This document shows, piece after piece, positions 1 through 64,000 of a DNA stretch of 64,000 bases. Source of the stretch: Mytilus edulis. Taxonomy: Eukaryota. Each line of letters opens with the position of its first letter. The stretch's first letter is position 1. The notes beneath the pieces were generated by a model. The model was given only the letters and a program-made list of their open reading frames with translations, had not been told where the DNA came from and ran no database searches. Location of the stretch: the NCBI RefSeq assembly GCF_963676685.1, contig NC_092348.1, positions 17,236,001 through 17,300,000 of the forward strand, given 5' to 3'. A program made the translations under genes and the position numbers.

Positions 1-1149
1 ATGTTATGAGGTGCTTCGAAAGTTTCTTATACTGTGTATGCACTAAAAGGTGAAAGGTTAGTAATAGAAACAGTTAACTTTGCATTACATGATTAAGTCA
101 TATTGCAAAATTGTCTCCTCTCCATGTTGTGATAATAAATATAAGATTGTCAAATGAATTAATGGAATATGTTTCCTACACTATAAATATATACCTGAAA
201 AGAGTATGTGATTCTATTTTTTCTCTAGTAATGCAGTGCTGATAACAGAACTTTGATAGTTTAACTTTATCACAACCATTTACAGAGTTCGGACAGAACT
301 AGAGCATATCATAATTCTGATACTTGTCATCCTTTTAGCTATTTAGTGAAATAATGTCACATCGTCAAGAAATTCGAATATTATTTTGACATAACGACTT
401 CTTAATTCTAAAAAAAAACTAGCATACCACATTGATTGTTTTTTAAAAGCAATACCGGAAGCATATTACCATTTTTAGCATCATAAACTGTCAGGCCTGT
501 ATTTTCAAATGTCATATCACGCATTATCTACCAATTAAGTGTTTAATTTAGGATACTTCAATTTCCGTTTAATAGAAAGAAGTTTAACCGATTTAATTTG
601 CTATCTATTATCCTGAAAGAAGGATCGTTTTACCAAAGATTATTTCTTTGTGAATTAGTTCTACCTTTTATTATCATCATCGTATATTTTTATGGACTAC
701 GGAATGCAATCACACCGTCATCTGGGAAGGGAACGGTGGTTCTCCCATGATTTTATTTTTATTTTTACTAGATGAAATGTTACGTGTTCATTTGATTGCT
801 GTTAACGTCTTAACGTAGTTTAATACCCCTCCCACGATATGTTAAAAAACTCGTTTATTAAGTTTTACATAAATCAGTATGAATAAAGACAAAGTTTGAA
901 ATTAAGTATTATTCTACCCATCATACTCGAAATGTTAAAATAAATGTTGATTCATCGGTAAAAGATCATCGTCACAATGCTGATAAAACTCTACTTTTTA
1001 TCAAGATTGAAGTAACATTGTTGAAATTTTCCGTGTTCATTGCAGTGAAGGAGGCTTAATATCTATTTCAAAATGGTTTCAATCACTAAAGACTTGCACC
1101 GTATATACACATGTAATAGGAGCAAAATTCATCAAAATCAAGGTTAATT

Positions 1150-1325
1150 AAGATACTCACAACTTCTTTTCTTTTGGCTCATTATGAGTTATAAATGTGT
1201 AATCAAAGGTGTATAGGATTTTCAACACCGAATGTTTTTCTGATGAAATGTCCCTTTACTCATTGCTGTACCGAACTTTTAGCTTCCATTGCAAAGTAAA
1301 TGTTGCCGTCTTCATCTTAGCAGAA
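1150..1325 (-). pseudogene. Possible decayed NHL-repeat/beta-propeller fragment (TRIM-NHL-like)
   Basis: A minus frame reads C*DEDGNIYFAMEAKSSVQQ*VKGHFIRKTFGVENPIHL*, resembling the D-x-DGNIYVA...V-Q...G-x-x-P NHL repeat. It has in-frame stops and was matched by eye only. Confidence 0.3.
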
Positions 1326-3165
1326 GTAAAAAAATAAGTTATTCTATATTACTAGAACTGAAGTATGATTGTCTCTATGACCTTGATGTAAGTCCAAGGT
1401 GAAGCGATATATAATAGAAGAGTTTGTGTTACTACATGTATCGTGAAGTTCATTTAGAGGGTTGCTGCTAAAAGGAAGCAAAGGAAAAGGTGATCACGTA
1501 TGTTCAATCGTCATTACCCATTACACGGACATTGTGTATTTCTATTGGTCGTTGTAGACTAAGCCAATGTAAATTGTTAGTATTGGCTTACTTTGTTGAT
1601 AAATTGAGACAATTATTTCTAATTATTTTATTTTGTATTCTTTTATCTTTTGTTTGTGTTTGTACTTATACATTTGATCGGTATCTTTAAGCTAAGACGT
1701 AACCTTGGACTTATGTCCTTTGTATCTATTTAGCAATTCTAATAAAACGTATGAACAAATAAAAGATAATGCATATATTGAAGACATCATGCATTCTCTT
1801 AATCCGTTTGACTCATCACAAACACTTTAATTGGTGATATTTACTTTGTCAAGTGAAGATAATGCAATCAAGTCATCGCACCAATCCGATTTTCTTACAA
1901 ATTAAAGGGAACATTAATTCTTCAAAAACATATACAAATTAGCAATTTTGTTTCAATAACATTGTGAATAACTTTTAACAAAGTAAAAAAATCTACAGAA
2001 CACCGTACAGTCTCCTTATTTGTGATGATGTCAAGTCAAGTCCTCAATTAAACACTTACGGCCAGATTTAAATCAATATCACTATGACGAAACCCAATGA
2101 AACATAAAAATAACAACGATACTAGAAACACCAAGGAATGCTTTTGAAATAGTGAAATACATGTGTCAAGGGAACATTTTGATATCCGAAATCAAAGGAT
2201 ACTTAAGTGGCCTTATCGTGTATTTTCCTTTTTGAAATGCATTATAATACCAACGTTCTAATAATGTTTTGATTTTTGATAAATTCGATGACCATCCTTA
2301 CTAAAAAAAGATTAACTTGAAAACAATTTAGGCCTGATTTGATTTGAATAAGTTTATAAAATTGGACCAACAAACCAACATGAAATTGTTGCAAATATGT
2401 TAAATATAAAGACTATTATTTTCTTTTTAGCTAGGCTTATTATTAATGTAATGTGTTATATGTTGATTAATATCAATAATCGTTGATCGGAAAATAAATT
2501 AGGAAGATAATATAAAAAAAGATTAGATCTAAAACTTCCTTGTTTCTTAATTGTGAAGCAGAGATGAATTTCGTGGACACTGCACGGTTAATCTTACGCT
2601 CCTAATCCTTTCAAAAGTGTGAATGAATGCCATATAATTGCTTGTTTATAGCTATCAAAGCATATATAGTAATAATTATATTTTCTACATGATCTCGTCA
2701 ATCAATGTCGGATTAGCAGGTTCTTTAGTTTAGTATATTATTTTACAACACAGCCATACTGATCTTTAGATATTGCAATACCACAAGTAAATGTCAGTGA
2801 TATTTAACAAAAAAGGATATTCGCCTACATTGTCGTGCTACGTATAACTTTAATCCTGCCAACAAAATGAATTTTATAATTCCTTAGGAATGCAGATTTT
2901 GAAATGTCAACATTTACATGCTAAAAATATTACTATTTCTAAGTATGTTGTCGTCTATGAAATTTAATTTGTAACATGTTGCAACACGCGTCAAAAGATG
3001 GCCTTACGTCTTTAAAATTACTTTCTGGTTGACGTTAACGTAATTGTGAGACCATTCATATTTTTTACTATACATAAAGAGCTCGAAAACAACAAAACTA
3101 TGTCTGATCAGTGTTGTTTAAAAATGAATTTGACTGTCAGTTCACGAATCAGGTTAATATGAAAT

Positions 3166-3247
3166 TATTGATTGATTTATTGTTTAAGCGCCCGTTTTTA
3201 TTGATGGTGGAAGCTGGAGCGCCGGAGAAAACCAGCGACCTTCGGTT
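3166..3247 (-). mobile_element. V-SINE-like 3' fragment
   Basis: ggtggaagctggagcgccggagaaaaccagcgacct resembles the reverse complement of the V-domain core (GGTTTTCTCCGGGTACTCCGGTTTCCTCC). It is preceded by a (TTGA)n tail. Confidence 0.55.
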
Positions 3248-3375
3248 ATTTAAAAAACCAAAATGGTGTATAAATGATAAATTAATGACGTAACAATAAA
3301 AAAAAATACTTCTTCGTCGCTTTCAAGAAAAGAACTAGATACAAAACATTGAGGATGGAGATGTGTCAAAGAATC

Positions 3376-3510
3376 AATAGTTATCAAAAGATCCAGGCTG
3401 ATAATTAAATACACCAGACGCGCGTTTCGTCTTCCTTAGACTCATCTGTGACACTTAGATCAAAATAGTAAGAAAGCCAAACAAGTACAAAGTTGAAGAG
3501 CATTGATGAA
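3376..3510 (-). ncRNA. Retrozyme/pLTR fragment with mutated type I hammerhead (3411-3454)
   Basis: Minus strand reads GUGUCA-CAGAUGA-GUC..GAC-GAAA-CGCGCG-UC-UGGUGU. The core CUGAUGA is changed to CAGAUGA. Confidence 0.8.
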
Positions 3511-4029
3511 CAACATTTGATCAAAGAGTAAAAACCAAACTGACGAACGCCACCAATGGGTCTTCATCACAGTGAGGAAAGTTTGCACCCAGAGGCGGAC
3601 GTAGGCTTGCCTCTTAACATAAAAGCTTCATTGAAATATTTAAAACATAATCAAACATGTATTTCCGACAACATTTTGAATTCAAATCAGTCTGTACATG
3701 ATACAGTACATATATAAGAGTTCTCGAGACTAGTTAGCAGCTCTGTCACGTTTATTCTTAACAGTCTATGACAAATGGATTTGAACTTTTTGAAATGGAA
3801 TCAATCATCAAATTATTTGTCGTTAAAATAAATGGCATTCGTTCTAAAATGATTATAAAACAATAGTTGATGCAATGCCTATCCAAATCGATGTAGGTTT
3901 GATATTGTTCATACGTTTATCATTATTATGTTGAACGTTTTTATCCAATTAAACTGACATAATTGATAAATCAGGTACAGATAAGTATCTTTGTATCTCA
4001 ACTTGCAGCTGGAAATTGATTATGAAAAA

Positions 4030-4320
4030 CGGATGAGAACTAATTTTAACGACAAATGAGATGAGTTTTAGCTTTCCAAGTATAAAATTTCAGTTATGGT
4101 ACATCTATATCAAAAATAATCCTCGATTAGGTCATTATCGCATTTTACATTTCTTCGTATATCTGTTTCCACGTCCGGTGTTCCTTGGATCACCCTCTGT
4201 TCGTGTTGCTTACTGCTTAATTTTACAGTGAGTGTTTTGTCAATAGTTTTCCTTTTGTGATATTTTTTCTCTGTTTTTCAACTTGGTGTTTTAAATAAAC
4301 CTTTGTTATATTCTTCCTAT
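4030..4320 (+). mobile_element. Highly degraded Penelope-like element 3' remnant
   Basis: gacaaatgagatgagttttagctttcca is a decayed DKRDDFSFP motif. It is followed by the tail sequence (caccc...gttcgtgttgct) seen after other Penelope-like remnants in this window. Confidence 0.5.
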
Positions 4321-4344
4321 TTTCAACAGTACAAAGTATATCAT

Positions 4345-4523
4345 ACTTAGCTTACCTTAGCTGTATTTCACAAAACTTTGAGAATGTTTGGTACTCAATG
4401 CTCTTTAACTTCGTACTTTTAAATATTTTGGATTCGAGCGTGACTGATGAATCTTTTGTAGACGAAACGCCCGTCTGGTGTAAATATAAAATATTTGATT
4501 CTGGCATCTAGGATGAGTTTATT
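4345..4523 (+). ncRNA. Retrozyme/pLTR fragment with type I hammerhead (4438-4481)
   Basis: GCGUGA-CUGAUGA-AUC-UUUUGUA-GAC-GAAA-CGCCCG-UC-UGGUGU. The core is intact; stems I-III each carry a substitution. Confidence 0.85.
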
Positions 4524-5179
4524 ATCATACAGGAACAGTGATGTTTACCCTGATTTCCAAATGATGTGCCCCACTTTTTCTTAATTTTCAAATTAAAGTA
4601 ATAGTCTTTTCATCGGTAACTGTAAAGCAGAATTTATATTGTGTGTTTTCATTTCTAAACATCATATTGATCTGTTTAAAAGGGAGGGAAGTGTTGTTTA
4701 TTGTGTTTTCTGTTCCAGTCATTGGTATATTTTGAAACGTAACCAACAACTTCAAGTCTAAATGACTTTTCGTGTTGATACAAAACATTAATTTGCCTAA
4801 AATCGTTTTCACAATATATAAACATGTTTGACCTATATACATTCCTACTTGATACATCATACTAGACTTAATGCATCCAATACTGAAGATTTAGCCATAG
4901 TTACGATGGATCATCAGTCACTATAAAGATGAAAAACATATTCAATAATACAAGAACAACACTCATTTGATATCTATATACCGTCTAGTTCATATTCCCT
5001 CACTAAATCAAATCTTTATGATACAGATTTATCACATGGGCACAGTTAATTCATTGAAAGATAAATGATGTTGTTACTATCAATATGGATGTGAAAATTA
5101 TGAGATTTGGAATTGTAGGCTAATGAGTAGCTACTAATTATATTTGGGTTATGTTTTTTTTATTAAACGAACATTTAAG

Positions 5180-6060
5180 AGTAGGATATGATTGTCTAGG
5201 AGACAACTCTTCATCTGAGACTAGATGACGTAGACAAATAACAACATTTTAATGTAAACCATAGAAACGTAAAAACAAACGGACGACTAAATATTAATAG
5301 CAAATTGTTACGCTTCTTTCGGTAGGTTTGCTTTGTTACATCGTTGTCAGTTTAATGTTAACCCAATATTTAATATTGATATGTTAACAAACAAAATGAA
5401 ATAAGATTGCTACAGGTCAGTTTGAAAGAAGATTTTGTAAGCAGTCTTGCGAATGCAAATTACTGCGACGGAATTACAAGTTTAAGGCCAATGAAGTGAA
5501 TGTAATGCAATCAGGCATTTCTACTTGACCTTATCTATATTAGCCAAATGAGGTGCTTGTAATAAGTAACAATTTAATTTTAATAACAGACTACAGATAC
5601 ACTTAGTTTAAATTGAAGGCATTTTCCCTACCATAGATTGATGTTCAAGGTAAGGTCTAAAGGTCATTCTTGTGATTGGTTTACAAAGGGTATAATTAAT
5701 AATGCAGTGTACATGATCACAATAGCATGACTGTATCTCGAGTTCATTAAACTGCAATGTAACAAATATTGTGTTGTTATGAAACTAGTACTGCTATTGA
5801 TAATGTTATTTCTTCCTCGTTCACTAAAAGAAAAATTAAAATATAAAAACCAAAACAACATTATTTAACTATCAATATGATCATCCAAATTTAAAGAGCC
5901 TGCATTATATTTATATTATTGTGGGGGGGAGCGCTTATGTTTATCAAAATCTTCTTTAATAGTTAAGTTGCCTTGTATTCTCCTTTATTTACTATATGTG
6001 TATAACATGTTGACAGCCGTCCATTGTACAAAATGTATTGATGGTGACGATACCACATCA
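5180..6060 (+). repeat. Older, diverged third copy of part of the segmental duplication
   Basis: Collinear similarity to 16760-17650 and 24545-26230, e.g. caaatgaggtgcttgtaa.aagtaacaattt.att..aataaca.act and cgagttcattaaa. Confidence 0.85.
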
Positions 6061-7389
6061 AATATTTGCAATTGCATCCTTTTGATATTTGATTCACTCA
6101 TTATACTCTTGTTTATATTCATAACACCACTTTTTAAACACCAGCGTAGTAATGGGCAAAAACAACATTACCATCAACCTAATATAAAATGTCTTCCTAA
6201 TCAAGATCACCCTTCAAAAGCTTTGATGTCCTTCTTTCAAATCTTCACCATCCGCTAGGGTAACATTACATTAGAACTTTTTTTCACTGCCTGTAAATAA
6301 CCTTAAATTTTTGAGAAATTATGCACTTGAACAGGGATGCATAAATACGTCTCCAATATACAGACGGGTCAGTATGGTTTTTTGATTAGCTCTTTCTGTG
6401 GTTTTTATAAGATAAGATCTGAACTATTATATGAAAAAAACAGGAATTTTTTTCTGTATTGTTTTCTTATAAAGGAATTGATGCTATCAACATCAGCAAC
6501 GTTCTCAAGGAGGTAAAATCTGTTCCCCGCTCGCCTTATTTTTGGCGTTATTATTTTTATCAGGCCTGTTGGTGGAATAATGTAAGCTTAATAGTACTGC
6601 AACTGACATCGAAAAAGACGCTTAGTTAACGAGTTTAATGGTCCGGAATAACACACGGCTGCAAATTGTTTTAAATGATAGAATAATGTCTATATTTTAA
6701 TTTCCGTCGGGTCGTAAAAAGTTTCTATGGTCACATTTTTGTATTTTATCCCTTTAATGGGGATACCCCTCAATTTACGGTTTTGGGTAGTTACCTTAAA
6801 ATCCAAAAATATATTTTTTGGTTAAATTTACCGCTATTTTCGTAAATATTCCCTATGCACATATCATCAAGGATCATCGGAATGATGAAGACATAAATAT
6901 TATACCATCTACAAGTAAAACTTTCAAACTTAAAGTTGGCTGTTTTTTAGATAGAAATTTAACGCGTTTTTCTTTGAAAACGAGAAAACATATGATTCAA
7001 AAACAGTATTTGACATTTGAGAGGACACAACATATTATTGCGATACTGCATGCAAATTTTGTTGGGCAAATTCCAAACAATTTTGTCAAAAACTCAAAAA
7101 TAAAAACATCATTTGTACCTTTTTTAATTACGGAAATTTCCTATCCATCAATCAGCTCCACCTTTATTTTTTCATTCACAATCAATTTGATAGTTTCGAT
7201 GTGATTATGTAGATTTTGTAGGAGAAGTTAATCTATTTTTGAGTGATTTGAATATATATAGTAGTTCTGTCGTGTATCTTCTGTAAATAAGTTATATTTT
7301 TGTTAATAAAATTTTAACTTTATATAAAAGTTAACCAAATCCTTCGGATAAGAGGTTTTTCCGGATAATGACTATAGTTGACATTGTGT

Positions 7390-8750
7390 GAAAATACATT
7401 GTATGTCAATGTTTAACCTCAGAGCAATTAATATGCATGCAAGTGGTCGGGGGAAAAGTACTATCGAAGTTTCGCAGAGATTTGGTGTGTGACAAGGTAA
7501 TGCTAAAACCAACTTCTCTTGATATTCTGCTTTCCGTGGGCGAATCATCAGTGATGTTATGAGACTTGCACCAGAAGGCAAAATTGGTGCGTCTTTAAAT
7601 TAAATTGATTAATTGATTGTTGGTTGCTTGTCAGTGGCAAATATTTCATGCATGTTCAGGACGAAAACAAGCTAACAATAAAAACAATAGGTAGGTTTTG
7701 TCATAATAGAGGCCATTCGGGATGATTATCGGGAAAATTTAGACTACCACTGGAAAATGATGGGATATTGGATTGGGACAGAATTTTTCATTGCAACATT
7801 CCACCTACGGACCCCTTAAAGAGTTGATGCAAAGGTTTTTAATGTGCAAAGAACGTGACACTCCCTTTACACGAGGCAGCGGATTTAACGTCCCCATTCT
7901 GACCGGACGGGACTGCGAACTTGATACATCCCGCACAGCCAAACGGACGCCAAACTTCGTTTTACTGCCGGTCGGGGGAAGACCAAGTGACCATATTTCG
8001 TTTCCCCAGTCACCCTTGGGGAACTTTAAATTAGAAACAACAGAATCCATATATGTGATCAAACTGATCGACATGTAACCTCACAACCTGACACTTTTAT
8101 ACGATCTCGCGCTCAGTTTCTTCCTTGTAGTTTAGATATGAAAATAGGGTTTTTGTGTAAAAGAAAAACCTTAAAAAAAAACAGAAAACTACGCAAAACT
8201 GAGTCCTCTAAACGTGTTAACAGTCTTTTAAGTTGTGCTTATTAATGTGAGTAATCATTTATCCATGCATAACCAAGTACTTATTGAAGTCAACACCTGT
8301 GCAATTAAGTAAAACAGTCACTGAAAAAATAGAATTTGAACTTGCTGTCAGTTCATTAATAACGATTGTTAGTGATGTGATTTGTTTTTCCATAAGAAAA
8401 AGCCTTTCTCATGCATGTAGCACATCCTCTATATATACCGATCAATTTTACCCAAGATTGTCTCTGATGCTTACCAAACTGCCAAACTCCAGAACTAACT
8501 AGATATTGTGACACCTTACAATTCAGGCACAGTGGGGCCAAGGGATATGAATTATAGAGTTTAGCTCTGAACTCAATTTAGGGGATGCCATATCTGCTGC
8601 AGGAAAACTGAAGTCTATATTAAGATTTTCAGAATTACACCAAGGTGTGTCTGAAAATATCAAGGATACATTAAAAGAAGAACAATTACTTCATCCTGCC
8701 ACCAGTGGTCTTATGAGCTATGTCCTCGTTTTGGTATTTCTATGGAAATG
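7390..8750 (+). pseudogene. Disrupted Academ-like transposase ORF remnant, interrupted by a SINE
   Basis: Fragments KYIVCQCLTSEQL, RSRAQFLPCSLDMKIGFLCKRK and FSSELNLGDAISAAGKLK...EEQLLHPA resemble the CIICQ, RS..D..C.FC and ILH-AA regions of Academ proteins. Stops and frameshifts are present. Confidence 0.55.
7603..8023 (-). mobile_element. SINE-like retroposon with Deu/Nin-like core, nested in the Academ element
   Basis: 10-bp TSD ctttaaatta (7593-7602, 8024-8033), a (CAAT)n tail on the minus strand, a GC-richer body and a ggacgttaaa...gcacattaaaaacc core-like motif. Confidence 0.7.
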
Positions 8751-11700
8751 ATGCCCGCATAGCTTGTTAATAGATATAGGAAGATACGGTATGAGTGCCA
8801 ATGATACAACACACCATCCAAGTCACAATTTATAAAAGTAAACCATTATAGGCCACGGTCCGGTCTTCAACACAGAGGCTAGGCTAAAAAGTTCATTTGA
8901 TAGTTAATCGATGAAAAATAACACAAAGGCGCTTCTGAACCGTATATTGTCCCTAAAGATAACACAAATTCGTAAATGTATGGCTGTTACAAAATCAATC
9001 GTTTCTGTAGCAATTTCGCCCCTTTACATTTGGGACTGGCAGTGCAGATACATCATGCATATGCATATGGGAATATGGGTCACGAACATTGATTGAAACT
9101 TTGTACTCACATTTCTTTTGTGTTTCCTATGCAAAGGGAAGACTATATCTGACGAGTTTGACCAAAACATGACGGTATTTACGCTCCAGATAGCATTTGT
9201 ACTAAAAAAAAACTGTGTTTGCTTTGAACAAACTCTGTCCTGCGCCGAATTTGTTCTTATAAAAAAGGGAAGTGTCTTGTAATGCTAATACGCGTACTGA
9301 ATCCGCATATGATGACTAAGAGATTGATTCATGTCCCTATTTTATAAATACTTGAGCTATTGTGTGTCGCTTTTAAAAGTTATATAAGGATCATGACTGA
9401 ATTTGAATTACAACATTAGAAAATTGGCATTGCATTGTATAATTTTTCATCCTTCCCTTAAAAAATCAATGATTATCCTACTAAAAAAATGTTCATGCAC
9501 CAAACTGACTTTGTTTTACACTCAATTTTTTTTTAAACCTCGCATTCGCCTCGGCTGACTATAGTATATTTTGTGTTATTCCTGCTCTGTCCAGACTTTA
9601 CAAATACACAATATGTATTTATCTATAACTAGATACTAATTTTCACAAAATACACAACCTTTAAGATGCAAAATTAAAAACACTGTTTCAGCGCTTGAAT
9701 TTTGTTTTTTCAAAGATAGAAAAAATATAGAAATAATTTGATAAACTGGTGTTTTATACTTTAGAAAATAATTCTGTGATATACTATAGTGAAATACTAT
9801 ACACAATATGACAGTTTATGGATGTGAAAAGGTCAAGGCAACTTCTTCTTTTGCTATGTCTTAAATGGAAAAAAATCAGAAGGTTCCAAATCAACGCCAT
9901 TTTGTAATGGCAGCTCTTCATATAATTAGTCAAACTTGTCGTTTTAACATCGTTTATAGCATATGCTTATGGTTGAATCGTTTTTGTAGCATTCTATTGA
10001 ATAGATATCAGAATATTTCTCCTTTTTGTTCTTGTGTTTGAAATATTGATATTTTTAGGTCTGACCTTTGACCTCAATTTCACAAAATTGTAACCACTCT
10101 GGATTTTTACGACCCAACTTTTCTTATTGTACACGTTGTCCTCTTTCCATCGATATATAATTTAGGTGTGTGTTCTTCCGGACCATTAAAGTTTTAAAAA
10201 AATGAACTCTGGTTGCAGTACCATAAGTTTTAATCATTGTTTATATGATATCTTATTCATGACAAAAGAATGAAAATGTTTAACATAGCGTAATGAGACA
10301 AATAATATAAAAGACATCGTTATGGCGATACACAGAGTGTTCTTATAGAAAATGTTTACTCGTTTCTGTGTTTATGTTTTGTTGTTTTTCTATAATAAAT
10401 GTTTGATAATAATATAATTTTAAAAAATAGGTTATCTTTTAAAATTAAAAAAAAAAATTTGATTGACGTAAAACAAAACAAGTGTGTTTGTCTAAACGTA
10501 AGAAACTGAAAACGAATTATCGCCTCATACTTTATCGTGATAATTTATATAAAGTCAGTATCAAAAACAAGAGTCCTATATTTTATATTTTCGAAGCTTC
10601 TTAGACAAACGTCAATTGAAATCAGAGATAAAACATGATAAAATTACAAAATTATAATGTTAATAGTTATCAAAGGTACCAGGCTTATAATTATAAAACT
10701 GAATTTCAAAGTTCAATACCACAAAATTAAAATTAATTGTGTAGTTTCGGTTAAGATAACGTTGGATTGAATTGGTGTTATAAATTAATATCCATAGAAT
10801 TTTTGATAATTTGTTAAAATGTAGTTTTCAACATGACTTTCGCAAATATACAATAAAACGTATTAGTCACGGGGCTTTTTCTAAGCTACCAGTTGTGCAA
10901 AACTGTCAGATGTTGTATACATTATTAATGTGAAACATAATGTAATAGAAAGGAAACTAGATTTATAGAATTTCATAAGATTATATAAACTATGCGAAGA
11001 ACACTATTAATAATAGGCTCTCAAAATATAAAGCAAAAATCAGGGTCATTTGGGTTCGGGTTTTTTTTCAAAATATTTTGGTAAAAAAGTTGAGTTAATT
11101 GATTTATCACTCCTTGAATGTCAAAGATGAAAAAGATGAATCAACCACTAAATATTCTGTATTTGTAAAATAAAAAACACAAAATTATTCAGATGAAAAG
11201 GCTTGCAATTAAATGGCATTCTTTTCCCATATGCACTTTCATTTAAGATCTAGACCAATTGTTTTCTGTTATTACAACCAAACCAGATTGTGTAAAACAT
11301 ATAAGCTTCATTGTAACTAGACTTTGTCGGAATAGGTCTTAACGGGATTCTTCATTTTGTCATTGTATTTTATTTATATGTTTTTATTCATCATACTTTT
11401 TTTATTAACACAAGAATCAGCCTAATAGTTGTCATTTAAAGAACATTAATGGGAATAAAATGGCCTAGTTTTATGACACAAACATCATTTTCTCTTTGCA
11501 AGGTTTTGAACATTATTTTTGTCTATGTATTTGTTATAAAACTTTATAAGGATATCTTTGTCATTTGCTTTCATTTAATGATTATTTTATGTTTTATTGC
11601 ATAATCACTGTCGTAATATTGATTGTGGACACCTCCAGTCGTTTTAAAATTTAGTACAAAATAAATAATAATCCTTAAATATGGTAAAATGTAGAGTAAG

Positions 11701-12264
11701 CCGAGGACCTGACACACAAACTGTCGATTATTTCCAACATTATTTGTCAGCATTAATGTTTTTTAACATCACATTTATTTCTCGTTTATTTTTTGTGACA
11801 AAATATCTCTTTGATAAGGCTGTTGCTATTTTTTTCACTCATGTTTTTAAGTGTATGAGTTAAAAATGATGATTGAGTGCATGAATTCGTTCGTTCATTT
11901 TCCCTCCCATCTATTGTTTGATTCAGCAACTGCTTTAGTCTGATTCCCGTAGAATATATATAGAAACTCCTTAAAAATCCCACTCACACAATTTTCTTTA
12001 ACATTTTCTTCGTCAAGGTGAAGTTTCAGGAAAATACTCATAAGTATCCGCTTGTAATCAAGAACCACTTATGAGAATGTAATGAAATTTTCTCATAAAA
12101 TTCACCATATATTGCCATGAAGCACCATTTTTGTGGGTTTTTTTTGGACCGAATTATTTTTGCTGTTTTTTTTTCTAAACAAAACCAAAATTTACTCATG
12201 GGGTATCCTTTTTTTTGTTTGCTTAGCCGCTATAAAACCCACTTTATGAATTCATTGACTGAAC

Positions 12265-12967
12265 CAGGGCCGTAACGTAATGGAATCAACTGAGGCAAAT
12301 GCCTCACTTTTGATACGACGACCAAACTTTACAAGTGTAATTTTTTTCAATTATGTATTTTACATTATGATATTAATATCATTATGCGAGTTTCGAGTTT
12401 CAAATTATCTACCGGCACAATACATACAGTGTGTCCACTATGCAGCAGCGTGCAGCTTTTACTATAGCGGTGACGGTAAAACAATAAGTGTTCCGAATAC
12501 AAATCAAAATAGAAAAATTGAAACAAACTCGTGATGTCTTTACAAAACTGGGTGAAGACGGGTTCTGTAAAGAGAAAAAGATGAGAAAGGTAACTCGTGA
12601 GTTTAAACACCCCCTGTAAGTATGCAGGCTTATTGCTTGCTTTATTTTTTGAATGGATAATGCTATAGTTACCAATGTATACACTATCAATTCACTGAAC
12701 AACAAATGCTAATCGATACAATAATTCATTGACCAAAAATATAATAATTATTCATAATTAGTTTTAAACAAAATCATGAAGCGCCTTTTCTATGGGAGAC
12801 TCAAGTCTTTAATGTATTACTTTAAGGCAATTCATGATATTTATTTATCTTTAATAAACGTGTGAAACATATTTTTGGTATTGTTTGAAAATATCGACTC
12901 AAAATGTTTTCGCCTCGATCCGCTCGGCGATTTGCCTCATTTCGTTCGGCCTTGCGCTACGGCCTTG
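12265..12967. mobile_element. Non-autonomous TIR DNA transposon with 5-bp TSD (hAT5-like)
   Basis: Ends are CAGGGCCGTAACGTA and TGCGCTACGGCCTTG. The TSD is tgaac (12260-12264, 12968-12972). The empty site is visible in copy 2 near 18873. Confidence 0.85.
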
Positions 12968-14261
12968 TGAACCTTGACCACATAAAATATCTGTTGTCCG
13001 TCAACTTCATTTGTACTTTGTCTGTTAACTTAGCAAATCATTGACTGTATCTTTAAGGTGAGGGAAAGTGTATTATTATGTTGGTATTGCTCCCAGTCCC
13101 TTTTGGTTTTCTGTGGTTCCTTTTTTATCAATGAATTATAATGTGTTAAAGTATTATATATTTAAGCAGTCACACATAACATATAAGACATTTGATGAAA
13201 TTATTAATACCGTAAAATAAATATTCAATATGTTTTTAGCACTAAATGATTTGAATCATATAATAAATATAGGTTAATGAGACGGTGACCACGGTTCTTA
13301 TCGAAAAGGGTCATTAGCTACGAGCAAAGAAAAAAATAGGATATGATTTTGTTTGTTTCAATCATGAATACAAGTGAAATAACGAAATGATAAATAACTT
13401 TCAACATATTTTGTTCAATTTTGTCAAAATAAGCAAAGAAACATAAGTGGAGATTAGTTCACTGGCAAGTGAATGATTCGACCTCATTGAATCCGTATTC
13501 ATATGGCCTTAATTCAAACCATTAGCTAGAGATTGTTTGCGCATGTATAAGTCGTGTTCAACCAATTGTCAACATTTAAAGTGAAACAGAAGTGAACCAT
13601 TTGACTTATTCGATATACAAAAAGTCATTCTTCTACAGGTAAAAAAAACTATTTAAATCATTTTTTAACCTAAAACATGAAATCAAACAGATGTAGAAAA
13701 CTTCAATTGCACGAGATTGCTATTTATTTATATTCATGTTTATGTTTATAGTGGGCTTTGTGACCCATATTTATTTTCGCTTAAACTTTTCGCTTAAACG
13801 ATTCATGACTAGGAGCAGCGGAATACTACTGTAACCAAACGACACCAATAACAAATGAGATTTAATAAACTTACATCAAACAGGTGTCTACAAAATAGGG
13901 CAAGCTCTAAAAGTCTCAAAATAATTAAAACCGAAACGTTAATAATATCAAATTCAATAGGTGACAAAAATATAGAATAGAACAAATACACATTTCTGAC
14001 GAGATTTCTGACTTGGAGTTGGACAAATCTGTATTGACTGGATAATCATTGGTCTGTTCTGTGTTCCTTTTAAATTTCAACCAAAAATGATTAACTGGAT
14101 CATCCATTACTGTATTGGATACCTAAACTACATAACTATCCTTACAGACAACGGTATATTAAAGTTTGGGTCTTCCAAGAGCTCTTCGTGACATCTTTCT
14201 AAATTATTAACACCATTATCAGCAATCAAAGCTGTGCTTTAAAGTTATTGTGCAACTGCCA

Positions 14262-15230
14262 ATTCTAGAGGTGGCGTAAATCAGATGAAGATATTAAAAA
14301 TACCAAAAAAAATTTTAAGTACATACAATTCAAACAACTTTTATATTTAAATAGCATTAAAACCTTTGACTTTTCTACACTTTACACGAGTATTTCCGCA
14401 TTCCAAACTAAAAGACAAATTGAAAGATTTGGTAATGCTTTGTTTCATAAAAAATAATTTCCATATTAGCAACAAGTACCTTTTCTAAATGAGGGTTACA
14501 TTCTACTATGTAAAACAATCACTCGGATTCAAACAAAAATTTATCTGAAACTCACATTAGCAAGCTGCTTGATTTCTTGATCGACAACATATTTGTTATG
14601 TTTCGAGGACGTGGCTTGCAACAAACTATCTGCACTCCCATTTGAACAAACTGTGAACCTCTTCCTGCCGACTTGTTCCTTAATTCTTATGAGGCTTACT
14701 TCAAACGAGACTTCTTAGGAAGAAATATCCTTTAACTTAACTTTCCGCTATATAGATGATGTTCTCTCACTAATTAATTCAAAACTTTGGTGACTATGTT
14801 GAACGCATGTACCCAATCAAATTTGAGATAAAAGATACTTCAGATACAGTTAAGTCTGCATCATATCTTGACTAACATCTAGAATTTGACAATGAGGGTC
14901 GATTGAATTCAAAATTTTACGATAAAAAGAAACGATTTCAGCTTTCAATTGGGAACTTTGCATCAGTCTATAGTTTATATATAAAAATCCAGCAGCGCCT
15001 GCTAACGGAGTATATATCCCCCAATATTCCCGGTCTTATAATTTACTATCATGATTTCATTGATAGAGTGTTGCTGCTCACAAGGAAGTTGCTGAGTCTA
15101 TAGTTTTCTATGTTGTGTTTTGTGTACTATTGTTTGCCTATTTTTCATTTGCTTTTTTAGCCATGGTGTTGTCAGGTTATTTTCAATTGAGGAGTTTGAA
15201 TGTCCCTCTAATATCTCTCGCCCCTTTTGA
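14262..15230 (+). pseudogene. Decayed Penelope-like retroelement reverse transcriptase and 3' tail
   Basis: Motifs SRGGVNQM.ILKN, IKTFDFSTLYT, LIDNIFV, TNC.PL..DLFL.SYE, FRYIDDVLSL, EIKDT.D, KFYDK and PAAPANGVYI occur in order, with stops and frameshifts. Confidence 0.9.
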
Positions 15231-18200
15231 ATTTGTATAACACTTCAAACTCAACCTACACTCTGCTAAAGCTCCATTTGAGGAAAATAACGGTACTAGA
15301 AGATCATACCGTATGAATTTAAACAAGAAAAGGAAAAAGTTTGATGCAAGTACTAGCATAATGAAAACTATGCTAAGACTAGCTTTTTCAAATACTAGTA
15401 CTTGTAGTAACTATAAATACAACTGATAGATATATATCCTGCTATCAAATCATGTCATTCTATATTCGTAGATCGGTGTCTGCATGTCTGTATTTTTCAG
15501 TAGATATCAGGCAAAATATTCCAACCGGAAAAGCCAACAAATCTTTTATTTATATAATATTTGTTAGCTATTTTATTGATAAGTTACATACAGATTCTAC
15601 ATTTAACATGTATGTGATGGTGGGTTCATATGTTTCCTCTCTAAATCTTTTTATTTATAAAAGATAAAGAATGAATAACTACTTATAAAGACTATATGTA
15701 TATAGACCTGATGGGTACATGTATCTTAAAAGCGTCTTTATCAAGTTTAGTCCTAAATTGTGATATCTAACACTAAGTGAATAAATCTGCAGGCGCATAT
15801 AGTCACAGACGACATATGGATTATCTGAAAGGAAGATAATTGTAAAATGAACCGTATTTATGACTTCTAATGTTTCTTTGAATATCCAAATTGTATGCCC
15901 CAAGTTATTGCTGAAAACGAGAGTGTAGCAAATACAGCACACAAGGTCACCCGCAGATTTATCAATAGACCATTTTTATTCAGTTTGATATGAGTTTAAA
16001 TGTGTATTCAACGCTGACACTTTTGTTACTTAAATACTGACTCTCGAGTGGGGGATAAGTGCACTTCCTATATAGCTGGTAGTGCCGCTAAAGTAGGCTA
16101 CCTTTTCAAGCTTCGAAATATGTGAAAAGGTCGGGAAAACTATCTGAAATATATGTTCAATAACAGTAAACGTACCATAACTTCGTCTGTCATCTTTCTT
16201 GGTGTTCCCGGCTTCGATTTTATCAACCAATTTTTCTCACTTTGACGCTTTGCTGTTCCACTTTTATATTACACACCGCCTAAAACCCAAAAAATACAGG
16301 AAAAGGTTACATGTTTACCTATGCAATATATGAAAAGGTATACATTTTAAATTCTTAATTATATGAAAAAGGTGTTGTAACTGAATACCAGCGGCACCCA
16401 TATCAATTAGGTATTGAAGTACCCCCTCCCCTTCCAAGTACCGACTAAAACCATTTCATTTGTAAAAGAGAAATTATAGATATGTGTTTTCTTCTTTTTT
16501 TGAGTTATCATATCAACTTTGGTATTCTGGATGTTAGTGTTTACAGCTAACACTATTGTAAACATCGACCCAGCAGGACAAAAGACAGACATCGAGATAT
16601 ATTACGGTGTTCCCACAATAGACAGGTGCCTAGACAAATTAATCAGGTCCCGGTTATGAATGAATTCAGCAGACCATATACTAAATATCGTTTAACAACA
16701 CCAATAAATATAAAGGACAATCACAATGATGTAGTCTTATTAATAATATAAAGAAAGGAAGATGTGGTACGATTCCTAATGAGACAAATCTTAACTTGAA
16801 ACAAAAGTACGTAGAAGGTTAGCAACTATATGTCACCGTACGGCCTTCAACAATGCGCAAAACCGATACCCAAAGGAAATTTGCAACAGCCCCGAACTAA
16901 CAAATGAATCACAAGTCAAACGGGAAAACTTACGGCCGACTAAACGAAGATGATAAATGAATAAGCTTTCCTTCGGTAAGTTTGTGTTGTTACATCGTTG
17001 AATGATTCACCTAATCGTCCAGTAATAATATGAAGGTCAGTTTGAAACATGATTTTATTCGAAGTCTGCCAAATGCAAATTAAAGCGTCGTAATTGTTAG
17101 TTTAAGGCCGATGAAGTGATGTAATGCAACCAAGCATTTCTACATGACCTTATCGGTACTATTAGCAAATGAGGTGCTTGTAAAAAGTAACAATTTCATT
17201 TTAATAACAGACTGAGCGACATTCAATTAAATTACATGTTTTGGCATTTTTCCGAGCAACATGGGTTAATGGTCAAGATAAGACATAAAGGTCACACTTG
17301 TAAAGGATATCACTAATAATCCAGTATACACTAAGTACATTTAACATAGTTACAATAACATGGCTGTATTCGAGTTCATTAAACGGAAAAGTCATATAAT
17401 ATTGTGTTGTTATGAAACTGCGTTTAATCATGGTATTTATTTCTCAGACTCTAAACGAAATAATCAAAAATTTAACTGCCAATTAACATTAAATTGTACT
17501 TTTTGGAGGGAAGCGATTTTGAGTCTTCAAAATGTTTTATTGTGTAGTTTTATCTTCTCAAAAACATTATACAATGGCATGTATATATGTAAAACGTGTT
17601 AAAGGCAGTACATTTCACTATTCACAATGATACATGTCTGATGGCAATTTTAAACATCGCCTTAATATAATTAAGAAATAACTTTTGATTTTAGGACAAT
17701 AACCTACTTTCAGTAATTAAAAAAGTCAGGACTCCTATAAACTGAATTCTCATTCTTTCGAATTCGGAATGTGTAAAAAACAATTTCCTTTTAAACAATT
17801 TTAAAGTGTATACAAACTATCATCATGTCATTATCATCATTTAGTTTTGTCGGAAGATAATACTTCAGATCATAGAGACGCCTTACAGGTTTCTGTGTCA
17901 TACACAAGGTTTCTTTTTATTCAATTATTTATTACGTTGTTTTCTTTCTTTTTTTCTATTTTTTCTTTATTTTTATTGCTTTAATACAAATGTACTTTAA
18001 CATGTTAAACTTCGAAAGAAATATATTGAGGCGTTTTCAATATATTTACCTAATTTGCGCTGTTTTCTCAGTGAATATTCTATATATATGTTTTTATTTA
18101 TCATATTTATTTTCATTAACACAAGCTTCAGCCTAAAATTTGTCATTTAAAGAACATCAATGGGAATAAAAACACATACATCATTTCCTCTTGGCAAGGT

Positions 18201-19202
18201 TTTGAACAGTATTATTGTTTACTTCTCTATTATAAAACTTTATTAGGAAATTTCGTCCTTTATTTTCGTTCAAAGATTATTTTATGTTTTATTGCATAAC
18301 CATTGTCGTAATATGGATTATGGACACCTATCGGCGTTTTAAATTTAGATCAAAAGAAATAATTTTCCTCAAATACGATAAAATGTAAGCTGAGGATCTG
18401 ACACACAACATCGTTTGTCAGCCTTATATTTTTTTACCATCATATTTATTTCTCTTTTATACTTTGTGACAAAATATCTTTTTGGTAAGGCTGTTTCTAA
18501 TTGTTTAACTCTTGTTTTTAAGTGTATGGATTAAAAATGATAAATGAGAAAATAAATTCGTTCGTTCATTTTCCCTCCCATCTATCGTTTGACTCAGCAA
18601 CTGCTTCCGTCTGCTTCCCGCAATTTTCTTTAACATTTTCTTCGTTAAGGTGAAATTTCAGGAAATACTCATGAGTATCTGCAAGAATCACTTATGAGAA
18701 TGTAATGACATTTCTCAGAATTTTTACCATATATTTCAATTGTGCACCTTTTTGTTTTATTTTTTAACCGAATTATGTTGCTGTTTTTTTTAAACCAAAC
18801 TAAACTTTACTCATGAGGTATCCTTTTTTTGTGTGTTATACCGCTATAAAACACACTTATGAATTCGTTGACTTAACCTTGACCACATAAAATATCCGTT
18901 GTCAGTCAACTAAAGTTGTACTTTGTACGTTACCTTAGCAAATCTTTGACTGCATCTTTTAGGTGAGGGAAAGTGTATTATTATGATGGCATTGCTCCCA
19001 GTACCTCTTAGTTTTCTTTTGTTCCTTTTTTATCAAACAGATGATGTATTAATTTTGGATGGATTTAGGCAGCCATACATAAAATAAAGGCATTTGTAAA
19101 ATTAGCACTACCGCAAAATACATATTTAATATGTTATAAGCAGTCAATGATTTGAATCAAATAATAAATATAGGTTAATGGGATGGTGACATCGGTTCTT
19201 TT

Positions 19203-19363
19203 CAGAGGCGGATTTAGGGGGGGCAGGGGGTCAGGCCCCCCCCCCTTTTTTTGAGAAACATTTGGTTGCTTATATAGGGAATCACTGAAGCGTGACTGGA
19301 GCGGGCCCCCTCTTAGGTCAGTCAGTGGGCCCCCACTTATGAAAATTTCTGGATCCGCCACTG
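19203..19363. mobile_element. 161-bp MITE with 5-bp TSD
   Basis: TIRs are CAGAGGCGGATTTAG and CTGGATCCGCCACTG. The TSD is ctttt (19198-19202, 19364-19368). It is absent at the paralogous site near 13297. Confidence 0.9.
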
Positions 19364-21024
19364 CTTTTCGTAAAGGAGCATAAGTTGCGAGAAAACAAAA
19401 TAGGATATGATTTTGTTTGTTTCAATCATAAATACAAGTGAAATAATGAAATAACAAATAATGGTACAATTTTGTCAAAATAAGCAAAGATACATCAGTG
19501 GTGATTATTTCATTGTCAAGTGAATAGGTTGGCCTCTATGAAAACTATCAACTGAATTTTATTAAAAATAAAGTTATCTTACTGACAAAGTTGTAAGATG
19601 CAAGATATAAAACCTAATATAAAAGGTCCTTAAAATTACATAAAAGAAAACTTGATTTTAGAGAAACATATTTCTTCAAAATACTTAAATGTGGAAGAAC
19701 ACAACTTGTACTGAAACCCCTGGGCTAAGGTCATTTAAACATGTATGTATATGAGCATTTGAAATTATTTGTATTCTGTTTTACCATACCATATGTATGC
19801 TCATATATTTCTTGCACTATTATTACTATATTTATGAAAATGTTATTACTATACTTAATCCATAGATTTCTAAATGTTAGTTCATAGAATGCTTATTATG
19901 ATTATTTATTATATTTGCTTGTTTATTGTGCCACAAGATAAATATATGTTGATACTTCATGAAGAAAAAAAAAGTTATAAAAAAAACAATAACTCGAACT
20001 CATTGAATCCGTATTCATATTATTTTCAATTTAAACCATTAGCACGAGATTGTGTGCGCATGTATTAGTCGTGTTCAACCAATAGTCAACATTTAAAGTG
20101 AAACAGAAGGGCACCATTTGACTTATTCGATACACAAAAAATCATTCATATACAGGTAAAAGATAATTAACACATGTTTAAACCTATAACATGAAATCAA
20201 ACAGATGTAGGAAAATTCAATTGTACGAGGTTGCTCTCAATGTATTTCCACGTTTATGTTTATAGTGGGCTATGTGACCCATACATGTTTTCGCTTAATC
20301 GATTTATGACTATGAGTAGCGGTATACAACTGTTACCAAACAACACAAATAACAAATGAGATTTAATAAACTTTTTAGTTTTCGAACACAAAACACAGGT
20401 GTTTACACACTGTGGCAAGCACTAGAGTCTTGAAAAGATTTAAACTGAAACGTTATTTATATCAAAATTCAATAGATGCCAAAAAAATAGAATATGACAA
20501 TACACATTTCTGACGAGATTTCTTACTTGGAGATAGACAAATCAGTATTGACTTGATAATCATTGAACTGTTCCAAGTTCCTTTTGAATTTCAACCAAAT
20601 ATGATTAACAGGACCATCATTTACTGTATAGGACACATAAACTACATAAGTGTTTTAACAAACAACGGTTTATTGCTGGGTCTTCCAAGTACTCTACGAA
20701 ATCTCTTTCTAAAGTATTTACATTAATTGTATTAGCAATCAATGCCGGGCTTCAAGTTAATTTCAAACGGCCTATTCTAGAGGTAACGTGAATCAGAGTA
20801 CGTGAATTATAGTACATACAATATACAATCAAAGACTCTTCAATCTTGCAATAGTCTGTAAACATTGTAATTTCTAAACTTTACACACGTATTCCCCATT
20901 CCAAACTAATAGACACATTAAAAGAATTGGTACTGCTGTGTTTCATTAAAAATAATGGTCAAAGTAGATACAATTATCAGCTGTGGCCCCTCTTATTGTA
21001 GACTTGTTTCTTTTTTCTAATGAG

Positions 21025-23510
21025 GCTGAGGATTTTGAAAATAAATAACTCAGCCTTGATAATCACAAAAATAAATGGTTTGTTCTGTGGTAGTTTGGAA
21101 ATAAATTACCTGACTAGCAATGTATTGAAAATAAATAACTCAGCAGGTCTAATCAAAAGTATAAGATGGCACCAGATTCTTCATATATTAATTTTTTCCA
21201 AAAAAAATCGGGAAATACTTCCCAATTTTATTAATAATAAAAGTATAAATATTATTTAAATATACTTGAAATGTCTGAAAATTGGTTTCATTTAACTTGA
21301 GGTATATTGTCTCAGGAAACCTTACCTCACTTTTATTTTAACCGGGCCGTAACTATGCCTCATGCAGGTAATTTCAAAATAAATGCTTGTCTCCATATCA
21401 AATTTTGTTCACGGCGTGTGCCTTGCAAGAAGCGAGTTCTGTTTTCCCTCAGACGTAGCCCTGATTTTTCGGGATCAATGTTTCTTATTTATTTCTCTTT
21501 TGTTCATTGATTGCCCTTCTGTATTCTGTTAGTGTTGCATTCCTTTTCTAATCTAGTAATTTTGTTATGAACTTGATCATGAGTTTAAAAAAAAACAGCA
21601 GTCACAGACTTAACTATGTGAATTCCAATTTTGCTAAATCATGCACATTAGTCTTTTGATGTTGTCCCTAGAAACTTAAGTCTTATACTGGATTTATACA
21701 TTTTGCTTTGAGACCAACATATTTTGCAACCAGGTGCTCCGCAGGGTGCAGCTTTATACAACCGCAGAAGTCAACCCTGAACAGTTGGGGCAAGTATGGA
21801 CACAACATTCAAGCTTGATACAGCTCTGAATTTGGATTTGAATTTGAATTTTTGACATAATATGAGTTTCTGAAACAAAACAAATGTCAAAATCTTACAA
21901 ATCTATTGCGCGATATTGTGCAATCAAAGATTTCTTCTTTTAACTTTTCAAAAACTTGGAATTTGAGAAATTTGAAAAATAACCAACTACCACACCCCCC
22001 CCCCTTTTTGCAATTAGTCCAAAACCTAACATTTCTTTATACATGATATACAAGTAGTGTAAGGGAGGTAAATCCGAACATACCCAAAATTGTATGTTAA
22101 ATGTTTTAGAATTACCTCCTTTACACTGCTTTTAAATTGTCTTAATTGTCCATTGACCAGAAATACCTAGTTTTTCCCCTCTTATGCCCGTAATTCCGAT
22201 ACATTTTGAGCCATAACCCTCCCCCCCCCCCCCCCCCCCCCCTCAAAAAAAATTAAATAAAAGTCAATACTGACCATCCCTTCATGGTGTGGAAGCTTGT
22301 GGGTTAGTTTGAGAGAGATTCAAAGACTTAAACACAAGTTAAAACTACAAAAATGATTATTTAAGGCCCCCTTTTTGGCCTTTAATTCCTAAAGTATTGG
22401 GACCATAACCCCCAAAATCAATCCCAACCTTCCTTTGGTGGTATTGAACCTTCTTGTAAAAATTTATAGAGATCAATACACAAGTTATTGTCTTTTAACT
22501 AGAAAAATGCTTCTTTTTGGGCCCATTTTGGCCCCTTTTTCCTACATATTCGAGAAAATTGAGCCCACACTGAATCCTAACCTTCCCTGTGTTATATGTT
22601 AACTTGTGGTACAATGTCAGAGAGATCATACAGTTACACACAAGTAATTGTCTTGAAACTAGAAAAATGCTTGTTTTGGTCCCTTTTTGGCCCTTAATTC
22701 CTAGACTGTTACCCCTATAACCCCTTAAAATAAATCCAAACATTCTACTTATGGTATTAAACAGTGTGGTATAATTTTTGAACAATTGAAATACTAATAC
22801 ACAACTTTTTGTCCTGAAACTAGATAAATGCTGTGTTTGGCCCCTTTGTGCCCTTAATTCCTAAACCTTTGGAACCATAACCCCCGAAATCAATCCCAAG
22901 CTTCCTTTTATTATTATTAACATTGCGTAAAAATTTTATTGATTTCTTTTTACTTATTCAAAAGTTATTATCCGGAAACAATCTGTCTTCGGACGACGTT
23001 GACGACGACGACGACGTGATACCAATATACGACCAAATTTTTTATAATTTTTGCGGTTGTATAAAAATTAATGAAACAAAACTTGCATTTTCAGATTATG
23101 AAAGGGTCTTCGGAACACCCAGAAAGCATGATTTTGCATCATTTGTTCTATATCTTCTTTCGCCTTCAGTGGTTCCAAAACCCTTCAAAAAAAAAATTCC
23201 CTCGCTCCGCTCGACAGAGAAGGAGGATGAATTCTCTTTAAATGGTACATAATGACTTGACTAAACATGTTTTATTTATAATAAACAAATCATTTAAAAA
23301 TTGTATGTTTTCGAATATCATAAATATAGTTGTGAAAATGAATAATCAGTCTCTTGCTTAAATGAAAATGAAAAATCTTGCTTCAATAGTGCAGAAAATT
23401 AATAATCTTTCCTCTTAGTTTACAAAATAAATAACCGATCAAAAACAAATACTCCTGCCGCCACCCCCCCCCCCCCCCCCCCCCTAGAATATCAAATGAT
23501 CATCCCCTTA
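21025..23510. mobile_element. Composite insertion (DNA-transposon-like shell with nested element) splitting the Penelope-like remnant of copy 2
   Basis: Absent from copy 1. It has repeated aaaataaataac.c motifs near both ends, and the right end is a C-run followed by atcaaatgatcatcccctta. Confidence 0.55.
21731..23068 (+). mobile_element. Helentron/HINE-type non-autonomous element with internal ~155-160 bp tandem repeats
   Basis: Units with ggcccc..ttaattcct...cataacccc...aatcccaacctt recur near 22170, 22365, 22520, 22680 and 22840. A (GAC)n microsatellite at 22992-23016 is followed by the terminal palindrome tatacgacc...ggttgtata and an A-run. Confidence 0.7.
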
Positions 23511-24919
23511 TGCCATATAAATTATGCTTTCTCACTTATTAATTTTAATTTGTGTTCCCATCCGAATTGGAATAAAGGATACTACAGATACTGTTTAGTC
23601 TTTCTCTATCTTTGCTAACATATAGAAAAATTTACAATTAGGGTCGGTTAAAAGCAAAATTTCACGATTAAAAAGATGATTTCAGCTTCTCAATTTTGAA
23701 CCATCACGAGTTGGTTGAATGTTATAGAATATCCGTTTCACTGACGATAGTAAATATTTTCCTAATGTCGTAAGTACTATCCCGTCTCCTTTTCATATAT
23801 TATGTGATCTACAGATTGTTTTTCTCCTTTTTTTTTTTGCCATGGCATTGTCAGTTTATTTTCGATTTCTGAGTTTCAATATCCATCAGGTATCATTCAC
23901 TACTCGTGAAATGGGACCACACATTGAACTGAAACTTCACCTTGCTAAAGCTCCATTCGAGGATAAACAACGGTATGAAAAGAGCATACCGTAGTTAGTA
24001 CAAGATAAGTACTTAACACTCTATTTTATAACGAAATGATACATATTAAGTTTAATAAAAGTATTAAATCTCAAGGTGCATATAGTCACAGACGGCATAT
24101 GCAATATCTAGAAGGAAGATGAATTTTAAATCAACCATACTTATGACTTTTTATATTTCTATGCATATCTAAATTCTATACAAAATGGTATTGCTGAAAA
24201 CGAGAGTGTAACAACTACAGCACATAAGGTCGAACGCAGATTTACCGATAGACCTTTTTATTCAGGTTATTAAGGAGATTCCTTCTTTTTTAAGGTATTA
24301 TAAATCAATTTCAACTTTGGTATTATGGATATAAGTATGTACAGCTAACACTTTTGTAAAGCACAAACGACAAATATACAGATATATTACGGTGTTCCCA
24401 CAATAGGCAGGTGTTTAGACAAATTAATCAGGCCCCCGTTGTGAATGAATTCAGCAGACAATATACCAAATATCGTTCAACAACACCAATAAATCTAAAG
24501 GACAATCACAATGATGTAGTCTTATCAATAATATAAAGAAAGGAAGTTGTGGTATGATATCTAATGAGACAAATCTTCACTTGAAACAAAATTGCGTAGA
24601 AGGTTAGCAGGTATATGTCACCGTATGGCCTTCAACAATGCGCAAAACCGATACCCAAAGGAAATTTTCATCAGCCCCGAACTAACAAATGAATCACAAT
24701 TGAAACGGTAAAATTAACGGCCGACTAAACGAAGATGATAACTGGATAAGCTTTTCTTCGGTAAGTTTGTGTTGTTACATCGTTGAATGATTCACGTATA
24801 TAATCGTCCAGTGATAATAAGAAGGTCCGTTTGAAACATGATTTCAATCGAAGTCTGCCAAATGTAAATTAATGCGTCGTTATTGTAAGTTTAATGCCGA
24901 CGAAGTGAATGTAATGCAA

Positions 24920-25703
24920 TTTACATCCCAGCTCCTTTGTTCTAACAGGGGTGATCTGAGCCGGATCACCCCTGCCAGATCACCCTAGTTTGAGTTTCTT
25001 TGTTATGCATGCTTTCCTTTGTTCTGTAACATTTTGGCGGGAATGTCAAATCCACTATAAAACTTATAATTAATTTTACGGAAAAGACTATCTATCAAAA
25101 TTCACGTAGAAAAAATCCAGTGGATATGCTGGGATTCGAACTCAAGACCTTTAGCATATCAAGCAACGACACATACCACTACACCAGGACGACTGGATAC
25201 GAAATAATAGTAATTTGACATACTTAAAGGAAGCAAGATATTTTTATAAGTGGGGCGAGTTGTAAAACCTTTATTCAGTGGAGTTTTAACCTTTTACGTT
25301 AATTTGTGAGTTTTCAGACTGATTGTTCAATTTGATTTTACACTTTTTCAAAGTGGGGCAAGTCGGTAAACAAGATTGGGACGATAATTTTATAAAGTGG
25401 CGGTATAGTGTGGGCCGATTGGCAAGTGGGGCGAGTTGACATTGTTTGATATCTACTCATCGTGTTTGGGGGTCAAAAAGGGTATACATCATATAGTAAT
25501 ATATAAAGTATATTGTTATGGTTGTGTGGCGTTCTAAACTAGATTTTATGAATTGTAAATGGTTTTTCGTCTAATCTAAAACAGCTGGGATGTAAAATAG
25601 TTATCCCAGTCGGACTTGGTGTGTCAGTGTTAGATCACCCTCTGGCCTCCGGCCATCGGGGTGATCTTACACTGACACACCGCGTCCTTATGGGATAACT
25701 ATT
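24920..25703. mobile_element. Hairpin-ended element (Crypton-like architecture)
   Basis: The inverted pair tttacatcccagct (24920-24933) / agctgggatgtaaa (25583-25596) abuts a ~108-nt palindrome (25596-25703). It is absent from both paralogous copies and has no clear TSD. The superfamily is inferred. Confidence 0.65.
25121..25193 (-). other. tRNA-like cassette (Pol III A and B boxes) inside the hairpin-ended element
   Basis: The minus strand has TGGTGTAGTGG (A box) and GAGTTCGAATCC (B box) at tRNA spacing. The acceptor stem pairs poorly. Confidence 0.65.
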
Positions 25704-26728
25704 AAAGAGCATTTCTACATGACCTTATAGATACTATTTTATTAGCAAATGAGGTGCTTGTAAAAAGTAACAATTTCATTTCAATAACATACTAAGCGAC
25801 ATTCAGTTAAATTGCATGTTGGCATTTTTCCAAGCAGAATTGGTTAGTGGTCAAGGTAAGACATAAAGGTCAAGCTTGTGGTTGGTTTACAAAGGATATC
25901 ACAAATAATCCGGTATACAATAAGTAACACAGTTACAATAACATGGCTGTATTCGAGTTCATTAAATTGCAATGTAATAAAATATTGTGTTGTAATGAAA
26001 CTGCTTTTAATAATGGTATTTATTTCTCAGACCCTAAAAGAAATAGTAATTGCTTTATTATAAGCAAACACCTTTCACTGCCAATTAATATTAAATTTTA
26101 CTTTTTGGAGGGAAGCGCTATTTTGAAGTTTTATCTTCTCAATAACATACCATGACATGTAAAACGCCTTAAAGGCAGTACATTTGCAATATTCACAGTA
26201 GTACATGTCTGATGGCAATATAAACATCTCCTATTTTATATTTAAAGTTACGATCAAATAAACTTCTTTTGCGATCAAGTCTGTTTGTAAATAATTATAT
26301 TGGATCAACTTTCAATTGTCTGATTCTCTCGTTATAATACTTTGTGGAAAAGCCTTTTTTTCAAAATAGATAATATTCTATAAGAAGTTACGGTACTCAA
26401 TATTTTCAAATACAATATTGGTTTTGTGTATACACTGAATATTTGACGATTATTATAGTCTCCAAAAGTCTGGTCGTGGAATCACAATCCGGAATCCATT
26501 ATCGCAAAATGCTACTTATCACATACTTTTACCTGATAGGAGTAAAACAATAAACTGTGCAATGGCATGTATAGGAGCATATTTTTTTTAACTGTTTTCT
26601 TTTCCAGATCATCGATACCCATCCCCAGTGTTTGGTAGGGTTCGTGTTGGTCATTATCATGCATATCTTTGTATAGTGCTTCAAACTTCGCGCGTTTAAC
26701 ATGATATTTATATCAATATGATATGTAA

Positions 26729-26968
26729 ATAAACTCATCATAGATACCAGGACTTAATTGTATATATACGCCAGACGCGCGTTTTGTCTACAAAAGACTC
26801 ATCAGTGACGCTCGAATCCAAAAAGTTATTAAAAAAAAGCCGCATAAAGTACGAAGTTGAAGAGCATTGAGATCTTAAAAATTCCTAAAAGTGTTGCCAA
26901 ATACAGCTAAGGTAATCTATGCCTGAGGTAGAAAAGCCTTAGTATTTCAAAAAATTCAAAATTTTATA
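26729..26968 (-). ncRNA. Retrozyme/pLTR fragment with mutated hammerhead (26768-26811)
   Basis: GCGUCA-CUGAUGA-GUC..GAC-AAAA-CGCGCG-UC-UGGCGU. GAAA is changed to AAAA. Confidence 0.85.
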
Positions 26969-26991
26969 ACTACTAGGCTTGTGATGTACTT

Positions 26992-27263
26992 ATAGATTAT
27001 CGTTGATCATCTCAACGAGATTGCTTTTATCGCTTCAGCCGATACAGCGAAAGCGAGAAAAGCAATCCAGTTGAGATGACCAATGATAATCTGTTTATTG
27101 CTATTTTACCTATGACGGCGTTGTCAATTTCATGTCAATTTAATAAGCAACGCCACGTGCCGTTTTAGTTTCTAGAGACAATTTTCCATCTCAAGCGAGT
27201 AGCATGATATGAATAATTATCACAAAAAAAGATCAAAGGAAAAATGCACAAAATAGTGATAAA
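26992..27263. mobile_element. Second hairpin-ended element (Crypton-like)
   Basis: A ~100-nt imperfect palindrome (26992-27094) abuts the inverted pair tttattgctatttt (27094-27107) / aaaatagtgataaa (27250-27263). Confidence 0.6.
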
Positions 27264-27319
27264 ACATTTTATACGTGTTTAAATGGTCCAATTTTACTGA
27301 ACCAGTACATATTTTTCAT

Positions 27320-27460
27320 TTAAGGGCCAGCTGAGGCCCGACTCCGGGTGCGGGATTTTCTTGCTCCGTTGAAGACCTCATGATGGTCTACATTTGTTGT
27401 CTGCTCTTTGGTCGGGATGTTGTCTCTTTGACATATTCCCCATTTCCGTTCTCAATATTA
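27320..27460 (-). repeat. Interspersed repeat family B (also 31318-31372, 38080-38260, 43478-43605, ~3350-3620)
   Basis: Shared sequence aaattgagaatggaaatggggaatgtgccaaagagacaacaacccgacca, in both orientations. Confidence 0.85.
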
Positions 27461-28114
27461 TCGAAGTTATTCTAAAAACCAATGTGTGCAAGAAAATGAC
27501 ATATGACACTAACAGCGTAAACCTGTGAACATGTGTTTTGTGTACAACGAGAAACTGTTTTGACACACGTGTGTTGTATATAGCGACAAACGCTGCCTAC
27601 ATTTACTGCTGATTTCTTTCTCATAAAATTTAATCATAATTAAAGATACAACTTTTTTTCCAGGACAATATCCTACTTTCAGTAAATTAAAAAGTCCAGC
27701 ACTCCTATAATCTGAATTCTCATTCTTTCGGAATGTGTTAAGAACTTTGTCTCCTTTTGAAACGATTTATAAGTGCATACAAACTACCATCATGTCATTA
27801 TCATCATTTAGTTTTGTCGGAAGATAATACTTCAGATCATAGAAACGCCTTACAGGATTTTGTGTCATACACAAGATTTCTTCTTATTTAATTATCTATT
27901 ATTTTCTCTTTTTTTTTGGTATAATACAAATGTACTTTAACATGTTAAACATTGAAAGAAAAATATTGAGGTATTTTACCATAATATATTTATTTATTTA
28001 ATTTGCAAATTTTGTCAATGAAATGTTTTACCAATTATCAACACCAGCTTGCAATTAAACTTGAAACGTTATATATATCGTTTCATGTTACTTATACTGA
28101 TCGTTATAATATGT

Positions 28115-28328
28115 TCAACCCCTTTTATTGTCAATCCTGGGCAAAGCTCTGATTTCTTGCCCGGCTTTGTCTATACCTTTTTTGTCCTTTTTGGTTTATA
28201 GCTCGTAATGAAATCCTTTTAAGAAGCTTTGGATCTTCAAATGTTTTAGCCTCGAGTATCACTGAACGAACATTGATTGTCGAAATGCGCATCTTGTGCA
28301 GAAAAATTGGTACCGTTTATGTTATTAA
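28115..28328 (+). ncRNA. Family-2 retrozyme fragment with degenerate hammerhead (28256-28299)
   Basis: GUAUCA-CUGAACGA-ACA..UGUC-GAAA-UGCGCA-UC-UUGUGC. It is homologous to the 63270-63400 copy, and its core is altered. Confidence 0.75.
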
Positions 28329-28439
28329 AACATAGGCATTTTTAAATGGACAACAAATTAGATATCTGCAATAATAGGAGAAACGAGGCACATAAGCAAT
28401 CACAAATCTAGTGATACAGTGTTTGCACTTAAGTATGCT

Positions 28440-28745
28440 TGGATGGTGTATTTTTCGTCCAGTAGTAGCAAATTAAACTTATATTCAGAACGAGAACAAA
28501 ATAATGTTTTATGCATAAAAATAGTGTTTTTTTCACTAGACAACCACACTGTGTTCAATAAGTCAACGGAAAGTCATGTACATGTAATTCAATTATTCTG
28601 AAACCGAAATTATTCATTTTTGCTCTTACTCCTAAATGCCGCATTCTAGAACAAATACTTATTTTCAATTCTTTGGTTTTACCCGGTCGGTTCTTTATCA
28701 ACGCCCTTTAGCACTACATGCGACAGCTTTAGCCAGGAGATCACT
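28440..28745 (-). mobile_element. Degenerate Meta-domain-like SINE
   Basis: Remnants tttgctcttactcctaaatgccgc and ctttggttttacccggtcgg. The tail (tattcagaacgagaacaa) is related to that of the 7603 element. Confidence 0.5.
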
Positions 28746-28952
28746 AGTCTGTTTCCCGGCCGTTATTGAAATTCTTGACAATACCGTCCGGTATGGGCTA
28801 ATTTTACTTTTAGAACTGAACGACCTCGAGCATGCGCAGTTAATCAAGGCATACTTGATATTTTACGGAGGGGACCAACCTAGGAGACCACCTAGGTAAA
28901 AATAATATATTTCACAATGACGTCATAGAAATGTAAATACTAACGTATTAAT

Positions 28953-29345
28953 AAAAAAGAAGATGTTGGTATGATTACCAATGAGACAACTGTCCACAAG
29001 AGACCAAAATAACACAGACATTAACAACTATAGGTCACCGTACGGCCTTCAACAATGAGCAAAGCTCATAGCGCATAGTCAGCTATAAAAGGCCCCGATA
29101 AGACAATGTAAAACAATGCAAACGAGAAAACTAACGGCCTTATTTATATATAAAAAAAAAATAATAAAACAAAAATATATATACATGTATATATTTTACA
29201 CTTAAACAAACGACGATCAGTGAATTACAGTCTCCTGACTTGGGACAGGCACATACATAAATTATGTGGCGGGGTTAAACATGTTAGCGGGATCCCAACC
29301 CTCCCCTAATCTGTGACAGCGGTATAACAGTACAACATAAGAACG
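28953..29345 (+). repeat. Interspersed repeat family A (also ~8775-8875, 16750-16940, 24535-24725, 34550-34760, 50800-51100 on +; 31375-31940, 35030-35708, 50100-50465 on -)
   Basis: Shared sequence tggtatgatt.ccaatgagacaact...ataggtcaccgtacggccttcaacaatgagcaaagc across many copies. Confidence 0.9.
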
Positions 29346-30504
29346 CTGTTTTTGCTTACATGAATACATGTTTACGTTACTATAAAAATCAGAAATTTGT
29401 AATTTTCATGTTTGTTTTTGCAATGAAAGAAGTTTTGAAGCTAAAAAAAATTCTAAATATGTTTATACTGACTAACACTTATAAATGACGACCAAACGTC
29501 TGATGAATTTCTAGAGATGTATTTTATATGTTTTAATTGTTTTCTATTTTCGATTTCAATTGTTAAGATAAAAATATTACCGTAGTAAAATCTTTCAGCT
29601 TTTGGGATGTCTTAAAAATAAATAGAGTTTAAACATGTTAAAGTGACATATGTTATACTTTTTTCAAGGTTGGTGAATATTTGATAGAGCAATTTCTTAA
29701 AACTATAATTACATTGTAGAACATATTGAATTGTATAAAATGATCGATGAGTTAAAAATGTTGATGTTCGTGACCGCAATCTCATTTCTTAGATTAAAAG
29801 ATGCTCCTCCAATTGTCAACTATTTCTTTGACTGTGAAGGGTCTTGATTGATATTACGTCACCATTGTGCAAAATCTGTCAGATTAGATTAAAGTCTCTG
29901 TAAAATCTGCATGCAATCAAATCAAAATTCTAAAAGCGTCTAATGTCTTATGAAGCAAACATGTGTTTATTGACACTAAAAAGTACTTTAAATTAATTCA
30001 TAAGAAAGATTTAACAATTGGCTGTTGCGAAAAATTCAAAGGATCCATTATTCGTCCTAAAAAGTTCACCGATTCGGAAAAGAAAGTGCACACAACTGTT
30101 TTCTTATTTCCTGACTTGTTTTACAAACTAGGGTGTGCTGGAATTTGAATAAAAAACGGTAAGCAACAGCTACGAAAGTCGTTTGTTCTTAAGTAAATTA
30201 TCAGTTGTTTCCCATAGTATGGATTCGCTTGGTAATTGATGCATCAGTGTGCATACATTGTAACGGAAGACAGATATTATGTCGAAATATCCGTTATCGC
30301 TGCCTCTGAAGGAAACGTGATACAATTAGATCACCCTTTTGGGTCGCTATTCTACTGGACCCTACTTACACTAGTATATGTAAACGGGATAATCGATCTT
30401 CAATCGGATTCTTAAAAAACATAACATTTTCTCCAAGCGAAACATCTAGATCGATCGCGATCAATAGAATAAATCAGATCAATCGATCTTCCTTTGATTA
30501 AATT

Positions 30505-32312
30505 AACAAGAGTGCACACGCTGAAATGTCTCGCCTTCTGTACTAATCCGATTGATATTATGTTGAAAGTCCTAAATATAATTAAAAGCTATACTACAAC
30601 TATCACATAAACTTAACATGATCCAACAAAATGAGGTCAAGGTCATATAAACCAAACAAGAAATACATCTACACCTTACAATCATTCAATATACTAAATA
30701 TAGTTGAGCTACAAAATGTATTGCTTATAGTTTCAAAGAAACAGACTAAACCAAGAAAACTAAACATTGACCAATGAACCATGCAAATGAGGTCAAGGTC
30801 AGATGAACCATGCCAGGCAGACATGTACAACTTACAGTCCTTCTATACATCAAATATAGTTGACATATTGCTTATAGTTTAAGAAAAACAGACCAACACA
30901 CAAAAACGTAACACTGAGTAATGAACCGTGAAAATGAGGTCCAGGTCAAATAAAAGCTGCGAGACTGTCATGTGCATATGTCCATACACCTATAGTATTA
31001 GAAAAAAAGACCAAAATTCAAAAACTGAACTTTGACCACTGAACCATGAAAATGAGGTCAATGTCAGATGACACCTGTCAGTTGGATATGTAAACCTTAC
31101 ACTCATTTCATACATCAAATATAGTAGACCTATTGTTTAAGGTATAAGAAAAACAAACCAAACCACAAAAACTTCACTATAACCACTGAACCATGAAAAT
31201 GTGGTCAAGGTCAGATGACACCTGCCAGTTGGACCAGTACCTATTTCAGTCCTTCCATACACCGAATATACAAGACCTATTGCTTATAGTATCTGAGATA
31301 TCGACTTGGATATGTATAAAATTGAGAATGGAAATGGGGAATGTGCCAAAGAGACAACAACCCGACCATAGATATTGAGTCTTAGATGCATGATTTTTTT
31401 ATCAGTTGTTAACGGCTTTGAACTAGCTGTCAGATAACTGCGAGTACTCTCAGATCTGTACCTAGTGTCTTTTTGTTGTTGGGTTGTACAAGTACCCAGC
31501 CACGTTCACTAGTATTTTTGTCCATCTGATGAGTTAAGCCTTTCTCAACTGATTTTCATAGTTCGTTCTTATGTTGTACTGTTATAACACTGTCCCAGGT
31601 TAGGGGAGGGTTGGGATCCCGCTAACATGTTTAACGCCGCCACATTATGTATGTAAGTGCCTGTCCCAAGTCAGGAGCCTGCATTCAGTGGTTGTCGTTT
31701 GTTTATGTGTTATATATTTGTTTTTCGTTCATTTTTTTGTTCATAAATAAGGCCGTTAGTTTTCTCGTTTGAATTGTTTACATTTTCATTTCGGGGCCTT
31801 TTATAGCTGACTATACGGTATGGGCCTTGTTCAATGTTGAAGGCCGTATGGTGACCTATAGTTGTTAACTTCCGTGTCATTTTGGTCTCTTGTGAACAGT
31901 TATCTCATTGGCAATCATACCACATATTCTTTTTTATATTGACCACCAAAACTTAACCTTGTTCACTGATCCATGAAATGAGGTCGAGGTCAAATAAAAA
32001 CTGTCTGACAGGCATGATGACCATGCAAGGTACGCACATTGCAAATATAAATATCCTATTGCTCATAATAAGAGTGAATCTTAACTTTTTTTTTACAGTA
32101 GTCACACAAAACTATGAAAATGAGGTCAAGGACAATGGACATGTGACAGATAGAAACTTCGTTACATAATGCATCTATATACAAATTATGAAGCATCCAG
32201 GTCTGCTTACTTAAAAAAATATAAAGCTTTTCAGAAGTTAACTAACGACGCCGCCGTTACCGCTGTCGCCGCCGGATCACTTTCCCTATGTCGAGCTTTA
32301 TGCCACAAAAGT
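30505..32312 (+). mobile_element. Helentron/HINE-type element with internal ~146-bp repeats, interrupted by family B and A repeats
   Basis: It starts AACAAGAG. The motif atgaggtcaaggtca recurs near 30631, 30788, 30934, 31052, 31198, 31978 and 32120. A (GCC)n-like microsatellite lies at about 32246-32276. Confidence 0.7.
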
Positions 32313-33464
32313 TGGAGTCGAGTGCACCCGCACGATCGGGGTTCGAACTCACAACTCCAGTGTTGACTGGCTAGTAATTAGAGTAGTAACTACTTCACGC
32401 CTGGTAAACCATCTAATCTCAACCAAATGGTTGAGACGGAAAAAAGTATTCTGGCACTTCCTGTTGAGCTTTTCTGGTTCAAAATATTGAAAATAAACAC
32501 AGGGTAGGTCGAATTTTCGTCGGTTTACTGAAAATCAATGACTTTTTTGTAAAATCGGAGAATGTCATGCCATTATGATAGATAAATCATAATTGTAACT
32601 AATATGTCTCTTCTTGGTTTAAAATATTTTAAATTGAAGTCACAATCACTTTTCTCCTACGGATAATAATGTTTACATTCTTTAAATCCGATAGAACTGC
32701 TATGATATTAATGACTAGCAAGAAAATATGTCAATTATTTGTGTTTTTTTAGGCTTTACGATAACCACGTCTGTAAATTGCCCATATATTTTTTTGTCAA
32801 GCCTACTCTGAGCAGAAAAATAAAAAAAATATAAATGGTTGAGATATAAAGGTATTGGTTGAGTCTTTCTGTCACAATGTTGAGACTTTCTGGTTGCGCT
32901 GTACTATTCGAGTTTACCTTTTTTTACGGTTAACCTGATTCGTGTTTTCTGTCTGTGGTAACATAAAATCTAAATACACTCAGATACAATTTTAAGCATT
33001 GCCGAAAGAAAAATGCATGCCTTACAAATATAAATAACATTATTTTACAGTGGTTATTTATTAATATGATTTGGATTAATTCGATTCCTAACAGACATCA
33101 AAATTTATTTAATACCGAAAATGCGTTCATTTATAAAGAAATAAAATAGTTAAAAACTAAACAATCGAACAGTACCCCTTTTCTAGGTTTATTTTATCGT
33201 ACACATTATTTCAGGTAAAAGGTGGTGATAACTTAAATATGAGTAAAAGATGTCATTTTTTGTCATTATAAAACTTATCACAAAAAAAAAATGTGATTCG
33301 ATTTTAAAATTGCTTTGTAAATATTATAAGTGACGTCCAACTTAGTGTAATCACAGGTGTTGTATTGAAATAATTAAAACTTAGATGTTTGTTTACAACT
33401 GCATTCAGGGCAAATCCTTTAAAATATTTGGTAATTTTCAGCAACATTTATATTATAACCCGGG

Positions 33465-33670
33465 CCCCGTTACACTAGGCCGTGATCGCACTACGATATC
33501 TAAAAATATAATGCTATTGGCGATCGTAGTGCAGTATGGTCGTGTTACGGTCTTGATGAGGTCTTGGTATTCGTGTTGAGAGTAGCCAACTTTTATTAAT
33601 TTATAATACATGTTTAAAACAATCGTGATGCGTTCGTGGCGAAATCAGGTCGCAGTTCTGTTCTAGTCGT
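33465..33670. mobile_element. Truncated PIF/Harbinger-like MITE end
   Basis: The ggccccgttacactag terminus is followed by inverted gatcgcactacgat/atcgtagtgc motifs. No second TIR is seen. Confidence 0.4.
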
Positions 33671-33679
33671 AGATTTTTT

Positions 33680-33752
33680 TAGTCTCGATTACCCAGACGC
33701 ATATTTAAATATATCTACTTTGAAAAATAAAGCGGCTGAATGATCGAGACTA
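33680..33752. mobile_element. 73-bp miniature element with 9-bp TSD (AcademH-like ends)
   Basis: TIRs are TAGTCTCGAT and ATCGAGACTA. The TSD is agatttttt (33671-33679, 33753-33761). Confidence 0.8.
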
Positions 33753-36700
33753 AGATTTTTTTTAGCCGTGGAACTGTCAGGATCAGTTCCAGGTTGAACT
33801 GTGTAAATCGATTCTATGTATAGAACTTACCAATGACCAAATCAGTTCTTGGTTAGAACTGTTCTAGCTAGAACTGTCTTAATTAAAATCTTAAAAATGT
33901 CAGGAGATAGTTCCACATTTGTCCGCTAGAACAGTTCTCCTTCAGATTATGACAGTTAGAGGTATTTTCCATTGTATGTACATCTTTGCAATTTTTTAAA
34001 TGAGAATAACTTTTGATGAAATGAATGAATTTAATGATCATTATCCATTTCTGAATATAAATTCAGTTTTCTTTTGAAATATTTTAAAACTGGATTCGAC
34101 GTAGGTAAATTGTGGGAGATAGTTAGTTTGAACTCTGGCCTGGTCAACTTAAATTCTCAAAAAAAAATGTGTGTGTCTATGCTAAGCATGCGATATCTGC
34201 TAAAAACTGTGGTCACACCTTATCAGATAGCTCGAACGAACGCATAAAGGATAAACAAAAGTTTTACATCTACAAAATTTTTGCATCCGTTAGGAGTCCG
34301 CGATGTAATGACCAAATAAAACGGACGTGTAATAAGCCGAAAAATGGGTTGGAAGAGGAATAAGAAAAAAAAATATTTCAGAATAAAAAGCCAATAGTTT
34401 TGCCTGATCATGATTAAGAAGTTGAGCCAAAAATATTAAAAATACCAAAGAAACTAACATACCAATTGATTTTTCTTACGCGATTTGTTTTCAATTTGTA
34501 TGTATCCGTTTTATTATCAATGTTCTTTCTGTGGTACGATTTCCAGTAATACAACTCTCCACAGGGGACCAAAATGACACATTAAGTAACAACCAGAGGT
34601 CGCCGTACGGCCTTCAATAATAAGCAAAGCCCATACTGCATAGACAGCTATAAAAGACCCCGAAATGACAATTTAAAACAATTGTAACGAGAAAACTAAC
34701 GGCCTTATTAATATATAAAAAAAAATGAACGAAAAACAAATATGTTACACATAAAAAAAAATAAAAAATTCTAGCCCTGGAGATGTCAACTACAACATTA
34801 TTGACGTTAAAGATTCTGTGCAAAACTGCATCTCAAACGCTAGACTTAATCTCCAGCGTTAGAACTTTAATACTAGTACTTAAAAACACAGCTATTTACT
34901 ATTTAGACTCTATTACACCCAAAGGCCTCTTTTGAAGCTGCTGTGATAACTACATACAAGATTAAAATGACTGTTTAAATGAAACAATATACGTCAAGTT
35001 TATGAATTTTGACAGTTGTATATATGTAATTGATACTAAGCTACACAAGGTCATGTTTTTCTCTGACTGTTTATGACGTCTTTACACTAAATTCATTGGA
35101 TGTTGGATGTGTACGGATTGATAGTTTAGTCTTAGATGCATGATTTTTTTATTAGTTGTTAGTGGCTTTGATCTAGCTGTCACATAAGTTAACTGCTAGT
35201 ACTCTCAGATCTGTTCCTATTGTCTTTTTGTTTTCGGGATGTTCAAGAACCCGGCCACATTCAATTGTATTTTTGTCCATCTGATGAGTTAAACCTTTTC
35301 AACTAATTTTTATAGTTCGTTCTTATGTTCTTATGTTGTACTGTTATATATACCATTGTCCCAGGTAAGGGGGGTCCCGCTAACATGTTTAACCCCTCCA
35401 CATTATTTATGTACGTGCCTGTCCCAAGTCAGAGCCTGTAATTCAGTGGTTGTCGTTTGATTATGTGTTACATATTGAATCATATTTGTTATTCGTTATT
35501 TTTTTTTTTTTATAAATAAGGCCTTTAGTTTTCTCGTTTAAATTGTTTTGCATTGTCATATCGGGGCCTTTTATAGCTGACTATGCGGTATGGGCTTTGC
35601 TCATTGTTGAAGGCTGTACGGTGACCTATGGTTGTTAATGTCTGTGTCATGTTGGTCTCTTGTGGACAGTTGTCCCATTGGCAGTCATACCACATCTTCC
35701 TTTTTATAGTTGAAAATTTCATTCACCAGAAGATCTCAACATTGTTCCAGAATATCTCAACCGATACCAGAAAATCTCAACATGACATACTTTATAATAT
35801 ATTTAGCATAATGAAATTATATTAGTAAAGAAAAAGAACAAACTATAATTTTATGTTTATAATGTTTTAGAAAAATACTAATTTACTAATTTATATGCTA
35901 GTTTATCAATGATATCACTGTCATTTTGTCAATAGCTGACTGCGCTGGCCACATTTCCCTGCTGGAGAAAAGTCATTACGATGTCATTCTAAATCATATT
36001 CATTTGTGTTATACACGAGACAAATTGTAATTCAAATATCTCTGGCATGACATTCTCCGATTTTACAAAAAACGCATTGATTTTCATTAAATTGACGAAA
36101 AGTCAACCTACCCTGTGTTTATTTTGAATATTTTGAACCAGAATAGCTCAACAGGAAGTGCCAGAATACTTTTTTCCGTCTCAACATTTGGTTGAGATTA
36201 GATGGTTTACCAGGCGTGTACTTACACCACTCGGCCACCAAGGACCCTGGGTCTTATAATAAGAATGAACGTTGCATAGATATTTCGTTAATTTCTTATT
36301 TTACTGTCAATATATATTGTACGCATTATTTCAGACTTTTTTACGGTTTAAAATGCTATTATTCTTACATAATTCTTACATCTACGGTGCAATGCAATGC
36401 ATATAAGAATATTTAATATCTTCTACAGCATAAACAGTCCAAATTAACAATGCAATATCCTTTTTTTTTTATAATCCTATGGTTAAGTTATTACGTATGG
36501 ATGAACACCAAGCTGCAATAGATTTCATGGAGTTGTTAAAATCAGCTTTAAACGCGATGAACTGTAAAATTAATGCTATATATGATGATTAAGCTCGGAA
36601 ATTTAATACTGTATTAAAAGTTTACTGTAGTGCGTTGCTTATTCTACAATTTGTAGCACTTCACGGATAATAATGATATTTCCATGATGATTATAAACTA

Positions 36701-37249
36701 AACCTCTTACTTTTAAAACTCTCTTGTAACCAGTTCCTATGCATTTGCACTTTAAAATAATATACACAACACAAAATTAATCTCCTATGTTGTTTGAATA
36801 TCTGTCTAAACTAAATACTGAGTTTGTTAAGCATTCTACATTGTTTCTATATTTAAGTCAAGATATGAGGCAGAGTTGTGTTTTATACCTCTAATTTGGG
36901 TATTTCTGGTTACCGGAAATGTAGGACATAATTTAGCCTGTTTATGCTATTTTACGGGACTATATATTGTTTATGCTTGTCTGCGGCGAACAGTTAGTGT
37001 CGTTTGTAATACATGTGCTTGTTAAATGGCTGTAGAATAAAATTTAGATATCGAAAAGCGTGACTTCAGTCTTATAGTCCCCTCAAGACAACAAAAGGAT
37101 TGAGGCCCACGACACTTACCTGGAAAATATTTAAGCATGTAAGACATAAACAATATTACAAAAATGTATGTTATGTCCACTATGATTCCGGGCGTGCCTG
37201 TTTTTATGTTCATGTCGCAAAGGAAAACTGACGCTGTGTTTTGTTTCTG

Positions 37250-37622
37250 TACAAAAGAGGGGCGAAAGATACCAGAGGGACAGTAAAACTCACAAATCGA
37301 AAATAAACTGACAACGCCACGGCTAAAGATTAAAGACAAACAGACAAATAATGGTACACAAGTATAGAAAACTAAAGACTACGATGAAAGAAACACAAGT
37401 CCCACCAAAAAGTGGGAGTGATCTCAGGTGCTCCGGAAGGGTAAGCAGATCCTGCTCCACATGTGGCATCCGTCGTGTTGCTCATGTTATTACAACCCGG
37501 TAAATAGTCTATAATTCGGTAGGTCACATTCGTGGTGAAAAGGAAAGTGGATTGTAACTTTACGACATAAAGAACACATCCGTAATCATCTGTGAAACGG
37601 TTTTATTCCATAACGGTCAAAT
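37250..37622 (-). mobile_element. Penelope-like element 3' tail fragment
   Basis: It is the reverse complement of the tail that follows the RT at 15100-15230 (ttttagccatgg.gttgtca...cgccc). Confidence 0.7.
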
Positions 37623-38694
37623 TTACTTCAGATTGACATAGATAAATAATTACCATATCGGATATTGAGGAAGCTATTAGTAAGGAAGAGATGCTGACAA
37701 ATACCGTTCATATTATCAAATTTTGAATTTAATTAATGACTTACATTTGTTATATATTGTGTGATATTTATTATTTCACATATGTATACTTAAAAGTTAC
37801 TGCTACATGTACTTAGTCCTTTGTAAATTTATGTTGCTCCTATTCATTTTGATTATAGTTTCTTCTGTTACCACTCCTAACATCTGAGTCGGACCTCCTT
37901 TTAAACTAAGTTTTTACTGTGCGTAGTGCTGTGTGTTTCTATATTTACCTTGTTTAGAGGTAAAAGGGGGACTGGGGTCTCATAAAAACACATTAAACCA
38001 TACCGCATTTTTGCGTTTGTTATTAAGCAGATAACTTTGGCATTTGTTAATCTGTGTGTTTTTGTTTTTGTTTTTAATTTTGTCAATAGTACAATGTATG
38101 TTTCGGAGTTAAGTGTGACGTCCAATTTTTACAGCTCTAGTATACACGTATTTGTATGGGCAAGCAGAGCCCCGCCTCCGATAGGGGGATTTTCGCGCTG
38201 TTTTCAGGTCTTTTGGGCGGGTTTATGTCTCTTGAACAGAATACCAATTTCCATTCTAAAAAAATTTTGATAGGTATTTGAGGATAGTAATAGTATTATA
38301 TATGGCTACAACGGATACACAGTTTAAAAAGAGATAACTGTCAAAGGCAATTATATTTTCAATGGAATATCATTTTCCGCAAAATCAATTCGACCTCTTC
38401 GTAAATGCAATAACACAATATTTCCTCACTTTTCAATTTGGTCAGATTCTTTTAATCATATGTATTTATGCGAATGAATGTTTTTACTGAATAATATACA
38501 AATGAAACAGTTTTTCTTATTTATCATATCTTATTCTTAAACGATTTATCCTTTTTCTGATCTGTTGATTATTTCTATATTTAATCAACGAGTGGTTTGT
38601 TTAATCTCAGTTATTCAGAAAGAACACATCTTTTTGCAGATCATTTGAATAACACGTATAAGTGTGCCTGCATATTGTTCAAATTCATTAGAAA

Positions 38695-38858
38695 AATAGA
38701 TTCCACCACCAAATCTCGTGTTATACGGTATATATCCACTCTTGACAGTTAAATTTTTAATATTTGATATTTAAAACCCTTCGGTTTTTTATTTGAAAAT
38801 TTAACTGTCTCGAGTGGATCAATATCGCATTACACTCGATGCAGTGGCAGAATCTATA
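38695..38858. repeat. Solo ~160-nt imperfect palindrome
   Basis: atagattc...atccactc.tgacagttaaattt pairs with aaatttaactgtc.cgagtggat...gaatctat around the centre aaaacc-cttc-ggtttt. Confidence 0.75.
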
Positions 38859-40909
38859 TATTAAAACAATGGTCTAGGGAAAGTAACTCCTGACCGAATA
38901 AATCCTGTTGATTTTCAGATAAATAACTAGAGTTACACTTCTTGCGTTGTCATCTTTTTGCTTTATTGGTAAATAGATCGAATCGTCACTTCTTATATAG
39001 AGCAAAAGAAAAGAAAATCTAAGATAGGTACTAGTGGTAAAAAATAAATTGAATTTCTTAGTTGGTATTATAATACTTTATACATATAAAAAAATGAACA
39101 ACTATAAGGTAATTTCTATGAGACTGTTTGAAACATATTAAAACTAAAATGTTAGATTGAGCACTAAATACTTCATCTTGGTAAACGCCTTAGAAAATGT
39201 TTTCACAGGTGAACGGTTCTATTATCATTCATGTAATTATTATCATCACATTCCTTCATTTCTATCAATTCCAAAACAATAAAACCTATGTGGGTGATAA
39301 GGTGTAATATTTGTTGAGATATTATATTAACTACTTTATGTGTACCTGCTTTATTTACATCTAGGCATCGAGTGTTGGTTGAGAACTAAACTGTACGACA
39401 AGAAAAAAGTTTTCTGTGGGTTTGAACTTTCTATACTAATGAATTGAAGATACATGCTTTTAGCACCTTCATTTTAAGTTTACACACAACGTTTCAGTGC
39501 TTATCTTGATTTCATTGGTTTTAAAGGTTGTAGCTAACAAAATAGCAAAATAAAACGAGATTTTTTAAATAGTAAAGATGGTGTTATTTCTTCGAAAATT
39601 TTGCGAACATCATGCCTTAGTGAGCCATTAAAAAATACATGTGTTACAGACGGCCTTATATAAATCGTGTTAATTTGTTTTACTAGCTACAATCTTGTCC
39701 TCCATTTTTTGCCCAAGATTTTATCCCAAAGACCAACTCATTCAATTTGGAATCTGCTATCAAGGTATTTGTTTTACCTGTAATACCATTAAATAACTGT
39801 TTCTTGAAAAAATGTTTTGTTACATCTTTGAAGATAAAATATTCATACTCGGGTCACCAAAAATGTTAGTTTCGATGGAACAAGATATTCCAAATTTATA
39901 TATTCAGCAATGAATTTAGATTTAAATGTTTATCCATTTCATTCAAACTAGAATTGTCAATCATACCACATTTTCTTATTATTACATCATATGTACCTTT
40001 GTATTAAATAACCTGAAATTATCAACATAACATATTTATGTTAATAGATACAACCATGTTTTGTGTTAAGTTTGTCAGAATCTTTTTCAAGATTTAAGGG
40101 GAAAATTTTATGTTACCATAAATACTTAATGTACTTAGAACTACAACAATAAACAAATAAATGATGTGATATTACATAATTTACCACCAGTTCATATGTA
40201 CAGAAATACAAATTGAATAATATTGCTTTGACAATCATAAATAATTGATTCCTTTATAACCTTCGAAGGCTATATGAGCTATAACTGCATGAGAATACAT
40301 GTAATATAGAATTAATATTTAAATGCGAATAAAGTACACAATATCGAAAGATTATCTGGTATTCAAAAGAAATCTTCCCACAAATTATGATACACATGTG
40401 TCTACGTGACAAGACATCTCGCTCGCACCTTTACATCTCAATGTTCTGTGAATCAAGAAAATTTGGTCAAAACACTTATTCGCACATATTTTAAAATTTC
40501 ACTTCATAATAAACATGTGTACGACGTTTCGAGTAAATGTGATTGCAAATTTACCTATACTGTAACGTGAAGTGAGAAAAAACAAAAAGACGAAGTAACG
40601 GACAGAATCATTTTTTTTTTATTTCTATCGTAGGTAAATCATACACACTGTTTTTTTTCGCATAAAAACTCGTCTTACTTCATTGACATGACTGTTGTTG
40701 TCACTGCATCTGAAATATCGTATATGTTGATCACATTACGTTATCTGCATTCTAAAATCAAAAGAATTTCAAAACATTAACTTCTCAATTACGCATATTT
40801 TGTGAGAGTGAATTCAAAAAATATTTGTCAAAGGATTGTGCTGTTGATAATTATTACGACACCCGTGTTCCTAGTGAGGAGAAAATTCTTTCATATAACT
40901 AAAACAAAC

Positions 40910-41020
40910 TTATCCGCTACCAATAGTACTGATCAAATAAAGAAATATACGCTCATGAGAAATATGTCAAATTATCCGCTACCAATAGTACTCATCAAAT
41001 AAAGAAATATACGCTCATGA
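40910..41020 (+). repeat. Local tandem duplication, period 62 bp
   Basis: ttatccgctaccaatagtact.atcaaataaagaaatatacgctcatgag occurs at 40910 and 40972. Confidence 0.95.
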
Positions 41021-41099
41021 GCAACATGGGAAATATCGTAACCAAGAACTTTAAATTTCTAATTAAAGTAAACTTTATTCATTTTCAATGTAAATGTAT

Positions 41100-41460
41100 A
41101 AATAAAGGCATCAGCATTATACCGCTGTTCAAAAGTCATCAATTGATTTAGAGATAATAAATCCGGCTTACAAATTTAAACCAACGGAAATACATCAACT
41201 ATAAAATGGAAACAACGGAACAACAGAAATATTGCACTGAAGTAAAAAGAAACGCCAACATAAAGTAAACGGACAACTTGATAACAACTGACATATTTCT
41301 CACTTGGTACAGAACAATCCTGGGTTGAACCTGATTTTGTACCTAGTCAAACATCTTGTATGGTAATGTTTAAAAATTAAGGTGAAGTGGCAACACTACG
41401 CGATAGGAATACAACACAAACAAACGCAAGAACACTCAACAAAGAGAAACCCATAAATAT
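41100..41460 (+). repeat. Interspersed repeat family C (also 48560-48920, 51370-51750; related 54495-54770 and inverted 55028-55305)
   Basis: Shared sequence aataaaggca.cag.a.tataccgctgttc...ttcctgacttggtacag...gaacctggtttt. Confidence 0.85.
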
Positions 41461-42004
41461 ATATATTTGTAACATAATAGTACGTTACTATGAGCGGACG
41501 TTTATGTCAAAATAACTGGTTTCATCTAAAAAAAAATCATCCAGATACTTATGCGAAGCATCTAGATAGTTATGCGAAGAATTTAGATTAAAATGCATCT
41601 AGTTTGAACCATCGCTATTTTGACATGAAAGGCTACTCATTCGTTACACCATGTAAGCTGCAGAAGAACAACGGACCTCCCCTATTAACGATAGAACAGG
41701 GCACAACAAACTCTGCGTCACCTGAATGAATCAACGCCACATATAGGGACGTGTTTCTAATCTTGATATTGATACAATTATTTGGAACGAGATCTAAAAT
41801 TACAATCATTCTCCCAATTTGTAAAAGTTCTTGAAAGGTTATTTTAAATCAATGATGTGACTATACTGACAAATAAGACATATGTGAAAATTTACCAAAA
41901 AAAATAAAAAAATAAACGGTAAGACATAACACAATGTCAAACCGTATTCAGAAAAGAAACATAATGCATGCATGTTGAATATATGAATACCGCGACAAGT
42001 CGTA

Positions 42005-42603
42005 TAGTTATCAAAAGTACCCGGATTATAATTTAGTACGCCAGACGTGCGTTTCGTCTACATAAGACTCATCAGTGACGCTCATATCAAAATAGTTATA
42101 AAGCCAAACAAGTACAAAGTTGAAGAGCATTGAGAATCAATGCAAAATTCCAAAATGTTGTGCCAAATACGGCTAATGTAATCTATTGCTGGGACAAGAA
42201 CTTCCTCAGTTTTTCGAAAATTTAAAGTTTTGTAAACAGGAAATTTATAAAAATGACCACATAATTGATATTTATGTCAAAACCGAAGTGCTGACTACTG
42301 GGCTGGTGATATCCTCGGGGACGAAACGTCCACCAGCAGTGGCATCGACCCAGTGGTGTAAATAGTTATCAAAAGTACCAGGATTATAATTTAGTACGTT
42401 TCGTCTACATAAGACTCATCAGTGACGCTCATATCAAAATAGCTATAAAGCCAAACAAGTACAAAGTTGAAGAGCATGGAGGACCCAAAATTCCAAAAAG
42501 TTATGCCAATTACGGCTTAGGTAATCTATTCCTGGGAGAAGAAAATCCTCAGTTTTTCGAAAATTTAAAGTAAACAGGAAATTTATAACAAATGACCACA
42601 TAA
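42005..42603 (-). ncRNA. Tandem retrozyme/pLTR repeat (period 358 bp, ~1.7 units) with type I hammerheads
   Basis: Units start at 42005 and 42363. The HHR at 42038-42081 reads GCGUCA-CUGAUGA-GUC-UUAUGUA-GAC-GAAA-CGCACG-UC-UGGCGU. The second HHR lacks 11 nt spanning the cleavage site. Confidence 0.92.
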
Positions 42604-42649
42604 TGTGCAATGCAATTTCACATGACACAAAACCTTTATATTCGGGAAT

Positions 42650-43330
42650 CGGTCACGCTCGCAACTTGTTGATTGTAAACCACGACCTTAAAAGTAGTTT
42701 AGACACAGATACATCGTATAGATTCGTGATGGGGTCAATCTTAACTTTCCTCCTCATATCTCTGTAGAAGTAAATTCTGTGTTGGAAGCACGCTCACATA
42801 AGTGTTAACATGCACGAGCGTAACGTATCAAATGATATATATTTAAACACCATTCGACGGAGCAAAGGATAATGTTACTGGTGAAAATAAGAAATCGGTA
42901 ACTTGGAAGTTTAAATCATCCCGTTTGTCATTGATTTTATGTAAAGTCACCCATCTGTGTGAATATTGAGGAAAATATCAAGGTAGGTAGCAGTCCTTCT
43001 TATATCAAAAGTATCCTTCATTTCAAGCTAACTGTGATATATAAAATGCAAGAACTGACTGAAATGAAAAAACTCACTAAAATACTGCACTCCACGAAAA
43101 ATTCAAAAAGGAAGAACCCTATTCAAATAGCAAATTAAAAAAACAAACGAGTTATTCAGTGATACATCATCACCAATATATCTGAAAAAAATTAAATGAT
43201 TTCGCAAGATGCTTTTTATTTTAACAAATCAACCAGAATGGGTGCACAATTAGTACTCATTGGAATATCGACTGTCTGTTGAAATATTAATCCTGCAACC
43301 TCAACAAAAATATTGTCGATTTAAGGTAAA
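42650..43330 (-). pseudogene. Decayed Penelope-like reverse transcriptase
   Basis: Minus-strand motifs occur in order: IDNIFVEVAGLIFQQTVDIPMSTNCAP, FFRYIGDDVSLNN, KINDKRDDLNFQVTDF, LIRYARAC. Confidence 0.88.
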
Positions 43331-45254
43331 TTGTAACAATTATCAAAATCGCCCATGTGAACCACTCCAACTTATTAGTGTGGCTGCCGCTGCTATAAGA
43401 TAGTAAACTACAATCTTGTATTTAATCTGATGTTCTATTAAAATAGGCATACGATTATATGACAATGGTATTACTAAAATTGAGAATGGAAATGGGGAAT
43501 GTGCCAAAGAGACAACAACCCGACCATAGCAAAAAACAACAGCAGAAGGTCACCAACAGGTCTTCAATGTAGCGAGAAATTCCCGCACCCGGAGGCGTCC
43601 TTCAACTTATATCAACAGAACGCTATGAGTTTTAAAATTCTTCTAGAATATATGATTTTATTTATTTTTAATGTATGTGTTGACAACTAAAAAGCTTAAC
43701 AATGTTAAATTTGACCCGAGTATGTTTACCGCGGTGTAGCATTTAGCCTACACAGAGAACATACGTTACGTAACTATGATTACATATTTTGTGTTATGAA
43801 AAGATGCAATGGGATCATTACATCATTATAGCCTCTTCTGGATTAACTGTTTTGGATTCTTAAACGTTATTATCGTTCGCTTAACTTTTGTGTGTGTGCT
43901 TATTTTATTTTTAAAGGTTGAATCTTTTCTTGGTTCGAATGGTTTTAATGATGTAAATTATAGCATCTCTCTTACCATGATAAATACATGTACCAGTTAT
44001 GGTGGTCGAAGAACTAAAAGCAATTATTTGGCAATATTTTAAATTAATTTTTAATCAAAATGTTATTCGTATATGAAAAAAACAACTATGATGAAAAACC
44101 GAGAAATACTTTTCTAATACTCAACAATAAGTCTCACAATAGTATTGATACATAGAACATGTAGAAGGGAATCCTCAGATAGTTTATACAAGACATCTTA
44201 CATGCAACACGGGGCATCTGATATAACGTTCTCATTTGCACTGATCACAGATTCGTATTTTTACAAAACAGCAAAATAATGGACTTCGAAAGGAAATTAA
44301 AAAAAACCATTAGTTCCAAATCCCTCGGGTAAATTTGACCTTGAATATTTTGTCTATTCTTTCGAAACCGCTTTGGCCACACAGCTCCTTGCGTATTGAA
44401 GTATTTCGTGGTGACGGTAAATAAAGGGAAGAACGTCGGAAGCACCAAATTTCAAAAAGTCATATTTCTATTTCGTATTTGTAAATTACGATACCATTAT
44501 ATAATCAGGAACCACTAATTCAGATAAAAAATGAAGATTTAATAACATGTATTAAAAACAAGTAAATCCCAGCGACACAGCACAATCCGAAAATTGTTTC
44601 AAATGTCCGACCGCTTAAGGTATATTGGTAAAAATTATATTGAGTAAGAAATATCTACTTTTTTTTTAACAACAAGAGAGAAATAAATAGTCAGTTTGAA
44701 AATACTACGATTTGTTCCCCTGTATCTATCAAAAATAATGAAGTTACAACTGTTTTTTCAAGCATTAATAAAGATCATTTACTAATATCTAATTAACTCA
44801 GTGTTTATATTTCGGACCATAAGATATAATAACAAACACACTCTCTTAAAAATACAACTAATATAATATCTATGAAAAATGAAAGTGTGTATTCGATATA
44901 GTGCCTGGTGGAATTTTTGAATATGCGTATTATTTATTGAGTATTTGTGTAACAAATCGAAAGTGTCTACCCTCTCAAGACGTTGACATCTGATGGTTTT
45001 GTAAGGCCCTTTTATTGTTAATGCTGATTCGACGTTTTACAAGTTTTTTTTCGATATTGGTTCTATATTCAGCAATAATTTTCGTTATATTCTATTTTTC
45101 AATGTATGTGTTGTATCTATTCGGGGTGATTGGTTTTTTTTTGTTTGTCATTAAAAGCATCACGTTGATTCATTTCATGTATTCCGTATTTGGTTCCGTC
45201 TGAGATTTAGAGACTAAATGCTGCTTTTCTTTTTATTTTGCCATGGTGCTTTTT

Positions 45255-45785
45255 GTATATGATGATTAAATATTCCAATTGTCACCTTCCCAATTTTCAT
45301 CAGTAACCTATCGTCGGCTCCATTGCAAGTCGTTTATATTGCTCAGTAATACAATCGTGCAGGTTCGTTCTATACGGGGTTCGGTAAAAGGATTCTGGTC
45401 CTTAAACAACTACAACTTCAGCACAGAACATAGTGATACGCTTTATTGACACCATTACGAATTGGTTAGCGATACAATTGACCGAGGTTTCAACTTACTA
45501 GTGACATGTTTTTTGCAGTTTTAGATTTGTAACTATCAATATACAGTTGTCTTGTCTGAATAAGAAAATCAATTGTGACTTATTTGATATGTGCTATTTG
45601 AATTGAGTGAAGTCGCAATGCAGGTGCTGCACGTATCGCATGGGACGCTTACCTTGTCGACACATACAATCTCGCTCTTATTGCAGTTTATGTGATTCCC
45701 TCAGTTTTTATTTGTTTCTCTGATTTGTGTCCTTTTCGCCGATTTACGAGATTCGTACATCAGTAAACAACTGATGCCTTAATTT
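45255..45785 (+). pseudogene. Decayed Penelope-like RT thumb and 3' remnant
   Basis: IPIVTFPIFISNLSSAPLQVVYIAQ* matches the FPIVNFPFLSSNIP.APAYGVYISQL-type motif. Confidence 0.65.
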
Positions 45786-47559
45786 ATAAGTTTGCGTTTA
45801 TGTTTTATTCCATTTTAATTCGGTTACGCAGCACCAGTATATTATTTTTTTTTCGAAAAGACGTAAAATTCGATGTGAGGTAATTGTTCTGCTATTATGT
45901 AAGGACTATCTGAGTTATTTTGTTTTTTACCGAAGCAATAGATATGATAGGCGTATCTTCAAATATTTAAAGTGCATTTGATTTGTTGATGTTCAACTTG
46001 ATTAAAAAAGATAACAATACTTTATCAACTATAATCAAAACATAAATATGTTAATTCAATCAAAGACCTGTTTTCTCAATACATATTTATATAATATTTA
46101 TCTAAATGCGACATTTATAGGCCAGTATCTTTCTTAAAAAATCGATGATTCAATGTACACCAAGTGCATCCTAAACACTATCTGAAATCAAATTCAAATT
46201 AGAATAAAAGATTATCAATCTTATCAAAATCTTGGAACTAAAGCCAGAAATTGTCCATATATTTAGTGCTATCATAAAGATACAAGGTAAATATCTCACT
46301 CGGAGATATACATGAAAGCCGCCATTGTTGATAAGGGGAGATAACTATCTCCATTGCGCCTCTTCCCCGCTGTCTTCCGTGATTTGTCTTATCGGTAGTT
46401 TCGGTTTTAAAATGTTGAAATTTTTGATACATTTTACATCATCTTTACAAATCAGGCGTGTATGATTTCGATAAGAACATCGTATATATTTGATGTAATC
46501 AGCTGGTTCCAGATCAGATAAATAACAAGGAATTCGTTTTTTGCACATGTTCAAACAAGAAATATCTTATGATGAACGTCTAAATTATATCTTGGAATAC
46601 TTGCAAACTCAGGTGATTCTTATTGTAGTTATTAAAAAGATATCAATTTCAATGAAAATGAACTGGAACTTTTCGAAATGTGTGTTCCTTTTTCTGATTT
46701 AACAAAATAGCGTTTCACTTTGATTTCTAAATTCTAAAAAAAATATGTCAGTGTATGCCTAGTTTATTTACATTAAGTGTTCTTGCGTGTGTAGGAACAA
46801 TTTTGATATTTGAAGATCTTATTTTCTCAATGTTTCATAAAAATCTGTTATAATTTATAATTCGTCATCCAAATGCGTTTTCCTAATGTCTATAAACGCA
46901 GAATAACGCAGACATGACACAGGCGAATAAAAGAAATCATGTTTTTAATGTTAAATTATGACGTCAAATGATTGCACTCGATCATATCTGCCTAATTATT
47001 CGTCATTCGCTGACTATCATATGCTTCAGTATCTTAATTATCAAATTCGTCCTTTCAAAAATATTGTATATATATGATCAATGCTATGAAAAATGGTTAT
47101 CTGTAACATAGGATAACATGCAAAACAGCTTGGAAACTTGTGTCCCGCCTATAATGGATTATAAGACGTGAAAGTACTTCTAATACATAAGAAGGGGTCG
47201 GAGAAGTCGTTCCAAATCATAATGTTCTATTTTCCATATTGCCTTGTAGAATGTTAAATAATACTTTGCTTTTAATGTTAAATAGAAACAGGTTAACAGA
47301 TCCCCAGATTTTTCTTTGCTTTTGTACAAAAATGCAACAACTTTTGCAGACTAGTTAATCCTATTTCAAGATCGCGATGGAATTTTCGTAGTTCTCCTTG
47401 GTATATGGTTAAACTGTTATCGTTCCCTGTAGACGTTTCGTGTCGTATTGAAGTGCCGAATTAAAAACAAAAATAGTGAAAACGTGAAAACGAAGAAAGA
47501 AACCTTTAGTATAATATAAAAATTAAATTCTGGTAAATATGATTTAATAATGATATGAG

Positions 47560-47925
47560 TTTGTTTACGACCACTGGGTCGATGCCACAGCTGGTGGAGT
47601 TTTAGTTCCCCAAGGGTAACACCAGCCAAGAAGTCAGCACTACTGTGTTGAAATGAATTATCATTGATATTGAGTGTCGTAATTATAAATTAACTGTTTA
47701 CAAAACTTAGAAATTTTGAAAAGATAAGGCTGTTCTACCTCAGGAATAGATTATTATTTAAGTTTTAGGACTTTTTGGTCCTCAATGCTCTTCAACTTCG
47801 AACTTTATTTCGCCTTTTTAACATTTTTTTTATACGAGCGTCACTGACGAGTCTTTTGAAGACAAAATGCATGTCTGGCACAAATATAGAATTTCAATCC
47901 TGGTATCTATGATGAGTTTATTATT
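47560..47925 (+). ncRNA. Near full-length retrozyme monomer with mutated hammerhead (47838-47881)
   Basis: It is homologous to the reverse complement of the 42005 unit. It reads CUGACGA-GUC..GAC-AAAA, so GAAA is lost. Confidence 0.85.
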
Positions 47926-48920
47926 AGTAAGTATAATTCAAACTTGTTTCTTTTCAATCTAGCTTTTCGCCAGAGTTTGATATAAAAAAAATCGTGACTT
48001 TTGTTTCTACAATTTTACATGAAATGTAAATGTCAAAGAAACTCACAAATTACCTTGAAAATCTGCAACGACCGTTTTGATAACACAATGCTAACACTGA
48101 TGTTTCTATGTTTACTTGTCTTTTTTTCTATGAGAAGCTTCGGCCTAAACAGTATTGTGTGTGTAATCAAAGTTTGAGACATTTTAATATCCAAGAGATT
48201 AATCATGTGCACATACACAATTCTTAAAAAAACATCGCAAGATTTCAAGCAATACTAAACAAACCATTGGTAAAACGGTTGTTGATTGGTGGGAAATATT
48301 TTAATAAATGCATTTTTAGCGTGGTTTAGAGCCAATGATGAGTGTAGGGTAGACACACCTAGAGAACAAAATGATAATCCAGTATCTTTGATGATTTTTG
48401 TAAGATTTTTTAACCTCTTTAAAATAAAAAAATCGATTCGAAGTTTTTTAATACAATTAAATTTATTTTTACCTAAAATATTTGAAATTTTAAGAAAACT
48501 AATCAGTAAGCGTTAGAAAATTGTACAATTTGTTTGTCCCCAAGATTACTTGTTTCTGCTGTAAATAAATGCAACAGTAGTATATCCTGTTCGAAATTCC
48601 TGAATCGATTGAGAAAAAAACAAATCCGGGCCACAAACTTAAAACTGAGGGAAACCAACAAACATAAGAGGAGAACTACGGCACAACAGAAACACAACAC
48701 TAAAAAGTAACACACTCATAAACCAACTATAATATAACAATGGCAATTTTCCTGACTTGGTACAGTACATTTTAAGACAAAATGTGGGTCGAACCTGGTT
48801 TTGTGGCTAGCCAACCTCCAGCTTTTATGACAATGTTAAATATAATTTAAATGACAACATAACATGACAGGACAACAAAACAAATAAATGGGAGACGTAT
48901 AGGACAGAGAAACACACAAA

Positions 48921-49220
48921 TAATAGCTATCAAAAGGTACCAGGTTTATAATTCAATACGCCAGACGTGCGTGTCGTCTAAAAAAGACTAATCAGTGACT
49001 GACGCTAATATGAAAAAAATTCGAAAGCCAAAACAAGTACAAAGTTGAAGAGCATTGATAATCAAAAGTTCCAAAAAGTTGAGCCTAATATGGCTAAGGT
49101 TATCTGCCTTGAATAAGTATATCCTTAGTATTTTGAATAATTCATACTTTTGCAAACAGTAAATTTATAAAAATGACTATATAATAGATGTACATGATAA
49201 CACCGAAGGGGTGACTAACT
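48921..49220 (-). ncRNA. Retrozyme/pLTR fragment with degenerate hammerhead (48958-49005), contiguous with a family C repeat
   Basis: The sequence acgccagacgtgcgtgtcgtctaaaaaagactaatcagtgac has both core boxes mutated. Confidence 0.8.
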
Positions 49221-52040
49221 ACGGAATAAAAACGTATACATAAAACAATCTAAACCAGCACATAAAAAATCACAGCCGAGTTAGCCGAAGAGACCAATGC
49301 ACAAAGTGACGTCACATTTGAATTCCTAAACATTTCTAAAAATAGGATAGATTTAGGATAGAATTCAAGACTAGGTTTGTAATACTGATATAACATTTAT
49401 TAATAACAATGAAAATTACAATACTTATTTTTATAAAATTGTGGTAGTAATTAGATAATTAATTCTTTTATCTAGCTATTTCGGTTTTTCTTCTAAATCA
49501 AACTGTAAACTAAAAAGAAAAAATAAACCAACTGTCGACCATAAGACATTGAGCTGAAATATGAGATTAATAAACTGATGATAATCCAAACGTTTTTGCA
49601 AATGATAATTTATGTGTAAGATTTAACAATACCAAAACATATCTGTGCAAAATGAGGTCTAAAGCATGCGAGTGCAAACAACCTAATATCTTATCAAAAT
49701 GAGTTATGGAAGTAAATTGTTTACTGCAGTAGTGCAATATGTCATTGAATAAGAAAATAAAGAGTTATGGGATAAATGAGACAGCAACAAAACGTGTCAA
49801 AAACAAAAATTCCTAAACTACTGATTTTGATATCAGTAAATTACGAAACTAAATGGGTTTTTTTCAAATATATAATGTTGATTAAGGAAAAATTACATGT
49901 TCGTTGATATTGAATTTCGTGGTTTTTGCTAAATGCTGCATACAAGCCTAGACAATTTGCTATTCGTTGAACATTTAAGATTGTAATTTACCTGTTCCCA
50001 CGAAATTCACGAACATTGATATCCAACGAATAATAATGAATTCACACTATGCATATTCACGGATCAACAATCTGTCGATACCTGTGTCTCGGAATTGCCC
50101 AATGTCATGTTTTCTCTGACTGTTTATGACGTCTTTACACTTAATCTGTTGGATGCTGGATGTGCAATTATTGTATTGGTAATTTAGTCATAGATACATG
50201 TACATGAGTTGTTTTTTTACTTGTTATTAGTATGAACTTGATTTCAGTAATTGCGAATACTCTCAGTACTAAGCGTCGTTTGGTTGTTATGATGTTCTCG
50301 TCCACGTCCACTAAGGATTTTTTGTTAGATGTATTTCTTTATGTATCAATCTGATGAGTTAAGCCTTTTCAACTTATCTTCAAAGTTCGTTCTTATATTG
50401 TACTATTACACCATTTAAATGTTTAACCCTGCAACAAGCCAAGCCTGTAATTCAGTGGTTGTCATTTTTACTGTTACTAGAAATTATTTAGATCCAAGTA
50501 AGGTGTGTTCATTATCATCTCTTGTTCTTTATCATAACAGGACTGGGTTGCAAAAACGTCTATTAACTTAATAGACGTGTGTGCAACCGTGTCCAGGAAA
50601 CTTATCATTGTCTTTTCCATAAACTTTGTGATGTTCTACTAATATTAAAAACTACATCTTGTGACTTTCGAATCAACGACTGTTCAAATAAAATAAATGT
50701 CAATCATGCAATTGCAACTACTTTTTTCATGCAGACTAATTTATTTCTTACTTTTCTCCCTGTATTGTCTTTCTTCTTTATTATTATTATGTTCTTATTA
50801 GATTATGGGGTATGATTGCTATTGAGACAACTAAAAACTAAAGGTGTTAGCAATTACAGGTCGTCGAACTGCCTTCAATTATTAATGAGCAAAACGCATA
50901 CAAAAAGTAATATATATAAAAGTCTCCAAAACGAGAAAGTGTGAACCATTCAAAAACGATAAAAGCAATGGTCAGTAGTATTTTTGAAAAACAAACATGA
51001 CAGACAGCAACCACGAACAACCACCTGATTACGGGTTCTTTACTTGGGACATCCACTTAAGGTATTAGCGGGGGTTAAACATGATTTTGAGCACTAAACT
51101 CTCGCCCTTCATATCTAATTATTCATATGTAGAATTTTCTAACTATAATTTTGAAGTAATGCAAATCTACCCGAATATCGTTATAATTTTTAAGTACTTG
51201 GAAATGATTGGACGCATGTAATTTATAACGTGTGGTTTTAAAATTTTCTACAGATGTATTAAAATGGCAAAAGAAAAGCAAAGATACATACGCATATACA
51301 TTGTAAAGGTTTGCTTTGTATTATAGGAATTGCAATATTGTAGACCGTCATAAGTTGTTCAGTAATATTCAAATAAAGGCAACAGTAGTATACCGCTGTT
51401 CAATAGTCATAAATCGATTAAGCAAAAAATTAAGTCCGGGTAACAAACTAAACCGAGGAAACACACCAACCATGAAAAGAAAACAACGGAACACCAGAAC
51501 CCTCACTACAACAAAAGCAAACGCCAACATACATCAAAACGGACTGCAGATAACAACTGCCATATTCCTGACTTTGTACAGGACTTTTTTTTAGTACAAT
51601 TGTGAGGCCCAGCTGGTTTTATGGCTCTCCAAACCTCCTGCTTATATGGCAATGTTAAGACAACCTCTTAAATGCAGGACAACAATACGTGACAGAAATA
51701 CAGTACAAACTGACGCAAAAACACTCGACACAGAGACGCATAAAGTACAACATGTAAACCGTAGACGGACAACTCTCATTAATTTACGACAGCACACAAG
51801 AACACCACAAACGAAATAAAATCTGCTCGTCACATGAAAGAATAACCGTCACAAAAATGTTTGTACTTTTTGTGAAGTTTATAATATTACAGAAAAATTG
51901 ATTATGACAAAATAGATGTGATTTCTTTATAGATATTACAACTCCGTCTGGTAATCGTAGTGAGACGTAATCATTGTTGTTAACGTTGTTGTATTCAAGA
52001 AATAAAACTTAATACATTTTAAAAAGAAACGGTAGCTTTG

Positions 52041-52180
52041 GGGTTGAAGTCATAAAACTTTGCTCAGTGCTCGGAGCACAAAAATCATGCTCGAAACATG
52101 AAATGCAGCATTTTGATTGGTTGATTTTGGAGTATGAGTACAAAAAACTGACTCGAAAGTTTTATGACTTCAAGGCCTGG
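52041..52180. mobile_element. Small MITE
   Basis: Perfect 18-bp inverted repeat ttgaagtcataaaacttt (52044-52061) / aaagttttatgacttcaa (52156-52173). Confidence 0.75.
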
Positions 52181-52577
52181 TCTTAAGTTATTAACTACTA
52201 CAGCAACATGTGTTTATCGCTATCGATTAACATAGTTTTGCCAGAACAATTTAACAGACTAGTTTAGATAATTATTAAAGCGATATTTCAAAGGATTCAA
52301 ATAAACTTTTATTTGGAGTGATAAATGATAAATATTTGTATTTGATAAATACTATCTATTCAAACAATATCATCAAATAAGTACTTAGGTCTCTCGATCT
52401 ATAAGAGAATATCAATATACGATGGCGAGTTGCAGCAGGAAATGCAAAAACACGATTTGTGCTTTCATGGTTGTGAGACACTCCCGGAAAATTCTTTAGT
52501 AATTGCAGTAAAATTGTTTTCCTCGGTTTTATTCCAACAGATATATTTTTTGCGTGACTAGTGATGCATGCATAGTA

Positions 52578-52692
52578 AATAAGCTCATCATAGATACAAG
52601 TATTGAAATTTTATATTTGCGCCAGACTCGCGTTTCGTCTACAAAAGACTCATCAGTTGCGCTCGAATAAAATAATGTTAAAAAGGCCAAAA
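52578..52692 (-). ncRNA. Retrozyme fragment with hammerhead (52619-52662)
   Basis: GCGCAA-CUGAUGA-GUC-UUUUGUA-GAC-GAAA-CGCGAG-UC-UGGCGC. The core is intact, with one mismatch each in stems I and III. Confidence 0.85.
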
Positions 52693-55600
52693 AGAATCAT
52701 TCTTCCCTGTCGACGCACACGTTCTTGCTCTTTGATAGTTTATTTTATTCCTTTAATTTTTTATAAAATTTTAACATCGGTGATCTACCGTTCCTTTTTT
52801 TACTTTTTACTTTTTATTATTTTTCTTGATTTTTTTAAAGTATTTTATAGAAATAAAGACTTAAGAGGAAACGCAATGCAACTGCCGAAATGATTTTACT
52901 TCTTAGAGGCATAATTCTTATAAACATATTTGATCGGCAATGATTTCCGAAATTGTCCGAAACATTTCTGATTTAATCCTTTAATATAAGTTTGATTGTA
53001 ATCTAAAATAAATTGTAGATCACTTACATAAATCTTACCTTTTACTGATATTTCAAAGGGGTATAACTCTTTTTTTTTTAATTATTGGCACTGATCCGAT
53101 TCATTGCTGATATAAACCCTTGATGTAAGATTAATTAAAATCTGACAAAAAATTTTAAATGAGTTAACAATCTAATGTTCATATAATAATCATTGCTAAG
53201 GGGCAAAAGTCTTCTAAACAATTTTGATTTGTACTGATTTCCTTTATATAAAGTGATACACTTTACAGAGTCTTACTTGCACCGTTTTTTGACCACGACA
53301 AAGAAAAAATTTTGTGTTTGGCTTGTCGAGCATAAATTTATCATGACGTTTTTTTATTTCCTATTATTCATAGAGATGCGATATACGGTAAGAAAGGACA
53401 GTTTTGACAAAATTTCCGATATTTTTTGTTACTTCAAAACATATCTGACGTTTATCAGCCCATCATATCAAGGTTTCATATTGATTTTACCAATAAGGGA
53501 AAAAATTCTCCGTCAAGTTCATTACAAAATTATCTTTAGCATCTTTCATTTATGTACAATACCCTTATCAGAATCTCTCATGCCAACATGGACGACGTTA
53601 TCTGATGTTTATCTTATCACATGATCACCAAGGCGCCCTCTATCAATATTCGATCTGGCTTATCTGTCCCGATAGAGCATTATTCGCTCTGTCACCTTAG
53701 AAACAAGATGGCGAAGATAAAAGATATGACAGACTACAAATGAATTCGGAACAATGAGATGGAGATTAGCATGAAGTAATAAATATATCTGACTTCAGCA
53801 GCCAATTCATAAAGGCTTTCCGTTGATAAATGATAAAGTAATATCGTTTATTTATAATTGAGAAACGATGCAGACATTTGTTACAAGCTTGTTAAATAAG
53901 TAATGATATTTATGCCTTCAAAAAGAAGTTGTACTTTTAATCATTTAGAACGACAAAACGAATTCTTTGTTCTTTGCTGTTTGAACAAAGGGTATTTGTA
54001 CATGTACATGGAGAACGATAAAACTTGAAAATAGCAAAGTATTTAAAAAGGAAGTTTGAAATTAGTGTTTTAACATTTGCACATCCGATAAGAGTTGGTC
54101 ACGAGTATAGTTCTTTGCAAAAAAAAAATAATTTCTTAGTATTACATATACTATCTTATTTCTATCTGATCCGGCATAGCTGAAATCGGTACGTTCGTGA
54201 AATAAAGATATAAAATGATACTGTATGATCAAAGGCATCTTATTTATTTAATCGTGTATAATACTGATTTGCAATGCCTCAAAAATAAATCAACGTTAGA
54301 CAGCAATATACAATAAGGATTACTTGGTGTTTTTTTATTTTGACCCCCGAGATTGTTTTTTCATTAAAGAAAAGATAAATAAATTGAAAATTAAGAATAT
54401 TGAACGGTGTTCCTATGAAAATGGTTTCAATGGAAAGGTATGATTCCAGACAAGATATTGGCCCATGGTTTGTTCAGTAAAACAATATAAAAAAATACTG
54501 ATCTCCGAGGAAAATTCCAAACAGAAAGTCTTAATCAAAATGGCAAAATCAAATGATAAAACATATCAAACGAATGGACAACAACTGTCATATTCCTGAC
54601 TTGGTACAGGCATTTTCAGATGTGGAAAATGGTGGACTGAACCTGGTTTTATAGCGTTAAACCTCTCACTTGTACGACAGTCACATCTAATTCTATTAAA
54701 TTGACAACGATGCGTGAACAAAACAAACAGACACAATAGGTAAAAATGTTACAAATAGGGATACAACAACAACACGAACCCCATCAAAAACTGGTGTTCG
54801 GTCCAGAAATGACTTTGATGGTATATCAGGATGTGATCAATGTTTTAGAATGTTGTAACGGTAATTTGTTGGGAAATGAGAAAGTGTTATAATTGTGCTA
54901 TTGTTCATTTTGAGTTCTTGTCTTTTATTTTTGCTAATGTCATGAATGTACTTTGTCTTTATGTCTTTTTGTTCTTTTTGATGCACTTGGTGTTTTTTTT
55001 TATAGTGATTGAGATTGTGACACAATGTTGACTGCTGTATCCCTATTTTTGACATGTTTTCCTATTATGTCTGTTTGTTTTGTTCACACATCGTTGTCAA
55101 TATAATAGAATTTGATGCGACTGTCATACAAGTGAGAGGTTAAACTAGCTTTCAAACCAGGTTTATTTAACTATTTTCTCCATGAGAAAATGCATATACC
55201 AAGTCAGAAAAATGACAGTTGTTATCCATCCGTTTGATGTGTTTGAGCTTTTGATTTTGCCATTTGAAAGGGACTTTCCGTTTTGAATTTTCCTCGGAGT
55301 TCAGTTGTGTGTGTTCTAACAATTATTTTAGAGACCTCATTTAAGCTTCATGTACCTTAATTGACCATCAAAAGTCAGTGAAGGTCTTGTTTGGTGGTTA
55401 TAAACAACTGAATCTCCTCCCGCAATGTCAAATGCTTCATAGATGATTTATACGAATGTCAGGCCATTTATTGATAGACTGATCCGTTCAATAATTTTAC
55501 CTGAATGAAAATTATTATTTTGTTTTATTATTTTTTACACCATGCATTTTACAGGAAATTAATAACAAGTTATCATTCTGTACAATTCGCTATGCTCAAG

Positions 55601-57087
55601 GCCAAGAAGTGATCGCAGAAATCAATTTAAAAAAATCTCAGTTTGCCAAATAGCTTCCATTTGGAATACATCTGACATACAACTGATGAGTTTATAAATC
55701 TTTTGGATCTTCGCTAGAAAAAACGTGTTCGGAAATTAACAAAAAAGTTTCTTGCACATAAGAATAGTATTCAAATCATATCAGTTATAGTTTGACGCAA
55801 TTGGATTGCCTTGGTGGTTTCAATCTAATTAGTCCTTCCATGTTAAACTGGAACGTAAGATGTCTGTAAATATCCCATATATATACGCTTAATTATGATT
55901 TACTTCATTTAAAAATTGATATTGTTGGGGTTTTTTTTATAAATGCTACATTCGTCCGATTTTGTATCTGAAAAAATATATGCTTCAATCCAAACTTCTT
56001 TCTTAAGATACGTGCATTAATCTTATTATATTTGAATTACCTCCCTTGTGCCAAATTTATTTCGGTCCCAAATTAGATCGTCATAATAAAATAGCAATTT
56101 TGTTAAGAAGATGTGATTTTATCAACTTTTATAATACCAGTGATGTATATATACAAAGAAATCAATACATCAGAAGATGCATTGCCTTTCCAATCATACA
56201 TGTTTGTTAGTTACCGATAAGATATATATTTTGATAAGAAGATTTTTAATATTTGCCAACATGATAAAGTGTCTGTGTTGCTACAACGCAATTTTCGATG
56301 ACTTATCTGAAATGTCAATTTGTAGTATTTCATTTCATAGCGTTCGATTTGTATTTCTTGAATCTAATTTTCAACAGGATTTGGTGTCCTGTTTTTAACA
56401 CATATCAAATTTAGAATGTAAAAGATATGTCTTAAAAGAGAAAATAAGAAGAGGTAAAAAAAACTTATATAATCTATTGTTATTCGTTTTGTTGGAAAAC
56501 AACTTTTGAAATTTTTCCCTTGATTTTAAAAATTGAAAAACTTGAATTCCATTCTGACGAGAAACAGAATGCCTTTTAGATCTTTGAGTGCAGGGTTTGT
56601 TTTCAATGACAAAGTTTTTTTTTAAAATGCTGGTACATTTTAGTTCTGGTCCTTTAACTGACATCTTGCTACAATATGTTAAAAGTCCATTGTGTACACG
56701 TAATACAAATAACAAATAAAAGATAGACGATAAGATACAAGGTAATTCCGCTACATTATATAACGATTATACACGTTTTATTCCCCTTTTAATTTTATTA
56801 GAAGCGACTTTTAGTCGTTTTGGTGTTATTAGTACATTTCTTATCGTTTCGATGTTATTGGAATCGACTTTTAGTCGTTGTTATATCATACACTTAGCAT
56901 TCTCACATTTTCACAAGGAGAGTTGCATGATATGTTTGAAACGTGTCGACAGAAATGCAAGTACTATAGGTCATTAATTTCAATTTGTGTGTTCCCAAAA
57001 CTGATGATACATCTTTTGTTCCCTTTATATAATTACCTACTTATTTAGAAATATGTTATTTTCAAACGAACTCCACTATCAATTTCT

Positions 57088-57400
57088 ATAAACTCATCAT
57101 AGATACCAGGATTGAAATTTTGTATTTGCGACCGACGCGCGTTTCGTCTACATAAGACTCTTCAGTGACGCTCGAATCCAAATAAGTTAAAAATGCCAAA
57201 ATAAAGTACGAAGTGGAAGAGCATAGAAGACCAACAATTCCTAAAAGTGTTTCCAAATACTGCCAAGGTAATCTATTTCTGAGGTAGAAAAGCTTTAGTT
57301 TCAAAACTTCAAAGTTTTGTTAACAGTTTGTTTATAATAACAATGCTAATAATTCATGTTCACACAGAATTGCTGAATACTGGGATAGTGATATCCACGT
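57088..57400 (-). ncRNA. Retrozyme fragment with hammerhead (57128-57171)
   Basis: GCGUCA-CUGAAGA-GUC-UUAUGUA-GAC-GAAA-CGCGCG-UC-GGUCGC. The core and stem III palindrome are intact; stem I is weakened. Confidence 0.87.
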
Positions 57401-57473
57401 ATGACTCAAGTTTTTAAATTACGGAAGGGTGACATGGGGTATTGTTTTCTTTTCTTTTAACCCATTTAAAGAT

Positions 57474-57663
57474 TCAGCTAACTTGTTATAACGACATAGT
57501 AACTCATTATTCGACCTACTTCACTCGTTATAACGACTATGATAATTCATTATACCGACTATGATAACTCGTTATAGCGACTTATCTAACTCGTTGTAAC
57601 TACTAAGCCAACTCGTGATTACGATTCAGCTTAGCTTACTCGTTATAACTAACTAGCTAACTT
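57474..57663 (+). repeat. Degenerate ~22-bp minisatellite (8-9 units)
   Basis: The core taactcgttataacgac recurs. Confidence 0.85.
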
Positions 57664-58989
57664 AATATAGCTCTTAATCATATGAAAATATCAAATGCTT
57701 GGAAAGTTTAGATGAATTACGGTGAGGGCTTTAGAAGGAGTTGTGGATACAGCATTGCATGGTATTCACCTTAAATAAAGCAATGACAAAATCCATGTCT
57801 ACGTCATCAAAAAATGAAACGGAAAAGAATAATTATACAGATTAAAGAATGAAATCGGATGTGAACAAGTACATGTGAATACATGTGAGTAAAAAGCCTA
57901 AACTTATGACATCACGGCCGACGTCCATTCTTATTGTGTGATGCCTGCAAATTTTATTAATAATAATAAGGTGAAAACGATACGGTACAAAATGAACAAT
58001 CATACATGTATATAAATCTTGATGAATTTTAGGTCAATATTTAAGTTCTATACTAAAAACAAATCTTCGAAAGCCATCATACTATATAGCATTGCAGAGT
58101 TGCTAAGGTTTTTTTTCTTCTATTTTTGGATAATATTAAAATTACAGGTTACCAGCACACGTGTTTATACTAAGATATACAAAGCTATCAAATTAAAGAA
58201 ATTGTATATGTCATAAAATATTTACAAACACTCGATATCTGAAATGAATGCTTTATATTTGTATCAATTGTAAGATGATCAACAGGTATACAATATCAAA
58301 GCCGTATATTATAACAGGTTCTGATTTTTGTTGTAAAACAATAATTTTCTCTTCTGTATACAAAGACATTGATGACAGTCATTCTATAGTTTTTTATGGA
58401 AATAATTTATAAGATATTAAACTTTTGAAAATATATATATTTTTTCAGCATTACTTTTTCTAAAAAAAAAAGATTAACAGAAGTTTCCATTTCAGTCAAT
58501 GCAAGAAATTATACTATACCGAAACGAAGTACTGTATTTTTTTCTAACAGGTGTTGCCATCAGTGGTACTTGTATTTCGTAAGAATCATATTGATATATA
58601 AATTAGTCAAAATTTAATAAAGTGCACTTCTATGTAACATATTTTTTTTAATATAAAATTATTAGATTTCTTATTTTTAAGATATCGTATCAGTATAAAA
58701 CATATTTCATCCATTGCTTTATAATCAAATCAGGAGACAAAAAGATATTAACCGTACCGATATCAAGGCTTTTACTGTGCGTTTCATAATGTAGCTTGTA
58801 TCAGATTATATAGGAACGATATAAAGGAATTTCAAAATAATACATATATATCATCATATAATATAGCATGTAGATGTAGAAAGAAATCTGTGTTGGTTAA
58901 ACTTAAACCTCATATTTCTGGAATCAGCAAAAGATTCCTTATCAAGATGTACACGAAATTGTTAAATTTATAGTATATTGTAATGTAAG

Positions 58990-61900
58990 AGTTCTTATTT
59001 TTGTCCTAGTGGTAACAGCTTATACTTGTTCATGTATCAATATCCTGGTTCTAACATCTTATTCTTCATGTATCATTCTCCTGGTTCTAACATCTTATTC
59101 TTCATGTATCATTCTCCTGGTTCTAACATCTTATTCTTGTTCAGGTATCATTCTCCTGGTTCTAACATCTTATTCTTGTTCATGTATCATTTTCCTGGTT
59201 CTAACATCTTATTCTTGTTCATGTTTCATTCTCCTGGTTGTAACATCGTATTCTTGTTCATGTATCATTATCCTGGTTCTAACATCGGATTCTTGTTCAT
59301 GTATCATTTTCCTGGTTCTAACATCTTATTCTTGTTCAAGTATCATTCTCCTGGTTCTTACATCTTATTCTTGTTCATGTGTCATTCTCCTGGTTCTAAC
59401 ATCTTATTCTTGTTCGTGTATCATTCTCCTGGTTGTAACATCTTATTTTCTCATGTATCATTCTCCTGGTTCTAACATCTTATTCTTGTTCATGGATCAT
59501 TCTCCTGGTTCTAACAACTTATTCTTGTTGATGTATCCTTCTCCTGGTTCTAACATCTTATTATTGTTCATGTATCATTCTCCTGGTTCTAACATCTTAT
59601 TCTTGTTCATTTATCATTTCCTTACATCTTATTCTTGTTCATGTATCATTCTTCTGGTTCTAACATCTTATTTTTGTTCATATATAATTCTCCTGGTTCT
59701 AACATCTTATTCTTGTTCATGTATTATTATCCTGGTTCTAACATCTTATTCTTGTTCATGTATCATTCTTCTTGTTCTAACATCGTATTCTTGTTCATGT
59801 ATCATTATCCTGGTACTAACGTCTTAATTTTGTTCATGTATCAATCTACTGTTTCTAACATCTTATTCTTGTTCATGTATAATTCTCCTGGTTCTTACTT
59901 CTTATTCTTGTTCATGTATCATTCTCCTGGTTCTAACATCTTATTCTTGTTCGTATATCATTCTCATGATTCTAACATTTATTCTTGTCAATGCGGCATT
60001 ATCCTGGTTTTAACATTGTATTCTTGTTCATGTATCATTCTCCTGGTTCTAACATCTTATTCTTGTTCATGTATCATTCTCCTGGTTGTAACATCTTATT
60101 CTTGTTCATGTATCGTTCTCCTGGTTCTGACATTTATTCTTGTTCAGGTATCAATTTCCTGGTTCTAACATCTTATTCTTGTTCACGTATCATTCTCCTG
60201 GTTCTGACATTTATTATGGTTCATGTATCATTCTCCTGGTTGTAACATCTTATTCTTGTGAATGTATCATTCTCCTGGTTCTAACATCTTATTCTTGTTC
60301 ATGTATCATTCTCCTGGTTCTAACATCTTATTCTTGTTCATGTATCATTATCCTTGTTCTTACATCTTATTCTTGTTCAGGTATCAATCTCCTAGTTCTA
60401 ACATCTTATTCTTCTTCATGTATCATTCTCCTGGTTCTAACATCTTATTCTTGTTCAGGTATCATTCTCCTGGTTCTAACATCTTATTCTTGTTCATGTA
60501 TCATTCTCCTGGTTCTAACATCGTATTCTTGTTCAGGTATCATTCTCCTGGTTCTAACATTGTATTCTTGTTCATGTATCATTCTCCTGGTTCTAACATC
60601 GTATTCTTGTTCATGTATCATTCTCCTGGTTATAACATATTATTCTTGTTCATATATCATTCTCCCGGTTGTAACATCTTATTCTTGTTCATGTATCATT
60701 ATCATGGTTCTAACTTCTGATTTTTGTTCATGTATCATTCTCCTAGTTCTAACATCTTATTCTTGTTCAGGTATCATTATCATGGTTCTAACATCTTATT
60801 CTTGTTCAAGTATCATTCTTCTTGTTCTAACATCTTATTCTTGTTCGTGTATCATTCTCCTGGTTCTAACATCTTATTCTTGTTCATGTATCATTCTCCT
60901 GGTTGTAACATCTTATTCTTGTTCACGTATCATTCTTCTTGTTCTAACATCTTATTCTTGTTCGTGTATCATTCTCCTGGTTTTAACATCTTATTCTTGT
61001 TCATGTATCAACCTCCTGGTTCCAACATCTTATTCTTGTTCATGTATCCTTCTCCTGGTTCCAACATCGTATTCTTGTTCATACATCATTCTTATGATTC
61101 TAACATATTAATACACTTGTTCATGTATCATTCTCCTAGTTCTAACATCTTATTCTTGTTCAAGTATCATTCTCCTGGTTGTAACATCTTATTCTTGTTC
61201 ACGTATCATTCTTCTTGTTCTAACATCTTATTCTTGTTCATGTATCATTCTCCTGGTTTTAACATCTTATTCTTGTTCATGTATCAACCTCTTGGTTCCA
61301 ACATCTTATTCTTGTTCATGTATCCTTCTCCTGGTTCCAACATCGTATTCTTGTTCATACATCATTCTTATGATTCTAACATATTAATACACTTGTTCAT
61401 GTATCATTCTCCTAGTTCTAACATCTTATTCTTGTTCAAGTATCATTCTCCTGGTTGTAACATCTTATTCTTGTTCACGTGTCATTCTTCTTGTTCTAAC
61501 ATCTTATTCTTGTTCATGTATCATTCTCCTGGTTTTAACATCTTATTCTTGTTCATGTATCAACCTCCTGGTTCCAACATCTTATTCTTGTTCATGTATC
61601 CTTCTCCTGGTTCCAACATCGTATTCTTGTTCATACATCATTCTTATGATTCTAACATATTAATACACTTGTTCATGTATCATTCTCCTAGTTCTAAAAT
61701 CTAAATATTGTTCATTCATCTTTCTTCTTGTTTTAACGTCTTATTCTTGTTCATGTATCATTCTCCTGGTTTTAACATCTTATTCTTGTTCATGTATCAA
61801 CCTCCTGGTTCCAACATCTTATTCTTGTTCATGTATCCTTCTCCTGGTTCCAACATCGTATTCTTGTTCATACATCATTCTTATGATTCTAACATATTAA

Positions 61901-63580
61901 TACACTTGTTCATGTATCATTCTCCTAGTTCTAAAATCTAAATATTGTTCATTCATCTTTCTTCTTGTTTTAACGTCTTATTCTTGTTCATGTATCATTC
62001 TCCTGGTTTTAACATCTTATTCTTGTTCATGTATCATTCTCCTGGTTGTAACATCTTATTCTTGTTCATGTATCATTCTCCTGGTTCTAACATCTTATTC
62101 TTGTTCATGCATCATTCTCCTGGTTCTAACATCTTATTCTTGTTCATGTATCAATCTCTTGGTTTTAACATCTTATTCTTGTTAATGTATCATTCTCATG
62201 ATTCTAAAATTTATTCTTGTCAATGCACCATTATCCTGGTTCTAACATTGTATTCTTGTTCATGTATCAATATTCTGATCATAACATCTTATTCTTGTTA
62301 ATGCATCATTCTCCTGGTTCTAACACCGTTTTGTTGTTCATGGGCCATTTTCATAGTTCTAACACCTTATTCTTGTTGATGTATCAACCTCCTGGTTCCA
62401 ACATCTTATTCTTGTTCATGTATCATTCTCCTGGTTCCAACATCGTATTCTTGTTCATACATCATTCTTATGATTCTAACATATTAATACACTTGTTCAT
62501 GTATCATTCTCCTAGTTCTAAAATCTAAATATTGATCATTCATCTTTCTTCTTGTTTTAACGTCTTATTCTTGTTCATGTATCATTCTCCTGGTTCTAAC
62601 ATCTTATTCTTGCTCATGCAGCATTCTCCTGGTTCTAACATCTTATTCTTGTTCATGCATCAATATTCTGATCCTAACATCTTATTCTTGTTAATGCATC
62701 ATTCTCCTGGTAACACCGTTTTGTTGTTCATGGGCCATTTTCATAGTTCTAACACCTTATTCTTGTTGATGAATCTTGGTATGGTTCTGCTGTGTTAATT
62801 TTGTTCATGTATCATTCTTATTGTTCTTGCATATTATTATTCCTGTTCACTCATCTTTCTCGTGGTTCTAGCATATTATTCTTTTTCATGCATTAGTCTC
62901 TTAGTTCTAACATAGTATTCTTGTTCATCAATCATCCTCATGTTTTTAACGTCCAGTTCTTATTCATCCATCATTCTCATGTTTTTGGATGTTTTAATGT
63001 TAAAATTGTAACGTTTTCTTAGCTTTAATGTCTTATTATCGTTTATCAATTGTTCTTCCGGACCTTATGTCTCATAATTGTTAATCCATTGTTCTCCTGA
63101 TTAGGATGTATTATTCTTGATTCTACGTCGTTCCCCTGGTTGTAAGGTCTGGTTCTCGTTCATCCATTGTTCTTTTGACTATAATGCCTTACTTTCGTTA
63201 TCCATCATACTCATGGTAGTTATATGTCTTATTTTTATTAATGTACCATTCTATTGGCTCTAAAGTCCTATCAATAAAATTAACAGTACCAATTTTCTTG
63301 CACCAGATGCGCATTTCGACAATACATATCTCTTCAGTGATGCTCGTGGCCAAAATATTTGAAATCCAAAGCTTATATAAAAGATGAAGAGCTATAATCA
63401 TCCGTTCTCAATGTTGTAATATCTTATTCTAGTTCATCAATCGTTCTTCTGACTCTTATGTATTACTCTAGGACATCCATCGTTTGCCTGTAGTTTTTAT
63501 GTCTTATGCTCGTTCATGCATCTTTCTCGTTGCTCTAATGTCTTATTTTCTTTTTGTTTAAACTGGTCTGGTTCTTGATC
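58990..63580 (+). repeat. 39-bp minisatellite array (>100 units): homogeneous core ~59040-62770 with a degenerate right flank
   Basis: Consensus TCTTATTCTTGTTCATGTATCATTCTCCTGGTTCTAACA. It accounts for all ORF-track entries from 59009 to 62798. Confidence 0.97.
63270..63400 (-). ncRNA. Family-2 retrozyme fragment with intact type I hammerhead (63300-63343)
   Basis: GCAUCA-CUGAAGA-GAUA-UGUAU-UGUC-GAAA-UGCGCA-UC^UGGUGC. All core nucleotides are present, stems I and II pair fully, and stem III is the palindrome AUGCGCAU. Confidence 0.92.
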
Positions 63581-64000
63581 TTTTTGTGAAACCATTACGG
63601 TATTACAAAAATAAGAAAAGTTTTAATATCAAAATTTATTGTTTGAATATAATATAATTGAGGAAGAAATGTTACTTTTAGGCGGATTATTAACTGACTT
63701 GCATTTATAATTACTAGTTACCGGTGAAGCGTTGCAAAAGCAAATAGTTGTGACTGAAACTCACTGATACTAATTAAACCTTTAACGTTTAAGAATCACG
63801 TGTCTGTGATTCCTGTTTTCTGTACTGAGTTTCTGTAAGATAGTCGATAGTCACAATCGTTCGCAAGTCTTTTGAAGCACGAGAAATGTTGATGATGTAC
63901 ACAAGCATGCTGTTAATGATAGAAGAAGGGTCGTGCATATTTACATTTTCCCAACACATTAACCAGCGATTGCTTATCTTTTTCTTAGTTTACGATCATA

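Follow-up and report, generated by a model that had tools for sequence, protein, structure and literature searches.

By what machinery did eleven hammerhead ribozyme motifs come to lie within 64,000 nucleotides of the Mytilus edulis genome (contig NC_092348.1, positions 17,236,001 to 17,300,000; this whole stretch is the window)? Retrozymes of Mytilus galloprovincialis are reported to be present in thousands of copies with abundant RNA, and circles and self-cleavage have been shown for them (Cervera and de la Pena 2020, PMC7229834). In the published text available to us, the helper enzyme of animal retrozyme circles and its recognition target are stated to be an open question.

Hammerhead motifs in the window

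All eleven motifs of a first-pass annotation were re-found, each at its coordinate and on its strand. A strict descriptor matched twice in the window, compared to a mean of 0.005 and a maximum of 1 in 200 first-order Markov controls, and the eleven motifs exceed chance. Rfam models recovered Hammerhead_1 at 42038, 57128, 52619 and 3411 and Hammerhead_3 at 26776, all below the gathering score. The annotation had also held that CUGANGA, GAAA and UC are fixed, and this was contradicted by core lesions in six motifs (3411, 26768, 28256, 42396, 47838 and 48958). Three more (4438, 52619 and 57128) combine an intact core with damaged stems, which leaves 42038 and 63300 as the sole undamaged motifs.

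The motifs lie in copies of two retrozyme families, F1 and F2. F1a is represented by a 3' fragment on the minus strand at 3376..3509 (hammerhead 3411-3454, core lesion U4>A) and by a partial tandem of 1.7 units, also on the minus strand, at 42004..42604. F1b 3' fragments were found at 4348..4523 (plus strand; hammerhead 4438-4481, whose core is intact and whose first stem II pair is broken) and, on the minus strand, at 26724..26969 (hammerhead 26768-26811, G12>A), 52575..52691 (hammerhead 52619-52662, intact in its core and with a mismatch in stem I) and 57086..57399 (hammerhead 57128-57171, likewise intact in its core, with stem I broken). A near-full F1b unit occupies 47558..47921 on the plus strand, with a decayed hairpin at 47558-47640 (53.7 bits) and a hammerhead at 47838-47881 (G12>A). 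The first-pass annotation had lacked an F1 tail-only fragment at 10658..10692 (minus strand), which covers unit positions 49-83 without the hammerhead core. F2 left a 3' fragment at 28141..28327 (plus strand; hammerhead 28256-28299, G8>C and A9>G) and a young one at 63273..63399 (minus strand), 98% identical to young copies and with an intact hammerhead at 63300-63343.

Two consecutive intact hammerheads, which we took as the mark of an active locus, are absent from the window. The sole tandem pairs an intact hammerhead (42038-42081) with an upstream one (42396-42428) in which stem III and the 3' side of stem I are deleted, so that 42004..42604 is unable to release a monomer. No ORF of at least 100 aa overlaps the units in the window; a chance frame at 4588 falls outside its unit. 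The hammerhead copies of this window are ordinary in themselves.

Retrozyme families

The reading of the motifs as retrozymes was borne out, mussel retrozymes being already published (PMC7229834). Units are 355 and 350 bp long, within the 150-450 bp of metazoan non-LTR retrozymes, low in GC, without an ORF and arranged in tandem arrays of as many as 5-6 units; copies across the genome are 88-99% identical, in a search whose top matches are biased to query-like copies. Hammerheads are intact in 41 of 56 young F1 copies and 52 of 58 young F2 copies. These features resemble the type I hammerheads and the 350-390-bp low-GC tandem repeats reported from M. galloprovincialis, where two similar ribozyme families, which may or may not equal F1 and F2, are also described (PMC7229834).

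F1 and F2 share 70% identity across the whole unit and are, judged by sequence, sister subfamilies. Both had been proposed at first pass, and a third family, with stem III AAGCGCUU and a 358-bp unit, was found elsewhere in the genome (locus L057). The covariation claimed across the stems is real, yet it amounts to the split of one family, with four two-sided changes and one one-sided change in 12 pairs. The stem II given for the second family, GAUA/UGUC, proved to be a minor variant (2/58 young copies), GACA/UGUC being present in 54/58.

Array 3' ends fall at unit positions 60-89 in 61 of 73 F1 arrays and at positions 70-79 in 32 of 34 F2 arrays, whereas 5' ends are scattered in both. Tandem neighbours were always of the same family (29 F1-F1 and 27 F2-F2 pairs, 0/56 mixed), and target-site duplications did not exceed the control in 55 arrays.

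F1 RNA was found in four of four RNA runs, at 3201-10188 reads per 7-13 million records; mapping was limited to the F1 family and refers to the family, not to window copies. The hammerhead-sense strand was seen in all three stranded runs. Head-to-tail joints occurred in every run (38-521 per run) and are compatible with circles or array read-through alike, and read ends did not pile up at the cleavage site in the RNA runs. The expectation of circles of approximately 350 nt was right, such circles having already been published for Mytilus, and a mussel retrozyme copy with a single hammerhead self-cleaves at approximately 0.1 per min (PMC7229834). For F2 RNA there were loose ends only.

A hairpin shared with Naiad elements

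Retrozyme insertions stop at a fixed U-tract, 2-8 nt ahead of a 58-nt hairpin. In the window the hairpin (P1-P2-core-P4 with a U-rich leader) lies within the F1a tandem at 42288..42369 on the minus strand and scores 91 bits, being itself one of the 10 model rows. Counted by anchor, ends fell 2-8 nt before P1 in 35/36 F1a, 31/31 F2, 32/36 Naiad-A and 21/21 Naiad-B copies. Copies met incidentally had the same end-point (F1a 16/16, F2 8/8), and all 11 F1b ends were within 10 nt of the anchor, an offset measured to the anchor and not to P1.

Two-sided changes were present in 11 of 23 hairpin pairs, a number reached in none of 500 shuffles and compared to 1-3 in slid controls, in an alignment of related rows that we chose ourselves and with a structure folded from its own members. 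Six of seven copies folded alike (z -2.6 to -3.3), and the hairpin of L212 folded weakly (z -0.7). Between F1 and F2 the hairpin is the best-kept part of the unit (81% vs. 70%). A pseudoknot joining the core to the internal loop on the 3' side was considered and dropped, since other families have not conserved its 3' partner. Rfam gave the hairpin no match, with E allowed up to 1 for the window and up to 5 for five loci, and its reading as a known ribozyme or Rfam family was rejected on this search.

The same hairpin stands at the same end-point, just ahead of the ATG, in three families of Naiad Penelope-like elements (PLEs) of this genome that lack hammerheads. It lies upstream of the ATG in intact 1004-aa Naiad-A ORFs, in Naiad-B and L212, both found by protein query, and in a Naiad_Mgal-like family. 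Pfam placed GIY-YIG at 135-223 (E 1.4e-4) and RVT_1 at 708-853 (E 0.013) of the 1004-aa ORF, both under the curated cut-off; the Naiad ORFs carry the CxC and DKA motifs, and an upstream pLTR end precedes the body. L212 and L272-L283 closely resemble the published Naiad_Bpla and Naiad_Mgal. No Naiad relatives were found in viral contigs. The likeness to the Naiad PLEs of Craig et al. (2021, PMC8557442) extends to the N-terminal GIY-YIG, CxC, DKA, the C-terminal RT and pLTR tandems. A string search of the main text of that paper for "hairpin" or "stem-loop" gave no match.

The hairpin core 10-mer opens at least 11 of 54 published Naiad consensuses, from molluscs, hemichordates and a fish, by an exact-string scan that misses variants and line-broken matches. 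That all Naiads carry the hairpin was rejected, given the exact core at 11 of the 54 starts and a selenocysteine-type family, the most abundant Naiad examined, whose diverged hairpin is missed by the model. Our hairpin survey of this genome covered its retrozymes and, among PLEs, its Naiads.

Across 39 metagenome loci the hairpin adjoins hammerhead units or sits at Naiad starts, and no long ORF of another kind starts after it. The search pattern fixed 19 bases by construction, and these were excluded from the evidence. Eight of the 39 pattern matches were set aside as chance and are GC-rich (45-69%); the model missed seven of them and gave one 21 bits.

Naiad remnants are also present in the window. 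A decayed reverse-transcriptase C-terminus lies at 42747..43320 (minus strand), with the F1a tandem in its 3' UTR. A 5'-truncated Naiad 3' UTR at 48563..49430 (minus strand) holds a captured F1 fragment (48922-49217), and its hammerhead at 48958-49001 (minus strand) carries G8>U, common to the lineage, and A14>C. The 48958 motif belongs to a retrozyme whose core is dead and which was captured in a Naiad 3' UTR. A live hammerhead at the Naiad 3' end was considered and rejected, the motif lying approximately 600 nt inside the 3' UTR. Of 27 older copies, 26 have core lesions in the 3' UTR hammerhead, as do all Naiad-A UTR copies of a listing that also took in four free retrozyme copies, one of them intact.

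Discussion

The motifs belong to mussel non-LTR retrozymes, 5'-truncated and mostly decayed, and we consider it probable that these spread via the reverse transcriptase and endonuclease of Naiads without hammerheads, through a shared RNA hairpin. The partnership is proposed on the sequence, structure and end-point that the two have in common. Spread would begin with hammerhead-sense transcription of tandem arrays, as observed here in family RNA. The hammerhead would then excise monomers of approximately 350 nt, to be ligated into circles, as published for one mussel copy. Naiad protein would bind the hairpin and nick A/T-rich DNA, and cDNA synthesis would begin on the U-tract that precedes the hairpin by a few bases. 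Reading back across the cleavage site, the enzyme would travel round the circle until it dissociates; a fixed 3' end, 5' ends at varied positions and arrays of a single family would follow, and each of these was observed. On this view the hammerhead makes the circle, and the hairpin likely secures its copying. A hairpin downstream of the start point can be copied only from a circle or a multimer, and by the same logic a template that is circular or re-entered would be required for full-length Naiads with a pseudo-LTR as well.

A quite unlikely alternative, proposed at first pass, is that the different stem III palindromes were selected for same-family dimerization, so that two self-cleaving lineages stay orthogonal. 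Metazoan type I hammerheads are known to have a palindromic helix III and to fold as dimers (PMC4209133), and the palindromic octamer is kept despite its CpGs in 46/56 young F1 and 57/58 young F2 copies. Crude helix sums also favoured homodimers (-25.1 and -22.3 kcal/mol) over the heterodimer (-13.8 kcal/mol), a gap of approximately 9-11. The idea fares less well in that a mixed F1/F2 stem III duplex still forms 6 pairs (-8.9 kcal/mol), and since tandem neighbours share their family in all 56 cases, dimer partners are set in cis. One compensatory pair suffices to change the palindrome, because any such change in a 2-bp stem III around the common GCGC loop automatically creates another palindrome. 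The palindrome of F1 is that of the Rfam Hammerhead_1 consensus, and a mussel construct with one hammerhead cleaves (PMC7229834).

It is also unlikely that retrozymes descend from the Naiad 5' end and are now copied by another enzyme (e.g. that of a canonical hammerhead-bearing Penelope, Neptune or Nematis), or that the hairpin's role lies in transcription, translation or RNA stability and not in recruiting a reverse transcriptase. The retrozyme ATG context after the hairpin resembles the Naiad start, which fits plain descent, Naiads have a TATA-like box 3' of the hairpin, and a 2026 preprint ties Xenopus retrozymes to annotated-PLE pLTRs (Li, Clavereau, Pollet, bioRxiv 10.64898/2026.07.22.740005). 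Descent alone explains neither the same offset from P1 in retrozymes and Naiads nor the hairpin as the part best kept between F1 and F2, and the restriction of the metagenome hairpins to hammerhead units and Naiad starts argues against these readings. Satellite-like DNA spread by unequal crossover or DNA rolling circle, with RNA as a by-product, is hardly credible: the array lengths would suit it, and the same preprint invokes unequal crossover for array growth, but copies that are dispersed and 5'-truncated, share a single fixed 3' end and show no target-site duplication point to target-primed reverse transcription and not to DNA recombination.

Retrozymes of Mytilus, with circles and two ribozyme families that resemble each other, are already on record (PMC7229834); that paper names PLEs only as candidate helpers and, in the text searched, describes neither a fixed 3' end nor a hairpin. 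The fresh point here is the hairpin outside the hammerhead. The preprint treats retrozymes as non-autonomous PLE derivatives, the same general partnership. It differs in arguing from co-occurrence and pLTR homology in Xenopus and, as far as its available text goes, in sampling no mollusc, in reporting Naiad in one coral only and in defining no cis signal or initiation site (bioRxiv 10.64898/2026.07.22.740005). Published Naiads differ from retrozymes in being autonomous and without canonical hammerheads (PMC8557442); the two are alike here in their 5' hairpin and insertion end-point, and one lineage here bears in its 3' UTR a retrozyme hammerhead with a dead core. As a parallel to the present proposal, Poseidon PAc initiates reverse transcription internally in vitro (Frangieh et al. 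2024, PMC11167929), at sites within the RNA that equal the genomic ends, and depends on RNA lying 3' of those sites. It belongs to another PLE clade and has its signal within the ORF, and the comparison made here is one of mechanism. We found no publication stating a hairpin link between retrozymes and Naiads in the literature searched.

In SINE-LINE pairs and with the hepadnaviral epsilon, a non-autonomous RNA or a bulged stem-loop recruits a reverse transcriptase in cis or in trans; the signal proposed here differs in lying downstream of the start point. On balance we favour the view that this conserved and so far undescribed hairpin is the recruitment and initiation signal for the reverse transcriptase of a Naiad subclade found in molluscs, hemichordates and a fish, and that bivalve retrozymes are minimal circular parasites consisting of that signal and an exchangeable hammerhead. 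A named helper, a 58-nt covarying signal and a start site predicted at base level make the proposal directly testable by the existing in vitro Penelope assay. If it is true, the hairpin would be the first defined Naiad cis element in the literature searched, and it may offer a handle for reverse-transcriptase-based insertion from circular RNA.

Hammerhead motifs and retrozyme families

All eleven hammerhead motifs listed by the first-pass annotation were found at their positions in the window. Two of them passed a strict type I descriptor, whereas 200 Markov controls averaged 0.005 such hits, and Rfam gave hammerhead matches at five window sites, all sub-threshold. The catalytic core had been described as invariant, which did not hold: core lesions were present in 6 of the 11 copies, stems were broken in 3, and only the motifs at 42038 and 63300 were intact among the 11 checked. 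Every motif belonged to a repeat truncated at its 5' end and lay close to the 3' end of that repeat. No window locus carried two intact hammerheads in tandem, and therefore none is able to release a monomer.

The retrozyme reading was borne out, as the motifs belong to tandem repeats of a kind already published for mussels. The accessible text of PMC7229834 describes two similar families of type I hammerheads, about 5000 motifs in all, within 350-390-bp repeats, reports circular RNAs, and gives a self-cleavage rate of about 0.1 per min for a single-hammerhead construct. Genome searches (4658 first-look candidates for F1 and 665 for F2, 40 of each being scored) yielded young tandem arrays with units of 355 bp (F1) and 350 bp (F2), 70% identical end to end. 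The proposed compensatory covariation between the families was confirmed in real young reference copies, with two-sided change in 4 of 12 pairs and one-sided change in 1 of 12. The stem II sequence GAUA assigned to family 2 proved to be a minor variant, GACA/UGUC being present in 54 of 58 young copies. A third family, F3, has a 358-bp unit (L057:2569-3128; L225; L245), its own palindrome AAGCGCUU and an A-A mismatch at the base of stem II. In two F2 copies (L048:1252-1928 and L049:1387-1688) the 3' end adjoins an inverted retrozyme piece, resembling inverted structures described for insertions of Penelope-like elements (PLEs).

It had also been proposed that the different palindromes restrict dimerisation to same-family partners. 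Crude helix sums favoured homodimers (-25.1 and -22.3 kcal/mol) over the heterodimer (-13.8 kcal/mol), and the palindrome was kept in young copies (46/56 and 57/58), which fits some role for dimers; dimers are known for metazoan hammerheads (PMC4209133, accessible text). That the palindromes were selected for orthogonality of the two families is nevertheless very unlikely. A mixed F1/F2 stem III still forms 6 pairs, the F1 octamer is identical to the Rfam consensus, and a single compensatory pair flanking the shared GCGC loop already creates a new palindrome. Moreover, the closest partner in an array is always a same-family neighbour (29 F1-F1, 27 F2-F2 and 0 mixed).

Transcripts and array ends

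F1 RNA was abundant in all four runs (6019, 6792, 10188 and 3201 reads among 8.7, 8.3, 7.3 and 12.7 million records, respectively), and in the three runs with strand information most of these reads came from the hammerhead-sense strand. Head-to-tail joints (237, 282, 521 and 38 per run) are equally compatible with circles and with array read-through, and no pile-up of read ends at the cleavage site was seen in these four runs.

In BLAST comparisons of 85 sequences, the 3' end lay within unit positions 60-89 for 61 of 73 F1 arrays and within 70-79 for 32 of 34 F2 arrays; these counts leave out ends at locus edges, partly include duplicates and Naiad passengers, and draw on query-like best matches. 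The 5' ends were scattered. Since hammerhead cleavage falls at unit position 38, the copied template spans the site, and we infer that only a circle or an uncut multimer could have served as this template. Target-site duplications did not exceed the control in 55 arrays.

A hairpin shared with Naiad elements

Pursuit of a decayed reverse transcriptase (RT) directly upstream of the F1a partial tandem (window 42004..42604, minus strand) led to a young Naiad family with an intact 1004-aa ORF, in the order GIY-YIG, CxC, DKA and RT, the same layout as in the Naiads of PMC8557442 (accessible text). In tandem Naiad copies, the GC-rich stretch directly after the Naiad end is the one that directly follows the retrozyme end. 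It also occurs in a second Naiad family and in L212, both retrieved with protein queries, in a family matching the start of the published Naiad_Mgal, and in metagenome records L150 and L176 with ORFs of about 1000 aa. L212, a bivalve-type Naiad that closely resembles the published Naiad_Bpla, comes from a record whose title names a symbiont bacterium; it is likely host DNA in that assembly.

A common bulged hairpin was folded by 6 of 7 copies (z -2.6 to -3.3; L212, z -0.7). Across 10 rows, 95.7% of cells were paired and 11 of 23 pairs showed two-sided change, a level reached by 0 of 500 shuffles (slid controls, 1-3), the rows being chosen, mutually related and the source of the structure itself. 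Ends located by anchor fell 2-8 nt before helix P1 in 35/36 F1a, 31/31 F2, 32/36 Naiad-A and 21/21 Naiad-B cases, and the anchor continued into the hairpin in a further 26, 26, 11 and 6, respectively. F3 has the same hairpin. In the supplement of PMC8557442 the core 10-mer was found at 12 places, one within an ORF and 11 opening a Naiad consensus (54 listed); these 11 come from oysters, ark shell, mussels, two hemichordate species and a toadfish, and some of them form an additional stem where the bulge lies. The terms hairpin and stem-loop had no match in its main text. In other hosts the hairpin is coupled to a different hammerhead variant, and it is therefore the constant part. About 60 nt past the hairpin, the first codons of Naiad ORFs hold a TATA-like box in conserved context (L134:1695-1830, L211, L176, L157), possibly an internal promoter.

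The motif at 48958 is not part of a free retrozyme but of an F1 fragment that terminates at the usual retrozyme end-point and was captured by a Naiad 3' UTR, itself truncated. Of 27 related copies, 26 had core lesions (20 with G8>U and 16 with A6>G); in younger subfamilies the combination of lesions is different. Selection against cutting of Naiad RNA is a plausible cause, although these copies have a common ancestry.

Other Naiads and repeats

Further truncated Naiad 3' ends lack a hammerhead (Naiad-A at window 41107 and 51378; Naiad-B at 37257), and decayed Naiad RT lies at 14017-14959 and 20552-20977. One young Naiad family is very abundant (44,971 first-look candidates; L216-L225, L227-L241) and has ends at window 27455, 31322 and 43480. 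It carries in-frame TGA at four positions that are Cys in other Naiads, in all readable copies (n = 10, 19, 18 and 19 per position, two loci being duplicates), and is likely a mussel selenoprotein Naiad. The accessible table of PMC8557442 has a selenoprotein remark for spiders and two clams, and none in its Mytilus entries.

Several long dispersed direct repeats (window 11735-25000; spacing 5.9-8.3 kb, 85-91% alike) are possibly an old segmental duplication. A 39-bp minisatellite (59013-62978; about 102 copies, 83% matches) produces long spurious plus-strand frames, and a 147-bp tandem repeat family lies at 30616-31286 and 32105. A short GC-rich element with inverted ends interrupts the Naiad ORF at L099 (oriented 990-1120) and has a relative at window 19279.

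Discussion

Mussel retrozymes and Naiads are themselves already known. A 2026 preprint argues from Xenopus pLTR homology that retrozymes are non-autonomous PLEs; its accessible text includes no molluscs and no cis signal. Our literature search, in which subscription journals were poorly covered, found no paper tying retrozymes to Naiads via a shared structure, and only two works named both.

We consider it probable that Naiad protein copies retrozyme circles via the hairpin. The tandem arrays would be transcribed in the hammerhead sense, consistent with the arrays and sense RNA observed here, and hammerhead cleavage would be followed by the circles published for mussel (PMC7229834, accessible text). 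A Naiad protein would then bind the hairpin, prime just 5' of it, where the fixed ends were observed, and roll round the circle; for another PLE, the accessible text of PMC11167929 describes an RT that starts internally, at the genomic end-point. In the abundant selenocysteine-type Naiad the hairpin has diverged and was missed by the model built from the 10 rows, which shows that the signal is not universal and restricts the likely helpers to a single subclade.
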